A DNA stretch of 64,000 nucleotides from Candidatus Magasanikiibacteriota bacterium (GTDB taxonomy: Bacteria > Patescibacteriota > Patescibacteriia > Magasanikbacterales > GWA2-37-8). The position numbers were made by a program, and so were the translations under genes. A model generated the notes under the pieces. The model did not search any database, had not been told where the DNA came from, and saw only the letters and a program-made list of their open reading frames with translations. The stretch is taken from positions 108,279 to 172,278 of the forward strand of contig JAGOQR010000003.1 in the NCBI GenBank assembly GCA_017991415.1, given 5' to 3'. Below are positions 1 through 64,000 of the stretch, in pieces (within the stretch, counting starts at the first letter, position 1; every line of letters begins with the position of its first letter).

Positions 1-39
1 GCTTAAGAGGAAATCTAAAGATTATTAAAGTGATAAAAA

Positions 40-114
40 AGTGGATAAATTTGTATATACTAGTGTATACAACAGTGTATAACCCTGTGTATAAGTCTAT
101 TCACCTGTGGATAA
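40..114. promoter_or_regulatory. Two DnaA-box 9-mers (AGTGGATAA at 40-48, 8/9; TGTGGATAA at 106-114, 9/9 to the TTATCCACA consensus on the opposite strand), interleaved with TGTATACA palindromes.
   Basis: Direct 9-mer matching to the DnaA-box consensus. TGTATACA occurs at about 68-76 and 156-163. Confidence 0.5.
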
Positions 115-178
115 TCCCAAAACAATTTACTTATAATTAGCCAAAATACCATTTGTATACACTATTCTATACAACCCT

Positions 179-207
179 TTGACAAAACAGCAAAAAAATG
201 CTATAAT
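179..207 (+). promoter_or_regulatory. Consensus sigma70-type promoter: TTGACA, 17-nt spacer, TATAAT.
   Basis: Perfect -35 hexamer at 179-184, 17-nt spacer, perfect -10 hexamer at 202-207. Confidence 0.55.
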
Positions 208-213
208 TATTTA

Positions 214-559
214 TGTAGTTAGCTCTTTGAAACAACTACACACAACATATGTGCTTCCTAGCACATCTATGACTCTCAAACTGTAAAATGAGAAAGCGGG
301 CGAACAACTGCTCTCTGCGTAAATATAAAGCAGAACGGCAATGGCACGCCCAACTTCTTCCCGGGCAACCCCAATTAGTCAAAGCCTTCGGGCCACGACA
401 CGGGGCTCTACCCACAAGCGGTTGAGGTCAATTCTACTACTTTGGCTAGTAGCGTATATCCCCGTAAGGGGGAAATACCTCGCCTCCGTAGTATTTTCCA
501 AAGGCGATCCGCCTCTGTACCAATTTCACAATTGATCTAGAGGGTGATCGCCTTTTTTT
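214..559 (+). ncRNA. Candidate non-coding RNA of about 340 nt, identity unassigned. It is a GC-enriched unit (about 50% GC in a 30-35% GC context) between a consensus promoter and an intrinsic terminator.
   Basis: The promoter at 179-207 is followed by a GC-rich stretch with local hairpins (250-268; a CCCC-GTAA-GGGGG tetraloop hairpin near 459-473). The only ORF is a 64-aa low-quality frame. A long terminator hairpin at 503-552 is followed by T7. Confidence 0.3.
503..559 (+). terminator. Intrinsic terminator: GGCGATC/GATCGCC plus CCTCT/AGAGG interrupted stem, then TTTTTTT.
   Basis: Inverted repeat 503-552 followed by a T-run at 553-559. Confidence 0.55.
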
Positions 560-626
560 ATTTTCCAAGCTACCTACTAATTGACAGATTGGACTGTGGC
601 TGATAAGCTAGCTTTCTCAAAGAAAT

Positions 627-655
627 CAGTCATAAATGACTGCTTTCTTTTTTAC
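627..655 (+). terminator. Short hairpin (CAGTCAT/ATGACTG) followed by a T-rich run.
   Basis: Inverted repeat, then CTTTCTTTTTT. Confidence 0.3.
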
Positions 656-696
656 TAGAGATACTATATAATATACAAATACTAAGCTAACATTAT

Positions 697-1077
697 ATGT
701 CAAAAGTTAAATCAACATTTTCCCCTGAACTACTCAAAAAAATTGAAGTTCTGCTTATAGCAGAAAAAGCTAGACTAGAAAAAGAAGTAGCTAAATATTC
801 TAAAAAAAATAAAGGCGACGACGGCGTTTTTCCAGACTATGGAGACAAAGAAGATGAAAACGCAGCCGAAGTAGCCGAATACGTTGTAAACCTCTCTTTA
901 GAAGAGAGTCTCGAAAAATCTTTGCGCGACGCAGTTTCTGCTTTGGAAAGATTAAAAAAAGGTGTTTACGGCATCTGTAAATACTGCCAAAAACCTATTG
1001 AAGAAAAACGCTTATTGGCCAGACCAACCTCAAGCTCCTGTATGAGCTGCAAAAAAACTATTACTCAGGAGGTTTAA
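697..1077 (+). CDS. DksA/TraR-family C4-type zinc-finger protein.
   Basis: C-terminal CxxC-x17-CxxC (CKYCQ...CMSCKK) after a coiled-coil-like N-terminus. 126 aa. Confidence 0.7.
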   Translation: MSKVKSTFSPELLKKIEVLLIAEKARLEKEVAKYSKKNKGDDGVFPDYGDKEDENAAEVAEYVVNLSLEESLEKSLRDAVSALERLKKGVYGICKYCQKPIEEKRLLARPTSSSCMSCKKTITQEV

Positions 1078-1097
1078 CCCCTTTTCCTCTACCAAAT

Positions 1098-1565
1098 ATG
1101 CACTTCAAAAAAGCCCGCTTAGTCTTTATTACCAGCGGGCTTTTTTTATTGGTTGATCAATTTCTCAAGTGGCAAGCTACTCATAACTGGCAAACACCAC
1201 ACTTGCTTTTTCCTCATGTTGGCTGGGAATTATTCTTGAACACTGGCGCTGCGTTCAGCCTACCCATCAACAACAAACCAATACTCTTTTTTACACTTAT
1301 TATCATTTCATTAATAACCTATCTTCTTATAAAAGAGTTAAAAAAGGAACAACCATCACAGCCGCTCTTATTAGCTTGGTCAATAATTTTATCGGGGGCA
1401 TTATCCAATCTACTTGACCGCATACTGCATTCATATGTAATTGACTATCTAGTACTTGGCACAGCTATAATTAATCTTGCCGACATCTTAATCGTGTCAG
1501 GTTTATTAATTTATAGCACCGCACTTCTCCGTGAAAAAAAGAACAACCCTAGCTCTTCTCTTTAG
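1098..1565 (+). CDS. lspA: Lipoprotein signal peptidase (signal peptidase II).
   Basis: Motifs NTGAAFS, SGALSNLLDR, VIDYL and INLADI across four TM segments. Confidence 0.8.
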   Translation: MHFKKARLVFITSGLFLLVDQFLKWQATHNWQTPHLLFPHVGWELFLNTGAAFSLPINNKPILFFTLIIISLITYLLIKELKKEQPSQPLLLAWSIILSGALSNLLDRILHSYVIDYLVLGTAIINLADILIVSGLLIYSTALLREKKNNPSSSL

Positions 1566-1608
1566 CTTTATTTAGAATTCATAATTTAAGATATATAATA
1601 TAAAAATT

Positions 1609-3123
1609 ATGTTTCTTAAATTAAATTCAGCTGCTGCCATGGGACTTGATTGCCTGGCTGTAGACGTAGAAGTTGATATAAATAAAGGTCAGAGCGCTTT
1701 TACGGTGGTTGGACTTCCCGACGCTTCTATTCACGAAGCCAAGGACCGCATTCATTCTGCTTTAAAAAATTCTGGCTTTTCTTATCCTTTTAATTTTCGT
1801 ATTCTGGTAAATTTAGCTCCGGCAGACCTGCACAAAGAAGGTCCTGCCTACGATTTACCTATGGCTCTTGGCCTAATAGTAATCAGTAATAATTTAAAAA
1901 TAAATCTGGAAGATGCGCTTTTTGTAGGAGAGCTCGCACTCGATGGTAGCTTACGACATACCAACGGTATTTTACCCATTACAATTTTTGCCAAAAAGAC
2001 AGGAAAAAAGAAAATTTTTCTTCCCGCCACCAACGCCCCCGAAGCAGGGCTCGTAGAAAATATTGAGATTTTTGCTATACAAAATTTACAGCAACTTATC
2101 GACCATCTCACTGGAGCAAAAACAATACAGCCATATACAAGACCAAAAAAATATAACAACAGCATCTCACCTCAATACGAGTTGGACATGGCTATGATAA
2201 AGGGCCAAGAATTTGTTAAACGGGCCCTCGAAATTGCTGCCAGCGGGTCGCACAACATATTAATGAGCGGACCACCCGGATCTGGAAAAACACTGCTGGC
2301 CCGAAGTTTCCCTTCTATACTACCTCAACTTACAACCGATGAGGCCTTGGAAGTTACCAAAATTTATTCTGTAGCTGGCATGCTGCCAAACGGATTTGTC
2401 TCAGAAAGACCATTTAGATCCCCACATCATACTGCCTCTGGCGTATCACTTGTTGGCGGAGGAAGATATCCAAGGCCGGGCGAAATATCTTTGGCTCATC
2501 GTGGTGTTTTATTTCTAGACGAATTTCCAGAATTTCCTCGCACAGTTTTAGAAAGCTTGCGCCAACCCTTAGAAGACGGAGTTATCACCATCGCTCGGGC
2601 ACAAAATGTACTGACCTTTCCCGCCCGTTTTATTTTAGTTGCCAGTCAAAATCCTTGCCCGTGCGGACTCAAAACTGATCCTGACAGAGCTTGTGTTTGT
2701 GGCCCAGCTCAAATATTACGCTACCAGAAAAAAATCAGCGGGCCGCTTCTTGATCGTATAGACTTACATGTAGAAGTGCCACGTATTAAATTTGAAAAGT
2801 TGTCTTCTGACAGCTTGGCAGAATCTTCACAAAAAATCCGTCACAGAGTAGAAGAAGCAAGGAATATACAAACTATTCGATTTAAAAATATACCTATTCA
2901 TTGCAACAGTGAAATGCGTAATGCGGAGATACGAGAATATTGTAAATTAGATGATCAGTCTATAGACTTACTTCGAACCGCTGTCACTGCAATGCATTTA
3001 TCGGCCCGTGCCTACAACCGAATACTTAAACTTGCTCGCACTATTGCCGATTTAGGAAAAAGTGATAGAATTAGTTTGGAGCATGTGGCCGAAGCTCTGC
3101 AATTTAGAGCTCAGGCAGAATAA
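1609..3123 (+). CDS. comM: YifB/ComM-family Mg-chelatase-like AAA+ ATPase.
   Basis: N-terminal Lon-like domain, Walker A GPPGSGKT, Walker B LFLDE, C-terminal Cys cluster and helical domain. 504 aa. Confidence 0.85.
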   Translation: MFLKLNSAAAMGLDCLAVDVEVDINKGQSAFTVVGLPDASIHEAKDRIHSALKNSGFSYPFNFRILVNLAPADLHKEGPAYDLPMALGLIVISNNLKINLEDALFVGELALDGSLRHTNGILPITIFAKKTGKKKIFLPATNAPEAGLVENIEIFAIQNLQQLIDHLTGAKTIQPYTRPKKYNNSISPQYELDMAMIKGQEFVKRALEIAASGSHNILMSGPPGSGKTLLARSFPSILPQLTTDEALEVTKIYSVAGMLPNGFVSERPFRSPHHTASGVSLVGGGRYPRPGEISLAHRGVLFLDEFPEFPRTVLESLRQPLEDGVITIARAQNVLTFPARFILVASQNPCPCGLKTDPDRACVCGPAQILRYQKKISGPLLDRIDLHVEVPRIKFEKLSSDSLAESSQKIRHRVEEARNIQTIRFKNIPIHCNSEMRNAEIREYCKLDDQSIDLLRTAVTAMHLSARAYNRILKLARTIADLGKSDRISLEHVAEALQFRAQAE

Positions 3124-3149
3124 TTTAAAACAAACATCAACTAACACCT

Positions 3150-3884
3150 ATGAAACACCCCCTTTCGTTTGCAGCTGGACTATCGCTATTTATTCTTCTT
3201 GGTGCCGGCTGCACAAATAAAAACACCCAGCAAAACGAAAATTTTTTAATGCCACCCACTACTGAAAATAGATTTCAAGAGCCAACCCAAACAACCTCAA
3301 CGAACAACCAAACAACAACGCCAACAACCACCCCCTTAACTAACAACACTAACAAAAAACCTATGGACCTATCACAATACAAAACACCTATAATGCTCGT
3401 AGACCAAAACAAAACATACACCGCTAAATTAAAAACGACTGCTGGAGAAATAGATATTGCTCTCAATACAAAATCTACTCCTGTTACTGCAAACAATTTT
3501 ATTTTCTTATCCAAGAAAAATTTTTACGACAATGTTATTTTCCACCGAGTAATTAAAGGATTTATGATCCAAGGTGGCGATCCTACGGGCACTGGCACTG
3601 GTGGACCAGGTTATAAATTTAATGACGAACCTTTTACAGGAGAATACTCTAGAGGCACTGTAGCTATGGCCAACTCAGGCGCAAACACAAACGGCAGCCA
3701 ATTCTTTATTATGCATACCGACAACGCACTACCTCCTAATTATGTAATTTTTGGCAAAGTAGTTAGCGGACTTGAAACACTGGACGCAATCGCCGAAGCG
3801 CCAGTAACATATAACGAGATGGGAGAAAAATCAAAACCTATTGAACCGGTTAAAATCATATCTGTAGAGATTGTAGAAAAGTAA
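3150..3884 (+). CDS. ppiB: Cyclophilin-type peptidyl-prolyl cis-trans isomerase, lipoprotein, with an N-terminal T/N/P-rich linker.
   Basis: Signal peptide with LGAGC lipobox. Cyclophilin motifs FHRVIKGFMIQGGDP and GTVAMANSG..NGSQFFI. Confidence 0.85.
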   Translation: MKHPLSFAAGLSLFILLGAGCTNKNTQQNENFLMPPTTENRFQEPTQTTSTNNQTTTPTTTPLTNNTNKKPMDLSQYKTPIMLVDQNKTYTAKLKTTAGEIDIALNTKSTPVTANNFIFLSKKNFYDNVIFHRVIKGFMIQGGDPTGTGTGGPGYKFNDEPFTGEYSRGTVAMANSGANTNGSQFFIMHTDNALPPNYVIFGKVVSGLETLDAIAEAPVTYNEMGEKSKPIEPVKIISVEIVEK

Positions 3885-3887
3885 AAC

Positions 3888-3918
3888 AAAAGACCTCCTA
3901 TTACGGAGGTCTTTTTAA
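3888..3918. terminator. Bidirectional intrinsic terminator (AGACCTCC / GGAGGTCT hairpin, T-run on the plus strand, U-rich on the minus strand).
   Basis: Perfect 8-bp inverted repeat between convergent genes. Confidence 0.6.
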
Positions 3919-3920
3919 TT

Positions 3921-4487
3921 TTATTTCTTATTAACCGCTACTTCTTTTGGAGCTTTCTTCTTATAATATATCTCTACCTGAACTCTCTTTACCCCAAATT
4001 TCATAGCTTCAGCTCTAGTAGTATCTAACCAAATATCCATTCTGCCTAAACCGTAACGGGAATTCATACGATCCTCTACCACAAAAATCTTATCACCGTA
4101 TAAGGCTGGAATTTTAATTTGAGTACCAAAGGGCAACCCGTTAGCAGCAATCATACCATCATGCACTCTTTTGCCAGAAGCAGCAATAAAAGGTGAATCA
4201 TCGGTTTGACCAGGAGTGCTCGTATAAGCAGTAATTACCGCGTCTAGTACTCTATCTGGCTGTTGCTCGTCATTATCAGCCATGGCTAGCTTTATGCTAG
4301 TTTCAGGCTTACTAACAACTTTCTGATCGACATTAGCGATTTTTTGTGTAGAATTAGCCATATTTAGGTCAAAATTAGCTTTAACTACTAAAGGTACAGC
4401 TAATTGGCTAACCATAGCCACAGTTACTGATAATTTAACTGCTATTTCTAAGGCTTTTAGGGTGTTTTTTCTCTCAACTAAGCTCAT
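3921..4487 (-). CDS. 3D-domain protein (MltA/YuiC-like cell-wall-binding domain), membrane-anchored.
   Basis: N-terminal TM segment. C-terminal ITAYTSTPGQTDDSPFIAASGKRVHDGMIAAN...IKIP...D.RM resembles the 3D domain. Confidence 0.6.
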   Translation of the reverse strand: MSLVERKNTLKALEIAVKLSVTVAMVSQLAVPLVVKANFDLNMANSTQKIANVDQKVVSKPETSIKLAMADNDEQQPDRVLDAVITAYTSTPGQTDDSPFIAASGKRVHDGMIAANGLPFGTQIKIPALYGDKIFVVEDRMNSRYGLGRMDIWLDTTRAEAMKFGVKRVQVEIYYKKKAPKEVAVNKK

Positions 4488-4757
4488 ATTCTTATAAATT
4501 AAAAAGTATCCATATCGGATACCTTTGCTTAATTAACAGCAAAATATACCACAAATTAGCATTTTTGTCAATACCTCCAACCAACCATTCGCATAAACCT
4601 AATTTTTCCTTGACTAAGAAAATTCCTCAAAAAAATAATGGTAAATAGTACAAAAATGATATAAAATAATATAAAACAAATTAGAAGGTCTTACGGTTTA
4701 CAAGACGCGACATGTGTGCTAAAAATAATAGACATTTTGGCTTAAATATTAACTTTT

Positions 4758-7604
4758 ATGTCCTCTTCCCAACCTAGTCCTCGTAGGCATTATGGGCATT
4801 TGCCTGGCACAGAGTCTTTATTTCCAAAAGAAAAAAAGAAAAAAATTTTAAAAACCATAGGAATGTGGGCGGCTATTGGTTTAGCAGCCAGTTTTATTGT
4901 TGGCACTGGCGTTGTTGCCTGGATTAGCCGAGATCTTCCCGACCCAAACAAGCTTAACGACCGCCAGGTTTCTCAAAGCACCAAAATCTACGATCGCACT
5001 GGCGAACACCTTCTCTATGAGGTATACCAAAACCAAAAAAGAACTTTGGTAGAAATGGACCAAATTTCTGACTTTGCCAAAAAGGCTACTGTGGCAGTAG
5101 AAGACAAAAACTTTTACGAACATAGCGGCATACGCATCCAAAGTATTTTGCGTGCTCGTTTTAACAGCCTTATTGGCCGAAGAGCGGGTTCTGGCGGAGG
5201 CTCTACTCTCACCCAGCAGCTTATTAAAAATACTATTGTTGGCGATGAGCGCCGAGGCTTTGCTGGATATTTTAGAAAAATAAAAGAAGCTATTTTGGCC
5301 GTGCGATTAGAAAAAAAATATACCAAAGACCAAATTCTCAAACTATACTTAAATGAGATTCCGTACGGATCTACTAACTACGGTATTGAATCTGCGAGCC
5401 AGGCCTATTTCCAAAAAAAAGCAGCAGATTTAACTCTTGCCGAAGCAGCGACACTCGCTGCTATTCCTAAAGCACCAAGCCGATACCTAAAAGATCTGGA
5501 CGCTTTAAGAGACAGACGAGATTTGGTGCTAGCTCTTATGTTTGACCAAGGGATGATTACCGAAGAACAAAAAAAAGAAGCTCAGGGAGTGGCCCTACGA
5601 ATTTTTAGAAACTCTGGCCCAATGGAAGCTCCTCATTTTGTTTTATACGTAAAACAACTACTATCTGATCAGTTTGGAGAAAGAGCTATCGACGAGGGAG
5701 GTCTCAAGGTAATTACCTCTCTAGATTATGATAAACAAAAAATAGCAGAGAAAACAGTAAAGGAGCTCGGAGATAAAAATGCCAAAGACGCTAACGCAAA
5801 TAATGCTGCCCTAGTGGCTCTTGACCCAGAGACTGCCCAAATATTAGCTTTGGTTGGTTCTAGGGATTATTATAATGATGAAATTAACGGACAGTTTGAT
5901 GTGGCCACCCTAGGGAAACGTCAGCCAGGATCTTCTTTTAAACCATTTGTTTACACCGCTGCCTTTGAAAAAGGCTACACCCCCGAAACAGTTCTCTATG
6001 ACGTAGCAACTGAATTTGATGTACGAAGCGGAGGAAACACAACATACACTCCCAAAAACTATGACGGCAAAGATCATGGGCTGGTAACTATCCGCCGCGC
6101 CTTACAAGGCTCTCTTAATATTCCCGCAGTTAAGGCCCTATACTTGGTGGGAGTTAAAAACACCATAGAATTTGCCAAACGATTTGGTTACACTACCTTC
6201 ACCGGCGATTACGGCCTTAGCTTAGTGTTGGGTGGTGGAGAAGTAAATCTTCTAGAACATACTAACGCCTACGCTACTTTAGCAAACAACGGAACATACG
6301 ATGTGCCAGTAAGCATTTTAAAAGTAACTAACAGCGCTGGAGAAAACTTATATGAATGGAAAGCGGACGAAGGAAAAGAAGCAATTAAACCAGAAATTGC
6401 AGCTACTATTTCTAATGTACTTTCCGATGATGTTTCAAGAGCTTATATTTTCGGCGCTCGAGGAAACCTTACTCTTCCCGATCGTCCAGTAGCTGCCAAA
6501 ACAGGTACAACTAATGACAATAAAGATGCGTGGACTCTTGGATATGTGCCCTCACTAGCAGTGGGTGTTTGGGTAGGAAACACTATCCCTACCCCCATGA
6601 AAGCTGGTGGAAACGCTCTGGCTGGAACAATTTTTAACCGATTTATGAAAGAGGCATTAAAAGGTACTCCTGTAGAACCATTTCCAACCCCACCAATTAA
6701 CGATGCACAAAAACCAGTTTTACGGGGCGGAGATGGTGGTATCACTCTTAATATAAATTCAGAGACTGGTAAAATTGCAATTTCATCAACACCAAACAAC
6801 CTCATTACTCAAAGAACATACTTGCCTCCCCACGACATCCTACATTATGTAGACAAAGACGATCCGCGTGGCCCAGCGCCAGCTTTTCCAAATGACGACC
6901 CTCAATACGCTGGCTGGGAAGCTGGTCTCCAAGCATGGATGACCAAACAGCAGGCTGCTGGCGCTGTAACATTTCAAGAACCTCCCACCGAATATGATAG
7001 CGAACAATCTTCTGAACTCTCTCCAAAGATAGAGTTTATCTCCCCTGTCGAAGGCGGTGTGTTAAATTCAAGAGAAATAAAAATTGAAATAAAAGCAGTT
7101 GCTCCACGTGGCGTTACCAAAGTAATTTACCAAATTGACAACGAACATATCGGCACCACAAGCGTCTTCCCGTTTAGCTTTACCTACTACGCTCAAAAGC
7201 TCAGCAAAGGACCGCACACACTAAGTGCAGTTGCAGTTGATGATGCTGGCAACAGCTCAGAAAAAAGCATTACCTTTGGTATGCAGGCCGAACTTGACCC
7301 TCCCAACTTTGAATGGTTTGACGGCGAAACACTCACCCTGAAGGCTGATGATTTTCCTCGTGTATTTAACATTATACCTTTCCGATGGGATGATATGAAG
7401 AAGATTGATATTTACCTTTCTTCTGCAAACGGAGAACCAAGACTAATTTATAATTTCAACCACCAAGAAGACAAACTTTTCAACAACATGTTAACATTCA
7501 CCTGGAAACGTTCCCCTGGGATTGGCGAACACTCACTCAAAGCTATTTTAACCGATAACAACAACAAGACAACTGAAAAAACATTAGGGATTATAGTTGA
7601 ATAA
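4758..7604 (+). CDS. Class A penicillin-binding protein (GT51 transglycosylase plus transpeptidase) with a C-terminal extension of about 300 aa.
   Basis: N-terminal TM. GT51 motif EDKNFYEHSGI. Transpeptidase motifs SGSSFKPF (SxxK) and KTGTTND (KTG). 948 aa. Confidence 0.9.
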   Translation: MSSSQPSPRRHYGHLPGTESLFPKEKKKKILKTIGMWAAIGLAASFIVGTGVVAWISRDLPDPNKLNDRQVSQSTKIYDRTGEHLLYEVYQNQKRTLVEMDQISDFAKKATVAVEDKNFYEHSGIRIQSILRARFNSLIGRRAGSGGGSTLTQQLIKNTIVGDERRGFAGYFRKIKEAILAVRLEKKYTKDQILKLYLNEIPYGSTNYGIESASQAYFQKKAADLTLAEAATLAAIPKAPSRYLKDLDALRDRRDLVLALMFDQGMITEEQKKEAQGVALRIFRNSGPMEAPHFVLYVKQLLSDQFGERAIDEGGLKVITSLDYDKQKIAEKTVKELGDKNAKDANANNAALVALDPETAQILALVGSRDYYNDEINGQFDVATLGKRQPGSSFKPFVYTAAFEKGYTPETVLYDVATEFDVRSGGNTTYTPKNYDGKDHGLVTIRRALQGSLNIPAVKALYLVGVKNTIEFAKRFGYTTFTGDYGLSLVLGGGEVNLLEHTNAYATLANNGTYDVPVSILKVTNSAGENLYEWKADEGKEAIKPEIAATISNVLSDDVSRAYIFGARGNLTLPDRPVAAKTGTTNDNKDAWTLGYVPSLAVGVWVGNTIPTPMKAGGNALAGTIFNRFMKEALKGTPVEPFPTPPINDAQKPVLRGGDGGITLNINSETGKIAISSTPNNLITQRTYLPPHDILHYVDKDDPRGPAPAFPNDDPQYAGWEAGLQAWMTKQQAAGAVTFQEPPTEYDSEQSSELSPKIEFISPVEGGVLNSREIKIEIKAVAPRGVTKVIYQIDNEHIGTTSVFPFSFTYYAQKLSKGPHTLSAVAVDDAGNSSEKSITFGMQAELDPPNFEWFDGETLTLKADDFPRVFNIIPFRWDDMKKIDIYLSSANGEPRLIYNFNHQEDKLFNNMLTFTWKRSPGIGEHSLKAILTDNNNKTTEKTLGIIVE

Positions 7605-7617
7605 CATCTAAAATAAA

Positions 7618-7647
7618 AAGCACAAGGACTATCCTGTGTTTTTTATT
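7618..7647. terminator. Intrinsic terminator (CACAAGGA...TCCTGTG hairpin plus T-run) between convergent PBP and dnaN.
   Basis: Inverted repeat plus TTTTTT. Confidence 0.5.
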
Positions 7648-7661
7648 TTAAAATCTTAACC

Positions 7662-8783
7662 TTACTGTCTTATCGGCATCACAATATACACAAAACTTGT
7701 ATCGCCTTTGGGGGCAAAAATACAAGGACTGTCTGCGCTTATCACTTTAATAAGCGTGTTTTCTGTATCAATGTTTGCCAAACCATCTAAAACATACCTG
7801 TGATTGAGTAATATGTTATTTTTTTCTCCTTTAATTTCGGCCTGAATCTCTGATTTATGTTCTCCAGTTTGAGTCGACACTGAAGATATGAGCACTGCAC
7901 TACTTGCAGGCTCAAATTCAAAGTTTACTGCATTTACACCAGTTGTTGTAAACAGGCTAGCTGCTTTAATTTCTTTTATAATTTGGTTTGTAGAAAATTC
8001 GGCTGTTGTTTTAAATTCTTTTGGAATGATCTGAGTGTAGTCTGGGTAGGTACCATCTACCAACCTGGAAACCAACTCAGCATCATTACAGCGTAAGACA
8101 ATCTGATTCTCTGTTAGTAGCAACCGCACGTTGCGTTCGTTTTCTAAACCTTTTGACAAGGTCAAAATATGACTAATTTCTTGGGCTGTACGTGCAGGGA
8201 TTATCACTCGTACTTTTTCTTCACCTTGTATTACTTTTACTTTTTTTTCTGCTAATCTATAGCTATCGGTGGCAGCCATACTTAACACCCCAGCCTCATC
8301 ATTAAAATTAAATAACACCCCGGCTAACTCAGGTCTTATTTCATTTTTGGAAGCAGCTTGGGAAACTTGTCCCAAACCTCCTTTTAACGCATCAATGTCT
8401 ATTAAATAACCTTTTCCTTCGCCAACTACAGGAACAACCGGAAACTCATCTGCTGGCGCACCTTTGATTTTTGTAGAAGACCTACCGCTTACTACCTGTA
8501 ATTCATTTTCTTGTAACGAAATCTCAACCTTCTCTTCTGAGAGTAAATTTACAAAATCGCTTAACGTTCTAGCTGGAACCGTAAAAACACCAGGTACTTC
8601 TACTTTTGCTCGAAGGTTGGAAGTTATTGCCAATTCTAGGTTAGTCGCCAAAAATTCAACTTTTTGTTCAGAGGCTCGAATAAGAACATTCCCTAAAATA
8701 GGAAGATTAAGATTTTTTCCAGCTACTCCAATTACAAGTGCCAGGGCTTTTGACAAGTTCTCCTTTGTACAAAAGAATTTCAT
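7662..8783 (-). CDS. dnaN: DNA polymerase III beta sliding clamp.
   Basis: 373 aa with the three-domain clamp pattern. Located immediately downstream of dnaA. Confidence 0.9.
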   Translation of the reverse strand: MKFFCTKENLSKALALVIGVAGKNLNLPILGNVLIRASEQKVEFLATNLELAITSNLRAKVEVPGVFTVPARTLSDFVNLLSEEKVEISLQENELQVVSGRSSTKIKGAPADEFPVVPVVGEGKGYLIDIDALKGGLGQVSQAASKNEIRPELAGVLFNFNDEAGVLSMAATDSYRLAEKKVKVIQGEEKVRVIIPARTAQEISHILTLSKGLENERNVRLLLTENQIVLRCNDAELVSRLVDGTYPDYTQIIPKEFKTTAEFSTNQIIKEIKAASLFTTTGVNAVNFEFEPASSAVLISSVSTQTGEHKSEIQAEIKGEKNNILLNHRYVLDGLANIDTENTLIKVISADSPCIFAPKGDTSFVYIVMPIRQ

Positions 8784-9103
8784 ATTTTAAGGTTTAGTTA
8801 AAAAGTTTTTGTGTTGTTGATAAGTAACTGCTATTTGTCGTCTATTAACGGTTAATTTATATATTTATATATTTGATAACCGCCTTTATAATGGGGTGGA
8901 TAAGTGGGATAACCGCGAAAAGATCTTATGCCAAGCACCTTTTTAACTTTTTGGTTTGTGGGTAAATCAGGGGAACGTAGGTGAAAAAGCGTGTGTGAAA
9001 CTTTTACTTTTTCTTTGTGTTGTTGATAACTTTTGTAAAAGTGAGAGAAAAGTTAATACTTTTTTAACTTTTTACCAGGGTTATCAACAGGTTATTAACT
9101 TTT
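8784..9103. promoter_or_regulatory. oriC-type region between dnaN and dnaA with at least 5 DnaA-box-like 9-mers and an AT-rich candidate unwinding element.
   Basis: TGTTGATAA at 8815-8823, GGTGGATAA at 8895-8903, TGTGGGTAA at 8957-8965, TGTTGATAA at 9021-9029, TTATCAACA at 9081-9089 (each 8/9 to consensus). ATATTTATATATTT at about 8860-8875. Confidence 0.6.
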
Positions 9104-10498
9104 TTATGTGAGATTCACGTATAGTTTCTGTTTTATTAACTCTATTTCTTGTTTTAGTTTTAAATCTTTTTCAGCATCAGTACTAATTTTATTATCAGCA
9201 TGCATAGCTGTGGTGTGATCTCTCCCGCCAAGTTCGTTACCTATCGCAGGGTAAGACATGTTAAGCTCTTTGCGCATAAGGTGCATGATAATTTGGCGTG
9301 GGTAAGAAAATTTTTTCTCTCGGCTTTGTCCAAGCAGGTCGGAGATGTTGATAGAAAAAAATTCACTGGCGGCTTCGATAATTTGTTGAGGGGTAACTGA
9401 TTTGTAGGTCGATCGTATTTCTGTGTTAGCAAGAAGAGATTTGATAGATTCTATAGTAGGTTCGGTATTTTTAAGTTGGTGGAGGGCGATAATTTTGTTG
9501 AGAGCGCCTTCTAGTTCGCGGATGTTGCGGTGAATAGTGGTGGCAACAATTTGTAAGATGTCTTGGGTAAGAGGAAAGTTTTTTTCTACACATTTTTTCT
9601 GTAAAATGGCAATGCGTGTCTCTAAGTCTGGAGGGGCAACATCCACTATCATTCCCCATTCAAAACGAGATTTTAAACGGTCTTCCAAAGCAGGGATAGC
9701 TTTGGGAGGTCGGTCGGAAGTCATTACTACCTGCTTGTTTTGTTGGTGAAGCTCGTTAAAGGTGTGAAAAAATGATTCCTGAGTCTTGTCTTTACCTGAA
9801 ATAAATTGAATATCGTCAATGAGAAGAATGTCGATATTGCGATATCTGTTTTGGAAGCTTTTAGCATTTCCGTCTCGTACCGAAGAGATGTAGTCGTTAG
9901 AGAATTTTTCAGCGCTTGCGTACATTATGTTGATGTTAGGCCTTGCCTTAAGAAGGTGGTTGCCAATTGCCTGTACAAGATGAGTTTTGCCCAAACCAAC
10001 GCCTCCGTATATAAAAAGAGGGTTATATGCTTCGCCTGGTTTGTTTACCACTGCTTGAGCAGCTGCATAGGCAAGTTCTGAACCTCCCCCAACCACAAAG
10101 GTTTCAAAAACGTATTTAGGGTTAAGTCCAAATTCTCCGACGCGTGGCGGTGGTTTTACTTCGTTAGAGGTAAAAACTGGAGAAAGTACAGGGGTTTCAG
10201 GGGGCCTGTCTTCGGTTTTGATTTCGGGGCTCTGTGGAGCTATGTTTTTAATGTTAAAGATTTTGTATTCTAGTTTTTTGATTGGTTTTTCGGTGACCCG
10301 TTCTAGGGATTTAACGATCATTTGGTTGTAGTTTTTTTCAAGCCAGGCACGGTAGAAATCATTAGGTACACACAAAACCACGCAATTGTCTTGGTAAGAA
10401 AGGATATCGGTGTTTCGAAACCAGGTAACAAAATTAGGTTTTGAAATTGAAAGCTCTAATTCGGCCAAGACTGCCTGCCATATTTCGTGGTTAGACAT
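9104..10498 (-). CDS. dnaA: Chromosomal replication initiator DnaA.
   Basis: AAA+ motif GGVGLGKTHL and C-terminal DNA-binding domain. 464 aa. Confidence 0.95.
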   Translation of the reverse strand: MSNHEIWQAVLAELELSISKPNFVTWFRNTDILSYQDNCVVLCVPNDFYRAWLEKNYNQMIVKSLERVTEKPIKKLEYKIFNIKNIAPQSPEIKTEDRPPETPVLSPVFTSNEVKPPPRVGEFGLNPKYVFETFVVGGGSELAYAAAQAVVNKPGEAYNPLFIYGGVGLGKTHLVQAIGNHLLKARPNINIMYASAEKFSNDYISSVRDGNAKSFQNRYRNIDILLIDDIQFISGKDKTQESFFHTFNELHQQNKQVVMTSDRPPKAIPALEDRLKSRFEWGMIVDVAPPDLETRIAILQKKCVEKNFPLTQDILQIVATTIHRNIRELEGALNKIIALHQLKNTEPTIESIKSLLANTEIRSTYKSVTPQQIIEAASEFFSINISDLLGQSREKKFSYPRQIIMHLMRKELNMSYPAIGNELGGRDHTTAMHADNKISTDAEKDLKLKQEIELIKQKLYVNLT

Positions 10499-10598
10499 AT
10501 TTGAAAAACCTTTATAATTAGCTTTTTCATAGTATCATAATAAGAAAAAATGACCAATAGTAGCCAAAATTCTGTAAGGGGAAAGACTGGGGACAAGA

Positions 10599-10607
10599 TG
10601 TGGACAA
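10599..10607. promoter_or_regulatory. DnaA-box-like TGTGGACAA (8/9) upstream of dnaA.
   Basis: 9-mer match in the dnaA/rpmH divergent region. Confidence 0.35.
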
Positions 10608-10680
10608 CCATGTTTACTTGACAATTCTCGAAATAACCTCTATAATTAGTTTACTAAACTTAAATACTTAATGATATTTT

Positions 10681-10860
10681 ATGGCAACAAAAAGAACCTA
10701 TCAACCTAAAAAAAGAAAGAGAGCAAAATCTCATGGTTTTCGTGCTAGAATGTCCACTAAAGGTGGTCGTGAAGTATTAAGTCGCAGACGGGCGAAAGGC
10801 AGAAAGAAATTAACTGTTTCGGATGAGCGAAAAGGAAAGAGAACAAGAAAAACACGCTAA
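10681..10860 (+). CDS. rpmH: 50S ribosomal protein L34. Below the ORF-track size cutoff, so not listed there. It carries a basic C-terminal extension.
   Basis: Translation [59 protein letters not shown] matches the L34 consensus over the first 44 residues. The rnpA-yidD operon position is classical. Confidence 0.85.
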
Positions 10861-10875
10861 AGTTATCTCTTAGAC

Positions 10876-10900
10876 AAAACCCGCTGAAAAGCGGGTTTTG
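10876..10900 (+). terminator. Intrinsic terminator (ACCCGC..GCGGGT hairpin plus TTTT).
   Basis: Inverted repeat after the rpmH stop. Confidence 0.5.
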
Positions 10901-10918
10901 TGATATAATATTACTGTT

Positions 10919-11311
10919 ATGTTTCAGCAAGAAAACAGGCTTAGAAAGATTCGGGATTTTAATTTGATTATGAAGCACGGCCAATGGATAAACGGCCAGT
11001 TTTTAGATATGAAGTATCTAGAGTTGGCAAAAAATCAAAACTTTTTTCCTAAAAAAGAAGATCCAGAAAGTTTTAAAAAACAGCTAAAACTAGCCATATC
11101 TATAAGTTTAAAAATAAGTAAAAGTGCAGTAAAGCGTAATCGTGTAAAACGACAAATACGGGAAGTGCTTCGACTGTTAATCAGAGATGGTCTGGTAAAA
11201 ACAGGATACTATGTTTTAGTAATTGCGAAAAAAGGTGTTTTAGACAAAGAGTATGCTGAAATTAGCCAAGAAATAAAACTTTTATTACAAAGAGGAAAAA
11301 TTTTAAATTAA
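10919..11311 (+). CDS. rnpA: RNase P protein component.
   Basis: RNR motif KSAVKRNRVKRQIRE. 130 aa. Downstream of rpmH. Confidence 0.85.
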   Translation: MFQQENRLRKIRDFNLIMKHGQWINGQFLDMKYLELAKNQNFFPKKEDPESFKKQLKLAISISLKISKSAVKRNRVKRQIREVLRLLIRDGLVKTGYYVLVIAKKGVLDKEYAEISQEIKLLLQRGKILN

Positions 11312-11381
11312 GTTCTGTGTAGATTTTGTGTTTAAGATGGTGCCCTAATTGTTTTGAAAAAGGGTAAGAAAAATTTATTCT

Positions 11382-11648
11382 ATGAAGTTAAAAAAAATAT
11401 TAAATTTTCTCTTATCTCTGCCAAGAAAACCTGTTTTATTATTAATTATAATATATCAAAAAACCATTTCTCCAGACCACGGTCCCTTTAAATTTTTATT
11501 CCCTCATGGCTATTGTAAGTACTATCCTACGTGCAGTGAGTATGGACGTCAGGCTATAGAAAAAGGCTTAGTTAAGGGCTTATTTAAAACTATATGGAGA
11601 ATTATTCGTTGTAATCCGTGGAGTCAAGGCGGTGTCGACCTTCCGTAG
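11382..11648 (+). CDS. yidD: Membrane protein insertion efficiency factor YidD.
   Basis: YYPTCSEY motif. 88 aa. Downstream of rnpA. Confidence 0.85.
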
Positions 11649-11699
11649 TTGGTTTGTAGTTTGTAGGTGGGTGTAAGAACGTTGTGGAATAAATAATTA

Positions 11700-11732
11700 T
11701 TAAAAAAAGACCTAAGGTTAGGTCTTTTTTTA
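11700..11732. terminator. Bidirectional terminator (AGACCT..AGGTCT hairpin flanked by A-run and T-run).
   Basis: Inverted repeat with a poly-A/poly-T context. Confidence 0.55.
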
Positions 11733-11740
11733 ATTTATTT

Positions 11741-12220
11741 TTAGAGCGATACATCTAGTCCGCCACTTGGATCACGAGGGATAGATGGTGGACGAGAAGG
11801 GCTGGTTTCGTCTTCCATGACCTGGCTACTGCCAGCTGCTGATTCTCGTGGAGGGGTTGATGAGCTGCTTGAAGCAGAAGGGTTTGTTTCGCTTAGAACG
11901 TCTGGTGCGGTTGTGTCTCGAGGAATTGTAGAAGTAGAAGCTTGGGTAGGGTTGGTTGAGGATGGATTGTTTGACTCTGAATTAGGAGTGGGAGAGGTTT
12001 CGTTCTGAGGCAGGCTCGTTTGTTGGTTGTCCGAGGAGTTGCCTGTTTGGTTGGTAGCTTCGTTGTTTGGTAAGCCTTTTGTTTTAGGTTTAAGAAGTGT
12101 ATGGGAAATTGTAGCAAAGACTAGCGCTCCTAAAATTAGACATAATATACCAATAACAGCGCCTCTAGTTTTGTAGTAGTTCCAGTTGTTTGGGTTAGGA
12201 GTGGGTGCGGTTGGTGGCAT
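11741..12220 (-). CDS. Hypothetical single-pass membrane protein with a long Ser/Thr/Pro/Asn-rich low-complexity tail.
   Basis: N-terminal TM (IGILCLILGALVFATI) followed by about 110 aa of S/T/P/N-rich sequence. No recognisable domain. Confidence 0.4.
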   Translation of the reverse strand: MPPTAPTPNPNNWNYYKTRGAVIGILCLILGALVFATISHTLLKPKTKGLPNNEATNQTGNSSDNQQTSLPQNETSPTPNSESNNPSSTNPTQASTSTIPRDTTAPDVLSETNPSASSSSSTPPRESAAGSSQVMEDETSPSRPPSIPRDPSGGLDVSL

Positions 12221-12325
12221 ATAAAATTTTTTAATAAAAATTACCTATAAATTATAGTTTATTTCTATTAAAAAAACAACGAGGCTGGCTGTGCACCTAA
12301 CCTCGCATGTCCTTTCAATAGAAAA

Positions 12326-13642
12326 TTATTTTTTATCGGCAGTATCTTTGGTATCTTTTTTACTTCCCACAATCTTCTCTTTCAAGAAAGTCATCACTTT
12401 TCTGTTTTGTATAGTTAAAGCAAGAGTATCAAGTACCTCTGGTTTTTTGAGATTTTCTTCTACGTTTTTATTATCTGGATAGGCAGCTTTAATTTGTTTT
12501 ACCTCTGCGTCAATGTCAGCTTTCTCTGCTTTGATATTATTATCCAATGCAACTTGGCGAGAGATGAGCGCAGCCTTTACTCTGCGGAGGGCCTGTTCAG
12601 TAAAGTCCTTAAATATGTCTCCTTCTGTTTTTTTGAGATCTTTTAGATATTTTTCCATTTCAATTCCCTGGTTGGCCAAACTATATTTAAGTTCATTGAA
12701 GATTTTTTGTTTCTCGGCATTTATAAGAACATCGGGAACTTCAGAAATCTCACTGGCCTCAATCATTTGATCTAAAATTTCTATTTCAATTTTTTGGTCG
12801 TCTTTGTGTTTTGCTTCCTCGGATAAATTAGTTTTAATGATTAGCTTTAGACCTTCCAGACTTTCTTGGCCGATAGATTTGGCAAATTCATCATTTATGT
12901 CGGGGTGTTGTAACTCAAAAACATCATTTACTTTTACTTTGAAATCTATATCTTTTCCAGCCAAGTGTTTTTGGTAATGATCCTTAGGAAACTTTAAAGA
13001 AAACTCTTTGGCATCATCTTTTTTGAGACCAATTAACTGCTCGGCAAGGCCTGGGATATAATGAGGTTCGTTTAAGTATACTTGATGATTAGGAGCTTGT
13101 CCGCCTTCGACAGGTACTTTATCTGCAAACATTTCCATGTTTATAACAAGTTTGTCATCCTTGGTTGAAGCGCCGTTTTTTAAGATTTCTTTAGTCTGCA
13201 TCTTTTTAAGATCGTTTAACACAGTCTCAACTTCTGCTTCGGTAACTTCTTTAGATTGGTGTTTTACCTTTACTTTAGACATGTCGCCAAGTTTTATTAC
13301 TGGCAACAGAGCTACAGTGGCGGTAAATACCAAATCATTTCCTGGAGCGATTTTAGTAATAGTAATTTGTGGCATGCCAACGGTATCAAGCTTAGCTTCT
13401 TTGGCAGCGTTAAAAAAGTTTTTTTCTACGATTGGTTGCATGGCTTCTTCGATTATTCTAATCTCCCCTACCTGCTGCTTAACCATTTCGTAGGGAGCTT
13501 TTCCAGCACGAAAACCTTTGATGGCAGCGCGTTCCGAAATACGGATAGCGGCAGCCTCAAGATCTTTCTTATAATCTTTTGGTTCTACTGTAATGGTAAG
13601 TTCGACTTGGGATTTATCTAGAGTTTTAGCTTCGTATTTCAT
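12326..13642 (-). CDS. tig: Trigger factor.
   Basis: 438 aa. N-terminal ribosome-binding region (GFRAGKAP), central PPIase-like region and C-terminal arm. Confidence 0.85.
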   Translation of the reverse strand: MKYEAKTLDKSQVELTITVEPKDYKKDLEAAAIRISERAAIKGFRAGKAPYEMVKQQVGEIRIIEEAMQPIVEKNFFNAAKEAKLDTVGMPQITITKIAPGNDLVFTATVALLPVIKLGDMSKVKVKHQSKEVTEAEVETVLNDLKKMQTKEILKNGASTKDDKLVINMEMFADKVPVEGGQAPNHQVYLNEPHYIPGLAEQLIGLKKDDAKEFSLKFPKDHYQKHLAGKDIDFKVKVNDVFELQHPDINDEFAKSIGQESLEGLKLIIKTNLSEEAKHKDDQKIEIEILDQMIEASEISEVPDVLINAEKQKIFNELKYSLANQGIEMEKYLKDLKKTEGDIFKDFTEQALRRVKAALISRQVALDNNIKAEKADIDAEVKQIKAAYPDNKNVEENLKKPEVLDTLALTIQNRKVMTFLKEKIVGSKKDTKDTADKK

Positions 13643-13799
13643 ACGTATTTTTTAACAAAAATAAAGGTAAATTATTGGGTGATTTTAGCCTAGTTTTGGT
13701 AAAACGTCAAGGTAAGCACGGTTCCGTCATTTGGGTTAAAGCCACCTCTAAAATAAAAAGAAGACTACGGATAAGCAGCCTTCTTTTTATTTAGAAGTC

Positions 13800-15785
13800 T
13801 TATTTAATGAGTAATCCTACAATGAGTAAAGCCACGATATTTGCTACTTTAATCATTGGGTTAATGGCAGGGCCAGCTGTATCTTTATATGGGTCGCCAA
13901 CGGTATCTCCAGTAACTGCAGCTTGATGTGCAAAGGATCCTTTACCGCCGTAGTTTCCTTTTTCAATATATTTTTTGGCGTTATCCCAAGCACCACCACC
14001 AGTTGTCATAGAAATAGCTACAAATAAACCAGTAATAATTGTGCCGAGCAATAATCCACCCAAAGCCTCAATTCCTAAAATAAATCCTACAAGCACAGGA
14101 GCAAGAACTGGAATAGCTGCAGGCAAAATCATTTGATTAATTGCTCCTTTAGTAACGATGTCAACAGCCTTACCATAATCTGGTTTATTGGTGCGTTCCA
14201 TGATACCTGGAATTTCTCTAAATTGTCTACGAACTTCTTCTACTACTTTTCCTGCCACCTTACCAACAGATTCCATAAGCATTGCGCCGAAAAGATATGG
14301 CAATAAACCACCAATAAATAATCCCGCCAAAACCTTCGGGTCATTGATAAGGAATTCAATAGATTCAGGAAGTTTGTGGGTAAAGTCTGCAAAAAGAACT
14401 AAGGAAGCTAGGCCTGCACTCGCGATAGCATAGCCCTTTGTTACTGCTTTGGTGGTATTACCAACAGCGTCTAATTTGTCAGTAATTTCACGAACGTTTT
14501 CTGGAAGTTCGCTCATTTCAGCAATTCCACCCGCGTTATCTGTAATCGGACCATATGCGTCGATAGTAACGATGATTCCAGCAAGAGAAAGCATGCTCAT
14601 AGCTGCAATAGCCACACCGTATAATCCAGCTAGCCAGTAAGTGCCCAAAATTGAAGCGACAATAAATAATACAGGCCAAGCGGTTGATCTCATTGATACT
14701 GCAAGTCCAGCAATAACATTGGTGCCGTGACCAGTTTCACTCGCTTTGGCAATTTGTTTTACAGGAGCGTATTCAGTAGAGGTATAGTATTCAGTAATCC
14801 ATACCATAATGGCTGCAAGCGCTAAACCAACAACGGAAGAAGCATAAATTTTATTAACATCGTATCCTACCAAATCACTCATAAGCCATTTGGTAACAGG
14901 GTAAAATGCGATTAAGGCAAAAACACCAGAAGCAGCTAGTCCTTTATATAAGGATTGCATGATGTTTTGTTTTTTACCTAATCGAATAAAGAATGTTCCA
15001 GCGATAGAAGCAATAATAGAAACACCGCCAAGTACCAAAGGGTAAATAACTGCCTTCTCGTTGCCTGTAAAGAGCAGTCCGCTCAGAACCATAGTAGCAA
15101 TAGCAGTCACCGCATATGTTTCAAAAAGGTCTGCAGCCATACCTGCGCAGTCACCAACATTGTCACCAACATTGTCTGCAATTACAGCTGGGTTGCGAGG
15201 ATCGTCTTCTGGAATTCCTTTTTCTACTTTACCAACGAGGTCTGCACCCACGTCAGCAGCTTTGGTAAAAATTCCGCCGCCAATTCTGGCAAAGACTGAA
15301 ATCAAACTGCCGCCGAAAGCCAAACCAATAAGTGCAGATAAATCTTTTGTGATTGCATAAAAACCAGCTACTCCCAAAAGTCCAAGCCCAACCACCATAA
15401 GTCCAGTGATAGACCCTCCACGTACAGCCACATTTAAAGCTTCTTTCATGCCTCTTTTAGCAGCTTCAGCAGTTTTAATGTTTGCTCGTACAGAAACATT
15501 CATACCAATGATACCTGCCAGTCCAGAAAGCACTGCTCCAACCATGAAGCCGATAGCAGTAAGCCAGTTAATACCTAGGCCTAATAATACAAAGACAATG
15601 AGAGCCACTATAGCAATAGTTTTATATTGTCTGCCAAGATATGCGTTTGCGCCTTCTTGGATAGCTTTAGCAATCGCTTTCATGCGATCATCTCCAGCTG
15701 GCTGTTTGTTTATCCAGGTAATTAAAATTACCCCATATAGTATTGCAAGCACTGCTGGCAATATTGCGTAGAGAAATACTGTCAT
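13800..15785 (-). CDS. hppA: Membrane-bound proton- or sodium-translocating pyrophosphatase.
   Basis: 661 aa, polytopic. Canonical motifs [11 protein letters not shown] and [21 protein letters not shown]. Confidence 0.9.
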
Positions 15786-15921
15786 ATATTTGTCTTAATT
15801 TAAGACTTAAGTTAATTAAAAGTATGGTAATTCTTCCTGCATATAAAAGACAGGGAGATGGTTGTTTTAATCAATATGATATGTTAAGATAGCTTTCACG
15901 TCAACCCCGCCCAGCGAACCA

Positions 15922-15962
15922 GGGATTTTGCTAAGATTAGTCACTAATCTTAGCAAAATCCC
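15922..15962. promoter_or_regulatory. Perfect 19-bp inverted repeat (GGGATTTTGCTAAGATTAG-TCA-CTAATCTTAGCAAAATCCC) in the divergent hppA / M23-peptidase promoter region.
   Basis: Exact reverse-complement arms 15922-15940 and 15944-15962. No flanking T-run, so it is not a canonical terminator. Confidence 0.6.
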
Positions 15963-15972
15963 TTAAAAAACT

Positions 15973-17286
15973 ATGCGGTATAAAATTTTGCTCAAAACAC
16001 TGAAAGTTCTGATATATGCAAAAAGACTTTTTTGGTGGTCTGCTACCAGAACTTTTTTTGTTTTAGGCAAAATACTGTCGCCAGGATGGCGGTTTTTTGG
16101 CTTTATTTACTATAAAACTAGCTATTTATATAAAAAAATAGCTACTGTAAGTGGTTTTGATGACCAGCTCGTTAAAAGGGACAATTTACAGGCCGTAGTT
16201 TTTCTAGTTTTGTTTGTTATAGCTTTACCCCAGACAAAGTTGTATGCTAAAAAAGAGACTGCTTTACCAGGACAGCTTACTCTGGCCTATTCTCTTACTC
16301 CTGCAGATCAAGATTATAGTATAGAAGAGGTCGCAGCAGTTTTAGGGTCAGATGCAGATAATATAGTACCTGCAGCCTGGAAAACTGGTGTAATAAGCCA
16401 AGATCAGTTTGTAGGTGTGGTACCAGGAGATGTGGAGTTGGGAGGCGTGGTGGCTGGGGGTAATGCCCTTTCGAAACCTATTATTTTCCCTGGAGCAGCA
16501 GTGAGTGGAAGTCGCAATAAGACCATAGAATACGTAGTGCAAGCGGGTGATTCTTTAGGGGCAATTGCTGCAAGGTTCCAAATTAGTGTAGCGACCATTT
16601 TATGGGAAAATAATTTGGGGGTTAACTCGTATCTTCATCCTGGTGATAAATTAAGAATTTTGCCAGTAAGTGGTTTGGTACACACTATAAAGAAGGGTGA
16701 TACTCTAAAAAAGATTGCTACATTATACACTGCCACAGTAGAAGAGATTGTTAAATTTAACAAACTTAAATCTGATGGATCCGATCTGGTAATCGGAGAA
16801 AAGATAATGGTGCCAAATGGTGTAAAATTTGCAGTCAGCACACCTGTAGCTACTTCGCGTAACATAGCAAAAGTTGCAACACCACCTTCGTCTAAACAAG
16901 TACCAACAGTTTCTGGCTATATTTGGCCAACTGCCGTTCGGCTTATTACGCAGTACTTTACTTGGCAGCATCATGGTATTGATGTAGCTGGCGGAAGCTT
17001 CTCTACTCCAAATTATGCCGCTAAAGCTGGTGTCGTAGAAAAATCACAATGTGGTTGGAATTCAGGCTATGGCTGTGTAGTTATTATCGACCACGGCGGA
17101 GGTATAAAAACACTGTACGGCCATAATTCAAAATTGTTAGTGAGTGCCGGTGAGCGAGTGGAAGCTGGTCAAACCATCGGTTTGATGGGAAATACAGGAA
17201 ATGTACGAGGTCGTACGGGTATCCATTTGCACTTTGAAGTATGGGTAAACGGTGTTCGTACCAATCCGTTTAAGTTTGTAAAATAA
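15973..17286 (+). CDS. Membrane-anchored peptidoglycan hydrolase with two LysM domains and a C-terminal M23 peptidase domain.
   Basis: LysM-like GDSLGAIAARF and GDTLKKIATLY. M23 motifs HHGIDVAG and GIHLHFEV. Confidence 0.8.
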   Translation: MRYKILLKTLKVLIYAKRLFWWSATRTFFVLGKILSPGWRFFGFIYYKTSYLYKKIATVSGFDDQLVKRDNLQAVVFLVLFVIALPQTKLYAKKETALPGQLTLAYSLTPADQDYSIEEVAAVLGSDADNIVPAAWKTGVISQDQFVGVVPGDVELGGVVAGGNALSKPIIFPGAAVSGSRNKTIEYVVQAGDSLGAIAARFQISVATILWENNLGVNSYLHPGDKLRILPVSGLVHTIKKGDTLKKIATLYTATVEEIVKFNKLKSDGSDLVIGEKIMVPNGVKFAVSTPVATSRNIAKVATPPSSKQVPTVSGYIWPTAVRLITQYFTWQHHGIDVAGGSFSTPNYAAKAGVVEKSQCGWNSGYGCVVIIDHGGGIKTLYGHNSKLLVSAGERVEAGQTIGLMGNTGNVRGRTGIHLHFEVWVNGVRTNPFKFVK

Positions 17287-17351
17287 CTGATGGGTAAAAT
17301 GTAGGGTTGAAAAAATAACGGCGAAGTGGTATTGTTTTATCACTTCGATCT

Positions 17352-17425
<74 letters not shown>

Positions 17426-17507
17426 AATTTAAAACTCCCGACCAATTTTTTCTTGCCCAAATTTTTTTTGAGGCGTATTATACGTATCGTACGTATAAAT
17501 TTTAGTT

Positions 17508-20192
17508 ATGAAAAAAATTATTATTATTGATGGTAATGCCATTATTCATCGTGCTTACCACGCCATTCCCCCGCTTACCACTAAAGATGGAAAGATGGTA
17601 AATGCGGTCTATGGGTTTACGTCCATGCTTTTTAAGGTTTGGAAAGATTTAAAGCCGACGCACATTGCAGTAACGTTTGATATGTCGGGACCTACGTTTC
17701 GGCATGCTAAGTTTGAAGAGTATAAAGCAACGCGGGTTAAGGCAGATCAAGATCTATATGACCAGATACCTTTGGTGCACGAAATGGTGCAAAGTTTAGG
17801 CCTGCAAATTTTTGAGAAAAAAGGTTATGAAGCTGATGATATAATTGGCACGATTGCTGCACAAGTAAAAAAAGAAGCGGAAGTATTTATTGTCACTGGT
17901 GACATGGACACATTGCAGCTCGTACAAGAGAATGTAAGGGTATATACCCTGCGTAAGGGAATTAACGATATAGTTGTATATGATCCAAAAGAAGTGCAAA
18001 ACCGATTTGGTTTTGGGCCAGAAATGATGGTGGACTACAAAGCTCTGCGTGGCGATACATCAGATAATATTCCCGGAGTTCCAGGTATTGGTGAAAAAAC
18101 AGCCACAGAACTTATTCAAAAATTTGGCGGTATCGATGCTTTGTACAAAAAAATAAAATCTGATAAAAAAATTAATGAAGAAATTAAACCAGGAGTCCTT
18201 AATAAACTGATTGAAGGTGAGGCAAGCGCTCGTATGAGTTTTGAATTAGCAACCATTGATTGTGCTGTACCAGATGTAGGTTTTAAACTTAGTGATTGTG
18301 AAATTAAACCATTTGATACAGAAAAAGTAGAGCTTGTTTTTCAAAAATTTGAATTTGTTTCGCTCCTTAAGCGTATGCCCGGTTTTGCCGATGTTACATC
18401 AGGCGAATCGGGGGGTAAAACTAAAAAGAAATATAAGGTTGAAGAAAAATTTAGCTTTACCGAAATTGAGAATGCTAAAAATGCAGCTGATTTGGTGCAT
18501 GCTATTGAGGCTAAGAAGAGTTTTGCCTGTCGTGCCGTGTTAACAGGCAAAGAAGCATTGGACAGTGATTTGTTGGGTTTTATTTTTGCAGTTGAAGAAG
18601 ATGCATTTTATGTAGATAAAAAAATGGCAGAATATTTCTTGCCGTTGTTTAAAAAGCAAGGAATAGAATTAATTGGGCATGACTTAAAAGAATTAGCCAA
18701 GGTTTTACAATACAATTATAATTTTATTTTATCCAATGATTTGTTTGATGTTATGGTCGCTTCGTACCTGTTAAATCCAGGGACGAGGGCCCATGATAGT
18801 ACGAGTGTTTTGTTAAAGGTGCTTGGTAAGGCCTTGCCCCAAAGTAGCGCTCAAACAAATCTATTTGGTATTGATAAAAAAAGTTTTGCACAAGAGCTAG
18901 TCTGGCTTAGTCAAACTAAGCCCATTTTACAAGCTGATTTAGAGAAAACTGATAATTTAGGTTTGTTTAAAAAAGTAGAAATGGCTCTTATCTTTGTGTT
19001 GGCAGAAATGGAATTGCATGGCGTGGCAGTAGACTTAAAAATGCTTGAAACCTTATCCAAAGAAGCGCAGTCAACTATAAAAAAATTGACCAAAGAAATT
19101 TATGAATTGGCAGGCATGGAATTTAATATTGCCTCTCCAGTTCAATTACGCGAAGTATTATTTGATAAACTAGGATTAGAGGTAGAAGGTATAAAGAAAG
19201 GAAAAACAGGCTTATCAACTTCGGCGGAAGAGCTAGAAAAATTACGTGGCCTCCATCCAATTATTGATCAGATTTCTATCTATCGTGAGGTGGCTAAATT
19301 ACAAAATACCTATATAGATGTGTTGCCCGCTCTAGTTAATGCAAAAACTGGGCGGATTCATACGCACTATAATCAGACTGTGGCTGCTACAGGCAGACTA
19401 TCGAGCGTTGATCCTAATTTGCAAAATATTCCAATTAGAACTGAGCTGGGTCGGCTCGTACGAAAGGCTTTTGTGGCAGAACCAGGTAATACACTAGTGA
19501 GTGCAGACTATTCGCAAATCGAATTGCGTATTGTTGCTTCACTTGCAAAGGATAAGCGTATGATTGAAATCTTTAATAACGACGAAGATATTCATGCTGC
19601 TACAGCGGCTGCTATAAATAATGTGTCGCTTGATAAAGTAACTAAAGAGATGCGGTATGGTGCTAAAGAGGTAAACTTTGGGGTATTATATGGTATGGGA
19701 GCGTATGGGCTTAGTTGGCGTGCAGGTATTCCTCAGGCACAAGCCAAAGATTTTATTAAAAAATATTTTGAAGCATTTAGTGGTGTGCGGAAATATATGG
19801 ACGAAACACTTGCGTTTACCAAAACAGAAGGATACTGCGAAACTCTATTTGGTCGTCGACGATATATACCAGAACTGCGAGCAGCTAATTTTCAAGTGCG
19901 CGCGGCTGGAGAGCGCATGGCTATAAATCATCCTATTCAGGGTACAGCTGCAGACTTGATGAAGATGGCAATGATCGAGGTTAAAAAAGTGTTAGATAAA
20001 AGCGAAAAAAATATAAAAGAGAAAGCAAGAATGATTATGCAGGTGCACGATGAGCTAGTTCTTGAAGTTACCGAAGAGGTTGCCGAAGAAGTGGCAAAGT
20101 TGGTACAAGATGTAATGGAAAAAGTGGTTACTTTGCGAGTGCCAATTAAGGTGGGAACAAGCATTAATCGAAGTTGGGGTGAAATGAAGTAA
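17508..20192 (+). CDS. polA: DNA polymerase I.
   Basis: 894 aa. 5'-3' exonuclease N-terminus. Polymerase motifs DYSQIELR and QVHDELVLE. Confidence 0.9.
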   Translation: MKKIIIIDGNAIIHRAYHAIPPLTTKDGKMVNAVYGFTSMLFKVWKDLKPTHIAVTFDMSGPTFRHAKFEEYKATRVKADQDLYDQIPLVHEMVQSLGLQIFEKKGYEADDIIGTIAAQVKKEAEVFIVTGDMDTLQLVQENVRVYTLRKGINDIVVYDPKEVQNRFGFGPEMMVDYKALRGDTSDNIPGVPGIGEKTATELIQKFGGIDALYKKIKSDKKINEEIKPGVLNKLIEGEASARMSFELATIDCAVPDVGFKLSDCEIKPFDTEKVELVFQKFEFVSLLKRMPGFADVTSGESGGKTKKKYKVEEKFSFTEIENAKNAADLVHAIEAKKSFACRAVLTGKEALDSDLLGFIFAVEEDAFYVDKKMAEYFLPLFKKQGIELIGHDLKELAKVLQYNYNFILSNDLFDVMVASYLLNPGTRAHDSTSVLLKVLGKALPQSSAQTNLFGIDKKSFAQELVWLSQTKPILQADLEKTDNLGLFKKVEMALIFVLAEMELHGVAVDLKMLETLSKEAQSTIKKLTKEIYELAGMEFNIASPVQLREVLFDKLGLEVEGIKKGKTGLSTSAEELEKLRGLHPIIDQISIYREVAKLQNTYIDVLPALVNAKTGRIHTHYNQTVAATGRLSSVDPNLQNIPIRTELGRLVRKAFVAEPGNTLVSADYSQIELRIVASLAKDKRMIEIFNNDEDIHAATAAAINNVSLDKVTKEMRYGAKEVNFGVLYGMGAYGLSWRAGIPQAQAKDFIKKYFEAFSGVRKYMDETLAFTKTEGYCETLFGRRRYIPELRAANFQVRAAGERMAINHPIQGTAADLMKMAMIEVKKVLDKSEKNIKEKARMIMQVHDELVLEVTEEVAEEVAKLVQDVMEKVVTLRVPIKVGTSINRSWGEMK

Positions 20193-20212
20193 AGGAAGAT
20201 AAGTGCTAAAAA

Positions 20213-20713
20213 CTAAACAGAAGCTGGAACTTCGCATTTGAACTTTTTTTCTATACTTTTGGTAAGTAAATGAAGTGAAAGAAGTAAAAGAAAAAAACTT
20301 ATAATTTTTATTTCCATACCCTGAAGAGGAAGAGACATGAGTCCAAGTGGGGCGCCAAAAATTGCCAAGAAAGGAGCGCCGCATGTAGCGCATCCAGAAA
20401 CTGCTACGTTAGCTAATGTTCCGCCAACACTAGCAATGGCATGTGAGGCGTTTTTTTGTGCCTTCATAATATCGTGACGGAAAACAATAAGAGCTAGATA
20501 GACACCAAAAAATAAAGAAATACAAAAACTAAGGAGGAGTGAAGCTGCAGTGAAGAAAAATCCATCCATCTCTATAAGAACAAAAATGCTTTTAAAGGCC
20601 ACGTCTGCAATGGTAAGGTAATAAGAAAGCGCTTCCAAAATAACCGTAGCCACAATTGCAATAATGGCATATTTTTTTCTTTTTAAAATGGGAATGGCTA
20701 TCTCTGTAACCAT
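20213..20713 (-). CDS. Hypothetical polytopic membrane protein with a membrane-embedded CxxC (SGCATCGAP).
   Basis: 4-5 predicted TM segments. Last gene of the minus-strand Cys-motif operon. Confidence 0.4.
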   Translation of the reverse strand: MVTEIAIPILKRKKYAIIAIVATVILEALSYYLTIADVAFKSIFVLIEMDGFFFTAASLLLSFCISLFFGVYLALIVFRHDIMKAQKNASHAIASVGGTLANVAVSGCATCGAPFLAIFGAPLGLMSLPLQGMEIKIISFFLLLLSLHLLTKSIEKKFKCEVPASV

Positions 20714-20715
20714 AG

Positions 20716-21555
20716 TTATGATTGGGTTTGATTTTGAGCAGGAGGAACGATAACTTTATTTGTAGAAAGGTTTTTATAGGTCCCCATAAGAGATAAGTTT
20801 GTAAAGATGTATGTGCCGTCACTTGCGATAGTGCCAACATCAGTCCAAGCTTGTTTTAAGCTGGGATATTCTCCAGTGTCTCCAGTTAGAATAAAAGTTG
20901 GAACAAGAGTTATCTTGTATTTGTTAAGTAAGGCCCTACCTGCAGCAGATTTTGAATCTAATACGTTAGGAGTGGTATTAATACCAAAATTATTTTTTAA
21001 AATTGTTTCATGTTGGGTAACGTCGTAGCATTCGGTGCAGGTAATATCGGTGAGTAGTGTGAGGCCAACCCTTCCCTTTACTTCACCAGTTTCAGAAAGA
21101 GAATATGGCGCGCCAACTTGTCTAAATATAAATGTATCATTGGAGATATCCCCTGTTTTGGAAAAAACATCAGCAAGAGTGGCTACTTTATTTAATTCAC
21201 CCTTTAAAATAAAAGTAGGAAGTTTTTGTATAGCAAACTGTTTGATGAGCTCCTTACCTTCTTCGCTTGTTTTGTCTACATTTTTTTGTGAGTCAATTTT
21301 TACATTTTCTTTTTTGATGTAGTTAAGTACAGGATTGATATCAAAACAGTCTTTGCATGAATTGTCGGTAATAGTAATAAGTTCGAGGTTAGCAGGTCGG
21401 TTAGCTTCGGCAGCCTCGGCTATTTTTTTATTAGCTAAAGAGTTTGTTCGTATAAAAAAAGTAATAACAATTGCTCCGCTAATAAGCATAGCTACAAAAA
21501 TACCAACCAGAAACCAATAGTTAATTTTTATTTCGCTCGCAGGTTGTTCGTTCAT
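20716..21555 (-). CDS. Membrane-anchored protein with two tandem thioredoxin-fold-like domains, each with a CxxC (SCKDC, TCTEC) and an LPTFIL cis-Pro-like motif.
   Basis: N-terminal TM. Internal duplication: ITDNSCKDCFD...LPTFILKG and LTDITCTECYD...VPTFILTG. Confidence 0.5.
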   Translation of the reverse strand: MNEQPASEIKINYWFLVGIFVAMLISGAIVITFFIRTNSLANKKIAEAAEANRPANLELITITDNSCKDCFDINPVLNYIKKENVKIDSQKNVDKTSEEGKELIKQFAIQKLPTFILKGELNKVATLADVFSKTGDISNDTFIFRQVGAPYSLSETGEVKGRVGLTLLTDITCTECYDVTQHETILKNNFGINTTPNVLDSKSAAGRALLNKYKITLVPTFILTGDTGEYPSLKQAWTDVGTIASDGTYIFTNLSLMGTYKNLSTNKVIVPPAQNQTQS

Positions 21556-21597
21556 AGTAAGTATTTAAAGTTTCTGGTTTAGATTTGTGGTATTAGT

Positions 21598-21867
21598 TTA
21601 ACAGCCACCCACCATGTCTGGAAGGGCTTCAAGAGAATTGTTTTGGGGCACACCAGTAGAAGCGTTTACATCACTACCTTTTAATTTATTAAATATTGTT
21701 ATAGAAGCAGCCATTTGTCCGAGTGAAACGAGGGTAAGTACACCAAGAACTGCAGTAACTAAAATATTATTCCAAGAGAGAGTTTTTTTGGCTGGATCGT
21801 TAAGTTTTGAGCTAATCTCGTTTTTTATGGAATCGAGTGGAGATGATGGAGGATTTTGTTCAGTCAT
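21598..21867 (-). CDS. Small single-pass membrane protein ending in ...ALPDMVGGC.
   Basis: 89 aa, central TM, extreme C-terminal GGC. Confidence 0.4.
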   Translation of the reverse strand: MTEQNPPSSPLDSIKNEISSKLNDPAKKTLSWNNILVTAVLGVLTLVSLGQMAASITIFNKLKGSDVNASTGVPQNNSLEALPDMVGGC

Positions 21868-21901
21868 ATATTTATATAAATAATTTAAGTTAGGTACATT
21901 T

Positions 21902-22678
21902 TTAGCAGCCGCCTACCATGCTCGGTGCGTTTTCAATATCAGAAGGTAGTGGTGCAGAACCTGCGCTTGTGGCACCATCATATTTTGGAATTTTTACATT
22001 TAGCAGTAGAGAAGCGATGTCAGGAGTGTACGTACCGCTTTTTAGCTGGGTAGACATTTTTTGTACCATTTGTTTTGGAAAATAGCGGCTCTTCCAAATA
22101 GCGAGTTCTTTTAAAATTTCATCGTCAGAATATGTTGAGCCGTGATTTTTTATCAAGTATGCCGCTAAACCCCTCATTGCTTGAGAGTGGGCGCAGCCAC
22201 AAGCAGCGCTGCCATCTTTAAAGATGATGGATTCTGCTCCGCAACAAAACTCGCAGGATACTTTGAGAACAATTTTAATGTATCGTTGTTGCTCTTCGGC
22301 AGATAAATTTAGTTTTTTTCGACCATAATCTGGGTCGTATTGTTTCATAGTATCTATTGCAGGCTGAACACCGTCGTAGGTTACGTTTAATTCTTTACCA
22401 TACACGGTCGGGACACCTGTCATAAATACGAGTTTTACGGCATCTTCGGCAAGATTTCCCGAGAGGTTTGTGCCGCCTTTAACAATTTTTTGAAATTGAA
22501 GAGTGAGAGCGGCTAGAGCGCTATCATCGTTTAAACCAACAGCTTTTTTTGTGTTGGCGAGCAGTATCTGGTTAGAAATTGTACTAATGGTTAATAATCC
22601 CAATAAAACTAGGTTGAAGGTGGAAAGGTTCTTGTTCTTAACAAAGTTGATTTCGCCAAGTTTTTTTGGGAATTGCAT
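21902..22678 (-). CDS. Secreted Cys-rich protein (SCEFCCGAESIIFKDGSAACGCAH cluster) ending in ...APSMVGGC.
   Basis: Signal peptide, 6-Cys cluster, C-terminal GGC. Confidence 0.4.
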   Translation of the reverse strand: MQFPKKLGEINFVKNKNLSTFNLVLLGLLTISTISNQILLANTKKAVGLNDDSALAALTLQFQKIVKGGTNLSGNLAEDAVKLVFMTGVPTVYGKELNVTYDGVQPAIDTMKQYDPDYGRKKLNLSAEEQQRYIKIVLKVSCEFCCGAESIIFKDGSAACGCAHSQAMRGLAAYLIKNHGSTYSDDEILKELAIWKSRYFPKQMVQKMSTQLKSGTYTPDIASLLLNVKIPKYDGATSAGSAPLPSDIENAPSMVGGC

Positions 22679-22696
22679 AGAGTATGGGATTAAAGA

Positions 22697-23527
22697 TTAG
22701 CCGCCACAGCCACCTGCAGCTGTGTCTTGTGTTAAACCGGTTCCAAAGCCAGGTTGAGGCGATGCCAAAGCCAAGGTTTGCCCGCATTCGGCGGGTGCGT
22801 TGGTAAATGATGCGCAAATTGCGTCTTTTAAGGCATTTGGTGTACGGGCAGCTTCAACCTGAGCACCGTTAATTACGAGTGTCGGAGAACCTTGAACACC
22901 GTATTTGTCATTTAAATCTTGATGGATTGGGTATATTGGGTATCTGCCACTGAGCCAGGTTGATTGGTCGTTATATTTATCCATTATACCAAACTGTTTA
23001 TTCGTTTTGTCAATACAGTTAGTCAATGATTTTTCGTTGAGACCAGCTTGTTTTAGACAGGAAGCGCTGTTTTGGGTAGAAGCATAACAGCTTAGGTAAG
23101 AGAAATACTTATCTTTGTCTTGCTCTTGGGCACAATATTGTTTTGTGTTCTCTTCTACTTCTTCTTTGCCGTGCATGGCGTAGGAAACAAATCGGATATC
23201 TATATCAGCTTTATTTTTTAAAAGATCATAGGCAGGTATGAGTGCCTTTTCCATTTGCAAGCCGTATGGGCAGTTGGCCATAACAAATAGTTCTACCTTT
23301 GGTTTATCGCTTTTTATAATGTTAGTTGGAACAGCGGTCGGTGCTGTATCGATAGCTTGTTGGGTTGTAGCTTGGTTTGCGGTATATGTTTGTGTAGCAC
23401 TCTCGCTAAAATTTTTTTGAGTTAATAAGAACGGGATAGTAATAGCGCAGGCTATAATTGCTGAAGCGCCCAAGCCAGTTATAAGTCCAAACACGAAACC
23501 TTGTTTTGCTGTTAAGTTTTCTAGCAT
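22697..23527 (-). CDS. Membrane-anchored DsbA/thioredoxin-like protein with a monothiol CPYG active-site variant and 8 further Cys, ending in ...AAGGCGG.
   Basis: N-terminal TM. VMANCPYG at the CxxC position of DsbA-like folds. C-terminal GGCGG. Confidence 0.45.
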   Translation of the reverse strand: MLENLTAKQGFVFGLITGLGASAIIACAITIPFLLTQKNFSESATQTYTANQATTQQAIDTAPTAVPTNIIKSDKPKVELFVMANCPYGLQMEKALIPAYDLLKNKADIDIRFVSYAMHGKEEVEENTKQYCAQEQDKDKYFSYLSCYASTQNSASCLKQAGLNEKSLTNCIDKTNKQFGIMDKYNDQSTWLSGRYPIYPIHQDLNDKYGVQGSPTLVINGAQVEAARTPNALKDAICASFTNAPAECGQTLALASPQPGFGTGLTQDTAAGGCGG

Positions 23528-23639
23528 AGAAAAATATTATTTAATAATACTACTACATATTGTAGTAGGATAATTAAAATTTGTCAAAAGTCGTTTTATC
23601 CACAAGTGTTACAACTGTAAAAACTAATTTTAGTTCGTA

Positions 23640-24695
23640 TTAATTTTTTAAATTCTTAAGGTATTGAACAGATTTTGTACACCCAATTTTACTTGTATGA
23701 TAGATTTTATCTGCACATTTTGTCCAAGCATTATTGCATTGCTCAATATAAATTTTATCGGCACAGCTGGATTTGGAATATGTTTCTTGGGCACGCGCTT
23801 GTTGTGTATTTATTTTTGAAGTAAAAAATAAAACTATACAGAGGGCTACAACTATACCAAAAATTGTTTGTAAAATCTCTCTCTTAAAAGACGGTTTGTA
23901 ATTATTTTGGCTTAATGCCAAAATCCTCTCCTCTGTTATTTGGCTAAAGTAGGAAACAGCAAGCTCTTTTTGGATAATAGTTTTTTCTTCCATGTCTAAA
24001 ATTTTCCCCATCGCAGAAGCAAGGTGACTTTTTTCTTTAAAGTTATTTGTCGCCAATTCGTCGGCGGCCATTTCGGAAAATGATAAATATTTTTTAGTTA
24101 GGCTTTGGATACCTGGAATAAAGCTAAAGCCACTCAAAAATTTTATACACAACAATCTGGCTGGTTCTTGTGTTAATAAGTGGTGCGTCTCGTGGAGTAA
24201 AACAGCCTGCAGTTCGGTATAGGTAAGTGTCTGTACAACAGAAGAAGAAATATAGATTTGAGGGTTTTTTAGTCCATGACAAAAAATGAAAGGGCGGCTG
24301 GTGTTAATCTCGGTAACATTACCATTAATACCAATGGTATTTGCCACCTGCTCTAGTTTTGCAGAAGTTTTGACAAAGTTTATTTTTTGCAGGTTTATAA
24401 ATCGTTGTGTTTTTTTGATAGAAATAATTGTTTTGAAAAAAGCAACTAGAAAGCTTGCTATTATGGTAATACCCAGCAAGATAATAATTCCCGTAAATAA
24501 GGAAGAGTTGGGAGAAGATGAAATTTGGCAACCACAGGCTGACTGAACTCGGTTAATTGCGAGCTGACCTAAAAACGCAAAGGAAAAGCTATATATTTTA
24601 TAAAAAAAAGTTCCAAATAGAATAGTTAACGCTATGGTGAGCACGGCAATCTGAGCAAAAAGCCAATTAGATTTTTGGCGTAAGTTAAAAGCCAT
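23640..24695 (-). CDS. M56-family (BlaR1/MecR1-like) membrane metalloprotease with a Cys-rich C-terminal tail and no penicillin-binding sensor domain.
   Basis: 4 TM segments. HExxH zinc site (LHETHHL). C-terminal tail with 4 Cys (SSCADKIYIEQCNNAWTKCADKIYHTSKIGC). Directly downstream of a BlaI-type repressor. Confidence 0.65.
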   Translation of the reverse strand: MAFNLRQKSNWLFAQIAVLTIALTILFGTFFYKIYSFSFAFLGQLAINRVQSACGCQISSSPNSSLFTGIIILLGITIIASFLVAFFKTIISIKKTQRFINLQKINFVKTSAKLEQVANTIGINGNVTEINTSRPFIFCHGLKNPQIYISSSVVQTLTYTELQAVLLHETHHLLTQEPARLLCIKFLSGFSFIPGIQSLTKKYLSFSEMAADELATNNFKEKSHLASAMGKILDMEEKTIIQKELAVSYFSQITEERILALSQNNYKPSFKREILQTIFGIVVALCIVLFFTSKINTQQARAQETYSKSSCADKIYIEQCNNAWTKCADKIYHTSKIGCTKSVQYLKNLKN

Positions 24696-24698
24696 ACC

Positions 24699-25085
24699 TT
24701 ATTTGATTTTTTTTAATCTTTTTCTCCATTCAGCTGATTTTTTAAAATTACCAGCTTCTACAATATCGATAAATCGAGCGACTGCCACTTCGCCACAGTT
24801 TTTTATTAAGTTTTTTATTACTTGTTCAGAAATTTTATCTAAAAATTTTTCTTTGCTTTGAGCGGGAGAGTAAATATAGGAACCGTTTTCGTGTAAGCGA
24901 CGATTGAGAACACCTTTGGTGTGTAAGCGAGACATAATAGTCATGACAGTGGTGTAGGCAATTTCTTTTTTTGTTTTGAGTTTGTCAAAAATTAAACGCA
25001 CCGAAGCATTTTGTTCCTTCCAGATTATCTGCATGATTTCTTCTTCGAGGGTGCCTAAAGAGGCAGAAATATTTTTCATAAACAA
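24699..25085 (-). CDS. BlaI/MecI/CopY-family transcriptional repressor.
   Basis: 128 aa winged-helix N-terminus (TVMTIMSRLHTKGVL). First gene of the operon, paired with the M56 peptidase. Confidence 0.75.
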   Translation of the reverse strand: MFMKNISASLGTLEEEIMQIIWKEQNASVRLIFDKLKTKKEIAYTTVMTIMSRLHTKGVLNRRLHENGSYIYSPAQSKEKFLDKISEQVIKNLIKNCGEVAVARFIDIVEAGNFKKSAEWRKRLKKIK

Positions 25086-25365
25086 AAAAATAATTTATAC
25101 TACAACGTGTAGTATAGCATACAATAAAAAAAACACGCAAGCTATGCGGTTAATGAGGCGATTTTAATTTTATTAGGGTGGCGACGAACACTTGAGTAGT
25201 GTTCGTCGCCGAAGATGTTGCGGGTTGAGCCGAGCCGCTTGTTCAGCGGAAGTTGGCTGTAGCTGCAGACTTCTTCATCGTAGCAGTTCGCCACGAGCGT
25301 GGTTGCCGTCGATCGGAAGGATCGTCGGGGTCAGGCTGTGACGAACTCGTCGACCTGGCGCCGGC

Positions 25366-25653
25366 TCAGATGCCGCCGCGCCGCCAGGGCACGAAGTCGC
25401 CGCCGGCGCGGATCAGCTCGTCGCCGGTCAGGGTCTTGTCGGGGTCCGCCGCGCCGCCGTTGAGCTCGGCCTTGGTGCCGTCGCCCGGGGTGACCTGGTC
25501 GCTGTCACCGATCTGGGTGTTGGGGGTGTCGCCGAACAGCACGGTCGGCGCGTCGGGCAGCGACTGGCCGGTCTCGGTGTTGGGGGCGATGGTCGGCGGC
25601 ATGTTGGTGCCGGACGAAATGTGGAGGCTGGCGTCGGATGCGGGTGACTGCAT
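25366..25653 (-). CDS. Small high-GC ORF (95 aa, MQSPASDASLHISSGTNMPP...GDFVPWRRGGI) with actinobacterial-style C-ending codons. Function unknown.
   Basis: Nearly every codon ends in C (ACC, GGC, GAC, ATC, CTG). AAAGGA Shine-Dalgarno 5 nt upstream of the ATG. The overlapping plus-strand frame has less typical G-ending codons. Confidence 0.4.
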   Translation of the reverse strand: MQSPASDASLHISSGTNMPPTIAPNTETGQSLPDAPTVLFGDTPNTQIGDSDQVTPGDGTKAELNGGAADPDKTLTGDELIRAGGDFVPWRRGGI

Positions 25654-25920
25654 GGCAGATCCTTTCGGTCGAGTCATGTGCTTAGAGGGAGGCCTAATGG
25701 CCAAGAATCCTCAGAGCTGAGGAAGATTATATGCTAAGTTTAGCTTTTTGTCAATAGTCGAGGTTGTAAAACAGTGTCTTAAGTAAGTTTGGTAAAAATA
25801 AAACTACGCCCGTACAAGCGTAGTTTTATATATTTTAAAATAAATAGGTGGAGAGCTCGAACGAGAATGTTCGAGCTCTCCGTGGATGGCCCTGGTCGAC
25901 TTGATGTCGTCCTGAGCAGT

Positions 25921-26127
25921 TCAAGGGGTCTTGGTCATGTCCGTTCGGTTGTTCCTAGTTCCATCGCCGCCGTGGTCGATCTGATCCTGTGTGAGGCGGT
26001 AGTGCTCAGGAACGATTGGATCTGGCGGAACGCGATACATCAGTCCATCATCGCCATCGTAGAGGGTTCCAGGCTTGGCGAAGGTCGGTGGTGGTCGAAC
26101 ACTAACCATCGATGATGTGGCAATCAT
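25921..26127 (-). CDS. Small mid-GC ORF (68 aa, MIATSSMVSVRPPPTFAKPG...). Function unknown.
   Basis: AAAGGGGA Shine-Dalgarno 7 nt upstream of the ATG. Followed by two perfect hairpins. Confidence 0.3.
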   Translation of the reverse strand: MIATSSMVSVRPPPTFAKPGTLYDGDDGLMYRVPPDPIVPEHYRLTQDQIDHGGDGTRNNRTDMTKTP

Positions 26128-26269
26128 GAGATGTCCCCTTTTCTCAGAGTGGTTACTGTATGGTATGTTGCAATCTAAATTTTGTAAATAAAATAAAAGT
26201 ATCTAAAGAAGCTATTTTATACAATTTGGCATTGCTAAAAAGTAGCATAAGCATTAGAATTATAAACGT

Positions 26270-27235
26270 ATGATTATTTATCTCTACGGCGAAGATACCT
26301 TTGGCAGTCGTCTTTATCTCTCGCAACAAATAGAGCGGTTTAAAAAAGAAAGAGACCCGCAAGGTATGAATGTGGTTTTTTTAGATGGCCAAAAACAAAA
26401 TAGTAGCCAGCTTTGGAATGAGATTGTTTCCAGCCCATTTTTGGCTGAAAAGAAGATGATAATAATTAAAAATGTTTTATCTACCAAAGATACCGAAGTG
26501 CTTGAGTCTTTTGTGGTTGGTATAAAAGAAAACAAAATTCCAGAAAAAAATGTAATTATATTTTGGCAAGGTGAAACACTGGGTAAATCTAAAATGGCCC
26601 AGGAGCTGCAGAAAACACTAGCCAAAGAAAAGTGGGCAAAAGAATTTCCCGCCTTGGTTGGGGCAAGTATGGTTGCTTGGATAAAAACAGAGGTGGTAAA
26701 TCGTGGAGGTAGTATAGCGAATGTTGCCGCCACTTATTTGGCTCAAAATATCGGCAAGGATACTTGGTATGCCAATTCGCTTATTGACCAACTTATTGCA
26801 TACACAAATAAAAAAGAAATATCACTAGCTGATGTGCAAATTTTTTTGGAAGAAAAAACTGATGATAATATTTTTAATATGGTTGATGCGATTGTGGCGG
26901 GGAATAAAAAAACTGCCTTTAAGATGCTAACCGAACAGCGTCGTTTGGGCGAAGAAGAAGGCTATATTTTTAGTATGATACTGCGACAATTTAGAATTCT
27001 TATTTCGATGCGTGATTTATTTAATCGACAAGAAAATATATCAAGTGATGAGATTGCCAAGTTGTTGTCGCTACATCCATTTGTTGCCAAAAAAAGTTTG
27101 CCACTCATTAAAAAGTACTCGCTCGATAAGTTAAAAAATACGTATGCTCAGCTACTCGAAATTGATATAAAAACAAAGACTGGCTTTGCAGACCAGTCTT
27201 GGCTTATTGATGTTCTTGTTGGAAAATTATCCTGA
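26270..27235 (+). CDS. holA: DNA polymerase III delta subunit.
   Basis: 321 aa. N-terminal IYLYGEDTF signature and AAA+-lid-like helical C-terminus. Confidence 0.75.
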   Translation: MIIYLYGEDTFGSRLYLSQQIERFKKERDPQGMNVVFLDGQKQNSSQLWNEIVSSPFLAEKKMIIIKNVLSTKDTEVLESFVVGIKENKIPEKNVIIFWQGETLGKSKMAQELQKTLAKEKWAKEFPALVGASMVAWIKTEVVNRGGSIANVAATYLAQNIGKDTWYANSLIDQLIAYTNKKEISLADVQIFLEEKTDDNIFNMVDAIVAGNKKTAFKMLTEQRRLGEEEGYIFSMILRQFRILISMRDLFNRQENISSDEIAKLLSLHPFVAKKSLPLIKKYSLDKLKNTYAQLLEIDIKTKTGFADQSWLIDVLVGKLS

Positions 27236-27239
27236 ATTT

Positions 27240-27485
27240 TTATTTTGTTGCTTTGTTTAGTTTTTTCATCAAGCGTGATAGTTTGCGGGAAGCAGTATTT
27301 TTCTTGATAACTCCAGTTCTCGCAGCTTTGTCTAGTGCTTGTTGAGCAGCTTTGATCATATCAGCAGCTTTGGTTTTTTCTGCCTTCTTTAAGAGGTCTT
27401 TGTAGGTTTCACGGCGCACCTTGTTTAAAGCGGCACGCTTTTTCATTTTGCGGAGTTCTTTTTTAGCACTTTGAATGTTAGGCAT
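27240..27485 (-). CDS. rpsT: 30S ribosomal protein S20.
   Basis: 81 aa. MPNIQSAKKELRKMKKRA... highly basic helical protein. Confidence 0.85.
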   Translation of the reverse strand: MPNIQSAKKELRKMKKRAALNKVRRETYKDLLKKAEKTKAADMIKAAQQALDKAARTGVIKKNTASRKLSRLMKKLNKATK

Positions 27486-27618
27486 AGTGTAACGTTACGT
27501 TTGAAAAATTAATTAAGATGTAATAATCAACAAAAATGAGAGTGAAGTTTGTCAATTGTTAATAGCAATAGACTACTATGTTTTTTAAAAAAAGTCAAGG
27601 ATTTTGGCAAAAATAACC

Positions 27619-28692
27619 TTAGTTTTCCGAATCTGGTTTATCGAGCAGGACCTGTTCAAAATCTATAGAATTACCTGTAATTCGCACTACATCTTTGTCG
27701 ATTTTTTTAAATTCTTTGCTGGAGCTGTTGTAGTGGTTTACTACCGTGCCGAGAGATGAGCCTAGCTTTTCGTGGTATTCCTCGTATTTTTTTAGGTGTG
27801 CACCAATTTCCCCTACCCTTTTAATAATATCTTTGGTAGTTTCTTCGATTTGCATAGCCTTGAGGCCTTGCAACACAGTTTGAAGATAGGCGAGAAATGA
27901 TGTCGGTGAAACAATAATCACTTTGTATTTACCAGCTGCTCGCTGAATAAGGTTTTCATCTTCTTTATCTGCAATTTTATTTATAAGCAAGTCGTAATAT
28001 ATAGCTTCATGAGGAATAAACATGAATGCAAAATCCATTGTTCTTTCTTCGGGGCGAATATATTTGGCGGTTTCGGTAATGCGCAGTTTAAGGTCGTTTA
28101 CGAAAAGTTTTTCTAATCTTGATTTCTCGGTAGAGTCTGTTGTCTCAATCATCCTATTATAATTTTCTAAAGAAAATTTTGAATCAACAGGAATAATTTT
28201 ATCTTTTACAAAAACTGCCGCATCTACTATTTCGCCATTAGCAAATCCGTATTGCATCTGATATTGACTGGGCGCCAGTACATTTTTGAGTAATGTTTCT
28301 AAATAATATTCACCAAGGATTCCTCGTTGTTTTGGGTTCTTAAGAATGTCTTGCAGACTTTGTAATTGATCGGTAAAATTTACTACTTGGCGATTTGTTT
28401 CGTCGAGTTTGGTTAGTCGTTCGGTGACATCGGTAATTATTTTCATGCTTTGACCAAATTGTGATTGGATAGTTTTGTTTAAGTTTGTTTGTGTTTCATT
28501 CATGACTTTGTGCGTGTCGGTAATTTTTTGTTCTACCAAGCGGTTGAGGTCCTGGATTTGATTTTGCAGCATGAGAAATAAATTGTGGTCACCTTCTTTG
28601 GTGTCGCCCTTTTGTCGTTTGCTTATCATAATAATTACGACCGCAAGGCCACAGATAATAATCGCGAGAATTATAGGTAAGAAATTTTGCAT
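27619..28692 (-). CDS. rmuC: DNA recombination protein RmuC.
   Basis: N-terminal TM, coiled-coil, C-terminal RmuC nuclease-like region (QRGILGEYYLETLL). Confidence 0.8.
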   Translation of the reverse strand: MQNFLPIILAIIICGLAVVIIMISKRQKGDTKEGDHNLFLMLQNQIQDLNRLVEQKITDTHKVMNETQTNLNKTIQSQFGQSMKIITDVTERLTKLDETNRQVVNFTDQLQSLQDILKNPKQRGILGEYYLETLLKNVLAPSQYQMQYGFANGEIVDAAVFVKDKIIPVDSKFSLENYNRMIETTDSTEKSRLEKLFVNDLKLRITETAKYIRPEERTMDFAFMFIPHEAIYYDLLINKIADKEDENLIQRAAGKYKVIIVSPTSFLAYLQTVLQGLKAMQIEETTKDIIKRVGEIGAHLKKYEEYHEKLGSSLGTVVNHYNSSSKEFKKIDKDVVRITGNSIDFEQVLLDKPDSEN

Positions 28693-28842
28693 ATAGGTTT
28701 AATTGTAGTCTGGAATTAGGAAAATATCAACCCAAGGCATATTGATTGCCAAAAGATTTTTTTTTAGATAGAATGCAGCCATCGCCCCCATAGTTTCCGC
28801 CCAAGGCGGATCAGCCTCGGGCTGACAACGGATTCAAAATAA

Positions 28843-28914
28843 GCCCCCATAGTTCAACGGATAGAACAGGCCCGTCCTAAGGGCAAGATGTGTGTTCAAT
28901 TCATGCTGGGGGCA
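28843..28914 (+). tRNA. tRNA-Arg (CCT).
   Basis: Acceptor GCCCCCA/TGGGGGC. D-arm with GG. Anticodon loop GTCCTAA. T-loop TTCAATT. Confidence 0.7.
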
Positions 28915-28957
28915 CGAGTTTTAGGAAACAATAAAGTTTCCAGTCTTCCTAATATAT

Positions 28958-29299
28958 ATGTCTACCAAACAATCTACGATAGATTATATTTTAGACCAGC
29001 TCTCTTTTTTAAGAGATGTCACTGCTCGTAAAATGTTTGGCGAATATGCGCTGTACTATAATGGTAAGGTTGTGGCACTTGTGTGTGACAACACCCTGTA
29101 TGTAAAAATTACTGAACCAGGTAAAGAGTTTGTTGGGGCATATTATAAAGAAGGCTTCGCATATCCAGGGGCCAAGCCATCGATGGTAATTGATGAAGAT
29201 AATCTTGAAAATCAAGAGTGGTTAAGTGAGCTTGTAATGATAACTGAAAAAAACTTACCAATGCCAAAGATAAAGGTGAAAAAGAAAACGATAAAATAA
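28958..29299 (+). CDS. TfoX/Sxy N-terminal-domain protein (competence-regulator family).
   Basis: MFGEYALYYNGKVVALVCDNTLYVK matches the TfoX_N fold signature. 113 aa. Confidence 0.7.
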   Translation: MSTKQSTIDYILDQLSFLRDVTARKMFGEYALYYNGKVVALVCDNTLYVKITEPGKEFVGAYYKEGFAYPGAKPSMVIDEDNLENQEWLSELVMITEKNLPMPKIKVKKKTIK

Positions 29300-29300
29300 T

Positions 29301-29327
29301 TTATCTACTACACAGTGTAGTAGATAA
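29301..29327. repeat. Perfect 13-bp-arm palindrome TTATCTACTACAC-A-GTGTAGTAGATAA, abutting the tfoX stop at the boundary of a GC-rich segment.
   Basis: Exact inverted repeat with no T-run. Confidence 0.6.
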
Positions 29328-29499
29328 GCCTGGACCCAGTAGATGAGTCAAAATAAGGAGGTTGATAAAAACCTTTATAAAACAAAAACGCCGATGGTGT
29401 GACCCATGGCGTGGACGACGAAGAGCCTTGGCCAGGGCTCTTTTTGCTGTTCTGTTACAGTTGTGTTTCGGTAAGGCCAGTAGCCTATGCCGAAAAAAA

Positions 29500-30402
29500 C
29501 TACAAGACCAGCATTGCTCGAAATAGTGCAGCCAGTGGCGGCGGCAAATATCCGAGGTCAGGCGCATCCTGGTGCAAATTGGTCTCTGCTGGCAGCATGG
29601 CTATTATCTGGGCTCCCAGGTTTGCAATCTCCTGATTGGCGTTTTCAGGATATTGCCTTCTTAGCATCCAGAGTTCGGTCTGGCCGAACTCGTTTCCAGT
29701 TCGAAGCATAATACACTCGCCTTCGTCAGACTCTGGTGGTCCGCACGAGTGGTCGAGGTAGTTGTCTCCGCAATAGTGATGCGAGAAGGCAGTGCACCAG
29801 CCGTTGCCATCTTCTGGATTGGGACAAAGGTGTCCCGCCTCGTGCCCAATGATTGTTGGGTGAATGAGGAAGATGGTCTTACCAGTGGCGTACGAAGCCA
29901 GGCCGTTGTAGCCGACGCTGACAATGATGTCAGCGTCTTCTCCAGTGAGCGTGACCCCTTGGCCAGCCTTGTTGAACACAACGGTGAAGTTGTATCCAGG
30001 GTAGACTGCTTCCACGTACCTTTCCAGTAGGCTACGGAAGGCCTCTTCTTTTTCTGGCGTCCAGCCGTCTTGGAAAAACGCGTCGCGTCGGCCAGTTCCG
30101 CCGTAGTAGGTGACGAGCACCTTGATCTCGGCGTCCTGGTTCCTACAGCGAGCGTGGATGTAGGCTAGGGCGTAGGAACCTTGCTGGTCTTTCAGCCAGG
30201 CTTGCAAGACTGGCGAAAGTTGAGAGTTTTCGATCTCGGCTTCGTATCCCGAAAGGATGAAGTTCCGAACGTTCGGATCTTGACACCGGTCAGGAGCGGC
30301 AAGCTCGCCAGCGTCAGGCAAACTTGGCTCTTCAACAGGGCTGCACCCGTTGCTGATAAGAGCCAGAAATACGAACAGAACCAAAAAGGCCCTGTAGCTC
30401 AT
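29500..30402 (-). CDS. Secreted, probably lipid-anchored HExxH zinc metallopeptidase encoded in GC-rich (about 55%) DNA.
   Basis: AAGGAG Shine-Dalgarno 7 nt before the ATG at 30402. Signal peptide MSYRAFLVLFVFLALISNGCS. IIGHEAGH HExxH motif. Cys-rich C-terminal region. Local GC far above the genome average. Confidence 0.55.
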   Translation of the reverse strand: MSYRAFLVLFVFLALISNGCSPVEEPSLPDAGELAAPDRCQDPNVRNFILSGYEAEIENSQLSPVLQAWLKDQQGSYALAYIHARCRNQDAEIKVLVTYYGGTGRRDAFFQDGWTPEKEEAFRSLLERYVEAVYPGYNFTVVFNKAGQGVTLTGEDADIIVSVGYNGLASYATGKTIFLIHPTIIGHEAGHLCPNPEDGNGWCTAFSHHYCGDNYLDHSCGPPESDEGECIMLRTGNEFGQTELWMLRRQYPENANQEIANLGAQIIAMLPAETNLHQDAPDLGYLPPPLAALFRAMLVL

Positions 30403-30738
30403 AGTTTTGACTCCTTGGTTGTCAGTTGCTTGTTTTTTACTATAAATAAGCCATTTTGTCAATGGTTTCTAGAAGGAAAATTTGGGGATAACTCTGTGTA
30501 TAAGTGTGTGAATATGGGGATATTTGTATACACTAATGTATACAAAATTATCCTCTTTTATTTTTTAAAATAGGTTATTTTAGCTCTTTTTCTCTGTTTA
30601 ATCCATATTTTTGATAAAAACTTTAATATCCAGAGTGGTAACTAGCTTGTTATTATTGTTAGGTCTGTAGTATTTAGGACTTTAGATGCATACGGAATTT
30701 TGCAAGATCTTTAATTAGGTTAAGTTTAATGTTAATTG

Positions 30739-30753
30739 TTTCACGTGTAACAT
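30739..30753. repeat. 15-bp direct repeat, copy 1 (TGTTTCACGTGTAAC), immediately 3' of the LAGLIDADG ORF.
   Basis: Identical to 31126-31140. Confidence 0.7.
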
Positions 30754-31119
30754 TTATCTGTAGTGTTTATATAAAAAATTGAGCTTACTTTCAAAATACT
30801 TATTTTTCCAGTTTTCAAATTGGATTTTTTTATTTCCAAACAATCGGCCATCAAATATAGGTATGATTGTATTTTCAATAGTGGATCTCCTTCGTATCAT
30901 CAAAAGAACATAATGGCGACCTTGGTGCGTATATTCATATATTTTTTCGGTTAGACCCATTTTGATTTTTATCATTTCAAATAAAGGGCGTTCAATGGCT
31001 TGCATTTTAAGTTGAAAGACAGGTTGCTCAACCTTACCCTGTTTTACCCAAATAAAAGCACCTTCTCCGATTATGAGTCCTGAAATAAGGTCTAAAGAGG
31101 GTAGGGCTGATTCGTTCAT
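30754..31119 (-). CDS. LAGLIDADG-family homing-endonuclease-like protein (single-motif, I-CreI-like size), free-standing.
   Basis: LISGLIIGEGAF matches the LAGLIDADG motif. 121 aa. Confidence 0.6.
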   Translation of the reverse strand: MNESALPSLDLISGLIIGEGAFIWVKQGKVEQPVFQLKMQAIERPLFEMIKIKMGLTEKIYEYTHQGRHYVLLMIRRRSTIENTIIPIFDGRLFGNKKIQFENWKNKYFESKLNFLYKHYR

Positions 31120-31125
31120 AAAAAT

Positions 31126-31140
31126 GTTTCACGTGTAACT
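31126..31140. repeat. 15-bp direct repeat, copy 2 (TGTTTCACGTGTAAC), 6 nt 5' of the LAGLIDADG start codon.
   Basis: Identical to 30739-30753. Confidence 0.7.
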
Positions 31141-31388
31141 TTTTGTTTCTCTGAGAAACACATTAATTTTAAATAATTAAGTTATTTTTGTCAAATTTGG
31201 TAATTAATTAACTTTTTTAGTTGTATACTGAGTTAGGCAAATTTTTATATTTAAGGAGGGGTGGTAGTGCTCTGTTTGCAGCGCGGTAAGAGAGCTTTTG
31301 AATTTTAATTCAAAGATACTTATGTAGCCGGTCTTTGTATAAAATATGAAACATGATATAATTTACACATTAATAATTTTTTAATTCT

Positions 31389-33686
31389 ATGTTTAATCAG
31401 AATGAAAAGCTAATCAAATTTTTTGACTGGTTTTCGTACGCTCTTGTTTTGCTAAATATTATTGCGGTTCCTCTTTTTATTGATAAGAAATTGCTGAGCG
31501 CATACGTAATGCCGAAACAGTATATTTTTATAGGATTTTTACTTTTTAATCTTCTTTTCTTTGCTTTAAAAACTGTTCTTTCTAAAAAAATTCATTTTCG
31601 TCAGTCTGTACTCGATGTTCCTTTGGTAATATCACTACTTCTTTCTTTAGTTTCGTCTCTTTTTTCTTCTAGTATCTATGATAGTTTTTTGGGTAGGAGC
31701 GAATATTTTGTATTAAATTTTATCTTCCTATTCTTTTTAGTTTTATTTTATTTTATTCTCATCAACTTATTGTATACGCCAGAACGTTGGCGTGGTGTGC
31801 TCGACGCAATAATGGGGGTGGGCGCACTTGTGTCGTTATTGTTTATTATAAAAAATATTTTTAATTTAAATCTTGGTTTCATGGATCAGATTTGGAATTT
31901 AGTTGACGGAACCAACAGCTCCTTTGGTTTGTGGGTTTTGCCAGTTTTTATTCTGGCGGCTGGGTCTCTCATTAAAAAGAATATAAGTGTAGGACGTGCT
32001 TTATTTTATTTTCTTGTCATGATTCTTTCTGTTGAAGTGCTTCTTATTATGGGCTTTGGATTTTTTTGGTGGGTATTGTTACTTGGTCTTGTCCTGTTGT
32101 TATTGTTGGGGGTTAGTTTCCTTCAGGACTCCAGAATGGGATGGTTATCTGTGTTGTTTGCTCTTTTAATTGTTAGTTGTGTCTTTATAATTTTCGGCAG
32201 TCCAAAATCATTGCAATCATCTGTGCCAGCAGAAGTTTCTTTAGACTCAGGTCCGTCATGGTCAATAACAAAAGATGTTTTATTCTCTGGGGCAAAAAAT
32301 TTCTTGGTTGGAAGTGGTCTGGGAACATTTACTGCTGATTTTTCTAAATTTAGAAGTGTTGACTTTAACTATCATCCAACAGCTTGGTCGTTGCGCTTTA
32401 CTCAGCCGATGAATTCCTTGTTCGCTATATTGTCTGAAGGCGGTGTTCTTGTGACGCTTGGTTTTGTGTTTGTAATTCTGTTTGTTTTAGGTCATGTTTT
32501 AAGTACTTGGTTTAAAGCGCGTGGGTCTAGTTTTGGAATTTCTCAGAGTCTTAATTTAACAAAAAGTAACATTCGTTTAGACGTGTTTTTAACTGTTGTA
32601 GCTTGGCTAGTTATGTGTGTAGGGTTAGTAACAAATTTTTATAGTGCTTCGTTATGGATTTTTTGGTGGCTGTTACTTGGTATAATAATTTCTGGTTTGT
32701 CCTTGCTTGGACACAATGTTGTTAAGGATAGATATTGGACTTTAGAAAATACTCCTCAGTATAATTTGGTTTTTTCTTTTAGCGCCATTGTAGTTATGGC
32801 CATGGTTGTGATGGTGGGAATTTTGGGATCGCGGTTTTATGTTGCCGAACGAGTCTTTGCTAAATCTTTGCAAGAAAATCAATATACAGTAATAGAATCT
32901 GATTTACAAAAAGCAATTTCTTTGCGTCGTAGTGTTGATATTTATCATACCGCTATTGCCCGTGCTTATTTAGTTCGAGCGAGCGAGCTGGCTCAAGAAG
33001 CTAATCCTAATGTGCAAGAAGTTACTGATTTGTTAGCAAAAGCGGTGAATGAATCAAGAGTTGCTACGGAAATTTCTCCAAGTGCAGTAGCTATCTGGGA
33101 AAATTTAGCAACAATGTATGAAAATACCTCCGCGTTGCTACCTGAAGCAACAGACTGGGCAGTAAAATCTTTGGTGCAGGCCAGTGACCTGGAACCAACT
33201 AACCCTGTTCTCATGTGGCGCTTGGGAAATAACTACATGTTACAAAATAACTTTGGCAAGGCAATTGAATATTACCAAAAAGCAATTGCGTTAAAAAAAG
33301 ATTATCTCGGCGCTTATGTAGGTTTAGCCAATGCTTTTGAATCGAATAAAGAAATAGATAGCGCTGTTGAAGTGTATAAAAATCTGTTGCAGTCTGGAGT
33401 ATCTAATAACTCTGAGGTATTATTTAACTTTGGTAGATTATTATATAATCGTGCTGAGAAAGGGGATAAGGCTGATGCTGAAAAACTTTGGTTGGAAGCT
33501 GTGCGGTTGCAGCCAAATTATTCTAATGCCCTTTATAGTCTGGGTCTTTTGTACGAAAATAAAGGTGATAAAAATAAAGCCTTAGAATTTTATTATAAAG
33601 TAAAAGATTTGAATCCGGGTAATAAGGATATTGTTGAAAAAATAAAATCATTACTCGCAGGAGCTAATGTAGAAAAAAGTCCTTAA
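31389..33686 (+). CDS. Polytopic membrane protein (Wzy/O-antigen-ligase-like, about 12 TM) fused to C-terminal TPR repeats.
   Basis: N-terminal 480 aa are hydrophobic with multiple TM segments. C-terminal 250 aa carry TPR-like repeats (AIEYYQKAIALKKDYLGAYVGLANAF; ALEFYYKVKDLNPGN). Confidence 0.5.
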   Translation: MFNQNEKLIKFFDWFSYALVLLNIIAVPLFIDKKLLSAYVMPKQYIFIGFLLFNLLFFALKTVLSKKIHFRQSVLDVPLVISLLLSLVSSLFSSSIYDSFLGRSEYFVLNFIFLFFLVLFYFILINLLYTPERWRGVLDAIMGVGALVSLLFIIKNIFNLNLGFMDQIWNLVDGTNSSFGLWVLPVFILAAGSLIKKNISVGRALFYFLVMILSVEVLLIMGFGFFWWVLLLGLVLLLLLGVSFLQDSRMGWLSVLFALLIVSCVFIIFGSPKSLQSSVPAEVSLDSGPSWSITKDVLFSGAKNFLVGSGLGTFTADFSKFRSVDFNYHPTAWSLRFTQPMNSLFAILSEGGVLVTLGFVFVILFVLGHVLSTWFKARGSSFGISQSLNLTKSNIRLDVFLTVVAWLVMCVGLVTNFYSASLWIFWWLLLGIIISGLSLLGHNVVKDRYWTLENTPQYNLVFSFSAIVVMAMVVMVGILGSRFYVAERVFAKSLQENQYTVIESDLQKAISLRRSVDIYHTAIARAYLVRASELAQEANPNVQEVTDLLAKAVNESRVATEISPSAVAIWENLATMYENTSALLPEATDWAVKSLVQASDLEPTNPVLMWRLGNNYMLQNNFGKAIEYYQKAIALKKDYLGAYVGLANAFESNKEIDSAVEVYKNLLQSGVSNNSEVLFNFGRLLYNRAEKGDKADAEKLWLEAVRLQPNYSNALYSLGLLYENKGDKNKALEFYYKVKDLNPGNKDIVEKIKSLLAGANVEKSP

Positions 33687-33692
33687 TACTGT

Positions 33693-34325
33693 ATGCGTAC
33701 CGTTGGTTTGTTTGTAATTATTTCTCTCTTTTTTTCTCTTGGTTTTCCATCTGTTTCTTTGGGTGTTATGTCATCAACAAACTATACAATCTTTGCCGAC
33801 AGTATTGATTCTGGCGGTGGGCTTAGCGTGGGAGGCGTTTATAGCTTAGAAGACACTATTGGCGAATCTGCAGTTGGGTCGATAGTAAGTAGTACCTATG
33901 AAATTTTAGGGGGGTATCAGGCAATGGACTGGAGTGTTTTGCAGATAGAAATTGATACTAATTCGATTGATTTAGGGAGCTTGACGACTGCGCAAGTGGC
34001 TAGTTCGTCGGCACTTGTCTCTGTTACTGCTAATGCTGCTAGCGGGTATGTCTTGTCGGTGGGTAGTGTCGGAGGAAGTAGCTTGGCGCCAGTAAGTGAC
34101 GGTGCGGTAACTGCTGGCCAGGAAGAGTATGGTGTAGCAGTCAGTAGCGCTGATGCAGTATTTAATGACGATAGAGAGATAATAGCCGGGTTAAATTTAT
34201 CCGTGTCTAGTACCGCCGTAGTTGCAGCGCCAAGTAGTCTTGTTTTTAAAGCTGCAATTTCTGCTGGTACTGCTGCAGGTGTAAGAAGTCAATCTATTAT
34301 TTTGGCTGCTTCCACTAACATTTAA
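33693..34325 (+). CDS. Secreted Ser/Gly/Val-rich hypothetical protein.
   Basis: Signal peptide. No recognisable catalytic motif. First gene of the surface-protein cluster. Confidence 0.4.
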   Translation: MRTVGLFVIISLFFSLGFPSVSLGVMSSTNYTIFADSIDSGGGLSVGGVYSLEDTIGESAVGSIVSSTYEILGGYQAMDWSVLQIEIDTNSIDLGSLTTAQVASSSALVSVTANAASGYVLSVGSVGGSSLAPVSDGAVTAGQEEYGVAVSSADAVFNDDREIIAGLNLSVSSTAVVAAPSSLVFKAAISAGTAAGVRSQSIILAASTNI

Positions 34326-34331
34326 TTGACT

Positions 34332-35195
34332 ATGAAAATAAAGTTTTTTGTTCTTGTCGTGGTTGCAGTTTTATTTGCAGGTGTTTTACCAGTAAGAGCT
34401 TTTGAAATTTCGCCAATTAAAATGCTTATTACTGCAGATCCAGGTACAAATCAAACTGTGGTTTTAAAAATAAAAAATTCAGAAAAAAATGATGCAGTAT
34501 TTTTGCTCAACGTGTTTGGTGTTAGTCAAAATAATTCTGGAACACCTCTTTTTGAGAGGGGTGTTAGTCCTGCTGAGTCCTGGGTTTATCCCGAAGATAA
34601 TAAAGCTACGATAAAAAAAGGAGAGACTAGGTCAGTTAATTTTATAATTAAAGTTCCAGCAGATGCTACTCCAGGCTCTTACTACTTAGGGCTATCGGCC
34701 GAGCCTCAGACTGATAAACAGAGTGCGAGCAGCCTAAGTTCGAGATTAGTCTCTTTGCTCACTGTCCAGGTAAGCGGTGTTGTGCAAGAGTCTGTTTTGA
34801 TTGAAAAATGGGAAAAGACTGCTGGCTCTGAAGACGGTAAAAAATGGAAATTTAACCTCAATCTAAAAAATAACGGTTCGGTAGAGGTGCCAATGCGTGG
34901 TTTAGTCACATTTAAAAATTTTAAAGGTGATGCAGTTTTTGCTGAAACAATAGCTTTGGGGAATAAATTGCTAGCTGGATCACGACGAGTTATTGTGTCA
35001 GAAATTAGTGTTGACAATAGGATTATGATACCAGGTTTGTATCAAGCTCACATTGCTTTAAATTATGGAAAAACTAATCAACAAGTATCGGCCACGACTT
35101 ATATTTGGTATTTTCCAGTATGGAGTAAGGTAGCTGCGGGATTTTTAGCGTTGATAGTAGTAGGATTTTTGTTTATGAAACTAAGGAAAAAATAA
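34332..35195 (+). CDS. Cell-surface protein with N-terminal signal peptide and C-terminal TM anchor plus basic tail (architecture like DUF916/DUF3324 surface proteins).
   Basis: MKIKFFVLVVVAVLFAGVLPVRA signal. C-terminal VAAGFLALIVVGFLFMKLRKK. The ATG at 34332 is preferred over the track's TTG at 34326. Confidence 0.45.
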   Translation: MKIKFFVLVVVAVLFAGVLPVRAFEISPIKMLITADPGTNQTVVLKIKNSEKNDAVFLLNVFGVSQNNSGTPLFERGVSPAESWVYPEDNKATIKKGETRSVNFIIKVPADATPGSYYLGLSAEPQTDKQSASSLSSRLVSLLTVQVSGVVQESVLIEKWEKTAGSEDGKKWKFNLNLKNNGSVEVPMRGLVTFKNFKGDAVFAETIALGNKLLAGSRRVIVSEISVDNRIMIPGLYQAHIALNYGKTNQQVSATTYIWYFPVWSKVAAGFLALIVVGFLFMKLRKK

Positions 35196-35340
35196 ACTGA
35201 TTATTTTGTAAGCTATTTTTAAAATTTTTTTATAATTGCCAGCAAGGCAATTATTTTTTTACTTATCCACATCTGCCGCAAGTCGTTATATATAAAATAA
35301 GGCAAAAAAAGAGTATACTATGTATATATAAAGAAGGAGC

Positions 35341-38300
35341 TTGAAGCCCGAAAAAATTCAAGCTTGTTTATTGGCAAGACAGCTTATGGATGAGTCCAAA
35401 AGGAAGCAAAAAAAAGCCTTACCGCAAGCTGGAGGGCGAAAAAAACTTCCCATTTTTTTAATATTTGGGTTAATTTTGTTTTTTGCATTTGCAAGCTTTT
35501 TTTCAAAAAAAGTTTTTGCTGCTAATTCCCCTGCAATTATTACTTATCAAGGAAAGCTTTTAACTAATAATAGTTTAGCAACGACTACACAAAGCATGTA
35601 TTTTGTTTTATACGATGCCGCTAGTGCTGGAAGCGTTTTGTATACGGCAAGTGGCACAACCGGTGTTCCTTTGTCAATTAGCGTCACTCCTTCTCAAGGT
35701 TTATTCAGTGTTAATTTAGGGGATACGGGTACAAATTCTTTGGATCAATCAATTTTTCAAAATAATAGCTCGGTTTATTTGGAAGTACGAATTGGCTCTG
35801 ATACTCTTTCTCCAAGAAAAAGAATTACCTCTGTACCGTACGCTTTCAATGCAAGGTATTTAGATGGCGTGGCAGTCAGTGCTGTTTCTAGCTCTACTTA
35901 TATACCAAGATCAGATAGTAATGGTAATTTTACTTTTAACAGTACAACAATTAGTACTTCTACTATTACAGCTCTTAGTGTGCTAGGTACAACTTCTTTG
36001 TCTGTAATTAGTTCAGGAACATGGAATGGTTCAGTTATTTCTCCTATATATGGAGGCATTGGCCAAAATTCTTCTGGTTGGTCTGGACTTATACGAGTAA
36101 CTGCTGGAGTTTGGGCAACGAGCAGTGTCAGTTTGGCAACGGATGTTTCCGGTATTCTTTCTATTGCTCGTGGTGGCACAAATTCCTCAACACTCGCTGC
36201 TAATGGCTCTGTTATATATTCTGATGGTGCTGGATACAATGCTACTGCGGTTGGAGTTTCTGGCCAGGTTTTGCAGTCTACTGGTAGTGGTGCTCCAGTT
36301 TGGGTGGCAACAAGTTCTTTAGGGATAAGTGGTAATAGTTATTCCAGCTGGACACTTGCAACTTCAACGGATGACATTGGGTATTCCGTTACTTCTGGAG
36401 TAAAAGTAGTGTTTTCTGGGATCGATGGTATTACCACTACAAGATCTGGAGCTACTCTTAGCGTGGGTCTTACAAGTAGTGGTGTAAATGCTGGAACGTA
36501 TGGTTCTGCAAGCACAATACCTGTTTTAACAATTGATGCTTTTGGTCGAGTTATTGGCAATGCAAGTACTACAATTGCTATTGCTGGAAGTCAAATTACC
36601 TCAGGTACGGTTTCTTCTACTTTTGGTGGTACAGGACAAGATTCTTCTGCTTGGACAGGTTTAATAAGAGTTACGAGCGGTATTTGGTCAACTTCAACAG
36701 TTCTTTTAGCATCAGATGTAACTGGTGTTCTTTCTATTGCCAACGGTGGTACAAACTCCTCAACCTTAGCTGCCAATGGCTCTTTAATTTATTCTGATGG
36801 TACTAGATATAATGCGGTAGCTGTAGGAAATTCTGGTTATGTTCTTCAATCAACAGGCAGTGGTGCTCCAGTATGGGTGGCAACAAGTTCCTTAGGAATA
36901 GGTGGAAATAGTTATGCAAGTTGGACACTTGCAACCTCAACCGATGATATTGGCTACTCAGTTACCTCTGGAGTAAAAGTAGTATTTTCTGGAATTAATG
37001 GTGTTACGACTACGAGATCTGGGGCTACCCTTAGTGTCGGTCTTACAAATAGTGGTGTAAATGCTGGAACCTACGGTTCTTCAAGCGCTGTTGCAATTCT
37101 TACAATTGATTCTTTTGGTCGTATTATTTCTAATGCTACTAGCAGTATTGCTATTGCTGGAAATCAAATTACTTCGGGGGTTGTATCTCCTACGTTTGGT
37201 GGTATAGGGCAAGATTCTTCTGCATGGACCGGTCTTATTCGTGTTACCGCCGGTACTTGGTCAACCACTACAGTATCTCTCACTACCGATGTAAATGGGG
37301 TTTTATCGATTGCCAACGGCGGTACAAACTCCTCAACCTTAGCTGCCAACGGCTCTTTGATTTATTCTGATGGTACTAGATATAATGCGGTAGCTGTAGG
37401 AAATTCTGGTTATGTTCTTCAGTCTACTGGTAGTGGTGCTCCAGTTTGGGTGGCAACAAGTTCGCTTGGGTTTGTAAATTTACAAGGTTCCTCACCCGGA
37501 ACTCAGCAAATAGGTAGTTTTAACCTTTCTGGTACGGGTATTATAGGAACTTCTTTTGGTGTGGGTACTTCAACGGTATCTTCAACTTTAGTTGTTCAGG
37601 CGCTCACAGGTGTAAATCCATTAAGAGTGGTTTCTTCAAGTGGCTCCAACTTATTTGTTATTAGAGCAAATGGCACTGCAGGTATAAATGTTGATTCTCC
37701 ACAAGCAAAATTTGATGTTCGAGATCTGACACCTACGTCTACTGGTGCAATTTTTCAAATTGCTAATGCTCCAGGAACAATACCATATATGCTTGTTTCT
37801 TCTACTGCTACCTCAATTAGAGGTGCTTCAGGAACGGTTAATTTTGAGTTAGGTGTTACGACCGATAACCTAAATCAGGTTCTTATTCATGGCGATAATG
37901 CTTCGCTCTCAAGCGATGCTACAAAAGCTTTGGTGGTAAATGGTAGAGGAAATTTATATTTCCAATCTGGAAATGCGAATAGAATGCTAATCAAATCATC
38001 TGGTCTTATAGGTATAAATACAACTACTCAACAAGCACTCCTTACTGTTCAAGGTAGAATAAATGAAGATCCGTTTGTTATTGCATCTTCCAGTGGTCCT
38101 AATTTATTTAGAGTTCGGTCAAATGGTAATGTTGGTATTGGCACAAGTAGTCCCACACAAAAATTATCAGTTGTGGGTAATATTTCAAATATTACAGAAC
38201 AAAATACAAGTATAAGTGAAATTGTAACAACCTCTGTAGGTTCAGTGCCTCAAGATATTTTTGTATCTGGTAAGTATGCGTATGTAGCAAATTATGCTGA

Positions 38301-41300
38301 TGATACCTTGTCTGTTGTTGATGTATCTAATCCGTTAAATCCTCAGTTAATCTCTAATGCAACGCTCAATTCTGGTGCCAACCCTCATTCTGTATTTGTA
38401 TCTGGTAGGTATGCGTATACGGCAAATCAAAGTCAAGATACTTTATCTATTATTGATATTTCTAATCCAGCGGCTCCTGTTCAGGTGTCAACTGTTGTAG
38501 CTGGGTCTGGTCCTATTTCAGCTGTAGTATCCGGCAAGTATGCATATATAGGGAGCCTTGGAAATGCAATCTATGTAATAGATATTTCGGATCCTTTGTC
38601 AGCAACTAGGGTGGCTACTTCTTCTGTAGAGACGGGTGCGGGTCCTCGTTCTTTATATGTTTCAGGAAGGTATTTGTATGCAGGGAATTATTTAAATTCC
38701 ACAATCGGCATAACGGACATTTCTAATCCGTTAAATCCGGTTCTAGTCGGGACTACAACTGTTGGAAGTAATCCATCATCAATTTATGTTTCTGGTCGCT
38801 ATGCCTATTTGGCCAACTCAGGATCAGGGAGTGTTTCAGTTGTAGATGTTTCTAATGCAGCCGCTCCAAATACAGTTGCAACCATTTCTGTCACTGGTGC
38901 CTATGCTCTTCATGGGTCTGGAAGATACTTATATGTTACAAATTATTCTGACAGTCAAGTGGTTGTGGTTGATATTATTAACCCCTTATCTCCTGTTATT
39001 GTAAATACAGTGTCGCTTTCAGGCGTCAATCCAGCATCGATTTTTGTTTCTGGCCGGTATGCATATACGGTAAATGAGAGTAGTGCAAATATTTCTATTA
39101 TCGATATTTCTGGCACAGAAGTCACTAGTCTCATTGCTCACTCTGCAGAAGTAGGCAATATCCAATCAAGAAATGATATTTTTGCCCAAGGAAATATTAT
39201 GGCAGGAACGTCATTATCAGTAGGAGCTGGAGGCATTATGTCACAAGGAGCACTTTCTGTTTTTGCTTCTTCAACTGGTTCGACATCTACTATATTTAAT
39301 ATTAGCTCTGCGCAAGTTAAAGATATTTTTAGAGTATTTGCTAACGGTACGGTGTTATTTGCTGGTAGCGCCTCTTCTTCTATATTTAATGTTGATGGGA
39401 GGTTAGGAATAAATTCAACATCTCCAGTTGCTACGCTTGGAATAAAAGGTGCAGCAGGGGTTAATTTATTAGAAATTACTTCTTCCACTGGTGCGTCACT
39501 CGTTTCTATTCTTACAAACGGAAATGTTGGTATTGGTACAAGTTCACCTTCTCAAAAGTTATCAGTAGAAGGTAATATAGCCAATCTGATTGGGTCAAAC
39601 ACTGCTTTATCTATGGTTTCTTCAAGTATAGTAGGTACCAATCCTGTCTCTGTCTTTGTGTCTGGCCGCTATGCATATACGGCAAACTCTGGGTCAGATA
39701 ATATCTCTATTATTGATGTTTCCAATCCTTCAGCTCCAGTTCAAATTTCTACAACGAGTGTTGGCGGGGCATTTTCCTACCCAATTTCAATTTCTGTTTC
39801 AGGTCAGTATGCATATACGGCAAATTATAGTTTAAATACTATCTCTGTTGTTGATATTTCTAATCCTTTTAGGCCAGTCCAAGTAGCTACTGCTAGTGTG
39901 GGCGGCAACCCTTCGTCTATCTATATATCAGGTCGGTATGCCTATGTAAGTAATTATGCTTCTAATACAGTATCGATTGTTGATATTTCTAATCCTCGTA
40001 GTCCAACTCAAATTTCTACAGTTACAGTAGGGACAAATCCGTACTCTGTTTTTGTTTCTGGTCGCTATGCCTATGCAGCTAATTTTACCTCAAACAACAT
40101 TTCTGTAGTTGATATTTCTAACCCCTCCGCTCCAGTCCAAGTCGGCACTACAGTTGTAGGTGGTGGTCCATATTCTGTGTATGTTTCTGGTCGCTATGCC
40201 TATACAGCTAACACCAATTCAAATACTATTTCTGTAGTTGATATTTCTAACCCCTCCGCTCCAGTCCAAGTTGCTACCACATCGGTTGGGGTTCAGCCTT
40301 ATTCGGTGTTTGTATCTGGTCGATATTTATATGCAGCAAATAGAATTTCTGAAACTATTTCTGTAGTTGATATTTCTAACCCCTCCGCTCCAGTCCAAGT
40401 TGCTACCACATCGGTTGGGGTAAGTTCTGCGCCAAATGCACTGTATATTTCTGGTCGCTATGCCTATACGGCTAATTATGGAACAGATAGAATTGCTATT
40501 TTTGATATCTCTGGTACGGAAGTTTCAAGTCTTATGGCTCACTCTGCAGAAGTAGGCAATATCCAATCAAGAAATGATATTTTTGCCCAAGGAAATATTA
40601 TGGCAGGAACATCGCTGCTAGTAGGTAGTGGTGGAATAATGTCCCAAGGAGCGTTGTCAATTTTTGCTTCGTCAACTGGTGCTACTTCTTCTATATTTAA
40701 TATAGCTTCTTCTGCCTCCTCGAGCATATTAAAAGTATTTGCTAACGGTCGTATTGGTATTAATTCTTCTTCGCCATATGCCAACCTTTCTGTAAACGGT
40801 GATCTGGCAGTAACAGGAGGTATCTATGATAGTGCTGGTAGTCGTGGTATTAATGGGCAGGTTTTGCAGACAAACGGTACAGTTATAACATGGGTTTCTA
40901 CATCTTCTTTAGGATTGGGTGGTAATAGCGTTGGTAGTGGTACTACGGGTCAGTTTGGGTATTATTCAGCTACAGGTACTACCTTAACAGCAACTTCGAG
41001 CTTATTTTTAGCTGAATCTGGCAATATTGGTATTAATACCACCACCCCATTAGCCAGGTTGAGTGTGGTTGGTTTTGGTGCAGGATCGGTATTTGATGTG
41101 GCTTCCTCTACAGGCGCAAGCTTTTTCCGTATTTTGGCTAATGGCAATATAGGGATTAATTCTTCAAGTCCTGTTGCTAGTTTAGGAATTAGAACTGCTA
41201 CAGGCACCAATCCTTTCTTAATAACATCGTCAACAACTGGTGCAACTCTCGTATCCGTTTTAACAAATGGTAACGTTGGTATTGGAACAAGTACTCCAGC

Positions 41301-44300
41301 TCAAAAATTATCTGTAGTTGGAAATATTTCAAATGTAATAGATACAGACTCTCCAATATCGGTGGTTTCAACCACAGGTGTTTTTGGAACATCACCGTAT
41401 GATATTGCGGTTTCAGGTCGGTTCGCATATGTCGCATATAGTGGTGGTAGTATGGTTATTCTGGATATAATAAATCCATCTGCTCCAGTATCTCTCTCTA
41501 CTTCTACATTTACTGGAAGTGCAAGAGGAATATATGTTGCTGGTCAATATGCGTATGTTAGCAATGCATCTTCTAATACGTTACACATATATAATGTAGC
41601 AAATCCATCAGCTCCAGTTTTTATTGCCACTACTTCTGTTGGCACTGGTCCAGAGGCTGTGTATGTGTCCGGGCGATACGCCTATGTAGCAAATTTGAGT
41701 GCAGGCTCAATGTCTATTGTTGATGTTGCTAATCCGTATTCTCCAAGACAAATTTCTTCAGTTTCTAGTGCTGGAGGTAGGGGGGTGGTTGTAAATGGTA
41801 AGTATGCGTACTCTGGAAGTTTAGGTTCACAAACAGTGAATGTTATAGATGTATCAAACCCATCAAGTCCGGTTGTGGTGGGTACAGTAAATATTGGGGT
41901 TTCGCCATACGATATTGCTTTTTCTGATGGGTATATTTATACAACTAATTACGTATCAGCTTCAATGTCGGTAGTAAATGTTAAGAACCCAACTTCTCCA
42001 ACGCTTGTCACTTCTACACCTATCTCAAATAATTCACAATCAATTGCAGTCTCGGGTCGGTATGCGTATTTTGCTGGAGCAGGTAAATTTACTGCGGTAG
42101 ATATTTCTGACCCATCACGTCCATTGGTGATCAAAGGAATTGTAACTGCAGGAAATCCTGTTTCAGTTGCTGTCTCTGGTCGGTATGCCTATGTTGCAAA
42201 TTATAGTAACAATACTGTCTCTATTGTAGATATCTCCGGTACCGAAGTTTCGTCTCTTATCGCTCACTCTGCCGAAGTAGGAAACCTGCAATCAAGAAAT
42301 GATATTTTTGCACAGGGAAATATTATCGCTGGAACAGGGCTTATGGTGGGGGCGGGCGGAATAATGTCGCAAGGAACTTTGTCTGTTTTTGCTTCTTCAA
42401 CAGGAGTTACCTCTTCAATTTTCAATATTTCGTCAGTTCAAAATACAAATATTTTTAAAGCATTTGCAAACGGTACGATTTCAATTGGTACCAGTACTGC
42501 TTCGTCAACACTAACTATACAAGGTGTGGCTGGTTCAAATCCAATATTTACCGTAGCTTCCTCAACAGGAGAGAGCCTTTTAAAGATTTTAGCCAATGGT
42601 AATGTTGGTATTGGTACAAGTACGCCAGCGCAAAAACTTTCTGTAGTAGGAGGTGTGCAGAATATTCTTGATCCAAGCACTACTATATCTGAAATTGCTA
42701 CTACTTCTGTTGGAAGAACCCCTCGTTCCGTATATGTTCTGGGTCGGTATGCCTATGTTACCAACGAAACATCAAGTACTATTTCTGTTGTCGATATTTC
42801 AAACCCTTCTGTACCGGTACAAATTTCGACCACTTCTGTTGATGCTGGTCCGCACGGGATTTATGTTTCTGGTCGGTATGCATATGTAGCTGGTGCTTCA
42901 AATAATTCGGTTGCTATAGTAGATATTTCTAATTCAAAATCACCAATTCAAGTTGGTTCGGTTTCTGTACCAAGCGTGATTAGAGATATTCAGGTGGTAG
43001 GTAAATATGCATATTTAAATTACGATAGCGGAGGTATTATCGTTTTGGATGTTTCAAATCCTCGAGCACCAGCCTTAGTAGTCAGTACAAGTTTTTCAGG
43101 AACAAACCCAAATGCAATTGCTGTTTCCGGTCGGTATGCATACTTGGCTGAAGATGCGGCAAGAATTTTGGTTGTAGATATTTCTAATCCTGCTGCGCCA
43201 ATCCTTGTAGGATCTACTACAGTAGGTCTTTCTCCTCAGGCAATTGCTGTCTCTGGTCGCTATGCCTACATTGCAAATGCTGGTGAAAACACCATGTCAG
43301 TTGTGGATATTTCTAATCCATTAGCGCCTGTGCAAGTGGCTACAACTACGGTAGGCAGCACGCCTTTATCTATTGCTGTCTCTGGTCGGTACGCCTATGT
43401 TGCGAACGCATTATCGAGTACAATTTCAGTAATTGATATTATTAATCCGTTGGCACCACGTCAGTTAGCCTTAGTTTCAGTAGGAACTAATATTCTTCCT
43501 GCAGATATATTTATCTCTGGTCGCTATGCTTATACCGCTAATATTGCTTCGGGAACATTATCTGGCACGATGTCTGTTATTGATCTATCTGGTACTGAAG
43601 TTTCTTCTCTTATTGCCCACTCTGCGGAAGTAGGTAGTATCCAATCAAGAAACGATATTTTTGCACAAGGAAATATTATGGCTGGCACATCTTTGATCGT
43701 AGGTAGTGGTGGTTTAATGTCTCAAGGGGCACTCTCTATTTTTGCTTCTTCTACAGGTGCTACTTCTTCTATATTTAATATTGCTTCCGCTGCATCTTCT
43801 AGTATCTTTAGAGTATTAGCCGACGGGCGCATTGGAATAAATTCTTCCACGCCTAACTATGGCTTGGTTGTCAATAATACCGTAGCGCTTCCAGGAATTG
43901 GTGCGCCAGCAGCAACAGGAGATATAGTCTGTTATGCAACAGGAGATGGAAAGATAACACACCAGGCGACAAACTGTACGGTATCATCTGCTCGTTTCAA
44001 AGAAAATATTCAGAGCTTGTCACCAGAAGATTTGCTCGACAAAGTAAATCGGCTTAGAGCAGTAAGTTTTGATTTTAAACCTGGGCAAATTCCAGATCAT
44101 GGTTTAAATGGTGGTGGAAAAGAAAGTAGTGGTTTTATCGCCGAAGAAGTTGCCCAAATAGATCCAATGCTTGTAATTTATACCGATACGTATTCCTCAG
44201 AAGATTTATTATTTGATCAGATTAATTACCCAGGTGCAATTTTATATAAAGATGGAAAAACTCTTATTCCACAAACTGTTGATTACGCACGAATTTCTGT

Positions 44301-45852
44301 TTTACTTACGGGCGCAATTCAAGACATCGATTCTCGGTTGACTACCTACGCATCTTCTACAGCGTTAATTGTTTCTGCTTTAAGTATTAGTAGTGATAAT
44401 AACACTATTACATTTGGTTCATCTTCAAATCCATATAATCTTATCGTTACTGGCAATATTTCTTTAAATAATTCTAATGTAATCAATACATTATCTTTTG
44501 CAACAACCACTTTGTTTGAATCAAGTGTCGGCAGTTTTGCTGGAGCAAGGGCCTTTACCTTTAATGCTATAAATTTCAATGGTCCATTGGCAGATAATTA
44601 TATAATATCTTTGCGAGCAAATAATAACTCGGTATTCTCGGTGGCAGCTAATGGCGATGTGCATGCATCTGGAAATTATTATGGAGCAAGTGCAGTCTTG
44701 GGCACTTCTACAAACCCAGGTGATTTAGCAGAGCGTGTAGATATTGCTATAGATGATGTGGTAGAAGCGGGAGATGTTGTAGTAGTTGATCAAAATTCAC
44801 CTGATACGTATCGTCGTAGTACAGTGGCTTATGAACAGTCTGTTGCTGGTGTTATTTCGACTAACCCAACAATTGTGGTTGGTAATGGGCGCACGGATTA
44901 TACTGCGGTAATGGCAATGGTGGGCAGAGTACCAGTAAAAGTTTCGGCTGAAAATGGAAGCATCGCTCGAGGTGATTTGCTTGTAGCAGGGTCTCAACCT
45001 GGCTATGCTATGAAGTATGATGCTACTCGAGATGATAACAATAAGATGGTAGGAGTAATTGGTATCGCTTTAGAATCACTACCGACTTCGAGTGGTAAGA
45101 TTTTGGCTTTAATCCGCACGGGTTGGGTCTATAATAGAGATAAGGATATCTCGAGTCTTCAAAATAACATTGAACAATTAGCTGTTGCTCAAGGCATTAA
45201 TCTTGACCCGTCAGAAGAACCAGGCAACCTTAGTATTCAAAACAATAACAATCAGCTGGTATATGCAGGTGGTAATTTAGATCTTCAAAATAATTCCATA
45301 ATTAATATTGCTGGCATCTTTGGTAAAAATAATAAATGGAAAATTGATGAGTTTGGTAATCTGATCCAAAAGATTACGACCGTTGCTGGCGATAAAGAAA
45401 TTTATGGTCTACAGAGTAGTGGCAAACAAGAGCTAGTAATTTCTGGTACAAGCACATTGGAAAATGGTTCTAGACGAGTTGTCTTAACTGATTTAGATCA
45501 AGCAATTATCGACAAGACTGTACCGCTCAAGATTTCCATAACCATGTCTGGTGAAACTAAAGGATTCTATGTTTCTGAAAGAAGTTACGATAGTTTTGTA
45601 GTGAAAGAAAATGAAAACGGACAAAGTAATGCTCCGTTTGACTGGATAGTAATTGCCAAAGTTTTAGATCCAGAAAATATAGGTCAAAGCAGTCCTGTCG
45701 TAGAAGGGGAACAGCCGCCAGAAATAAATTCTTCCACTCCTGAATCTTCTCCTCAAGGAGAAGAACCTACAATTATTATTCCTGCAGAAGAGGTCTCTTC
45801 TTCTACCGAAAATGTTTCAAGTTCCGTAGATGTCTCAAGTTCCACGCCATAA
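35341..45852 (+). CDS. Giant (about 3500 aa) membrane-anchored fibre/adhesin-like protein. It has an N-terminal signal/anchor, three tandem repeats of about 190 aa resembling tail-fibre repeats, four super-repeats each forming a 7-blade LVIVD-type propeller plus a conserved AHSAEVGN(I/L)QSRNDIFAQGNI linker, an internal peptidase-S74-like autoproteolytic intramolecular-chaperone domain, and a C-terminal domain of about 480 aa with an acidic Ser-rich tail.
   Basis: Uninterrupted 10.5-kb ORF. 28 repeats of SGRYAYxxN....(I/L)S(V/I)(V/I)D(I/V)SNP counted directly. The linker occurs four times. S74-like motif SSARFKENIQSL...LRAVSFDFK...GFIAEEVAQIDPMLV...AIQDIDSRL. The start may be the ATG at 35386, because the TTG at 35341 sits 1 nt after the SD. 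Confidence 0.75.
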   Translation: MKPEKIQACLLARQLMDESKRKQKKALPQAGGRKKLPIFLIFGLILFFAFASFFSKKVFAANSPAIITYQGKLLTNNSLATTTQSMYFVLYDAASAGSVLYTASGTTGVPLSISVTPSQGLFSVNLGDTGTNSLDQSIFQNNSSVYLEVRIGSDTLSPRKRITSVPYAFNARYLDGVAVSAVSSSTYIPRSDSNGNFTFNSTTISTSTITALSVLGTTSLSVISSGTWNGSVISPIYGGIGQNSSGWSGLIRVTAGVWATSSVSLATDVSGILSIARGGTNSSTLAANGSVIYSDGAGYNATAVGVSGQVLQSTGSGAPVWVATSSLGISGNSYSSWTLATSTDDIGYSVTSGVKVVFSGIDGITTTRSGATLSVGLTSSGVNAGTYGSASTIPVLTIDAFGRVIGNASTTIAIAGSQITSGTVSSTFGGTGQDSSAWTGLIRVTSGIWSTSTVLLASDVTGVLSIANGGTNSSTLAANGSLIYSDGTRYNAVAVGNSGYVLQSTGSGAPVWVATSSLGIGGNSYASWTLATSTDDIGYSVTSGVKVVFSGINGVTTTRSGATLSVGLTNSGVNAGTYGSSSAVAILTIDSFGRIISNATSSIAIAGNQITSGVVSPTFGGIGQDSSAWTGLIRVTAGTWSTTTVSLTTDVNGVLSIANGGTNSSTLAANGSLIYSDGTRYNAVAVGNSGYVLQSTGSGAPVWVATSSLGFVNLQGSSPGTQQIGSFNLSGTGIIGTSFGVGTSTVSSTLVVQALTGVNPLRVVSSSGSNLFVIRANGTAGINVDSPQAKFDVRDLTPTSTGAIFQIANAPGTIPYMLVSSTATSIRGASGTVNFELGVTTDNLNQVLIHGDNASLSSDATKALVVNGRGNLYFQSGNANRMLIKSSGLIGINTTTQQALLTVQGRINEDPFVIASSSGPNLFRVRSNGNVGIGTSSPTQKLSVVGNISNITEQNTSISEIVTTSVGSVPQDIFVSGKYAYVANYADDTLSVVDVSNPLNPQLISNATLNSGANPHSVFVSGRYAYTANQSQDTLSIIDISNPAAPVQVSTVVAGSGPISAVVSGKYAYIGSLGNAIYVIDISDPLSATRVATSSVETGAGPRSLYVSGRYLYAGNYLNSTIGITDISNPLNPVLVGTTTVGSNPSSIYVSGRYAYLANSGSGSVSVVDVSNAAAPNTVATISVTGAYALHGSGRYLYVTNYSDSQVVVVDIINPLSPVIVNTVSLSGVNPASIFVSGRYAYTVNESSANISIIDISGTEVTSLIAHSAEVGNIQSRNDIFAQGNIMAGTSLSVGAGGIMSQGALSVFASSTGSTSTIFNISSAQVKDIFRVFANGTVLFAGSASSSIFNVDGRLGINSTSPVATLGIKGAAGVNLLEITSSTGASLVSILTNGNVGIGTSSPSQKLSVEGNIANLIGSNTALSMVSSSIVGTNPVSVFVSGRYAYTANSGSDNISIIDVSNPSAPVQISTTSVGGAFSYPISISVSGQYAYTANYSLNTISVVDISNPFRPVQVATASVGGNPSSIYISGRYAYVSNYASNTVSIVDISNPRSPTQISTVTVGTNPYSVFVSGRYAYAANFTSNNISVVDISNPSAPVQVGTTVVGGGPYSVYVSGRYAYTANTNSNTISVVDISNPSAPVQVATTSVGVQPYSVFVSGRYLYAANRISETISVVDISNPSAPVQVATTSVGVSSAPNALYISGRYAYTANYGTDRIAIFDISGTEVSSLMAHSAEVGNIQSRNDIFAQGNIMAGTSLLVGSGGIMSQGALSIFASSTGATSSIFNIASSASSSILKVFANGRIGINSSSPYANLSVNGDLAVTGGIYDSAGSRGINGQVLQTNGTVITWVSTSSLGLGGNSVGSGTTGQFGYYSATGTTLTATSSLFLAESGNIGINTTTPLARLSVVGFGAGSVFDVASSTGASFFRILANGNIGINSSSPVASLGIRTATGTNPFLITSSTTGATLVSVLTNGNVGIGTSTPAQKLSVVGNISNVIDTDSPISVVSTTGVFGTSPYDIAVSGRFAYVAYSGGSMVILDIINPSAPVSLSTSTFTGSARGIYVAGQYAYVSNASSNTLHIYNVANPSAPVFIATTSVGTGPEAVYVSGRYAYVANLSAGSMSIVDVANPYSPRQISSVSSAGGRGVVVNGKYAYSGSLGSQTVNVIDVSNPSSPVVVGTVNIGVSPYDIAFSDGYIYTTNYVSASMSVVNVKNPTSPTLVTSTPISNNSQSIAVSGRYAYFAGAGKFTAVDISDPSRPLVIKGIVTAGNPVSVAVSGRYAYVANYSNNTVSIVDISGTEVSSLIAHSAEVGNLQSRNDIFAQGNIIAGTGLMVGAGGIMSQGTLSVFASSTGVTSSIFNISSVQNTNIFKAFANGTISIGTSTASSTLTIQGVAGSNPIFTVASSTGESLLKILANGNVGIGTSTPAQKLSVVGGVQNILDPSTTISEIATTSVGRTPRSVYVLGRYAYVTNETSSTISVVDISNPSVPVQISTTSVDAGPHGIYVSGRYAYVAGASNNSVAIVDISNSKSPIQVGSVSVPSVIRDIQVVGKYAYLNYDSGGIIVLDVSNPRAPALVVSTSFSGTNPNAIAVSGRYAYLAEDAARILVVDISNPAAPILVGSTTVGLSPQAIAVSGRYAYIANAGENTMSVVDISNPLAPVQVATTTVGSTPLSIAVSGRYAYVANALSSTISVIDIINPLAPRQLALVSVGTNILPADIFISGRYAYTANIASGTLSGTMSVIDLSGTEVSSLIAHSAEVGSIQSRNDIFAQGNIMAGTSLIVGSGGLMSQGALSIFASSTGATSSIFNIASAASSSIFRVLADGRIGINSSTPNYGLVVNNTVALPGIGAPAATGDIVCYATGDGKITHQATNCTVSSARFKENIQSLSPEDLLDKVNRLRAVSFDFKPGQIPDHGLNGGGKESSGFIAEEVAQIDPMLVIYTDTYSSEDLLFDQINYPGAILYKDGKTLIPQTVDYARISVLLTGAIQDIDSRLTTYASSTALIVSALSISSDNNTITFGSSSNPYNLIVTGNISLNNSNVINTLSFATTTLFESSVGSFAGARAFTFNAINFNGPLADNYIISLRANNNSVFSVAANGDVHASGNYYGASAVLGTSTNPGDLAERVDIAIDDVVEAGDVVVVDQNSPDTYRRSTVAYEQSVAGVISTNPTIVVGNGRTDYTAVMAMVGRVPVKVSAENGSIARGDLLVAGSQPGYAMKYDATRDDNNKMVGVIGIALESLPTSSGKILALIRTGWVYNRDKDISSLQNNIEQLAVAQGINLDPSEEPGNLSIQNNNNQLVYAGGNLDLQNNSIINIAGIFGKNNKWKIDEFGNLIQKITTVAGDKEIYGLQSSGKQELVISGTSTLENGSRRVVLTDLDQAIIDKTVPLKISITMSGETKGFYVSERSYDSFVVKENENGQSNAPFDWIVIAKVLDPENIGQSSPVVEGEQPPEINSSTPESSPQGEEPTIIIPAEEVSSSTENVSSSVDVSSSTP

Positions 45853-45953
45853 ATAATCTAAGGGTATTTATTGTTGATTGACGGAATTAAGGGGTGGTGG
45901 AAAAGATAAAGTCGATAAAAATTTTCGAAGTGCAAATTTGGCGCAAAGAAATA

Positions 45954-48900
45954 TGAATTTAAAATCAAGTAAATTAATTTTTTTGGCCAGTATTATCTCA
46001 TCTATTTTTTTGTGCTTTCAGGTTTATTATGCACACAATCAAAGCGTTCGTGCGGCGACTGCAAATGAAAATTTAACTGTTACTGTCACTGTGCCAGGTG
46101 ATACTGGCGGTAGTGGTGGAGGAAGTGATTTGCCGCCAAGTATTTTTAATGTCATAACTTCAACTTCTTTTGCAAGTGCAAGTATTAGCTGGAGCGCTAC
46201 TGATGACCGGGGTATCTCTTTGGTAACTTTTGTCTACGGAGACTCTGTAAATTATGGGAGTTCAGGGGTGGTAACTGGCAATTACCAAGTAGCTCTTTCA
46301 AGCCTGGTTACAGGTACTGTATATTATTACAAAATTTCTGTAGTTGATACTAGGTCTAATTTAGTTGAGTATACAGGTACATTGGTAATGCTTTCTTCTC
46401 CGGCGCCACCAATTGATACAACGCCTCCGGTGATAAGCAATATTCAAATTATTCCAGGAGTAACCACAACTACTATAAGATGGACGACAGATGAGCTGGC
46501 AGATAGCCAGGTCTCTTATGGACCAACCGCTGCGTACGGAAGTAATTATTTTGATTCATCTAGATCGTTAGTCCATAGTGTTTTATTATTTAATTTAACA
46601 CCAGGTACTCTGTATCATTTTCAAATAATTTCTACAGATAGTTCTAATAATAGCGCAGGAACAATAGATGCAACTTTTACTACGCTTACCGATACCATTC
46701 CACCCCCTGATGCATCTAATTTTATTTTAACGACCACAAGTAATTCGATTGTATTATCATGGGTAAACCCAACACTTGTTGGTACGCCAGATTTTGCAGA
46801 AGTAAGAGTAGTACGCAAAATAGATTCCGCGTCGACTAATCCTGCCGATGGTGTAGTAGTATATGCTGGTACACAAGAAAATTTTACTGATTCCAGTGTG
46901 CTGGTAAATATAAATTATTTCTATACAATTTTTTCTTTTGATACTTCGAATAACAGCAGTCCCGGTATTTTTAGGAGCGGCCGAATTACGCCCATTGTTC
47001 CTCCAGTAGAAATCTGCGGTAATTCAATCGATGATAACAGTAATGGTTATACTGATTGTGCCGACAGCGCTTGTAGCTCTCTGCCGTCTTGTACGGTTAC
47101 TCCGCCACCAACCACTACTCCTAGCCCAGAAATTTGTAATAATAGTATTGATGATAATAGTAATGGATTTGTAGACTGTGCTGATACAGCTTGTTCTGGC
47201 TTTGCAGGCTGTTCTGGTACCAGTGCCTTGGCTGCCTGCAACAACACTCTTGATGATGATGTAGATGGGGCTTTTGACTTCCCTAATGATATTGGCTGTG
47301 AAAGTGCTGTTGATAATGATGAATACAATCCGCCTGAACCAACAGTGCCTCCCTTTTTAAAACTTAATTTAAATGATCTTAGGTTTTTCTCAGGCAATCG
47401 TCTTATAAGGTTATATCCGGTCGGAGATGTGGTTGTTGGCTTATCTGGGGCAAATTTAACCTTGGTTTTGCCAAGAAGTGTTTTAGAAAGCGAACCAAGA
47501 AACATTATATTGCGAGTGGGTGGTACTGATATTCATCAATTTGTATATAATACGACGGATCAAGCATATTATGCTGATTTATCTTTTGGTTCCGTTGGAA
47601 TTTCACAAGCGTATTTGGAGATTGACTATGGTTCTTCTCAGAGTGACTCTGTTGGTTTTAAGATGGATAGTTTGTCGTGGGGACAGGTACAGGGAAGCGA
47701 TAATCAGGCTGTGGTTGCGGCCGAAATTATTCTGTACGGATCAAATAATGAGCAGTTCCCAATGGGTTTGTACGGCCAATTAAACCCAATGACAGCTGAT
47801 ATAAATGGTAATTATGGTTGGATAGTACCAAATGGAAATTATAAAATTTTTGTCCATAAAGAAGGCTTTTATGATCGGTCAATCAATTTTACCGTTTCGA
47901 ACAATGTCATTAATTCCAATATAAGTTTAATTTCCCAGCCACCAAAATTAATTTTAACAATCGATCCAAACGCATCGCTATCTGAAAACATTCAAAATGT
48001 TGCAGGTGCGTTAGCAGGTCAAACAAAAATATTATCTACCGTGGCTGTGCAAAAAATTCAGGATGCAGTAAGTGACCCTGAGGTAAAAAAAGTAAATGAG
48101 CGGGTGGTCGCACCAGCGGCTATCACTGTAGTGGTGGCAGGTGCTGCCCCGTTAATTTCTTGGCTGGATCTTCTGCCATTTTTAAGACTTCTGTTCTTGC
48201 AGCCGCTTATGCTGCTCGGTTGGAGGAAAAGAGAGAAATGGGGTTTGGTGTATAACTCATTAAATAAGTTGCCTGTTGACTTGGCCATGATTCGTTTAAT
48301 TAACGCCGAAACAAATCGGGTAGTACAATCAAAGGTGACAGATTCAAAAGGCCATTTTATTTTTATGGTTGGTCCTGGAAAGTATAAATTGGAGGTTCGT
48401 AAAAACAACTTTGTTTTTCCTTCAAAATTTTTGGCTGATTCTATTAGTGACGGCCAAAAAGCAGACATTTACCACGGAGAAATAATTGAAGTGTTAAGTC
48501 CATCGGGTATTACCGCTACGGTACCGCTTGATCCTGTTGAAGCGCATAAAAAACCAAGTCGATTAATTTGGGAAAAATTTGGCCGTCGGTTGCAAACAGT
48601 TTTATCGGTAGTTGGTATTTTAATTACTGCTTTTTCCCTTTACATATCTCCAAAATGGTACATAATAGCCCTGCTTATTGTGCATATTTTGGTCTTCTTC
48701 ATTTTCCAAAAATTAGCAAGACCACCAAAAATTAGGAATTGGGGTATCGTATATGACGATATGCAAAAAACACCTATTTCTCGGGTAGTGGCCAGGTTGT
48801 TTAATTCTCAGTTCAACAAGCTTGTTGATACTCAGGTTACTGATGGTAGTGGTAAATATTATTTTATGGCTGGGGACGCAAAATATTATGTTACCTATGA

Positions 48901-48997
48901 GCATAAAGAATATCATCCTCAAAAAACCGATATTATTAACTTGGAAGGTAAAGAGCCAGAGGCAATAACAGTGGAGGTTCGGTTGAAGAAAAACTAA
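45954..48997 (+). CDS. Large surface protein with signal peptide, fn3-like domains, three MopE-like Cys/Asp motifs (CxNSIDDNSNGxxDCADxxC) and a C-terminal tandem duplication of TM helix plus CarboxypepD_reg-like domain.
   Basis: ATG at 45954 gives the signal peptide MNLKSSKLIFLASIISSIFLCFQVYYAHNQSVRA. Repeated WG(L/I)VY...V(T)DxxGxYxF modules each preceded by a TM segment. Confidence 0.6.
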
Positions 48998-49104
48998 ATT
49001 TTTTGTATATAGCCTGATTGACAAGGCAAAATTTTTGTTTTACAATGTCCCGCAGTGAGTAAAAACCAGAGTACGTCGTAAGAGTAAATTATTTAATAAT
49101 TAAC

Positions 49105-49178
49105 GGGCCAATAGCTCAGCTGGCTAGAGCGCTTCCATGGCATGGAAGAGGTCCGGGGTTCAAATCCCCGTTGGTCCA
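49105..49178 (+). tRNA. tRNA-Ala (GGC).
   Basis: G3:U70 in the acceptor (GGGCCAA/TTGGTCC). Anticodon loop ATGGCAT. T-arm GGTTCAAATCC. Confidence 0.8.
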
Positions 49179-49185
49179 CAACCAT

Positions 49186-50265
49186 ATGTCATTATCTGTT
49201 GGAATAGTAGGCTTGCCAAATGTTGGAAAATCAACATTATTTAATGCGCTAACTCGCAGCAAGCAAGCAGACGCACAAAATTATCCTTTTTGTACCATCG
49301 ATCCAAATGTTGGTGTTGTTGAAGTGCCTGACCCTAGAATACAAAAGTTAGCTGATGTTTCTGCTTCTAAAAAAATTATTCCAACGGTGATAGAATTTGT
49401 TGATATTGCTGGTTTGGTAAAGGGTGCGTCAGAAGGTGAAGGTTTGGGGAATAAGTTTTTATCGCATATTCGAGAAGTGGATGCCATAGTTCAGGTAGTG
49501 CGATCGTTTAGTGATAGCAATGTCATTCATGTGAATAATAAAGTTGATCCAAACAATGATGCAGAAATAATAAATTTAGAGCTTGCATTAGCTGATTTGC
49601 AAACAGTTACTAAAAAACTTGATAATACCAAACGTTCGGCCAAAGGTGCTTCTGCTAAAGAATTTGAAAAACAGCTAGATCTTTTTAGTAGAGTAGAAAA
49701 ACAGCTGCAAACTGGGCGGCCAGCTCGAGAGCTTGAGTATAACGAAGACGAAACCCTTTGGATGAAAGAATTACAGCTTTTAACTATGAAGCCAATGTTG
49801 TATGTTGTTAATACCGATGAAAATGTAAAACCAGATGCTTTACATCCTTTAATTAGTCAATCTGCGCCGCAAATAGAGATATCGGCAAAACTAGAGGCAG
49901 AAGTCGCCGAACTCAGTCCCGAAGAAGCCAAAGAGTATTTGAAAGAACTGGGTATGAATGAGACAGGCTTAGATAAGTTAATTACCGCCAGCTATAAATT
50001 GCTTGATTTAATTACGTTTCTAACTTCTGGTGAGGTAGAAACGAGAGCCTGGACAGTACGCCGTGGTGCAAAGGCTCCCGAAGCAGCCGGTGTAATTCAT
50101 ACAGATTTTGTAAAGGGTTTTGTTAAGGCTGATGTTGTAAATTGGCAGGATTTTGTAGCGGCGGGAGGCTGGGGCAAAATAAAAGAGACAGGAAAGATGA
50201 GGTTGGAAGGAAAAGAGTATGTAGTAAAAGATGGAGATGTCTGTTATTTCCATATTAATGCTTAA
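49186..50265 (+). CDS. ychF: Ribosome-binding ATPase YchF (Obg-family GTPase fold with TGS domain).
   Basis: GIVGLPNVGKSTLFNALT P-loop. 359 aa. The ATG at 49186 is preferred over the track start at 49171, which overlaps the tRNA. Confidence 0.85.
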   Translation: MSLSVGIVGLPNVGKSTLFNALTRSKQADAQNYPFCTIDPNVGVVEVPDPRIQKLADVSASKKIIPTVIEFVDIAGLVKGASEGEGLGNKFLSHIREVDAIVQVVRSFSDSNVIHVNNKVDPNNDAEIINLELALADLQTVTKKLDNTKRSAKGASAKEFEKQLDLFSRVEKQLQTGRPARELEYNEDETLWMKELQLLTMKPMLYVVNTDENVKPDALHPLISQSAPQIEISAKLEAEVAELSPEEAKEYLKELGMNETGLDKLITASYKLLDLITFLTSGEVETRAWTVRRGAKAPEAAGVIHTDFVKGFVKADVVNWQDFVAAGGWGKIKETGKMRLEGKEYVVKDGDVCYFHINA

Positions 50266-50278
50266 ATTAAATAAAAAA

Positions 50279-50309
50279 ATACACTGGACTAGTCCAGTGT
50301 ATTTTTTTA
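50279..50309. terminator. Bidirectional intrinsic terminator (ATACACTGGACT/AGTCCAGTGTAT hairpin, T-run on both strands).
   Basis: Perfect 12-bp inverted repeat between convergent ychF and the methyltransferase gene. Confidence 0.65.
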
Positions 50310-50313
50310 TACG

Positions 50314-51513
50314 TTATATTTTTTTAAATCTCCAGATTTCCCGACCTACCCGCTGGTCTGGTCTGGCATAGAGTAGGGGCATTTTTTCTTCAAGAAATGG
50401 TAGAGTTTTAAAACCAAGATCAGCGATTTCTTTATGACAATTAATAGTAATCCATTCATTTTGCCATCTAAAACGAGGAATTAAGAAAACAGCAATGCCG
50501 TTTGGTTTTAGTACTCTATAGAATTTGCTAAAAGCAGAAAGATATAGATTTTTGAGTTCTTGGGCTTGTGTATATAAATCCTCTTTTGTTTCTCGTCCTT
50601 TGAGAGGTTTGCCCATGTATGGTTCAGCCACAATTGCGTTAATCGAAGCGATTGGTACGACAGTATCTATATGTTCTACTTTTTCAGTCTGGAGCTTAAC
50701 TCGAAAGTTATTTGTTGGTATATTAAATTGACTGGCTATCCAGTCTATATTTTGACGAGTGTCACTAATCGCTTTTTCAGAAATATCAGTTCCTACTAAA
50801 TTTGTATATCCGAGTAATATTGCTTCGCTTAGTATGGTGCCAGAACCACAGAACGGATCGAGAAGAGTGCTATTTTTGTTGGCTTGGGAGAGGTTAATCA
50901 TCATCATTGCCAGTTTGGGTGGCAACATACCGCTTACATCGTCTCTTCCTGGTCTGCCAAAGTCTCTGGCACTAAATTCTTCAAATGGTTGCACGGCTTG
51001 GGTTTTTGCGAGGGCAAATGTATTGTTAGTATTTTTTTGAATTAAAAATTCACGGCCCCGTCCTGTAAGATTATTTTTTTCAACGGTAACCGATGATAAA
51101 ATTGGCTCTCTATTTTCTACATATCGTACAGATAGACCTTCGGATTTTAGGGTTTTTTTTATTTTTTTTCCAAACTCTTCGGCTAGTTTTATGTTAGCAG
51201 AATCATTTCGGTCATGAGCATATATGCTAATACCAAAGTTTATCTTTCCAGAGACAGTTTTTAGTTCGGCTATTATTTTGTTCTCCGTTTCTACTGTAGA
51301 TAGATTATCTCCAAGCTCTAGAGCTATTTTAATAGTGCCGCCCAGCTGTCTGATAAGCTGAGTCGGTTCAATTTTTTTTGTTTCAGCTTTTAAAATTGAT
51401 CCAGTATAATTATATTTTTTTAAATCCAAAATCGCGTCTATTTCAGCCGCGGCCAGAAGAGATTCTCGTCCTAAGATAAACCATTGTTTAGCGTTTGGTG
51501 CTTGAAGCGGCAT
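50314..51513 (-). CDS. THUMP-domain SAM-dependent RNA methyltransferase (N6-adenine/N2-guanine class).
   Basis: DPFCGSGTIL SAM motif I and EPYMG catalytic motif IV. N-terminal THUMP-like region. Confidence 0.65.
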   Translation of the reverse strand: MPLQAPNAKQWFILGRESLLAAAEIDAILDLKKYNYTGSILKAETKKIEPTQLIRQLGGTIKIALELGDNLSTVETENKIIAELKTVSGKINFGISIYAHDRNDSANIKLAEEFGKKIKKTLKSEGLSVRYVENREPILSSVTVEKNNLTGRGREFLIQKNTNNTFALAKTQAVQPFEEFSARDFGRPGRDDVSGMLPPKLAMMMINLSQANKNSTLLDPFCGSGTILSEAILLGYTNLVGTDISEKAISDTRQNIDWIASQFNIPTNNFRVKLQTEKVEHIDTVVPIASINAIVAEPYMGKPLKGRETKEDLYTQAQELKNLYLSAFSKFYRVLKPNGIAVFLIPRFRWQNEWITINCHKEIADLGFKTLPFLEEKMPLLYARPDQRVGREIWRFKKI

Positions 51514-51859
51514 AGGTGGAGGTAACTACGGGAGTAGTTGTATTAGTCTTGTAGAAAAAAATGTTTCGGATATCAGGGGCAAAGTACTCTAGTTTTTGTT
51601 TTTTTTCAATAGCCTCCGAAGCTTTGTGGAAAGCGGGTATATCTAAGTTGTAAATATTCACACTCGATTTGAGGGCTGTAATTACCGTAGTGTTGGCAAT
51701 GGTACTGTAGATATTTTGATAAATAAAGTAGTAGGTTAAGCCTACAGCAGAGAGTAAAACAAGAAATATTAAAAGATATACCATCCGCCAGAGGCCATAT
51801 CTACCCTTATATAGATTTTGTGGTTTGGTTTTATTCGCTAACATATAATTCGGTTGCAA
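51488..51859 (-). CDS. Small single-pass membrane protein in the pilus operon, PilP-like position.
   Basis: N-terminal TM. Overlaps the downstream gene by 26 nt. Confidence 0.3.
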   Translation of the reverse strand: MQPNYMLANKTKPQNLYKGRYGLWRMVYLLIFLVLLSAVGLTYYFIYQNIYSTIANTTVITALKSSVNIYNLDIPAFHKASEAIEKKQKLEYFAPDIRNIFFYKTNTTTPVVTSTYAASSTKR

Positions 51860-52373
51860 TATCTAGGCTCACAATAGGAGAAGCTTCTCCTTCTTTGGTA
51901 AATACAGGTGTAAGCTGCAGCTGTTTAATATTAATAAAATAATTAGAAATTTCTAGTTCTGCAATATACTTGAGCACATCGTGGTAATTACCTTTAATGT
52001 TTAGAGAAATTATAGCAATATGATTATTGCCAATCTTGTCTAAATTGGAAGAGTTTATGGATTGGGTAAGATTATATTTTGCGGCCGTACTCTCTAAAAA
52101 TGTGATTAATTTTAATTCTTCTCCGGTCTTAAAAATAAATGTATTGTAATTTGCCACCGCACCTTTAACTTCTTCGAGCCTTTTTCTGGTAATTCGGGAA
52201 TTAAGTGATTGTTGGTACTTTTCTTCAAGAAGAAGTCTTAGTTTGTAGCTTTCCTCGGATGTTTTTTTGATGTTAAGTAAGGTTGGTACAAGTACGCCAA
52301 AAGTTATTATTAAAAATAATACAATAAAGATAGTGACACGAATTATTATTTTTTTTCTTGCATCAATGGCCAT
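51831..52373 (-). CDS. pilO: Type IV pilus assembly protein PilO-like.
   Basis: N-terminal TM plus coiled-coil. Downstream of pilN. Confidence 0.5.
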   Translation of the reverse strand: MAIDARKKIIIRVTIFIVLFLIITFGVLVPTLLNIKKTSEESYKLRLLLEEKYQQSLNSRITRKRLEEVKGAVANYNTFIFKTGEELKLITFLESTAAKYNLTQSINSSNLDKIGNNHIAIISLNIKGNYHDVLKYIAELEISNYFINIKQLQLTPVFTKEGEASPIVSLDIATELYVSE

Positions 52374-52379
52374 AGTAGT

Positions 52380-52910
52380 TTAGCTTTTAAGTTCTGCGCT
52401 AAATTCAAATTTAACATTTTCTTTTTGAAATAATTGCGAAGCAGGTGTTTTGACGTTAGTAATCCAGGGAATTTTGTTTAGTACCTCTTGATAGTTTAGG
52501 AGAGCAGATCGTGAAACTGCGCTGCCACTTAAGGTGATAGTTTGAGCCGTCATATCTATCTGTAGAGAGGTTAATTTTATGTCATCTGGCAAACTATTGC
52601 TAATGTCGGTTAATCGAGGGATAAGAGGGGAGAATTTTTTACTGGCCAAATTTATATCTTTGACAAGGCTATTTATGTTTTTGGCATCTTGGTTATATGT
52701 GTAGTATTCTCGGTTAATGAGGGTTGCTGTTCTAGTTAGGCTTGCAAAATCGTTTTCTAAAAAAATCCATCCCCAAATAAGTATAGCGCTCATGATAGCC
52801 ACAACTATAAAAAATAACTCAACAATATTTTTTATTAACAAAAAATTTACCGTTGATTCCAGTCGGTTTTTTTTACCTGTTGGTAGTAAATTGAGGTTGA
52901 TATTGAGCAT
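52380..52910 (-). CDS. pilN: Type IV pilus assembly protein PilN.
   Basis: N-terminal LNLLP motif followed by TM. Downstream of pilM. Confidence 0.6.
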   Translation of the reverse strand: MLNINLNLLPTGKKNRLESTVNFLLIKNIVELFFIVVAIMSAILIWGWIFLENDFASLTRTATLINREYYTYNQDAKNINSLVKDINLASKKFSPLIPRLTDISNSLPDDIKLTSLQIDMTAQTITLSGSAVSRSALLNYQEVLNKIPWITNVKTPASQLFQKENVKFEFSAELKS

Positions 52911-52941
52911 ATCTGATAAAGGGGCAGGTAAGTTAGGCCTA

Positions 52942-54051
52942 CTATATATTTTCGTTTTTTTGATCTTGTAGTGGATTTTGTTTTATTCGTAAAGCAAGTC
53001 CGATAGCGCTTGCAAGTGATAGGCTTTTTTTCGGTTCAAAATCGTATAGTTTTTTATTTTCTAAATTTTTCCAAGGATGGCCAGCCTGAGCGTCAATTTT
53101 TAATTCTTTAGAAATTAGTGTATCTATATTTTCTAAATTAGCAGTACCACCACACAAGGTTATTCTGTTTACTTCGTTTATGTCATTAAAGTGTTCTTTA
53201 TAGAAGAGTAGTGTAGCTTTTAGTTCGCTGATAAGCTTGTCGGTTATGCCAGAAACGGCGGTAAGATAGTTAGGGTTTTTTGCATCGTATTTGAGACCGT
53301 TTTTAATTTTTAGAGCTTCTGCGTCTGAGTGCTCCATTTTTAATTCTTGGGCAATAGCCGATGTTATTATTTCTCCAGAAAAATTGAGGGTAGTACTAAA
53401 CTGAATGCTATGGTTATCGTATATAGTAAGATTTGATCTAGTGGCGCCTAAATCCAAGATAGCGCGAGCTTGGCCTGTATAATCTTTGTCGTAAGTTATC
53501 ATGGATCTGGTCATGGCTACCGCTTCAGTTTCCAGAGCAACTGGGTTAAGACCGACGCTCTCGAGTAGGTATGTATATGAATCAGCAATAATTTTTGGTG
53601 TGGCAGCAATCAGAATCTGTGTTCTTTTCTCTTTAAGGGTGGAGGTGATGATTTGCCAGTCAAGATAAGTGTCTTCTAGTTCGTAGGGAAGGTGTTTTTT
53701 TGCTTGGTAAGCGACGTCTACTGAGGTAAGTGACTTATAGTTAATATCAATATCAATTAATTTTAAAAATGTTTTTGGTTCGGGTAAGGTGGCCACTACC
53801 CATGGGGAGTGAATTGTTTTAAAACTTTTACCTTCTAAACCGAGTAAATGTAATAATTTTTTTCTTACTGGCTCAGGCTGTTGGATTTCACCATTGACTA
53901 TAAGTCCTGGAGGAAGGGGGGTGGTGCGAAGCTCTTTAATTTTAAAAGACTGTCTTCTATAAAAAGCCACTGGTTCAAGTTGAACAAGTTTTATGGATAA
54001 ATCTCCTATGTCTATGCCAAATCCGTCGGCAAAAGGATTGTACAGATTCAT
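52942..54051 (-). CDS. pilM: Type IV pilus assembly protein PilM (actin-like ATPase fold).
   Basis: N-terminal GIDIGDLSIKLV phosphate-1 motif. 369 aa. Confidence 0.8.
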   Translation of the reverse strand: MNLYNPFADGFGIDIGDLSIKLVQLEPVAFYRRQSFKIKELRTTPLPPGLIVNGEIQQPEPVRKKLLHLLGLEGKSFKTIHSPWVVATLPEPKTFLKLIDIDINYKSLTSVDVAYQAKKHLPYELEDTYLDWQIITSTLKEKRTQILIAATPKIIADSYTYLLESVGLNPVALETEAVAMTRSMITYDKDYTGQARAILDLGATRSNLTIYDNHSIQFSTTLNFSGEIITSAIAQELKMEHSDAEALKIKNGLKYDAKNPNYLTAVSGITDKLISELKATLLFYKEHFNDINEVNRITLCGGTANLENIDTLISKELKIDAQAGHPWKNLENKKLYDFEPKKSLSLASAIGLALRIKQNPLQDQKNENI

Positions 54052-54053
54052 AT

Positions 54054-55160
54054 TTAGATATTTTGTGACAAAGAGTAGAGTGGCATGATAATTGCTACAG
54101 CAATTCCCGCCACAGCTAAACCCATTACCAAAATAATGATCGGCTCGATAATAGTAGTAAAGTTTCGCATGGTGGTGTCAACTTCATTACCATAATATTC
54201 GGCGAGTTCTCGCAACATGCTTTCGCTTTTACCAGATTTTTCTCCCACCATTATCATTTCTGTAACCATAGGGGGAAATACCTTGGGAAATTTTCTCAGA
54301 ATTTCAGACAACGCTTCTCCTTTTTTAAGAGACTCAGATACTAATATTAATTTTTCTTTATATACTACATTGCCTAAAACCTCAGAGGATATGCGTGTAG
54401 CATCAATAATCGGAATAGTACTTTCAAGCAAAGAAGACATAGTGAGGGTAAAGCGGGCCAAATTAATTTTTTTTATTACGGCACCAATAATCGGGAGTCT
54501 TAAGTTTATAGCATGAATTATTCTTTTTATCTTATACTGTTTAAAGAGTTGGGTAAGCACAATTATAAGTAAGATAAAAACGAGCAGCATCCATAGTCCA
54601 TATTTTTGAGTGAAATCGGTTATGCCAATAAGAATTCTAGTCGGAAGTGGCAATTGAGCGTCAAATTCTTTAAACATGATAAGTAGTTTTGGTAAAATAA
54701 AAACTACTACTTCGATACTGATACCAATCATAGCGACCACAATCACAGCCGGGTACATAAGGGCGCCTTTAATGCGAGAGGTAAGTTCGTGATTTTTTTT
54801 CATCTGTACCGACACTTGGTCAAGTGCTGTTTCCATTTTTCCTGCTGCTTCTCCTGCTGCAATCATGCTTACATAAATCGGAGGGAAAATTTTTGGGTAT
54901 TTGGCTAGTACTTCACTAAATTGTTGTCCTTTTTCTACCCCGTTTTTGACTTCTCCAATTACATCTTTAAGAGTTTTGTTTTCTATTTCTTCACTTAAAA
55001 TACGAAGGGCATCTATAAGAGATAAGCCAGCTTTTACCATGGTTTTGAGGTGGCTCACAAAAAGAATTTTTTGCATGATTGGTACTCGGTGAATAAATCC
55101 ACCTACCAATGCATTAAGTTTTACTTCAAAAGGGGAAAGTTCGCGTGGTTGTTTTGGCAT
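54054..55160 (-). CDS. pilC: Type IV pilus inner-membrane platform protein (GspF/PilC family).
   Basis: Two GspF-like repeats with 3 TM segments. 368 aa. Confidence 0.85.
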   Translation of the reverse strand: MPKQPRELSPFEVKLNALVGGFIHRVPIMQKILFVSHLKTMVKAGLSLIDALRILSEEIENKTLKDVIGEVKNGVEKGQQFSEVLAKYPKIFPPIYVSMIAAGEAAGKMETALDQVSVQMKKNHELTSRIKGALMYPAVIVVAMIGISIEVVVFILPKLLIMFKEFDAQLPLPTRILIGITDFTQKYGLWMLLVFILLIIVLTQLFKQYKIKRIIHAINLRLPIIGAVIKKINLARFTLTMSSLLESTIPIIDATRISSEVLGNVVYKEKLILVSESLKKGEALSEILRKFPKVFPPMVTEMIMVGEKSGKSESMLRELAEYYGNEVDTTMRNFTTIIEPIIILVMGLAVAGIAVAIIMPLYSLSQNI

Positions 55161-55196
55161 ATATAATAATCTAGTGAAAATTAAATTTCACTTTTT

Positions 55197-56930
55197 TTAT
55201 TCTTTCGTGACACGGAGCACCTCGCTGATAGTAGTAATGCCCATCTTGGCTTTTACTAGTCCGTCTTCAAGCATGGTGATCATGCCTTTTTCACGGGCAT
55301 ATTTTTTAATATCATCCGCGGTACAGTGGGCATTAATCATTTTGATTAACTCTTCGTCCATTTCAAGAATTTCGTAGATACCCATGCGTCCTTTAAAACC
55401 AGTTTGGCCGCAGCGGTTACAGCCCTCGCCTTTATAAAAGGTAATTTTTTCTACGTCGCTACCCTCGTCTTTGTAATCTTTTGGGATATTTGCTTTAAAA
55501 AGTGCAGAGATTTTTTTAACATCAAATACGCGGCCTAATTCGTTTTCGATTTCCTTGTCCAAAAAATATCCTTTTTTACAGTAGCTGCAAATTTTACGAA
55601 CCAAACGTTGGGCCATAACGATATTGGTTGTATAAGCTACTAAAAATGGGGCTACGCCCATATCCACCAAGCGTGGCAGGGTAGTCGGCGCATTATTGGT
55701 ATGTAGTGTAGAGAGCACTAAGTGACCAGTCATGGCCGCATGAATAGCAATTTCGGCAGTTTCTTGGTCGCGGATTTCTCCCACCATGATAATGTTTGGA
55801 TCTTGGCGCAAGAACGAGCGTAAGCCTGCAGCGAATGTGAAGCCTACCTTTGCATTTATTTGGCTTTGGTTAACACCCTGCATTCTATACTCAATTGGAT
55901 CTTCGATGGTACAAATATTAACCCCTGGTTGGTTGAGGATGCCGAGCACTGAATAGAGAGTAGTAGTTTTTCCTGATCCTGTTGGTCCAGTTACCAAGAT
56001 CATACCGTGTGGTTTTTTGATGGCATCTTCAAGAATTTTTCTTGGCTTATCTAAAAATCCAAGCTGGTCGAGGGTTACTGGTTTGGCGCCTTCGTGGAGT
56101 AGGCGTAATACGATTTTTTCTCCGTCATAGACAGGGATAATAGAGACACGAAAGGCCATTTTTTCTTCTTGAATTTGTATCTTAAAACGGCCGTCTTGTG
56201 GTACCATGTGCTCATCAATTTTTAGATTTGATAGAATTTTTACTCTGGCAATAAGACCGCTCTGGACATTTTTTGGTAAAGTCATGATTGGTTTGAGAAT
56301 ACCATCAATACGATAGCGGACAGCGAGTTCTTTTTCGTTAGGTTCTATGTGGATATCGGAGGCATTTTCATAGACAGCATGCTCTAAAATAGTGTTAACA
56401 ATATTAACGGTAGGGATTTCTTCGGCAGCTTTTTTGAGGTCAGTCCCTAATACTTCTTCGTTTCCATCTTGGACAATACGTAAATCGTCTTCAAGTTCGG
56501 CATGATAGCGACGCAAGGCTTCTTTGAGGTCGCCAGGAGAGGTAATAAAAACCTTAGGCTCTAAGCCAGTTTTACGACGTAGAAATTCGATAGTCTGAAT
56601 ATCGGTAGGATCTGTCATTGCAAGCTGAAGCTGGTCTTTATCTTTATCAAAAGCAACTACCTGGTGTGTGCCAGCCACGGGACCAGGTATAAGATTGAGA
56701 ATTTCTTTTTTTATTTCTTTGCCTTTTAAGCTAATATAAGGGATTTCAAGGTATTCGGCTGCTTTTTCGTATAATTCTGTCTCGTTTATAATTCCGTCAC
56801 TTATCAGCATTTCCTCGAGGGTTTTGTTAAGCTTATCGGCTTTAGCTTGGGCAGATTTTAGGCTTGCAGCATCACCCAAGTTGTATTTTTTTAATATGAG
56901 TTTGAGGGTTTTTGGTAAAAGCATACGCAA
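55197..56930 (-). CDS. pilB: Type IV pilus assembly ATPase (GspE/PilB family).
   Basis: Walker A GPTGSGKTT. His box. C-terminal tetra-Cys motif (CSYC...CNRC). Confidence 0.9.
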   Translation of the reverse strand: MRMLLPKTLKLILKKYNLGDAASLKSAQAKADKLNKTLEEMLISDGIINETELYEKAAEYLEIPYISLKGKEIKKEILNLIPGPVAGTHQVVAFDKDKDQLQLAMTDPTDIQTIEFLRRKTGLEPKVFITSPGDLKEALRRYHAELEDDLRIVQDGNEEVLGTDLKKAAEEIPTVNIVNTILEHAVYENASDIHIEPNEKELAVRYRIDGILKPIMTLPKNVQSGLIARVKILSNLKIDEHMVPQDGRFKIQIQEEKMAFRVSIIPVYDGEKIVLRLLHEGAKPVTLDQLGFLDKPRKILEDAIKKPHGMILVTGPTGSGKTTTLYSVLGILNQPGVNICTIEDPIEYRMQGVNQSQINAKVGFTFAAGLRSFLRQDPNIIMVGEIRDQETAEIAIHAAMTGHLVLSTLHTNNAPTTLPRLVDMGVAPFLVAYTTNIVMAQRLVRKICSYCKKGYFLDKEIENELGRVFDVKKISALFKANIPKDYKDEGSDVEKITFYKGEGCNRCGQTGFKGRMGIYEILEMDEELIKMINAHCTADDIKKYAREKGMITMLEDGLVKAKMGITTISEVLRVTKE

Positions 56931-57192
56931 TCCTAAAATTGAGAAATTATTCTTTCGTTTTATGAAAGAAGTATAGCATAAAATAGTATTATACAGAAGT
57001 GGTTTATTTAGTTTGATGTATTAAATAGCAAACCATGTCGCCCGTCTTGACTTTATAGCCGTTTGTTGCTATTATGGTCGTACCTTTGGTATCTGTGATA
57101 AATATGATTCGTCGATGGTCATTTTTATCAAAAATCAAAAATTAAGAGTCAAATCTCATATAATTTTTTAGTTATAAATAAAGTATTACAGT

Positions 57193-57696
57193 ATGATGAA
57201 AAAGTACGAATTATTGCTGGTTTTACCAGGCACTTTGGATGAAAAAGAAGTTGGTAAACAAATAAATGAAATTAAAGAATCATTGAGTGTTAATGCTAAA
57301 GACTTAGAGCTTAATAATTTGGGCAAAGTAAGATTGGCTTACCCTATTAAGCAAATTAGATATGGCTATTACTACACAGTGATTTTCAGTGCTAATCCAG
57401 AAGCAGTACAGGTAATATCCAATAAATTAAAATTACGATCAGATGTTTTGCGCAGTATGATTACTGTGTTTAATATCAACGTTTCTGCTGCTAAGAAAAT
57501 TGTATATAACACCAATGAAGTAGGTGTAACTACTATGGTAGAGCGAGACGAAGTAGCTCCAGTAGTAGAAGAAAAAGTTGTTGTGGCAGCTAAGCCTACA
57601 AAAAGTAAGGCTGAAGAAACCAAAATCGATTTAAAAGAAATTGATGAAAAATTGAACGCCATTTTAGACAATGAGAATATAATACCAGGTGTATAA
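57193..57696 (+). CDS. rpsF: 30S ribosomal protein S6 with a C-terminal extension.
   Basis: MMKKYELLLVLPGTLDE N-terminus. Precedes ssb and rpsR. Confidence 0.85.
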   Translation: MMKKYELLLVLPGTLDEKEVGKQINEIKESLSVNAKDLELNNLGKVRLAYPIKQIRYGYYYTVIFSANPEAVQVISNKLKLRSDVLRSMITVFNINVSAAKKIVYNTNEVGVTTMVERDEVAPVVEEKVVVAAKPTKSKAEETKIDLKEIDEKLNAILDNENIIPGV

Positions 57697-57764
57697 TTAC
57701 ATTATAAACTCACTCGTTCGAAAATAATCAAAACATTTGGTTATTTGTCTATCACATTTCTCAT

Positions 57765-58202
57765 ATGGATTTAAACAAAGCAATGATTATCGGCCGTTTA
57801 ACTCGCGACCCAGAATTGCGAAATACACCGAAAGGTAAGCCAGTAGCTACGCTCAGTTTGGCTACTAATAGAATCTGGATAGATGCTAACAGCCAAAAAC
57901 AGAAGCAAGTTGAATTCCACAATGTGGTAATGTGGGGGAAATTAGCAGAGATTTGCAGTCAATATCTTCGCAAGGGTGGAAAAATCTATGTTGAAGGCAG
58001 ATTGCAAACTCGTGAGTGGACAGGGCAGGATTCTGTTAAAAGATATCGCACCGAAATTATCGGCGAAAACATGATCATGCTTGATTCCAAAGCTGGCCCA
58101 GCAGGTGCTCCTATGACGAGTGGAGAAAGCTTTACAGGAATGCCTGAAGCGCCACAAGAAGTAATCGAAGAAGAGGTAAAAGTAGAAGATATCCCATTTT
58201 AA
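57765..58202 (+). CDS. ssb: Single-stranded DNA-binding protein.
   Basis: OB-fold. Acidic C-terminal tip ...EDIPF. Confidence 0.9.
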   Translation: MDLNKAMIIGRLTRDPELRNTPKGKPVATLSLATNRIWIDANSQKQKQVEFHNVVMWGKLAEICSQYLRKGGKIYVEGRLQTREWTGQDSVKRYRTEIIGENMIMLDSKAGPAGAPMTSGESFTGMPEAPQEVIEEEVKVEDIPF

Positions 58203-58237
58203 ATATTTAAATACTAAAACTGAAGCAGTAAAATTCT

Positions 58238-58471
58238 ATGAATAATAACGTTGCTACCAAAGAACCACAAAAAGACAAAGCTTGTTATTTTTGTGTCAAT
58301 AATAGACTAGTTGTTGATTACAAAGATTTTAATACACTCAGACGTTTCGTTTCTTCTTATATGAAAATTGCGCCTCGTAGACGCAGTGGCTTGTGTGCTA
58401 AACACCAGCGCCAAGTAGCTGGAGCTGTAAAGAGAGCTAGACAAGCTTCCCTCATGCCGTACACCGCCTAA
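58238..58471 (+). CDS. rpsR: 30S ribosomal protein S18.
   Basis: CYFC...DYKD...LRRFVS...PRRRSGLCAKHQR. Confidence 0.9.
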   Translation: MNNNVATKEPQKDKACYFCVNNRLVVDYKDFNTLRRFVSSYMKIAPRRRSGLCAKHQRQVAGAVKRARQASLMPYTA

Positions 58472-58477
58472 ACAATA

Positions 58478-58503
58478 AAAAAGCCCCGCAAGGGGCTTTT
58501 AAA
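58478..58503 (+). terminator. Intrinsic terminator (AGCCCC-GCAA-GGGGCT plus TTTT).
   Basis: Hairpin with GNRA-like loop and T-run. Confidence 0.6.
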
Positions 58504-58524
58504 GTATTTTACCTGCATCATACT

Positions 58525-59556
58525 ATGAGTAATTGGCTTGACTTAAAAAATACTCCTCGATTAAAAAATATTTTTAATACTCGTATTTCTATTATAAAAT
58601 TAATTCGAGAGTTTTTTTGGTCCCAAGGTTTTATAGAAATTGAAACCCCTATGGCAGTCCGTTTGGCTAGTCAAGAACCATATCTCAACCCATTGCCACT
58701 TACTATTCACGACCCAAATAGCAAGAGTGAAAGGTTTTATTTGCGCACTTCTCCTGAGTTTTCTTTGAAGAAAGTATTGGCAGCAGGGTACGAGAAAATC
58801 TTTGAAATAGGTAAATGTTTTCGTGACTTTGAAAGTTTTGGCGGTAATCATAATACTGAGTTTACCATGATTGAATGGTATCGAGCTCCAGGTACGTATC
58901 AGGATATTATGAATGATACAGAAGAGCTGTTTAAGTTTATTGGTAAAAAAATAAACAAAGAAACTTTTGTATATCGGAATAATACTATAGATATATCGGC
59001 ATCTTGGGATCGATTTAGTATGAAAGAGGTTTGGAAAAAGTTTATTGCTATTGACCTAGATAATTTTTTGGAAAAAGATAAGCTGATAGAGTTAGCAAAA
59101 TCGAGAGGGTACTCTGTTCAAGACGCTGATGCGTACGAAGATGTTTTTTATAAAATTTTTCTAAATGAAATAGAACCGCACCTAGGAATTGAAAGACCTG
59201 TTTTTGTATATGATTATCCAGCGTGCATGACCTCGTTATCGCAATCTTGCGAGGATGCTCGGTATGCTCAGCGGTTTGAGTTGTATATTGGCGGCCTCGA
59301 GATAGCTAACGCCTTTGGTGAATTGACTGATGCTGTAAAACAAAAAAAGAACTTAGAAGAAGATAGGGAAAAAAGAAAGCTTTTAAATAAAGAAATATGG
59401 CCTGTTGATCCAGATTTTATTGCGGCCCTGCAATCAGGTATTAGCCCAGCTGGGGGTATTGCCTTAGGGGTAGATCGTATGGTACTATTGTTTACCGAAG
59501 CCAAAGATCTTAACGAAGTAATCTTTCAATCGGTTAAAGACCAAATAAATACATAA
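58525..59556 (+). CDS. epmA: EpmA/PoxA-like EF-P lysine ligase (LysRS class II catalytic-domain paralogue).
   Basis: 343 aa class II aaRS core (motif 2-like FRDFESFGGNHNTEFTMIEWY) without an anticodon-binding domain. Directly upstream of efp. Confidence 0.65.
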   Translation: MSNWLDLKNTPRLKNIFNTRISIIKLIREFFWSQGFIEIETPMAVRLASQEPYLNPLPLTIHDPNSKSERFYLRTSPEFSLKKVLAAGYEKIFEIGKCFRDFESFGGNHNTEFTMIEWYRAPGTYQDIMNDTEELFKFIGKKINKETFVYRNNTIDISASWDRFSMKEVWKKFIAIDLDNFLEKDKLIELAKSRGYSVQDADAYEDVFYKIFLNEIEPHLGIERPVFVYDYPACMTSLSQSCEDARYAQRFELYIGGLEIANAFGELTDAVKQKKNLEEDREKRKLLNKEIWPVDPDFIAALQSGISPAGGIALGVDRMVLLFTEAKDLNEVIFQSVKDQINT

Positions 59557-59584
59557 ATCTTATTAATTCGTAATTCAAACGTGT

Positions 59585-60151
59585 ATGGCCTCAACAACGG
59601 ATGTTCGTAAAGGAGTAGTTATTCGTCAGCCAAATGATTTATTTGTTGTAGTTGAATTTCAGCATGTAAATCCAGGTAAGGGCGCAGCATTTGTACGCAC
59701 TCGTATGAAAAGTTTGGGCACTGGCAAGGTGGTTGAAGTAACATATAAAACAAGTGAAAGCGTTGATATTGTGCAGGTAGATTTTCGAACCATGCAATTT
59801 TTATATAAGAGTGGCGATAATTTGGCGTTCATGAATATGGAAAATTATGAGCAGATAGAGATGAATGGAGATCTAATTGGTGATGAGGCTAAATACCTCA
59901 AAGAAGGCCTTGATGTAGTAGTTGGTTTGTATGAAGGTAGGCCAGTAAGTGTGCAATTACCTAAAAAAATTAAGTATACAGTTGTCGAAGCGCCGCCAGC
60001 AGTGCGCGGCGATAGTGCTACCGGCAACGTAACTAAAGAAATTACTCTAGACAATGGTTTAAAAGTACAAGCTCCCATATTTATTAAAGAAGGAGAAGAA
60101 ATTTTGGTAAATACTGAGACTGGAGATTATTCTGCCAGAGCAAATTCCTAA
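59585..60151 (+). CDS. efp: Elongation factor P, with the conserved Lys in the PGKG loop.
   Basis: 188 aa. QHVNPGKGAAFVRTRMKSL. Confidence 0.9.
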   Translation: MASTTDVRKGVVIRQPNDLFVVVEFQHVNPGKGAAFVRTRMKSLGTGKVVEVTYKTSESVDIVQVDFRTMQFLYKSGDNLAFMNMENYEQIEMNGDLIGDEAKYLKEGLDVVVGLYEGRPVSVQLPKKIKYTVVEAPPAVRGDSATGNVTKEITLDNGLKVQAPIFIKEGEEILVNTETGDYSARANS

Positions 60152-60162
60152 TAAATTAAAAA

Positions 60163-60187
60163 AGACCTTATAGAAAGGTCTTTTTTA
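60163..60187. terminator. Bidirectional terminator (AGACCTT/AAGGTCT hairpin, A-run and T-run).
   Basis: Inverted repeat between convergent efp and the lipoprotein gene. Confidence 0.55.
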
Positions 60188-60194
60188 ATTTAAT

Positions 60195-60947
60195 TTATTC
60201 AACGACGAGAGTGCCAGTCATTGCTTTGTGGCCAGCGCCACATGCAACGCTACAGCTAAAAGTAAATGTTCCAGCTTTATCTGCTGCAAATTCAATAGTT
60301 TTTGTTTTGCCTGGTTCGAGAGTTTCTTTTATATTAAAACTAGGTAACATAAGACCGTGAGCTACATCTACACTTGTTACTTTAAGTACCACGGTGTCTC
60401 CCTTTTTAACCTTAATTGTAGAGGGGGAGAATGACCATTGTTTTGCAGTAACAATAAACTCTTTGCGGTTACTGGTAGTGTTTGTAGGCACCGTTGCTTT
60501 TGTGATCTCGCCTTGGTTTAAAATAGTAAATTCTTGCATTATTACCTGCTGATCTTTAATTACTGCGCCATCCGAACCAGGTGATTCAAAAGCTCCTTTT
60601 GGATCTCTGTCATAGTGAAGCATAGCAACCAGAGAAGGGCTTACTTTATTTCTATCAACGGTAATCTTTATTTTTGTATCAGTGCCAGTTGGTAAGGCGG
60701 TATAACCGATGATTTCTCCTATTTGTCCGTTTTCTTTAGCGTGGATTGCAATCCAACCATCCTCAGGTATAGAAGCTTTGGCTACAATAATTTCATTATT
60801 CTCGGCTAGATTTTGATCCGAAACAGAGATAGTAGGGTCTGCTGGTTGGGTACTTTTACCAGATAGGAGGGGGCTTTTATTGCAACCTGCGCCTAAAACA
60901 GTAAGAGCACCTACAGTGGCAAGTATAATGGCTAGTTTTTTGCTCAT
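60195..60947 (-). CDS. Lipoprotein with a C-terminal cupredoxin-like domain carrying a CuA-type ligand pattern.
   Basis: LGAGC lipobox. C-terminal HGL...CSVACGAGHKAM = H...C-x3-C-x3-H-x2-M, the CuA-site spacing. Confidence 0.5.
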   Translation of the reverse strand: MSKKLAIILATVGALTVLGAGCNKSPLLSGKSTQPADPTISVSDQNLAENNEIIVAKASIPEDGWIAIHAKENGQIGEIIGYTALPTGTDTKIKITVDRNKVSPSLVAMLHYDRDPKGAFESPGSDGAVIKDQQVIMQEFTILNQGEITKATVPTNTTSNRKEFIVTAKQWSFSPSTIKVKKGDTVVLKVTSVDVAHGLMLPSFNIKETLEPGKTKTIEFAADKAGTFTFSCSVACGAGHKAMTGTLVVE

Positions 60948-61136
60948 ATAGAGTAAAATTTAAAAATTAACCCTTTAGTTGTCTGTGGAATAAATCCACA
61001 GATTTACTATACAGGCAGTTGACTTTTTTGTAAATTCTAGTAGAATATGTCCAATGTAGGTGTCATATACTGAAGTATATAATACTGCTCATCGGTAATA
61101 AAAACAAATCCATTTTGTTTTTTTGCAACACTCCTC

Positions 61137-61208
61137 GCAGGTGTCATATAACGGCTATTATTCCAGTTTTCCAAACTGGTAACACGGGTTCGACTCCCGT
61201 CACCTGCT
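61137..61208 (+). tRNA. tRNA-Gly (TCC), with a weak 3-bp D-stem.
   Basis: Acceptor GCAGGTG/CACCTGC. Anticodon stem-loop CCAGT-TTTCCAA-ACTGG. T-arm ACGGG-TTCGACT-CCCGT. Discriminator T. Confidence 0.55.
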
Positions 61209-61212
61209 CAAA

Positions 61213-61250
61213 TAAAATCACCTGTAATTATACAGGTGATTTTATTTATA
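61213..61250 (+). terminator. Intrinsic terminator (AAAATCACCTGTA...TACAGGTGATTTT).
   Basis: 11-bp inverted repeat plus T-run. Confidence 0.55.
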
Positions 61251-61318
61251 GTTTTGAGCAAGTTTAACTTTGCCAATTGCTGTATAAGTGATAGAATATA
61301 TAAAATAATTTTTATTGT

Positions 61319-64000
61319 ATGTCCGACCCAAAACCTACTTCTAGCAGCCGTAATCTCTGGCATACCATGTCGGTATCCGAAGTTGCTATTGAGCTTAAGA
61401 CAAATATAGATATTGGTTTTTCCGCAGCAGAAGTTGAAACTCGACTTAAAGAATACGGTTCAAACCAGTTGCTTAAAGCCGAGCGTCCGCATGTTTTTCG
61501 TTTATTTTTTAATCAGTTTAAAAACAGTTTTATAATTCTGTTACTTGGAGCTGCTATTATCTCTGGTGTACTTGGGCATGCGGTCGAGGCAATTGCTATT
61601 GGTGTCATTATTTTTTTTACCGCTATTTTTGGCTTTGTTCAGGAGTGGCGTACAGAGCGCGCACTTGAAGCGCTACAAGCAATGTCAACGCCACTTGCCC
61701 TCGTGTTGCGAGAAGGAGTGGAAAAAGAAGTGCCAGCTCGTGATTTAGTTCCTGGAGATATTATAATTTTAGCTACAGGAGACAGGGTTCCCGCAGACGC
61801 TCGGCTAATCGAATCAATGAATTTAAAATTAGAAGAGGCAGTTCTCACTGGTGAATCTGTTCCCGTAGAAAAAAAGAGCAGCCTTATTTGTCCAGAAAAT
61901 GCTCTGGTTGGAGATCGCCGTAATATTGTTTTTGCAGGTACTTCTGTTACTTATGGTCGCGGACGAGCGATTGTGGTGGCTATTGGTATGTATAGTGAGT
62001 TTGGTCATATCGCTGGATTGCTGCAAGGTATAAAAAGAGAAGTAACGCCATTACAGAAGAGCTTAACTCACTTTGCTTCAATTTTAACAAAAGGAGCTCT
62101 AGTAATTGTTCTTGGTGTTATATTACTTGGTTTTTTTCGAGGGCAGCCAATTTTGGAAGCGGTAATTTTTGGTATTGCCTTGGCAGTAGCGGTTGTGCCC
62201 GAGGCGCTGCCAGCAGTTGTGACTATTTCTTTGGCGATTGGTGTGCAGCGCATGGCCAAACGTCACGCCCTTATACGGTATTTGCCTGCTGTCGAAATGT
62301 TAGGGTGTGCCACAATTATTTGTTCAGACAAAACAGGAACCCTTACAAAAGATGAAATGACAGTAAGAAAAATTTATTTAAACGGAGGCGCTGTGCTGGA
62401 TGTGACGGGAAGCGGATATGATCCCAAAGGGGAGTTTTTATTAAAAAATGAACACTACCAAATAGATGATGCGCTACTCTCTTTGTTGCAGGCAGCTACA
62501 CTCTGTTCTGATGCACGTCTTATGAAATCTGATGGCGCCTGGGATTTGGTTGGTGATCCTACCGAAGCAGCGCTTGTAGTAGCGGCCGCTAAAGCAGGGC
62601 TTAATAAAGATCTGCTCGATGAGCAGTTGCCAAGAATGGCGGAAGTTCCTTTTAGCTCCGAAACCAAACGCATGACGACCCTTCATCAAACTCCAAAAGG
62701 TACTATTGCGTATGGAAAAGGTGCGATTGAAGTAATTCTTTCTTCCTCTTCTTTTTATCAAACTGCTAAGGGTGAGGTGCAGCCGCTCACCGACGAAGTA
62801 AGAAAGTCGATTCTCGAAGTTGCGCATAGCTTTGCTGAAGAAGCGTTGCGTGTAATTGGTGTAGCATATGCTCCAACGACAGATTTGATTAAAGCTCAAA
62901 GTGAAATGGTGTTTTTGGGTATGTTAGCGATGATAGATCCGCCTCGTCCAGAAGCCAAAGCCGCTATTGCTAGTTGTTTTAAAGCTGGGATCGCCGTGAT
63001 GATGATAACAGGAGACCATCCTATAACAGCTACAGCAATTGCTCGTGAGTTAGGGTTGTTATTACCGCAAGGAAAAGTGTTAACTGGGGCAGAGCTTGCA
63101 GCTATGGATAGTGATGAGCTTGCAAAAAATATTGAGAGCATTAGTGTATGTGCTCGAGTTTCTCCTGAACATAAATTGCGTATTATAGAGGCTCTGCAAA
63201 AAAGAGGCCAAGTTGTGGCGATGACTGGCGATGGAATTAACGATGCCCCAGCTCTCAAAAAAGCGGATATTGGTATTGCGATGGGAATTACTGGTACTGA
63301 TGTTACCAAAGAAGCAGCTACCATGACATTAACTGACGATAATTTTGCTTCTATCGTTGCAGCGGTAGAAGAAGGAAGAGTCATTTTTGCTAATATTAAA
63401 AAGTTTTTGGCTTACCTTATTTCTTCAAATTTAGGGGAAATTGGTCTTATAGTCGTGGCTTCATTGCTCGGTCTACCGCTACCGCTTACCGCTGTGCAAA
63501 TTTTATATATCAATTTAATTTCAGACGGGTTACCCGCGCTTGCGTTGGCAGTTGATCCACCAGAGCAGGATATTATGAGTAAAAAACCGCGCAAATCTAC
63601 AGAAGGGTTGCTCAATCCAGCTTTGCTCGTTTTGATGATTGTTGGGGCTGCTTGGTCTGTGTTTGTTAATACAAGTCTCTTTATATGGGCTACAAATTCT
63701 GGTCGTCCAGTTGCAGAGGCTATGACCATGGTTTTTGCTTCGCTCGTGCTTATTCAATTTTTGATGACCTATAATTTTCGTTCTGGTTTTGTCTCGGTAT
63801 TTTTTCGTCCGTTCGCCAATCGCTGGCTTAATCTAGCAGTTTTGTCCGAGGTATTTTTGCTTCTGCCAATTATCTACCTACCTATTTTTCAGACTCCATT
63901 TAACACAGTGCCGCTCTCGCAATTTGATTGGGTAGTAGTGCTTTGTGTGGCTCTTACTCCAATTCCTGTCTTAGAGCTTGTTAAGTTGATAATACGCCTT
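61319..64000 (+). CDS. P-type cation-transporting ATPase (type II, Ca2+/Mg2+-like). Partial: it runs off the window end.
   Basis: TGESVPVEK actuator motif, SDKTGTLT phosphorylation site, TGDGINDAPALKKADIGIAMG hinge. No stop codon before 64000. Absent from the ORF track because it is open-ended. Confidence 0.85.
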   Translation, partial: MSDPKPTSSSRNLWHTMSVSEVAIELKTNIDIGFSAAEVETRLKEYGSNQLLKAERPHVFRLFFNQFKNSFIILLLGAAIISGVLGHAVEAIAIGVIIFFTAIFGFVQEWRTERALEALQAMSTPLALVLREGVEKEVPARDLVPGDIIILATGDRVPADARLIESMNLKLEEAVLTGESVPVEKKSSLICPENALVGDRRNIVFAGTSVTYGRGRAIVVAIGMYSEFGHIAGLLQGIKREVTPLQKSLTHFASILTKGALVIVLGVILLGFFRGQPILEAVIFGIALAVAVVPEALPAVVTISLAIGVQRMAKRHALIRYLPAVEMLGCATIICSDKTGTLTKDEMTVRKIYLNGGAVLDVTGSGYDPKGEFLLKNEHYQIDDALLSLLQAATLCSDARLMKSDGAWDLVGDPTEAALVVAAAKAGLNKDLLDEQLPRMAEVPFSSETKRMTTLHQTPKGTIAYGKGAIEVILSSSSFYQTAKGEVQPLTDEVRKSILEVAHSFAEEALRVIGVAYAPTTDLIKAQSEMVFLGMLAMIDPPRPEAKAAIASCFKAGIAVMMITGDHPITATAIARELGLLLPQGKVLTGAELAAMDSDELAKNIESISVCARVSPEHKLRIIEALQKRGQVVAMTGDGINDAPALKKADIGIAMGITGTDVTKEAATMTLTDDNFASIVAAVEEGRVIFANIKKFLAYLISSNLGEIGLIVVASLLGLPLPLTAVQILYINLISDGLPALALAVDPPEQDIMSKKPRKSTEGLLNPALLVLMIVGAAWSVFVNTSLFIWATNSGRPVAEAMTMVFASLVLIQFLMTYNFRSGFVSVFFRPFANRWLNLAVLSEVFLLLPIIYLPIFQTPFNTVPLSQFDWVVVLCVALTPIPVLELVKLIIRL

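Follow-up and report, generated by a model that had tools for sequence, protein, structure and literature searches.

Repressor/protease pairs of the BlaI/BlaR1 type normally switch on penicillin resistance. In Synechocystis, a BlaI/M56 pair that lacks a sensor domain is known, in which PetR and PetP control plastocyanin and cytochrome c6 in a copper-dependent manner and the degradation of PetR needs copper (bioRxiv 10.1101/2020.07.31.226407). A sequence-only reading of the DNA analysed here had assumed that the BlaI/M56 paradigms control beta-lactamase/PBP2a or copper ATPases alone; in view of PetR/PetP this is too narrow. The pair described below resembles PetR/PetP in its lack of a sensor domain, and PetR/PetP provides a precedent for copper.

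The locus lies in a stretch of 64,000 nt (the window) of contig JAGOQR010000003.1 (GCA_017991415.1, positions 108,279-172,278, forward strand) of a Candidatus Magasanikiibacteriota bacterium. The host is an ultrasmall groundwater bacterium. The locus comprises genes for a BlaI-family repressor, an M56 protease and five Cys-motif proteins that are anchored or embedded in the membrane:

24699-25085, minus strand: g1, BlaI/MecI/CopY-family winged-helix repressor, 128 aa
23640-24695, minus strand: g2, M56 (BlaR1-like) zinc metalloprotease, 351 aa
22697-23527, minus strand: g3, membrane-anchored GILT/DsbA-like thioredoxin-fold protein, 276 aa
21902-22678, minus strand: g4, signature effector with N-terminal TM anchor and helical ectodomain, 258 aa
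21598-21867, minus strand: g5, single-pass membrane protein, 89 aa
20716-21555, minus strand: g6, membrane-anchored, with two thioredoxin-like modules in tandem
20213-20713, minus strand: g7, polytopic membrane protein with about 4 TM helices, 166 aa

All seven co-directional ORFs were verified at these coordinates, with gaps of 3, 112, 18, 34, 42 and 2 nt from g1 to g7, and their domains are as first described. From the proposed set of envelope Cys-motif proteins, the motifs stood, being kept in relatives, while free secretion had to be dropped, since g3 to g6 are predicted to be N-terminally membrane-anchored.

Although g1 is listed with a TTG start, translation more probably begins two codons further on, with the ATG at 25079 (126 aa). 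The protein was rightly placed in the BlaI/CopY family, as its Penicillinase_R match is far above the cut-off (87.4 bits, 1.1e-24; cut-off 22.6), and PDB sequence matches include M. tuberculosis BlaI (2g9w, 1.3e-7) and MecI (1sd6/1okr, 3e-7). In the alignment with MecI, R104-F105 stand opposite N101-F102, and the conserved F105 is the partner of the MecI cleavage-site residue F102. The CopY-type CxC metal motif is absent from g1, and its single Cys is not conserved (10/50 relatives). The product of g2 matches Peptidase_M56 (39.9 bits, cut-off 31) and has three predicted TM helices. Its site H168-E-x-x-H172 (HETHH, residues 168-172) is invariant, HExxH being found in 53/53 M56 proteins, and lies on a predicted cytoplasmic domain. 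An A-C54-G-C56 loop (C54 in 46/53) and the C-terminal tail, whose four Cys are residues 311, 320, 327 and 339 (about 36/53), are predicted to be extracytoplasmic, opposite the protease domain. Because g1 lacks the CxC motif, its F105 aligns with MecI F102 and the HExxH of M56 is invariant, these comparisons suggest control of the proteolysis type rather than of the CopY type.

The absence of a beta-lactam sensor from the M56 protein, noted earlier together with its four-Cys tail, agrees with our searches. Profile searches revealed neither a transpeptidase nor another sensor domain in g2, and a penicillin-binding sensor domain was found in none of 44 homologs, all of about 350 aa; the side on which the tail lies is predicted. 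The family names in the databases ('beta-lactamase regulating signal transducer') and the Penicillinase_R and M56 matches would speak for an ordinary regulator of beta-lactam resistance. However, beyond the missing sensor, g2 reaches 27 bits against blaR1_generic (cut-off 400), the operon contains no beta-lactamase or PBP, and the module is also present in DPANN archaea, which, to our knowledge, have no peptidoglycan target for beta-lactams. The missing sensor, the missing beta-lactamase or PBP and the archaeal occurrence effectively refute this explanation, and we give it next to no credence.

A search for a BlaI/CopY-type operator, as proposed for the promoter of g1, revealed a dyad at blaI and a second copy before g3. 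The relevant features are:

25098-25114, no strand assigned: operator 1, perfect dyad TACTAC-N5-GTAGTA at the blaI promoter
23551-23567, no strand assigned: operator 2, perfect TACTAC-N5-GTAGTA, overlapping the -10 region of effector promoter P2
23559-23587, minus strand: effector promoter P2, TTGACA, 17 nt, TACAAT, in front of g3
29306-29322, no strand assigned: third perfect dyad, intergenic between a convergent gene pair and 4.2 kb upstream of blaI

Operator 1 is part of a longer palindrome, TATACTACA-cgt-TGTAGTATA (25096-25116), and overlaps the putative extended -10 region of the blaI promoter, TGcTATACT (25119-25111, minus strand). P2 is the top sigma-70-like match within positions 20000-25400 (11/12 positions). 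Operator 2 lies shortly downstream of the stop codon of M56 and is also scored as a terminator-like hairpin, though a weak one. When up to two mismatches are allowed, the window contains 8 dyads versus 2.17 expected, three of them perfect. The dyad at 29306-29322, with equivalently placed sites in loci L005, L008 and L011, is a possible further repressor site. Among the bacterial loci, a dyad with at most one mismatch is found upstream of blaI in 24/31, of the g4 homologs (G4) in 26/41 and of G3 in 5/6; upstream of the control genes there was none (G5 0/39, G6 0/38, M56 0/32). The two-operator layout is also recurrent among relatives, locus L038 retained the dyad in front of G4 without an adjacent blaI, and archaeal loci harbor a related dyad, GCTTTACA-N5-TGTAAAGC, between divergent blaI and G4. 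Since the second dyad lies on a separate promoter of g3, repressor control of the Cys-protein genes is well supported, and to judge from these sites the g1 repressor very probably controls g3 to g7 directly.

The conserved core of the locus is BlaI-M56-G4-G5-G6, often followed by G7. In 28 of the 34 Patescibacteria loci whose flanks are long enough, the core is colinear and BlaI and M56 are found within 3.5 kb of G4; among the DPANN archaeal loci the two lie within this distance of G4 in 10 of 26. The downstream genes are thus conserved with the regulator pair, as their grouping in the sequence-only reading implied. The arrangement recurs in dozens of independent genomes and is far from chance. 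The genes, their domains, the conserved residues, the operators and the cross-genome linkage are established.

No Pfam or NCBIfam family matched g4 or g5. The G4 proteins form a closed family without Pfam match, which is confined to CPR bacteria and DPANN archaea. Their cluster C142-E-x-C145-C146...C160-G-C162-x-H164 (CExCC...CGCxH) is kept in 79/87 relatives and C258 in 85/87; the tail P-x-M-V-G-G-C258 is disordered in the AF2 model, and 81/86 members end with MVGGC or QVGGC. The TM protein g5, single-pass according to the predicted topology, has a short predicted extracytoplasmic tail with the end ...LPDMVGGC, a motif common to g4. In its family C89 is present in 46/46 and a C-terminal xVGGC in 45/45 members, and 5/5 members of an archaeal G5-like family have a VGGC-type end. 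Such extreme conservation of the P-x-MVGGC end on two different proteins could point to biogenesis or attachment: the terminal Cys of the GGC-ended proteins would form a covalent bond with a surface structure, a lipid or a host, with G3, G6 and G7 as maturation machinery and BlaI/M56 reporting the envelope status. The restriction of the family to CPR bacteria and DPANN archaea would fit as well; many cultivated members of these groups are episymbionts attached to host cells. Nevertheless, we consider attachment very improbable, since the conserved core contains no transferase, sortase-like or lipid-modifying enzyme, repressor-gated stress-type control is unusual for housekeeping maturation, and the metal/redox gene context would be unexplained.

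The monothiol, DsbA-like character of g3 was confirmed by a GILT family match (28.4 bits, cut-off 22.4) with CPYG replacing CxxC; g3 is an accessory member (8/84 loci) with the C-terminal tail ...GGCGG. The double thioredoxin fold of g6 was also recovered: its halves are mutual duplicates (BLASTP 3e-15) with one conserved CxxC each (C67/C70 and C173/C176), both kept in 49/54 relatives, and Thioredoxin_9 matches with 25.1 bits (cut-off 25), other Trx families matching module 1. Its layout of two tandem Trx modules is PDO-like, with a weak match to PDO_seleno_TRX (4.4e-4). In g7 the membrane-embedded CxxC of the first description is the invariant motif C108-x-x-C111-G-A-P, placed mid-membrane by hydropathy and the positive-inside pattern, and an invariant C160 lies at or near the predicted cytoplasmic C-terminus (C108, C111 and C160 in 31/32 relatives). 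No Pfam or NCBIfam family was found for g7, profile searches detected no relation to CcdA, DsbB or VKOR, and its AF2 model is poor (pLDDT 63).

With such proteins, oxidant or disulfide stress has to be considered. On entry of oxygen or peroxide, the outer Cys of M56 would form disulfides and turn the protease on, and the effectors would be a reductive repair chain that keeps single surface Cys reduced, leading from a membrane conduit (G7; CcdA-like in relatives) via G6 to a CcmH-like G4 and mirroring the DsbD/CcdA to CcmG/ResA to CcmH pathway. In line with this, G6 (with CxxC) and G3 have thioredoxin folds, CcmH is the sole, albeit weak, structural neighbour of g4 (hhalign aligns in register the CxxC that follows helix 1), and CcdA/DsbD_TM-like, AhpC/TSA and DsbA genes are found in relatives. 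The hosts are anaerobic fermenters, which also suits this explanation, and their oxidative-stress defences were described as largely unknown (PMC8672522). However, G7 is unrelated to CcdA, DsbB and VKOR as far as detectable, and the Met-x-Gly-Gly-Cys arm and the five-Cys, one-His cluster resemble ligand sets more than a redox pair. Nor would oxidant stress account for copper-type P1B ATPases and for HMA and cupredoxin domains being enriched beside G4, and we regard this explanation as rather unlikely.

This enrichment concerns the relatives: no HMA domain or P1B ATPase was found within the 64-kb window, and there is nothing metal-specific in the window itself. A heavy-metal P1B ATPase lies within 8 kb of G4 in 11 loci versus about 1 expected on the assumption of a background density of one per Mb (rough Poisson estimate 8e-9), and 3/3 tested ATPases are above the copper-translocating cut-off (TIGR01511, 561-629 bits vs 397). 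HMA-DsbD_2-Cupredoxin_1 fusions are present at 19 loci. The clusters of relatives further contain an AhpC/TSA-Redoxin protein (peroxiredoxin-like) with a weak SCO1 match, a small membrane protein with a MerT-like CC helix (weak match, 0.05), and CcdA/DsbD_TM-like, Trx-like and DsbA genes.

Extracytoplasmic rhodanese domains and DUF302 proteins in some clusters, together with a habitat that is probably sulfidic groundwater, would be compatible with handling of sulfane sulfur, as would the g3 end, which is exactly the GGCGG of SoxY, and the GGC ends of g4 and g5. The C-terminal Cys arms would then carry sulfur adducts (cf. SoxY, DsrC), Trx-like proteins would strip the sulfur, and polysulfide would bridge the sensor Cys as in CstR- and SqrR-type sensors. 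This is improbable in our opinion: the likeness to SoxY is limited to the tail motif, profile searches with the operon proteins gave no match to SoxY, SoxZ, DsrE or TusA domains, and rhodanese and DUF302 occur at few loci, metal-associated neighbours being commoner.

The earlier suggestion of a redox or metal (copper?) stress module, a function inferred from context, matches the copper-type P1B ATPases, HMA, cupredoxin and CcdA-, Trx- and peroxiredoxin-like neighbours in relatives. Against copper, all-Cys sites suit redox or persulfide sensing equally well, and many neighbours belong to the classical thiol-redox repertoire (thioredoxin folds, CcdA/DsbD_TM-like, peroxiredoxin-like, DsbA). Moreover, free copper is expected to be scarce in sulfidic, anoxic groundwater. 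We give copper or another soft metal as the signal slightly less than an even chance, and hold the balance even for the reading as a whole, a thiol-based envelope stress regulon that is gated by proteolysis and responds most likely to copper or another soft metal.

In such a regulon, a BlaI-type dimer of g1 would at rest occupy the two TACTAC-N5-GTAGTA operators, each over a promoter -10 region, and thereby repress the blaI-M56 promoter and the effector promoter of g3 to g7. M56 would show six Cys on the outer face (CGC loop and four-Cys tail), and their occupation or modification, most likely by copper(I) or another soft metal, would activate the cytoplasmic HExxH domain. The active protease would cut g1 near R104/F105, where MecI and BlaI have their equivalent cleavage site, and thereby free both promoters. 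The induced proteins may form a thiol relay at the cell surface: membrane-anchored G4 and G5 could pick up the metal or other thiol-reactive species with the flexible ...MVGGC arm, and the five-Cys, one-His cluster on the CcmH-like helical domain of G4 could hold the cargo or hand it on. The relay thiols would be kept reduced by G6 and the GILT-like G3, which would also repair surface Cys that had been wrongly oxidised, and G7, with its membrane CxxC and cytoplasmic Cys, would link the relay to the cytoplasm for reducing power or metal. In this scheme the activating signal, the cleavage step and the direction in which the relay transfers its cargo are inferred.

The module is also carried by ultrasmall archaea. 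Their shorter M56 proteins often keep paired Cys in the corresponding loop, although several contain only two Cys in total. Since the sensor Cys patterns differ between bacteria (CxC plus four Cys) and archaea (Cx6-7C), the two groups may respond to different signals.

Domain searches against Pfam and NCBIfam bore out the gene list of the sequence-only reading. The seven ORFs listed there were found at 20213-25085 on the minus strand, co-directional and separated by intergenic gaps of 3, 112, 18, 34, 42 and 2 nt. The GC content of the window is about 37%, and polA, holA, rpsT and rmuC are located nearby. Together with the closest relatives, these features assign the window to a Patescibacteria (CPR) genome near Candidatus Magasanikbacteria. 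The genes encode a BlaI-family repressor (g1), an M56 protease (g2), a GILT-like protein (g3), a 258-aa Cys-cluster protein (g4), an 89-aa single-pass protein (g5), a double thioredoxin (g6) and a 166-aa polytopic protein with a CxxC in the membrane (g7); the corresponding families in relatives are designated G3 to G7. According to the hydropathy analysis, g3, g4, g5 and g6 have one N-terminal anchor each, g2 has three TM helices and g7 approximately four.

With each species represented by a single genome, a scan detected G4 relatives in 356 genomes. Gene linkage was analyzed in 84 fetched loci, each containing a G4 member, in which ORFs were called mechanically and clustered; taxon labels were taken over from the submitters. 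As the sequence-only reading had implied, the regulator pair is conserved together with the downstream genes: in 28 of the 34 bacterial loci with available flank, the BlaI and M56 genes are no more than 3.5 kb away from G4, and there the gene order is almost always BlaI-M56-(G3)-G4-G5-G6-(G7). In archaeal loci with available flank the pair was found within the same distance in 10 of 26, divergently transcribed from G4.

Some close relatives (L005, L007-L009, L012, L014 and others), with G4 proteins 58-73% identical to that of the window, bear the label 'uncultured Gammaproteobacteria bacterium' or 'Candidatus Udaeobacter sp.'. Since the synteny is of the CPR type, these contigs are probably mislabelled metagenome bins. 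Ten archaeal loci (L054, L056, L057, L062, L066, L067, L073, L076, L077 and L084) are devoid of BlaI and M56 and harbor, directly upstream of G4, a gene for a membrane-anchored winged-helix DUF7343 protein (approximately 175 aa, no Cys). In such loci G4 is often duplicated, and the genes after it encode a membrane protein containing the motif HCPIC and a protein of 168 aa that ends with CCGE. This suggests that another membrane-bound regulator has replaced the pair ahead of the same effector.

The blaI promoter, where an operator had been anticipated, contains the palindrome TATACTACA-cgt-TGTAGTATA. Its core, the dyad TACTAC-N5-GTAGTA, is present in three perfect copies in the 64-kb window, and with up to two mismatches 8 matches were found while 2.17 were expected.

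Perfect copies of the dyad in the window
25098-25114, operator 1, on the blaI promoter
23551-23567, operator 2, over the -10 region of the promoter TTGACA-17-TACAAT, within the 112 nt that separate g2 from g3
29306-29322, third dyad, between the 3' ends of two convergent genes

The promoter before g3 is the best promoter match of the region. The putative operators on both promoters contain TACTACA...TGTAGTA, and they are conserved: in the bacterial relatives the dyad with at most one mismatch was detected upstream of blaI (24/31), G4 (26/41) and G3 (5/6), and never upstream of G5, G6 or M56, these counts being dependent on the start codons called. In archaeal loci the related dyad GCTTTACA-N5-TGTAAAGC is located between blaI and G4. 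Because dyads are present on both promoters and recur in relatives, g1 very probably controls its own operon and the effector genes. Gene linkage and operators are two independent lines of evidence that the seven genes constitute one system.

At 23550-23568, right after the M56 stop codon, operator 2 also corresponds to a terminator-like hairpin with an 8-bp stem followed by a T-rich tail. It may thus be both the terminator of the blaI-M56 transcript and the operator of the effector promoter. The third dyad is without an obvious downstream target. It is flanked by a TfoX_N gene (28958-29299, plus strand) and a gene for a 320-aa lipoprotein-like protein with an HEAGH motif (29500-30462, minus strand); a dyad is found at the equivalent position in the relatives L005, L008 and L011. 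The lipoprotein-like ORF has 53-56% GC, well above the genome average, and no Pfam match; L005 and L011 have homologs in the corresponding location. At 30754-31119 the minus strand contains a free-standing ORF for a LAGLIDADG_1 homing endonuclease (121 aa, 4e-9), with no intron or intein host gene evident around it.

The region immediately preceding the blaI promoter includes two GC-rich patches (25190-25710 and 25870-26125; 56-72% GC, genome approximately 37%). They resemble coding sequence of high GC content and have minus-strand ORFs of 112 and 68 aa. In the AT-rich piece between them (approximately 25730-25840), a promoter with the perfect sequence TTGACA-N17-TATAAT was found together with a terminator-like hairpin. 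Patches of 60-70% GC are present at the same place in L005-L008 and L011, without sequence similarity to those of the window. A known RNA was rejected for the GC-rich stretch, as there was no Rfam match at gathering or E-value thresholds; its fold z-score was only -1.78. The patches may have been acquired horizontally, may belong to a hypervariable gene or may stem from a chimeric assembly.

The winged-helix domain of g1 belongs to Penicillinase_R (PF03965; 87.4 bits, cut-off 22.6), and its matches among PDB sequences are M. tuberculosis BlaI and MecI. MecI and BlaI are cleaved at N101-F102 in the C-terminal dimerisation helix. The conserved F105 of g1 aligns with the MecI cleavage residue F102, and the residue before it is an Arg, which is variable. 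In g1 the C-terminal CxCx4CxC (or CxC) motif of CopY is absent, and the sole Cys, C97, is kept in 10 of 50 homologs. The match to CopY_TcrY (TIGR02698) is weak, with 49.7 bits far below the cut-off of 121.95, so that g1 falls outside this subfamily. Direct copper sensing of the CopY type was rejected for g1 on the grounds of the missing CxC motif and the TIGR02698 score. Since the CopY motif is missing and F105 aligns with F102 of MecI, proteolytic control, as for BlaI and MecI, is the mode to be expected for g1.

The 351-aa protein g2 is a member of Peptidase_M56 (PF05569; 39.9 bits, cut-off 31) with HETHH at positions 168-172. H168 and H172 are invariant (53/53), and the three TM helices flank the protease domain. 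BlaR1 and MecR1 have a length of about 585 aa and a C-terminal extracellular penicillin-binding sensor domain. In g2 a transpeptidase-like beta-lactam sensor is missing, in agreement with the sequence-only reading, and all 44 detectable homologs have approximately 350 aa. With 27.3 bits against blaR1_generic (cut-off 400), g2 is not a sensor-transducer of the BlaR1/MecR1 type. A role in beta-lactam resistance was rejected because of this score and the missing sensor domain. As the protease domain must face the cytoplasmic repressor, we infer an extracytoplasmic location for the CGC loop (C54, C56) and the four-Cys tail of g2. The A-C-G-C of this loop recurs as A-C-G-C in the cysteine cluster of G4.

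Judged by sequence, the regulator pair belongs to the BlaI and M56 families and is neither a BlaR1/MecR1 beta-lactam sensor nor CopY. It resembles BlaI/BlaR1 and MecI/MecR1 of Staphylococcus and Bacillus and BlaI (Rv1846c)/BlaR of M. tuberculosis in having adjacent, apparently autoregulated Penicillinase_R and M56 HExxH genes, TACA/TGTA-containing dyad operators over promoters and the conserved cleavage-site Phe. For M. tuberculosis BlaI, Sala et al. (2009) reportedly described a dyad of TAC-type hexamers separated by an N5 spacer. In contrast to the BlaR1/MecR1 systems, the present one has neither the C-terminal sensor nor a beta-lactamase or PBP2a target, its effectors are thiol proteins, and it also occurs in archaea. 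CopY/TcrY of Firmicutes share the DNA-binding family and a TACAnnTGTA-type box logic, CopY being the copper member of the repressor family of g1 (PMC11672702). However, CopY senses copper directly via its CxCx4CxC and needs no protease.

Most like the present pair in its predicted mode of action is PetR/PetP of Synechocystis sp. PCC 6803, in which a BlaI-type repressor is combined with an M56 membrane protease devoid of a penicillin-binding sensor. It is a copper-dependent switch between plastocyanin and cytochrome c6, and degradation of PetR requires PetP and copper (bioRxiv 10.1101/2020.07.31.226407). The core of the PetR operator is GAC-N5-GTC, an inverted repeat with a 5-nt spacer comparable to TAC-N5-GTA here. 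The two systems would differ in the outer sensor, the effectors and the hosts. For PetP, copper binding by Met residues was proposed by its authors, whereas the sensor described here appears from its sequence to be Cys-based. The PetR/PetP regulon comprises photosynthetic electron carriers and two small proteins, in contrast to five envelope proteins with Cys motifs, and PetR also activates one gene, another difference from the present system. We found no description of a CPR BlaI/M56 system of this kind in the literature. The type of circuit is known. Its novel features are the kind of sensor, the families of effectors, the swinging-arm motif and the occurrence across CPR and DPANN.

The signature protein of the effector set, G4, constitutes a closed family. 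A word-indexed search retrieved 406 homologs, all of them named 'hypothetical' and devoid of Pfam domains. In an exhaustive HMMER profile search, 1.84 billion representatives yielded only 272 clusters and no bridge to a known superfamily. Bacterial members labelled as CPR belong to Magasanik-, Buchanan-, Uhr- and Parcubacteria, and archaeal members labelled as DPANN to Woese-, Micr-, Nano-, Pace- and Iainarchaeota. The alignment revealed the invariant block C142-E-x-C145-C146 ... C160-G-C162-x-H164 and an invariant C-terminal P-x-(M)-V-G-G-C. No match was found for g4 in Pfam or NCBIfam, nor when all 41 members of the family were compared with Pfam at E values up to 10, nor in the PDB by phmmer or by profile. 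The AF2 model of G4 is confident in the core (pLDDT >84, residues 110-220) and disordered in the tail; Foldseek gave no PDB match for g4 at E <= 0.001. The sole structural neighbour of G4, a weak one, is CcmH. Proteins of the CcmH/NrfF class match PF03918 and form a three-helix bundle with LRCxxC after helix 1. Because profile-profile comparison of G4 with CcmH gave a probability of 2%, we report this as structural resemblance only and call the predicted G4 core CcmH-like in fold rather than a CcmH. A role in cytochrome c maturation was rejected.

Among the other effectors, g3 exceeds the GILT cut-off (PF03227; 28.4 bits, cut-off 22.4), has a monothiol CPYG where the CxxC active site is expected, and ends with GGCGG, the arm motif of SoxY. 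The short outer tail of g5 ends with MVGGC as in G4; an xVGGC end is present in 45 of 45 G5 members, and an archaeal family of small proteins shows the same type of ending (VGGC, 5/5). A flexible C-terminal arm ending with Gly-Gly-Cys(-Gly-Gly) is known from SoxY (GGCGG) and DsrC. This likeness is one of tail motif only, since the domain search revealed no SoxY Ig-like domain in g3, g4 or g5. The first half of g6 matches Thioredoxin_9 at the borderline (25.1 bits, cut-off 25) and other Trx families. Its two halves are homologous duplicates (3e-15), each with a conserved CxxC, and g6 thus has a Trx-fold, PDO-like architecture while scoring 19.6 bits against the PDO equivalog (cut-off 185). In g7 an invariant C-x-x-C-G-A-P is located in the middle of the membrane and an invariant Cys at or near the predicted cytoplasmic C-terminus. 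Such a layout, a Cys pair in a TM helix plus a cytoplasmic Cys, resembles MerT/MerC/MerF at the motif level only. Neither g5 nor g7 has a match in Pfam, NCBIfam or the PDB sequences, and searches of Pfam, NCBIfam and PDB sequences revealed no similarity of g7 to CcdA/DsbD_TM, DsbB, VKOR or MerT/MerC. The AF2 model of g7 is poor (pLDDT 63, <50 around the CxxC) and unusable for a fold search. SoxY, DsrC or Mer family matches in Pfam and NCBIfam were found for no protein of the window.

Sets of envelope proteins with CxxC motifs, consisting of a membrane electron conduit, membrane-anchored and soluble Trx-like proteins and a small Cys protein, are represented by the Scs system (ScsABCD) of Salmonella, which protects against copper stress, and by the chain from DsbD/CcdA to CcmG/ResA to CcmH. 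Both are similar in logic to the effector set described here. At the sequence level, g4, g5 and g7 have no detectable homology to ScsA-D, DsbD, CcdA or CcmH. Scs is under the control of Cpx, in contrast to the BlaI/M56 control proposed here, and the CPR and DPANN hosts are not known to possess c-type cytochromes.

The earlier interpretation as a redox or metal regulon under BlaI and M56 control is supported, the signal and the chemistry being inferred. The type of stress is not readable from the window alone, and here the wider clusters in relatives are informative. Their thiol-redox genes encode DUF1573 proteins with CxC, CcdA/DsbD_TM-like membrane proteins, an AhpC/TSA-Redoxin protein and DsbA. 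Oxidant or disulfide stress ranks second as the signal, and we consider it rather unlikely. Metal-type neighbours are HMA-DsbD_2-Cupredoxin_1 fusions in 19 loci and two His-rich extracytoplasmic families. In 11 loci a heavy-metal P1B ATPase gene is located no more than 8 kb from G4, in 8 of them on the same strand, and the three ATPases tested all exceeded the cut-off of the copper-translocating subfamily. The 11 loci far exceed the expectation for approximately 0.98 Mb of locus DNA (Poisson 8e-9, a rough value for which one such gene per Mb was assumed as background). Also encoded in the neighbourhood is a small membrane protein, distinct from G7, whose CC-containing helix resembles that of MerT (weak match, 0.05). 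Because of this gene context, the PetR/PetP precedent and the presence of CopY in the same repressor family, we rank copper or another soft metal first, as a tentative choice not far short of probable. Sulfane sulfur ranks third and seems improbable. Copper, oxidants and sulfane sulfur are all thiol-reactive, and the logic of the circuit is the same for each.

The two His-rich extracytoplasmic families (f0b and f14; e.g. L040 12820-13290 and L001 7930-8430), which recur in the clusters, are candidates for metal-binding proteins. The first, with the conserved His motif DTHS...GGHHRSG, occurs in approximately 35 copies. The second (HIHP...HTHD..G.IH, 11 copies) is located between G6 and G7 in several bacterial loci. 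Neither has an NCBIfam match or a Pfam match above the cut-off (one weak DUF5643 match for the first), and the one compared with the PDB gave no match.

It is conceivable, if doubtful, that G4, G5 and G7 are parts of an unrecognised extracytoplasmic relay of cysteine arms under the control of M56. Membrane-tethered arms ending with ...MVGGC would pass copper(I) or sulfane sulfur to the fixed CxxCC/CxCxH cluster, from which the cargo would be handed over to the membrane CxxC conduit. The M56 protease would supervise this relay, its own CGC loop mimicking the G4 site. By exchange of the cassette of sensor and relay, CPR bacteria and DPANN archaea, organisms without respiratory chain, quinones and cytochromes, would have come to share one answer to thiol and metal stress in the envelope.

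CPR bacteria and DPANN archaea represent a large share of microbial diversity, and the protection of their envelope is essentially unknown; their oxidative-stress mechanisms were called 'largely unknown' (PMC8672522). The compact stress circuit offered by the locus comprises a repressor and its defined sensor, two operators that share a clear consensus, and the effector family G4, for which neither a Pfam family nor a source annotation exists. With its Cys cluster and swinging arm, G4 may be a protein of a new kind, and it could represent a new copper- or sulfur-handling fold. The parts are small and could be produced in E. coli, so that genes of uncultivated organisms would become directly testable for their function. 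The BlaI/M56 paradigm, represented so far by antibiotic sensing and by PetRP as the only copper example, would be extended to a Cys-based envelope sensor, which would operate in both domains of life.

Follow-up and report, generated by a model that had tools for sequence, protein, structure and literature searches.

A conserved C-terminal MVGGC tail in two protein families of CPR bacteria and DPANN archaea: a possible extracytoplasmic cysteine arm

Why should neighbouring genes of a Candidatus Magasanikiibacteriota bacterium encode proteins that end in a glycine-flanked cysteine? In the window, by which we mean the whole stretch of 64,000 nucleotides analysed here, three neighbouring ORFs of 276, 258 and 89 aa lie on the minus strand, exactly where the original prediction had placed them. 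That prediction regarded them as three non-homologous proteins with one common C-terminal motif, which would be either a sorting, processing or modification signal or a metal-binding or thiol tail. The 258-aa and 89-aa proteins are referred to below as the core protein and the small protein.

The MVGGC tail and the two families that carry it

21598 to 21867, minus strand: small protein, 89 aa, single TM helix, ends in MVGGC-COOH
21601 to 21615, minus strand: MVGGC-COOH codons of the small protein
21902 to 22678, minus strand: core protein, 258 aa, with an N-terminal TM helix, a helical ectodomain, a linker of ~30 residues and MVGGC-COOH
21905 to 21919, minus strand: MVGGC-COOH codons of the core protein

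The core protein (…NAPSMVGGC) and the small protein (…ALPDMVGGC) have the same C-terminal pentapeptide, MVGGC, and the 276-aa protein ends in ...TAAGGCGG. Of 469 ORFs with 30 aa or more in the six frames of the window, exactly these three have GGC within the final six residues; the original observation is confirmed. The pentapeptide and stop are encoded as atg gtg ggt ggc tgt taa in one of the two MVGGC genes and as atg gta ggc ggc tgc taa in the other, indicating that the shared tail is not a DNA repeat. A DNA repeat or terminator overlap as its source was also rejected because synonymous changes are saturated across loci. An alternative genetic code or read-through was rejected as well, since all three stops are used after the Cys and the 894-aa PolA is intact in table 11. 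An Rfam scan of positions 19000 to 27500 gave no match, and a literature search for 'MVGGC' found no relevant paper.

A sequence search retrieved 406 homologues of the core protein, and (M/Q)VGGC was the C-terminus in all 120 among the matches listed. When the tail was surveyed family-wide in 150 representatives of 50%-identity clusters, 112 ended in GGC. In a further 25 a Cys stood within the last few residues; in most of these it was the final residue and only position -2 was altered. The remaining representatives were mostly truncated or read through. Across loci the tail is encoded with every Val and Gly codon (four each), either Cys codon and any of the three stops, indicating strong selection at the protein level. 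As the original prediction held, the tail is not a product of chance.

The ectodomain of the core protein contains a motif, CE(F/Y)CC-x13-CGCxH, that forms invariant alignment columns. The protein was predicted by AF2 to be mostly helical with a mean pLDDT of 84.8; pLDDT exceeded 90 in the domain, was ~70 in the linker and fell below 50 in the last 8 residues, so that the tail is predicted to be flexible, and the model did not dock it onto the Cys cluster. Profile scans of the core protein gave no Pfam or NCBIfam match. A PCYCGC-type or other Pfam domain was rejected, as 19 members gave no consistent match at E up to 10 and only scattered single-member matches; a Pfam scan of longer family members with extra N- or C-terminal sequence was uninformative. 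No relative was found in the PDB by sequence profile search (best E = 1, ribosomal protein L9) or by Foldseek (best E = 3.1), nor by Foldseek among the BFVD viral structures (best E = 1.5).

The small protein matched the C-terminus of the core protein over its last 37 residues in BLASTP (E = 0.003), and profile-profile comparison aligned it with the C-terminal module over 60 columns (probability 97.4%, E = 1.3e-11). These alignments show homology between the small protein and the core protein's C-terminal module; the small protein is probably a truncated paralogue, and the two can therefore not be called non-homologous. In 61 of the 80 related loci that were fetched, the small gene directly follows the core gene on its 3' side, and hundreds of CPR bacteria and DPANN archaea carry the pair. 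The small proteins have His/Cys-rich N-termini predicted to be cytoplasmic (HHDHCANC, CC), and copies from DPANN carry MxYExHG or MARMHP motifs. Putative metal-binding motifs stand on both sides of the single TM helix of the small protein. The N-terminal flank of the TM helix is strongly basic in homologues, in favour of an outward-facing tail; for the three tail proteins of the window itself, the positive-inside rule is not decisive.

The homology bears on the proposal that the small protein is a ribosomally made peptide precursor, whose C-terminal core peptide would be modified by the large protein. The small ORF indeed adjoins a Cys-rich protein of unknown fold and its tail is invariant, but the presumed modifying protein bears the same tail and has a C-terminus homologous to the small protein, which itself contains a TM helix, and the conserved neighbour families include no radical-SAM, cyclase, protease or exporter genes of such a pathway. 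We find this proposal scarcely credible.

The tails of the two proteins change together. Core and small protein switch jointly to QVGGC in five related loci (L024, L030, L035, L036 and L038), to MAGGC in L041 and to QQGGC in L044. In the 11 residues preceding the pentapeptide, within-genome pairs agreed better than random pairs (0.33 versus 0.21; 0 of 5000 permutations), but no better than pairs with the nearest relative's partner (0.33 versus 0.31). The covariation thus reflects co-change at the level of clades, and genome-specific gene conversion between the two tails was rejected, as the own partner did not exceed that of the nearest relative.

An unbiased scan of metagenome contigs with the pattern P-x-M-V-G-G-C-stop returned 42 core proteins and 72 small TM proteins as its only families; the other matches were short or TM-less ORFs taken as chance, plus one truncated core protein. 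Likewise, no further protein family with the (M/Q)VGGC tail was found in 1.1 Mb of related loci. The restriction to two families indicates that MVGGC is not a general sorting signal. A signal of this kind would be recognised by a dedicated enzyme that cleaves at …MVGGC or attaches the Cys to a lipid or envelope polymer. It would account for the position of the motif, invariably at the extreme C-terminus, and a shared recogniser would predict the joint motif change of both proteins in each genome; LP-x-M-V-G-G also vaguely recalls LPXTG. In contrast to LPXTG, PEP-CTERM and GlyGly-CTERM systems, which serve many unrelated substrate families, the motif here is confined to two paralogous ones, both of which already possess their own TM anchor. 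The Cys is the last residue in all 120 listed homologues and in most of the 150 representatives, with no hydrophobic or basic segment after it; since nothing follows the Cys, the predicted misfit with these three architectures is upheld. The motif is common to bacteria and archaea despite their differing envelopes, and no sortase, exosortase, rhombosortase-like gene or transferase was found among the families conserved within 6 kb on either side in related loci. Sorting, processing or anchoring is thus a very improbable function of the tail. The original prediction holds in part: its non-chance tail and non-sortase architecture stand and its sorting signal does not, while the evidence favours the metal-binding or thiol tail that it offered as an alternative.

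The separate cysteine tail of the thioredoxin-fold neighbour

22697 to 23527, minus strand: membrane-anchored GILT/DsbA-like thioredoxin-fold protein, 276 aa, with a monothiol CPYG and a Cys-bearing tail
22700 to 22720, minus strand: AAGGCGG-COOH codons of the 276-aa protein

The 276-aa protein matched PF03227 (GILT) with 28.4 bits against a cut-off of 22.4, and Thioredoxin_2 and Thioredoxin_4 more weakly. CP[YF]G, and not a CxxC dithiol site, is present in each of the 120 listed homologues, and 119 of them have a single Cys 1-5 residues from the C-terminus, in a tail that consists of an Ala/Gly-rich linker followed by C-G-(G/T/S/N). Only the closest relatives have GGCGG; elsewhere in the family the endings are xCGT, xCGS or xCATN. 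This family is far larger (1776 matches), and was found in only 6 of the 80 related loci. On these comparisons its Cys tail is a separate case, independent of MVGGC, and is best explained as the same design principle reached independently, with a monothiol CPYG and a partner Cys on a C-terminal arm. The claim that three non-homologous proteins share one motif is therefore not supported: the core and small proteins have a homologous C-terminal module, and the 276-aa protein lacks the pentapeptide, its GGCGG being the variant, peculiar to one clade, of another tail found throughout its own family.

In SoxY, GGCGG at the carboxy-terminus bears the carrier Cys (PMC6067878), and the functional motif is 'GGC' (PMC6067878; PMC11237559). 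The last five residues of the 276-aa protein are identical to this arm. MVGGC has the V/I-G-G-C core of SoxY VTIGGC and only GGC in common with GGCGG. The proteins resemble SoxY in having a Gly-flanked Cys at the extreme C-terminus on what would be a mobile arm of an extracytoplasmic protein, and the host organisms come mostly from anoxic groundwater or sediment, going by sample names. A covalent sulfur carrier of the SoxY/DsrC type, whose arm would deliver sulfane sulfur, as persulfide or polysulfide, to extramembrane partner enzymes, is nevertheless improbable. None of the three tail proteins had a SoxY domain (an Ig-like beta-sandwich) in Pfam and NCBIfam scans, the core protein being predicted as mostly helical, and the conserved neighbour families in the 80 loci include no SoxZ, no other Sox-like enzyme and nothing resembling rhodanese or sulfide:quinone reductase. 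The narrow distribution of GGCGG also speaks against it. Unlike in SoxY, the Cys is the very last residue in the MVGGC families, the proteins are membrane-anchored, and the setting would be one of metal/thiol stress, not of sulfur oxidation.

Operators, repressor and conserved neighbours

23551 to 23567, unstranded: operator copy 1, TACTACAtatTGTAGTA, which overlaps the promoter -10 and lies 24 nt upstream of the 276-aa gene
23587 to 23559, minus strand: promoter-like site TTGACA-17-TACAAT
23640 to 24695, minus strand: M56 (BlaR1-type) membrane zinc metalloprotease, 351 aa (PF05569, 39.9 bits, cut-off 31)
24699 to 25085, minus strand: BlaI/MecI/CopY-family winged-helix repressor, 128 aa (PF03965 Penicillinase_R, E = 1.1e-24, 87.4 bits)
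25098 to 25114, unstranded: operator copy 2, TACTACAacgTGTAGTA, perfectly palindromic, 13 nt upstream of where the repressor gene starts
29306 to 29322, unstranded: operator copy 3, TACTACAcagTGTAGTA

The Penicillinase_R repressor and the M56 metalloprotease with its HExxH motif (HETHH) make up a pair of the BlaI/BlaR1 kind. The M56 protein has a CGC in its first extracytoplasmic loop and a C-terminal ectodomain of ~55 residues with four Cys; in contrast to BlaR1, it lacks a penicillin-binding (transpeptidase-like) sensor domain, and scored 27 bits against the NF000326 BlaR1 cut-off of 400.

The window contains three perfect copies of the operator palindrome, with 0.32 expected, and the position of copy 3 is kept in L001, L002, L004 and L007. 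In the 80 related loci ACTACAnnnTGTAGT occurs 47 times with at most one mismatch, against ~2.5 expected, typically 30-60 nt upstream of the core gene; the palindrome also precedes BlaI genes there. TACTACAnnnTGTAGTA is a candidate operator sequence for the BlaI-like repressor, which probably regulates its own gene through copy 2.

CopY is a structural relative of BlaI and MecI (PMC5772342), and the cop box TACANNTGTA is a TACA…TGTA palindrome (PMC7253601). The operator described here shares TACA…TGTA with the cop box but has a spacer of 3 nt instead of 2. The repressor itself differs from CopY: it scored 49.7 bits against TIGR02698 (CopY/TcrY), below the cut-off of 121.95, and ends in …AEWRKRLKKIK without the C-terminal Cys motif CxCxxxxCxC, which speaks against a copper reading. 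Literature searches for BlaI in Patescibacteria returned only false matches to the author name 'Blainey'.

The families conserved around the core gene in the 80 loci are BlaI, M56, thioredoxin-like proteins, DUF1573 proteins and membrane CxxC proteins; DsbA-like and CcdA/DsbD_TM proteins also occur. The DUF1573 proteins have a CxC motif, with UGC in selenoprotein forms. Two further neighbours lie in the window:

20213 to 20713, minus strand: four-TM membrane protein, 166 aa, with an invariant intramembrane G-C-x-x-C-G-A-P and a Cys after the last TM helix
20716 to 21555, minus strand: membrane-anchored protein with two thioredoxin-like domains, 279 aa (CKDC and CTEC; weak PF14595 and PF00085)

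The 166-aa protein has three invariant Cys residues (C108, C111 and C160) and was found in 25 loci by BLASTP and 29 by clustering. It had no Pfam or NCBIfam match, and its AF2 model (mean pLDDT 63, CxxC region below 50) was too poor for a fold search. It is a candidate thiol or metal relay across the membrane. Homologues of the double-thioredoxin protein were found in 53 of the 80 loci.

Large thioredoxin reductases and ribonucleotide reductase R1 have C-terminal redox arms. The neighbourhood is consistent with a similar, metal-free function for the MVGGC tail: a pure thiol-disulfide relay, in which the terminal Cys would form mixed disulfides like such arms and shuttle reducing or oxidising equivalents among the membrane CxxC/CcdA proteins, the thioredoxin-like proteins and the Cys-cluster ectodomain. 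The conserved double-thioredoxin, DsbA-like and CcdA/DsbD_TM neighbours suit it, as does the adjacent 276-aa family with its monothiol CP[YF]G and tail Cys. Such a relay would leave unexplained why the small proteins have Met/His-rich and His/Cys-rich motifs and why CopA, cupredoxin and CsoR genes stand at the ends of the same gene strings, and a protein made of a TM helix and an arm alone has no obvious redox role. We thus consider it unlikely.

A possible cysteine arm in copper and thiol stress

CopA, cupredoxin and HMA genes are absent from the window itself. In 9 of the 80 related loci, from both CPR and DPANN, a CopA-type ATPase ends the same-strand gene string. These ATPases scored 569-639 bits against TIGR01511 (cut-off 397), and all nine contain the N-terminal GMxCxxC, CPC, YNxxxxP and MxxSS, as P1B-1 Cu(I) ATPases do. 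L017 additionally encodes a cupredoxin, a CsoR-family repressor and an HMA-DsbD_2-cupredoxin fusion. The link to copper is drawn from these 9 loci and from the chemistry of the motifs. Against it, Gln replaces Met in some clades and is no classical Cu(I) ligand, and the many thioredoxin-like, DsbA-like and CcdA-like neighbours would suit a purely redox function equally well.

Taken together, these data suggest that the tails are flexible extracytoplasmic cysteine arms acting in a copper/thiol stress response of the envelope, a reading that we judge about as likely to be right as wrong. The …(L)P-x-(M/Q)-V-G-G-C-COOH tail would be the working end of the arm. The module would consist of two genes, one for the anchored protein with the Cys-cluster ectodomain (CExCC…CGCxH) and one for its small paralogue, made up of TM helix, linker and arm. 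The operon would be repressed by the BlaI-family protein and induced upon activation of the partner M56 protease, whose putative outward-facing parts are themselves Cys-rich. The most likely role would be protection of the cell surface from a thiophilic metal, most probably Cu(I). The arms would point outward and capture the metal by the terminal thiolate together with Met or Gln at -5 and perhaps the free carboxylate; transfer would presumably run from the arm to the ectodomain's Cys cluster or to neighbouring proteins. The thioredoxin-like and CxxC membrane proteins encoded alongside may keep the arms reduced and repair copper-induced disulfides.

DsrC, thioredoxin reductase (GCUG) and ribonucleotide reductase R1 have terminal-Cys arms that visit partner active sites. 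The MVGGC proteins resemble these, and HypE with its conserved C-terminal PRIC motif (PMC12130793), in having a conserved Cys at or beside the C-terminus on a flexible tail. They differ in that the known proteins are cytoplasmic with known folds and chemistry, whereas the arm described here is probably outside the membrane and the fold has no PDB match.

The operon resembles an uncharacterised system that defends the cell surface against copper and thiol stress. The Scs system (suppressor of copper sensitivity, ScsABCD) links copper and envelope thiol redox, and its operon encodes thioredoxin-like/Dsb-like proteins and a membrane electron transporter (PMC10907172). The tail proteins similarly stand amid double-thioredoxin, DsbA-like, CcdA-like and CxxC membrane proteins. 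In contrast to Scs, no Scs orthologues were identified here, control is by BlaI/M56 instead of CpxR/CueR, and the cysteine-arm module has no counterpart in Scs.

CPR and DPANN account for a large part of microbial diversity, and for most of the envelope proteins conserved in them no function has been assigned. The present results define a compact, recognisable module that spans two domains: a terminal …(M/Q)VGGC, a Cys-cluster ectodomain without known relatives, a small paralogue and a BlaI/M56 switch with a defined operator. It offers a testable hypothesis of how surface copper/thiol stress may be handled in organisms that lack most of the classical periplasmic machinery, and it would add a membrane-tethered, probably extracytoplasmic case to the few C-terminal cysteine swinging arms (SoxY, DsrC, HypE). 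The results also suggest that M56/BlaI pairs without a beta-lactam sensor govern a defined non-antibiotic regulon. More tentatively, and with considerable doubt, the MVGGC-COOH module may represent an unrecognised class of surface cysteine-arm metallochaperone or carrier that has been horizontally transferred between CPR and DPANN. CExCC…CGCxH would then be a possible new metal/sulfur site that identical swinging arms load both in cis and in trans, and the small protein might couple the state outside to the cytoplasm or to the M56 sensor. Such a coupling would amount to a novel signalling or relay principle in ultra-small episymbionts.

Tails of three adjacent ORFs

The three consecutive ORFs all lie on the minus strand, at exactly the coordinates of the original prediction.

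22697-23527, minus strand: 276-aa ORF, C-terminus …TAAGGCGG
21902-22678, minus strand: core protein, 258 aa, C-terminus …NAPSMVGGC
21598-21867, minus strand: small protein, 89 aa, C-terminus …ALPDMVGGC

Of all six-frame ORFs in the window that reach 30 aa (469), exactly these three have GGC within the last six residues. The MVGGC tails of the core and small proteins are encoded by different codons, which indicates that their identity is at the protein level.

Of the 406 homologues of the core protein, most are unnamed; the few with a source name are 'hypothetical protein' from Magasanikbacteria/Patescibacteria. (M/Q)VGGC forms the C-terminus in all 120 homologues listed of the 406, down to ~50% identity, and is preceded in them by a conserved APLPSxIxxLPx stretch. 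When 1.84 billion cluster representatives were searched with a profile of the core family, 271 were retrieved. GGC ends 112 of the best 150 of these, and 25 more carry Cys in the last few residues; in most of these it is the terminal residue and the change is confined to position -2 (MVGSC, MVGDC, MVGAC, MVGEC). Most of the others are fragments or read-throughs. The 153 tails from related loci use all four Val, all four Gly and both Cys codons as well as all three stop codons. These homologue, representative and codon data define the invariant of the tail as M/Q(-5), hydrophobic(-4), G(-3), x(-2), Cys-COOH. The tail is a real and strongly selected feature, and apparently one not described before.

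A core and small protein module in CPR and DPANN

About half of the 80 related genomic loci fetched for comparison (handles beginning with L) come from Patescibacteria (CPR) and the other half from DPANN archaea (Woesearchaeota, Nanoarchaeota, Aenigmatarchaeota, Micrarchaeota, Iainarchaeum). A small TM protein ending in this tail directly follows the core gene, a pairing scored in 61 of the 80 loci, with one, occasionally two or three, small proteins per core gene. The pentapeptide changes jointly in both proteins, to QVGGC in L024, L030, L035, L036 and L038, to MAGGC in L041 and to QQGGC in L044, with L047 as the one exception. The neighbours had been considered non-homologous. This does not hold for the small protein, which is related to the core C-terminus: the last 37 residues of the pair in the window align (BLASTP, E=0.003), and profile-profile comparison places the small protein on the last ~70 positions of the core profile (181-252; 97.4% probability, E=1.3e-11, 60 aligned columns). 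By sequence, it looks like a truncated paralogue of the core protein, consisting of TM helix, linker and arm.

Many small proteins have cytoplasmic His/Cys-rich N-termini such as HHDHCANC, CCENHEH and MDCC… (L001, L002, L011, L013, L014, L030, L036, L038, L054, L060, L063, L066, L073, L076), and those of DPANN carry a Met/His motif, W-T-E-x-E-K-M-x-Y-E-x-H-G-T-(L/I)-P-A-R, ahead of the tail; the 89-aa protein of the window has neither. Third-party MAG assemblies with a Patescibacteria-type operon are titled 'uncultured Gammaproteobacteria' and some DPANN-type loci 'Methanosarcinales' (L001, L003-L005, L008, L015-L017, L025-L027, L034, L041, L045), titles that probably misstate the taxonomy. 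L037 and L046 bear the title Woesearchaeota; the L037 core is 55% identical to that of the window and nearer to CPR loci than to other archaeal loci, which suggests transfer or mis-binning.

A shared sorting signal had also been proposed for MVGGC. Metagenome contigs were scanned with the pattern CCN NNN ATG GTN GGN GGN TGY TRR, giving 155 matches, of which 22 with TGG instead of a stop were discarded as chance internal matches. The 133 with a true stop comprise 42 core proteins, 72 small TM-helix proteins, one truncated core and short or TM-less ORFs taken as chance. Enzymes, S-layer proteins, adhesins and other families with the tail were absent from the scan, and 1.1 Mb of flanking sequence held no (M/Q)VGGC-ended family besides these two. 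The restriction to two families disfavours the sorting signal, which ranks below a cysteine arm, and the alternative of a thiol or metal tail is favoured.

Structure, regulation and gene context

The core protein has an N-terminal TM helix, and because its N-flanks are basic in homologues, an N-in, C-out topology is predicted. The AlphaFold2 model is confident for the ectodomain (mean pLDDT 84.8; residues ~75-230 above 90), which has C142, E143, C145, C146, C160, G161, C162 and H164 among its invariant residues. A linker of ~30 residues comes next, and pLDDT drops below 50 over the last eight residues, in keeping with a mobile arm. No relatives were found in Pfam, NCBIfam, PDB-sequence or Foldseek-PDB searches.

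A BlaI/MecI/CopY-family repressor (PF03965, E=1e-24) is encoded upstream of the tail genes, together with an M56 BlaR1-type metalloprotease, which has CGC and four-Cys ectodomain segments and lacks a beta-lactam sensor domain. The window contains three copies of the perfect palindrome TACTACAnnnTGTAGTA, for which 0.32 would be expected. One copy, before the 276-aa gene, overlaps the -10 of a promoter-like TTGACA-17-TACAAT; another is directly upstream of the repressor gene; the third is listed here.

29306-29322: third copy of the palindrome (BlaI-type operator)

The half-sites of the palindrome fit the cop-box/BlaI operator theme TACA…TGTA (PMC7253601, PMC5772342). With at most one mismatch, ACTACAnnnTGTAGT occurs 47 times in the 80 loci against ~2.5 expected, typically 30-60 nt ahead of the core gene and also upstream of BlaI. 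From the repressor, the M56 protein and the operator placement, we therefore predict that the operon is a BlaI/M56-controlled inducible regulon.

The third copy lies ~180 nt downstream of a GC-rich (52-58%) ORF at 29500-30462, encoding a lipoprotein-like protein of 320 aa with a HEAGH motif and many Cys. L001 repeats this arrangement (ORF 2257-3222, operator at 3442), and an additional operator lies 5-9 kb ahead of the core gene in L002, L004 and L007. An insert at 25200-26150, flanked by the BlaI-like gene and holA (64-74% GC at 25200-25600, ~50% at 25800-26150; genome ~37%), contains solely GC-biased ORFs on both strands, has no Rfam match, and may derive from foreign DNA or from a chimeric assembly. 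At 35341-48997, two giant ORFs of 3503 and 1039 aa stand back to back on the plus strand.

Among the conserved partners, a double thioredoxin-like protein is present in 53 of the 80 loci, and a four-TM protein carries GCxxCGAP as an invariant motif within the membrane. DUF1573 Ig-like proteins are partners too; their CxC motif reads UGC in selenoprotein forms (PMC9312934). DsbA-like and CcdA-like proteins also belong to the set, as do more Cys-motif proteins in DPANN. A P1B-1 Cu(I) ATPase with GMxCxxC, CPC, YNxxxxP and MxxSS (TIGR01511, 569-639 bits against a cut-off of 397) is the last gene of the same-strand string in 9 of the 80 loci, both bacterial and archaeal; we estimate ~1 locus by chance for a single copA placed randomly in a ~1 Mb genome. 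A cupredoxin, a CsoR-family repressor and an HMA-DsbD_2-cupredoxin fusion are found as well at L017, a CDF transporter at L073 and an ArsR regulator at L056. No copA is present in the window. A P-type ATPase, marked by a DKTGT motif, is encoded close to the window end (62327); it does not resemble a CopA-type pump, since the window contains neither HMA (GMxCxxC) nor CPC(x6)P motifs. A ~165-aa cytoplasmic helical family of these gene clusters (L011, L013, L014, L017, L018, L020, L051, L071, L073 and others; e.g. L017:7709-8203), without a Pfam match beyond weak TPR, terminates in CC(D/K)E-COOH in 19 loci, another conserved C-terminal Cys motif.

The thioredoxin-fold neighbour and the proposed cysteine arm

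The 276-aa protein has a membrane-anchored GILT/DsbA-like thioredoxin fold and 1776 homologues. Of the 120 listed, all have a monothiol CP(Y/F)G, not CxxC, and in 119 an Ala/Gly-rich linker leads to a single Cys placed 1-5 residues from the end (…ACGT, …GCGG, …ACATN); GGCGG is limited, among those listed, to the closest ~10-15 relatives. The active-site Cys likely has a partner or resolving Cys on the C-terminal arm. Only 6 of the 80 loci have this gene alongside the core module. Thus, of the motif ascribed to all three proteins, two share it by homology, and the 276-aa protein is an independent instance of the cysteine-arm design, not of the same motif.

Its local GGCGG matches the SoxY carrier arm exactly (PMC6067878, PMC11237559), a likeness that bears on a sulfur carrier; Pfam and NCBIfam scans found no SoxY domain in it. 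SoxY, DsrC and HypE share the cysteine-arm principle and the Scs system (PMC10907172) the context, but the arm proteins here belong to none of these families. A sulfur carrier, a pure redox shuttle and a peptide precursor all rank below the cysteine arm. The tail would act outside the membrane as a membrane-tethered flexible arm, its metal, partners and topology being our inferences. The best-supported prediction is an extracytoplasmic cysteine arm that would serve an inducible response to a thiophilic metal, most likely copper, and to thiol stress.

What the first reader, a model, noticed from the sequence alone, without database searches (positions are those of the whole stretch)
33693..48997. 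Surface-protein cluster centred on a 3503-aa fibre-like giant protein with 4 x 7 LVIVD-type blades and tail-fibre-like repeats
Four co-directional genes (secreted protein, signal-plus-anchor protein, giant protein, 1014-aa fn3/MopE-like protein) form a likely cell-envelope appendage or adhesin locus. The giant protein combines features normally seen separately. It has three nearly identical tandem modules of about 190 aa with tail-fibre-like GG(T/I)GQ...LSIANGGTNSSTLAANGS motifs. It has four super-repeats, each a 7-bladed LVIVD-like propeller ending in an invariant 30-aa linker, and a peptidase-S74-like self-cleaving chaperone domain. For a small-genome organism, 10.5 kb (about 16% of this window) devoted to one ORF, next to a type IV pilus operon, points to a host- or surface-attachment function.
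Basis: partly seen in the sequence, partly recalled or inferred. Interest (0 to 1): 0.65.

Follow-up and report, generated by a model that had tools for sequence, protein, structure and literature searches.

The report
Self-chaperoning surface fibre locus, CPR bacterium
A tiny-genome Magasanikbacteria (CPR) bacterium encodes a 3,488-residue phage-tail-fibre-like surface protein with four seven-bladed propellers and two different self-cleaving folding domains, next to a conserved three-gene set that probably holds it on the cell; it is a good candidate for how these uncultured bacteria attach to hosts or surfaces.

Summary
An ORF at 35341-45852 (probable start ATG 35386; GenBank MBP6859832.1, labelled 'lactonase family') carries 28 LVIVD blades as 4 x 7. 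Each propeller ends in a near-invariant 36-aa linker, and a Pfam-significant Peptidase_S74 domain follows the last one. The repeats have diverged at the DNA level (64-78%), so they are not a simple assembly concatenation.

Corrections:
- The '3 nearly identical' N-terminal modules are an (ab)(ab)(a) array of 2.5 copies at 72-88% identity. They have no Pfam or PHROG match.
- S74 is internal rather than C-terminal.
- S74 is followed by a family-wide module whose barrel resembles the phi29 gp12 (G2-type) autochaperone. The family's invariant G|DLAE aligns on gp12's S691|D692..E695.

In 66 family proteins the slot upstream of this barrel is empty (32), a second or third G2-like barrel (30), or S74 (4).

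The gene cluster is conserved across Candidatus Magasanikbacteria: 19 complete and 10 partial loci, in two gene orders. It contains a PamT-like secreted protein, a WxLIP/PapD-like two-Ig protein with a TM anchor, a polytopic fn3/CarboxypepD_reg membrane protein, and a fibre of 716-3,812 aa with 0-4 propellers.

Best reading: a trimeric adhesin fibre like the Bdellovibrio MAT fibres, docked by a Pam/WxL-like cassette. Trimerisation, cleavage, anchoring and adhesion are all inferred, not shown.

The parts
33693..34325 (+). 210-aa secreted protein, PamT-like (a Pam-pilin C-terminal, truncated-Ig type domain)
   Evidence: It has an N-terminal signal peptide. It matches NCBIfam NF058579 CPR_pilus_PamT at E 1.8e-14 (53.8 bits, below the equivalog cutoff of 240) and NF058581 CPR_Pam_pilin_C at E 4.4e-5. 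Orthologues in L009 and L007 match too (2.1e-11 and 3.1e-8). It is conserved in 19 complete cassettes.
34326..35195 (+). 289-aa (287 from ATG 34332) signal peptide + two Ig-like domains + C-terminal TM helix; WxLIP / PapD-chaperone-like membrane-anchored protein
   Evidence: The AF2 model has pLDDT 87.6. Foldseek against the PDB gives E. faecium WxLIP 9I25_C/9I1Y at E 5e-13 (TM 0.50-0.55), RbmA at 2e-10, and the chaperone-usher chaperones CfaA, CsuC, EcpB, Caf1M and FimC at 1e-9 to 1e-7. Pfam WxLIP_PGBD is sub-threshold at E 5e-4 and is precomputed on many homologues. The TM helix spans aa 262-288 and is followed by KLRKK.
35232..35261 (+). Terminator-like hairpin plus T-run between the 289-aa gene and the giant gene
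   Evidence: One search reports a 9-bp stem, ATAATTGCCAGCAAGGCAATTAT, followed by TTTTTTT. No such site lies between the giant gene and the 1039-aa gene.
35386..35523 (+). Giant protein: probable true start (ATG) and Sec signal peptide with a conserved AxA-type cleavage site (VFA|A)
   Evidence: The 3488-aa product from this ATG is identical to NCBI MBP6859832.1. The hydrophobic segment is at aa 33-61. AxA motifs precede the conserved 'PxIITYQG' in homologues.
35524..36021 (+). Conserved N-terminal domain of the fibre family (about 165 aa immediately after the signal peptide)
   Evidence: It is shared with all complete family members. The exhaustive search with this domain plus module 1 found 3834 representative proteins at E<=1e-3 and 119 at <=1e-30; in most of the listed hits the N-domain match begins about residue 40-50. 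It has no Pfam match.
36022..37476 (+). Tandem 191-aa modules in an (ab)(ab)(a) arrangement: M1 36022-36594, M2 36595-37167, half-copy M3 37168-37476
   Evidence: Motif positions recur at exactly 191-aa spacing. Identities are given. Close relatives carry 0 to 3.5 copies, and those that have modules end in a lone 'a'. There is no Pfam or PHROG match.
37477..38202 (+). Stalk segment 0, with repeats carrying the (V/I)GI(G/N)xxxPxxxL motif
   Evidence: The same motif precedes the S74/ICA domain in MYRF (alignment) and is the 'capping loop' motif of the Bdellovibrio MAT fibres (PMC10769870).
38203..39216 (+). Propeller 1 (7 LVIVD blades) plus 36-aa linker 1
39217..39597 (+). Stalk segment 1
39598..40617 (+). 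Propeller 2 (7 blades) plus linker 2
   Evidence: The best PDB sequence match is the 1L0Q archaeal S-layer YVTN propeller, E 6.7e-13.
40618..41349 (+). Stalk segment 2 (longest; 4 motif copies)
41350..42342 (+). Propeller 3 (7 blades) plus linker 3
42343..42675 (+). Stalk segment 3
42676..43695 (+). Propeller 4 (7 blades) plus linker 4
43696..43962 (+). Stalk segment 4 (pre-S74)
   Evidence: This stretch together with S74 matches annotated phage tail fibre proteins of Synechococcus phages S-B28 and S-CAM9.
43963..44370 (+). Internal Peptidase_S74 / intramolecular chaperone domain; cleavage-type motif S-S-A-R-F-K begins at nt 43984
   Evidence: Pfam PF13884 scores 41.1 bits against a cutoff of 22. 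PHROG 1980 'tail fiber protein' matches at E 5e-11. The PDB hit is the MYRF ICA domain 7DC3, E 5.5e-4. Relatives with 54-73% identical S74 domains carry it at the extreme C-terminus.
44371..45675 (+). Family-wide C-terminal module. The G2-like (phi29 gp12-type) barrel is at nt 44632-45204, with the invariant G|DLAE at nt 44719; a helix and beta-sandwich domains follow.
   Evidence: The module is modelled at pLDDT 75-96. Foldseek against BFVD gives 'Preneck appendage protein barrel' at E 1e-11, TM 0.64-0.66. The only PDB hits of the barrel profile are gp12 entries 6QZ9 and 3GQH, and D/E align on gp12 D692/E695. Pfam Peptidase_G2 is sub-threshold in 4 of 11 members. The barrel is present in all 66 family proteins or fragments tallied.
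45676..45852 (+). Low-complexity Ser/Pro/Glu-rich C-terminal tail and stop codon
   Evidence: Homologues have similar acidic, Pro-rich tails.
45878..48997 (+). 1039-codon ORF (1014 aa from ATG 45953): signal/anchor, fn3-like domains, acidic double-disulfide repeats, then a conserved C-terminal region of about 340 aa with TM helices and CarboxypepD_reg-like domains
   Evidence: Pfam hits are. NCBIfam NF033662 acid_disulf_rpt scores 49.3 bits against a cutoff of 41. TM segments lie at 742-774 and 905-949. Orthologues are 43-45% identical over the C-terminal part. In relatives this gene is always adjacent to the fibre gene, either before or after it.
31389..33686 (+). 765-aa polytopic membrane + TPR protein ending 6 nt upstream of the cassette; possible accessory gene with uncertain membership
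   Evidence: TPR hits are and a sub-threshold Wzy_C hit (E 0.0087). It occupies the same position in L009 and L001-L004.

Best explanation
The locus encodes a Sec-exported cell-surface fibre of a Candidatus Magasanikbacteria (CPR/Patescibacteria) bacterium, together with the proteins that probably hold it on the cell. The fibre is built like a phage tail fibre or tailspike.

Proposed mechanism (steps 1-4 are inferred from homology):
1. The signal peptide is removed at a conserved AxA site.
2. Three chains are brought into register from the C-terminus by two tandem intramolecular chaperones: an S74 domain (aa 2875-3010) and a phi29-gp12-like G2-type barrel (from aa 3127).
3. These chaperones template a trimeric stalk made of (V/I)GI(G/N)xxxPxxxL repeats. 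The stalk carries four tiers of 7-bladed LVIVD/YVTN propellers, 12 per trimer, which act as ligand-binding heads. A strongly constrained 36-aa linker returns each propeller to the stalk.
4. The chaperones then self-cleave at the S-S-A-R-F-K site and/or at G|DLAE. Cleavage at the S74 site would release the last ~620 aa.
5. The conserved N-terminal domain is the cell-proximal end. It is docked non-covalently, probably by beta-strand complementation, to the cassette proteins: the PamT-like acceptor protein, the membrane-anchored WxLIP/PapD-like two-Ig protein, and the polytopic fn3/CarboxypepD_reg membrane protein.

The likely function is attachment to a host cell or surface. Reach and avidity would be tuned by modular gain and loss of (ab) shaft modules (0-3.5) and propeller tiers (0-4) between species.

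Shown here: domain content, repeat anatomy, selection on the linker, family distribution, synteny, fold similarities, and conserved cleavage-site residues. Inferred: trimerisation, cleavage, anchoring partners, polarity, and adhesion.
For: Domains and repeats.

S74: significant, with an intact S-x-x-x-x-K motif, and 54-73% identical to terminal S74 domains of other fibre-like proteins.

G2-like barrel: the fold match, the gp12-only PDB hits and D/E falling on gp12 D692/E695. Mature gp12* ends at residue 691 (PMC6542822). The gp12 and K1F C-terminal domains are cleaved autochaperones of trimeric spikes, and K1F combines propellers with a triple-beta-helix stalk (PMC3357383).

Slot statistics show S74 and a G2-like barrel are interchangeable at one position (alignment with P0161).

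The family is restricted to Magasanikbacteria, with fibre lengths of 716-3812 aa and 0, 7, 14, 21 or 28 blades.

The cassette is conserved in 19 complete and 10 partial loci and stays adjacent despite two gene orders.

PamT-like matches appear in three orthologues. The WxLIP/chaperone fold comes with a TM anchor, matching how PamC/PamD are described. The same preprint notes that a 'tail fibre-like protein' co-localises with pam operons (bioRxiv 10.64898/2026.03.03.709456).

In E. faecium, WxLIP binds a long WxL surface protein (PDB 9I25 title; PMC10599100).

Bdellovibrio MAT fibres share the plan of signal peptide, conserved N-domain, trimeric fibre, and S74 or non-S74 end, and they are surface adhesins (PMC10769870).
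Against: - There is no experimental or expression data for any component.
- The S74 part of the monomer model was unconfident (pLDDT<50), and no multimer prediction was possible, so trimerisation and docking are untested.
- Peptidase_G2 and the PamT equivalog model are both below their curated cut-offs.
- A terminator-like hairpin separates the small genes from the giant gene.
- Six more distant loci with at least 4.5 kb of upstream flank lack a detectable cassette.
- If S74 cleaves, the family's most conserved module is discarded, which makes its role and the fibre's polarity ambiguous.
- No ligand-binding function is established for LVIVD propellers.
- Copy numbers rest on one MAG contig, because the short-read assemblies break in the repeats.
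Confidence: 0.6

Rival explanations
1. The giant protein is an S-layer or other structural envelope component rather than an adhesin. The propellers would tile the cell surface, as in archaeal YVTN/LVIVD S-layer proteins, and the cassette would anchor the layer.
For: The best PDB sequence relative is the Methanosarcina S-layer protein 1L0Q, E 6.7e-13. The 289-aa protein has faint hits to a 'putative S-layer protein' model. The protein has a signal peptide and a Ser/Thr-rich composition.
Against: Length and propeller number vary from 0 to 4 between close relatives, and some genomes carry tandem paralogues. That pattern is typical of receptor-binding fibres and unlike a lattice-forming protein. 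The phage-type intramolecular chaperones and stalk motifs point to a trimeric fibre. The PKD-type lattice domains of 1L0Q were not detected.
Confidence: 0.12
2. The adjacency is coincidental. The PamT-like, chaperone-like and membrane proteins would form an independent small Pam/WxL-type appendage, and the fibre would be anchored by other means, such as its own C-terminal module or tail.
For: A terminator-like hairpin lies between the 289-aa gene and the giant gene. Six distant family loci have no adjacent cassette. No shared domain between the small protein and the fibre was detectable by sequence.
Against: The genes remain adjacent in 29 loci even though the fibre and membrane-protein genes have swapped order. 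The cassette lacks any NTD-linker-CTD pilin that could build a filament of its own. Pam operons are likewise reported to co-localise with a tail-fibre-like gene.
Confidence: 0.15
3. The propellers are enzymes. The protein would be a cell-surface depolymerase or lactonase-type fibre that degrades host envelope polymers, as phage endosialidase does with its propeller.
For: GenBank calls it a 'beta-propeller fold lactonase family protein'. Pfam Lactonase matches at E 2.7e-31, and NCBIfam lists sub-threshold lactonase-type matches. In K1F endosialidase the propeller is part of the binding and catalytic domain (PMC3357383). The C-terminal model has local matches to tailspike depolymerases.
Against: Every enzyme-family match is far below its equivalog cut-off, for example L-NosZ at 148 bits against 700 and PRK11028 at 58 against 370. 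These matches reflect the repeat and fold. The above-threshold families are the LVIVD and YVTN repeats, which to my knowledge have no assigned catalytic activity.
Confidence: 0.08
4. The gene is a prophage, tailocin or phage-derived tail fibre gene, or the ORF is an assembly artefact of collapsed or concatenated repeats.
For: S74 and G2-like domains, PHROG 'tail fiber protein' and phage tail fibre hits. Short-read assemblies break in the repeats.
Against: No other phage gene was identified among the annotated neighbours. The chromosomal context (TPR protein ... YchF, type IV pilus operon) is conserved in L009/L032. The protein has a Sec signal peptide, which phage fibres lack. The family is vertically distributed in one CPR lineage. 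The repeats are 64-78% identical in DNA with mostly synonymous linker differences. Independent MAGs show 21-28 blades with 3-4 linkers.
Confidence: 0.04

Closest known systems
Bdellovibrio bacteriovorus MAT (mosaic adhesive trimer) fibres (PMC10769870)
   Same: Both are bacterial, Sec-exported, phage-like surface fibres. Both have a conserved beta-rich domain directly after the signal peptide and a long stalk with the VG..P...L capping-loop motif shared with MYRF. Family members end either in S74 (SDxxxK) or in a non-S74 domain, the parts are shuffled mosaically, and the partner of the N-domain is unknown.
   Different: The lineage is different (CPR, thought to have a single membrane). Up to four LVIVD propeller tiers are inserted in the shaft. 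S74 is internal and followed by a G2-like module. A conserved neighbouring cassette offers candidate docking proteins. Homology of the two N-terminal domains was not tested.
Phage K1F endosialidase (S74 founder) and phi29 gp12 pre-neck appendage (MEROPS G2) (PMC3357383, PMC6542822)
   Same: Both have a C-terminal intramolecular chaperone that is cleaved after trimer folding. K1F combines beta-propellers with a trimeric stalk. The family's G|DLAE aligns with gp12 S691|D692-F-A-E695.
   Different: This protein is cellular and has a signal peptide. The two chaperone types sit in one polypeptide. The propellers are 7-bladed LVIVD/YVTN and repeated four times. About 230 further conserved residues follow the barrel, whereas gp12 ends about 160 residues after its cleavage site.
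CPR Pam pilus system (bioRxiv 10.64898/2026.03.03.709456)
   Same: Both are CPR-specific. The small secreted protein is homologous to PamT and the Pam pilin C-terminal domain. The partner is a PapD/FimC-like two-Ig protein with a C-terminal TM helix, as described for PamC/PamD. A tail-fibre-like gene lies nearby in both.
   Different: The cassette has no PamA/B/E-type pilins and no PamR. PamT similarity is far below the equivalog cut-off. The lineage, Magasanikbacteria, is not highlighted in that study. A polytopic membrane protein is part of the set.
Firmicute WxL clusters: WxL proteins plus WxLIP (DUF916-DUF3324-TM) (PMC10599100; PDB 9I25, 9I1Y)
   Same: The best structural match of the 289-aa protein is WxLIP. 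The logic of the cluster is the same: a small secreted protein, a TM-anchored two-Ig protein, and a large surface protein.
   Different: No WxL domain was detected in any cassette protein. The large protein is a self-chaperoning fibre, not a WxL-anchored adhesin.
MYRF (myelin regulatory factor) ICA domain
   Same: It has an internal S74-type domain, preceded by the same stalk motif, that separates an N-terminal trimer from a C-terminal part. It was the only PDB hit (at E<=1) of the giant's C-terminal region in a sequence search.
   Different: MYRF is a eukaryotic membrane-bound transcription factor, unrelated outside the ICA region.
Archaeal S-layer YVTN/LVIVD propeller proteins (PDB 1L0Q)
   Same: They have 7-bladed propellers of the same repeat family on a cell-surface protein.
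   Different: They have no stalk repeats, intramolecular chaperones or cassette, and the PKD domains of 1L0Q are absent here.

Membership tests
LVIVD repeat / YVTN beta-propeller (PF08309, TIGR02276) | Repeat HMM above the curated cut-off | tested here: met
   PF08309 scores 438.4 bits against 20.2. TIGR02276 scores 111.5 bits against 27.85.
LVIVD repeat / YVTN beta-propeller (PF08309, TIGR02276) | Blades grouped into closed 7-bladed propellers | tested here: met
   There are 28 cores in four groups of 7 at 41-46-aa spacing. The Lactonase 7-blade model covers positions 20-320 of 344. No 3-D model of a propeller was made.
Peptidase S74 / C-terminal intramolecular chaperone domain (PF13884) | Domain HMM above the curated cut-off | tested here: met
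   41.1 bits against a cutoff of 22, covering profile positions 1-57 of 58.
Peptidase S74 / C-terminal intramolecular chaperone domain (PF13884) | Ser...Lys catalytic motif (SDxxxK type) | tested here: met
   V-S-S-A-R-F-K at aa 2880-2886. The motif definition is taken from PMC10769870.
Peptidase S74 / C-terminal intramolecular chaperone domain (PF13884) | Located at the extreme C-terminus and released as a small fragment | tested here: not met
   About 490 residues follow the domain, whereas relatives P0032, P0035, P0040 and P0045 have it terminal. The precedent for an internal position is MYRF.
Peptidase S74 / C-terminal intramolecular chaperone domain (PF13884) | Trimerisation-dependent autoproteolysis | not testable with these tools
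   This needs recombinant expression. The monomer model of this part had pLDDT<50.
Peptidase G2 / phi29 gp12 IMC autoproteolytic domain (PF11962) | Domain HMM above the curated cut-off | tested here: not met
   The window sequence scores 14.2 bits against a cutoff of 25. Four of 11 family members match, best E 0.0023.
Peptidase G2 / phi29 gp12 IMC autoproteolytic domain (PF11962) | Asp at the new N-terminus and Glu at +3 (gp12 D692, E695) | tested here: met
   The family profile aligns the invariant G-D-L-A-E on gp12 S691-D692-F-A-E695, and gp12 entries are the only PDB hits. Mature gp12* ends at residue 691 (PMC6542822). That these two residues are catalytic is from memory of Xiang et al. 2009, which could not be read.
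Peptidase G2 / phi29 gp12 IMC autoproteolytic domain (PF11962) | Barrel fold of the gp12 autochaperone | tested here: inconclusive
CPR Pam pilus system | PamT equivalog score | tested here: not met
   53.8 bits against a cutoff of 240. The match is still significant (E 1.8e-14), and three orthologues match. This indicates a homologue, not an equivalog.
CPR Pam pilus system | Major pilins with NTD-linker-CTD (PamA/B/E) in the operon | tested here: not met
   No Pam pilin match was found in the other cassette proteins. Only the cassette was scanned, not the whole window.
CPR Pam pilus system | PapD/FimC-like chaperone with a C-terminal TM helix | tested here: met
   the description of PamC/PamD is. 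No sequence comparison with PamC or PamD themselves was possible.
WxL cluster (Firmicutes) | WxLIP: DUF916 + DUF3324 Ig-like pair plus a TM helix | tested here: met
   The fold match to 9I25_C/9I1Y has E 5e-13. Pfam WxLIP_PGBD is sub-threshold at 20.5 bits against 27.3.
WxL cluster (Firmicutes) | WxL-domain proteins (small and long) in the cluster | tested here: not met
   No WxL family hit was found in any of the four proteins.
Bdellovibrio MAT fibre superfamily | Signal peptide followed by a conserved beta-rich N-domain; stalk with capping-loop motif; S74 or alternative terminus | tested here: met
   The architecture is seen. There are 10 motif copies. This is a match of architecture only.
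Bdellovibrio MAT fibre superfamily | Homology of the N-terminal domain to the MAT N-domain; trimeric state | not tested
Chaperone-usher pili | Outer-membrane usher | tested here: not met
   No usher family hit was found. The large membrane protein has alpha-helical TM segments with fn3/CarboxypepD_reg domains.

The most novel reading that the evidence does not exclude
Magasanikbacteria have an undescribed surface-appendage system. In it, a donor-strand-type docking set (a PamT-like acceptor, a TM-anchored PapD/WxLIP-like protein and a polytopic membrane platform) holds a phage-type trimeric fibre by its conserved N-terminal domain. Two evolutionarily unrelated self-cleaving chaperones (S74 and G2-like) are interchangeable cassettes at one slot of the fibre. 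The internal S74 would act as in MYRF, cutting the 2,880-residue propeller fibre free of its C-terminal module as a maturation or release step.
Probability: 0.3. Interest if true: 0.78.

Novelty: new variant of a known kind. Interest (0 to 1): 0.62.

Why it matters
Most CPR/Patescibacteria are thought to live attached to other microbes. Outside Saccharibacteria (type IV pili, Pam pili), the molecules that make contact are essentially unknown.

This locus gives a concrete, lineage-wide candidate for Magasanikbacteria. It is a modular fibre whose shaft modules and propeller tiers expand and contract between species, and it comes with candidate docking proteins. That combination addresses a question left open for the analogous Bdellovibrio MAT fibres: what binds the conserved N-terminal domain.

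The S74/G2-like swap and the tandem arrangement would also be a natural experiment on whether the two phage autochaperone families are functionally equivalent.

On the practical side, the GenBank label 'lactonase family protein' is misleading for this whole family.

Tried and rejected
- A full-length homologue search with the repetitive 3488-aa query timed out. I used the C-terminal 650 aa instead.
- Self-BLAST of the whole protein returned only the self-hit, so I compared chunks.
It was redone with 14 sequences.
- The profile of full-length homologues against the PDB was dominated by propeller hits. It was redone with trimmed barrels.
- Xiang et al. 2009 (PMC2692858) is not held. The catalytic role of gp12 D692/E695 is therefore from memory, and only the cleavage position is supported by a held paper.
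- An exact-protein contig look-up for the giant found nothing on record. The cluster look-up did find it.
- I tested whether the fibre or the 1039-aa protein shares a domain with the PamT-like protein, as long and short WxL proteins do. No similarity was found.
- PHROGs gave nothing for the N-terminal 938 aa or for the three neighbours.
- Pfam at E<=1 gave nothing credible for the N-domain, the modules or the stalk segments.
- The names of multi-module relatives were uninformative.
- Rejected readings: prophage origin, assembly concatenation, and a functional link to the type IV pilus operon based on adjacency alone.

Full report

Yes. Four co-directional ORFs occupy 33693-48997. The central ORF has 3503 codons from a TTG at 35341. 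Read from the ATG at 35386 it gives a 3488-aa product that is 100% identical to a database protein, NCBI MBP6859832.1. That record is labelled 'beta-propeller fold lactonase family protein' and comes from a Candidatus Magasanikbacteria MAG on a 183.6-kb contig.

Pfam reports LVIVD at 438 bits in 21 stretches, the 7-bladed Lactonase propeller at E 2.7e-31, and Peptidase_S74 at 41.1 bits against a cutoff of 22. I located 28 blade cores (SGRYAY-type) in four groups of seven. Each group is followed by the near-invariant 36-aa peptide SGTEV.SL.AHSAEVG..QSRNDIFAQGNI.AGT.

The repeats are old. Propellers are 45-59% identical in protein and 64-68% in DNA, and the N-terminal modules are 69-78% identical in DNA. 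The four linkers differ by 7-15 synonymous but only 2-4 non-synonymous codon changes per pair. That pattern indicates purifying selection rather than recent copying or an assembler artefact.

Six independent short-read assemblies from public runs match the window at 99.2-100%. All of them terminate between 35795 and 36816, at or just inside the first two N-terminal modules. The exact copy numbers therefore rest on one MAG contig. However, independent relatives show the same design with 3 or 4 propeller tiers.

**2. Corrections to the description**

- The N-terminal array has an exact 191-aa period but consists of two full copies and a half copy, (ab)(ab)(a). First halves are 72-88% identical, and the M1-M2 second halves are 82% identical.
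- Close relatives carry 0, 0.5, 1.5 or 3.5 copies, and those that have modules end with a lone 'a'. The half copy is therefore a genuine feature.
- These modules and the preceding N-terminal domain have no Pfam or PHROG match. They gave one weak hit in 50,697 phage records. Calling them 'tail-fibre-like' is unproven.
- The segments between propellers do have a phage-fibre signature. They hold ten copies of (V/I)GI(G/N)xxxPxxxL. This motif precedes the S74/ICA domain in MYRF and is the capping-loop motif of the Bdellovibrio MAT fibres (PMC10769870).
- The downstream 1014-aa protein has fn3-like domains and above-threshold 'acidic double-disulfide' repeats. It also has a conserved C-terminal part with TM helices and CarboxypepD_reg-like domains.

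**3. The C-terminal end is the surprise**

In relatives that share only the S74 region (54-73% identity, with the same ...QATNCTVSSARFKENI...), S74 sits at the extreme C-terminus, as in phage fibres. In the giant protein it is internal, and about 490 residues follow it. In a PDB sequence search with the last 718 residues (from linker 4 onward), the only hit was MYRF, the known case of an internal self-cleaving S74-type domain.

The residues after S74 form the most conserved part of a family of Patescibacteria proteins. An AF2 model of this module is confident, with pLDDT 75-96. Its barrel matches predicted phage 'preneck appendage protein barrel' structures at E about 1e-11 and TM 0.65.

A profile of 11 trimmed barrels hits only phi29 gp12 in the PDB. 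The E-values are weak (0.018 and 0.087), but the alignment is exact at the key site: the family-invariant G-D-L-A-E lies on gp12 S691-D692-F-A-E695. Mature gp12* ends at residue 691 (PMC6542822). The gp12 and K1F C-terminal domains are autochaperones that are cleaved off after trimer folding (PMC3357383). Pfam Peptidase_G2 stays below its threshold, so I call the module 'G2-like' and do not file it as a member.

Across 66 family proteins or fragments, the terminal barrel is always present, and it carries DLAE wherever that part of the barrel is included. The slot upstream of it is empty in 32, holds a second G2-like barrel with DxxE in 29 (and two extra barrels in one more), and holds S74 in 4, including this window. 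In the 3308-aa close relative P0161, a G2-like barrel occupies exactly the position of the window's S74. Two unrelated chaperone types thus appear to be interchangeable cassettes.

**4. The family and its neighbourhood**

A scan of species-representative genomes found 56 loci. Those with informative titles are almost all Candidatus Magasanikbacteria or unclassified Patescibacteria. About half carry the title 'uncultured Gammaproteobacteria bacterium' although they hold the same Magasanikbacteria-type locus. The best match is 84% identical.

Fibre genes range from 716 to 3812 aa and carry 0, 7, 14, 21 or 28 blades. The three neighbouring genes travel with the fibre. There are 19 complete cassettes, and 10 more are cut by contig or locus ends. 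In most loci the order is small-anchor-membrane-fibre. In the window's closest clade it is small-anchor-fibre-membrane. Six of the most distant loci lack a detectable cassette despite adequate flank.

The 210-aa secreted protein and its orthologues significantly match the NCBIfam models for PamT and the Pam pilin C-terminal domain, at E 1.8e-14, 2.1e-11 and 3.1e-8. All are far below the equivalog cutoff.

The 287-aa protein models confidently (pLDDT 87.6) as two Ig-like domains plus a C-terminal TM helix. Its best structural matches are E. faecium WxLIP (including the entry bound to a long WxL protein), then RbmA, then chaperone-usher chaperones. This is how the Pam preprint describes PamC/PamD. 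That preprint also notes that a 'tail fibre-like protein' co-localises with pam operons. The cassette lacks Pam-type major pilins, PamR, WxL domains and an usher. It is a relative of these systems, not a member of any of them.

**5. Transcription and context**

A terminator-like hairpin (35232-35254 plus a T-run) separates the small genes from the giant gene. None separates the giant gene from the 1014-aa gene. There may therefore be two transcription units, or the site may be a partial terminator that sets stoichiometry.

The type IV pilus genes lie at 51488-56930 on the other strand, beyond tRNA-Ala, YchF and a methyltransferase. The arrangement recurs in L009 but not in L007. I give it no functional weight.

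**6. Interpretation**

The best-supported model, at confidence about 0.6, has five parts:
- It is a Sec-exported, homotrimeric surface fibre like the Bdellovibrio MAT fibres.
- Tandem C-terminal autochaperones nucleate its folding and then self-cleave.
- The shaft carries four tiers of LVIVD propellers as binding heads.
- The conserved N-terminal domain is docked to the PamT-like, WxLIP-like and membrane-protein cassette.
- Module and propeller copy number is the evolutionary variable.

Domain content, conservation, synteny and fold matches are shown here. Trimerisation, cleavage, polarity, docking and adhesion are inferred from the named families.

The main unexplained point is why the most conserved module lies downstream of a cleavage-competent S74 site. 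Either it is discarded along with S74, or it stays associated, or the C-terminus is the anchored end and S74 cleavage releases the fibre, as in MYRF.

Four rivals are less likely: an S-layer component, an independent small appendage with coincidental adjacency, an enzymatic propeller fibre, and a prophage gene or assembly artefact. The reasons are given under each.

**7. Novelty**

Every individual domain type is known, and S74-tipped bacterial fibres have been described in Bdellovibrio. Four things appear to be undescribed:
- the Magasanikbacteria family itself;
- the multi-tier LVIVD propeller shaft;
- the tandem, swappable S74 and G2-like chaperone slot;
- the conserved Pam/WxLIP-like cassette next to the fibre.

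My literature searches found nothing on LVIVD or S74 fibres in CPR beyond the one-line remark in the Pam preprint. I rate this a new variant of a known kind, with interest about 0.6.

Noticed in passing
window 31389-33686 (+): A 765-aa protein with about 12 TM segments, a sub-threshold Wzy_C/O-antigen-ligase-like match (E 0.0087) and C-terminal TPRs ends 6 nt before the cassette. It is syntenic in L009 and L001-L004. It could be a glycosylation or assembly factor for the Ser/Thr-rich fibre or for pilins.
   Followed up: partly
window 30754-31119 (-): A free-standing 121-aa LAGLIDADG_1 homing-endonuclease-like ORF (Pfam precomputed on the identical gene in L001-L004) sits between protein-coding genes, not inside an rRNA or an obvious intron.
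   Followed up: no
window 49105-49179 (+), 49018-49046: tRNA-Ala(GGC) lies just after the 1039-codon ORF, preceded by the best promoter-like site of the region (11/12). The mechanical YchF ORF start (TTG 49171) overlaps the tRNA, so the true YchF start must be further downstream.
   Followed up: no
window 35337-35385: A small inverted repeat (AGCTTGAA...TTCAAGCT) spans the TTG at 35341, just upstream of the probable ATG start at 35386. Gene callers disagree on the start: 3503 aa (P0304) against 3488 aa (P0162). It may be a 5'-UTR structure.
   Followed up: no
window 50271-50310: A strong 18-bp-stem bidirectional terminator-like palindrome lies between convergent YchF and the methyltransferase gene.
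   Followed up: no
L012 (661-3426 / 3437-11941), L017 (1539-5159 / 5054-11416), L060 (5682-7589 / 7580-11524): In several relatives the fibre gene is split into two adjacent or overlapping ORFs. These could be frameshifts from assembly errors in the repeats, pseudogenes or phase variation.
   Followed up: no
L040 (5222-11485 and 11595-18264), L028, L062, L029/L042, L041/L043: Some Magasanikbacteria genomes carry two fibre paralogues in tandem or within about 14 kb, with different middles. In two genomes one paralogue has S74. This suggests a repertoire of fibres per cell.
   Followed up: partly
L012-L015, L017-L019 and about 20 other loci (record titles): Many TPA MAG records holding this Magasanikbacteria-type locus are titled 'uncultured Gammaproteobacteria bacterium', and one is titled 'Candidatus Udaeobacter sp.'. 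These are probably batch mislabelling or mis-binning in the public records.
   Followed up: no
L002/L003 versus window 26600-28800: Strains from other samples are 99% identical across the cassette but only 95-98% identical, with different gene content, a few kb upstream: a PadR gene plus a 536-aa gene replace the window's arrangement. This indicates a local strain-variable island.
   Followed up: no
P0165, P0168, P0262, P0270, P0302/P0307: The 191-aa module, or parts of it, occurs in 12-36 matched stretches in other uncharacterised giant proteins. Some are from Bacteroidota/Kapabacteria MAGs, so it is a widespread, unannotated repeat domain.
   Followed up: partly
window 28958-29299 and 27619-28692: TfoX_N- and RmuC-family genes (precomputed Pfam on identical genes in L001) lie near the type IV pilus operon. 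This is consistent with a competence or DNA-uptake role for that pilus rather than a link to the fibre.
   Followed up: no
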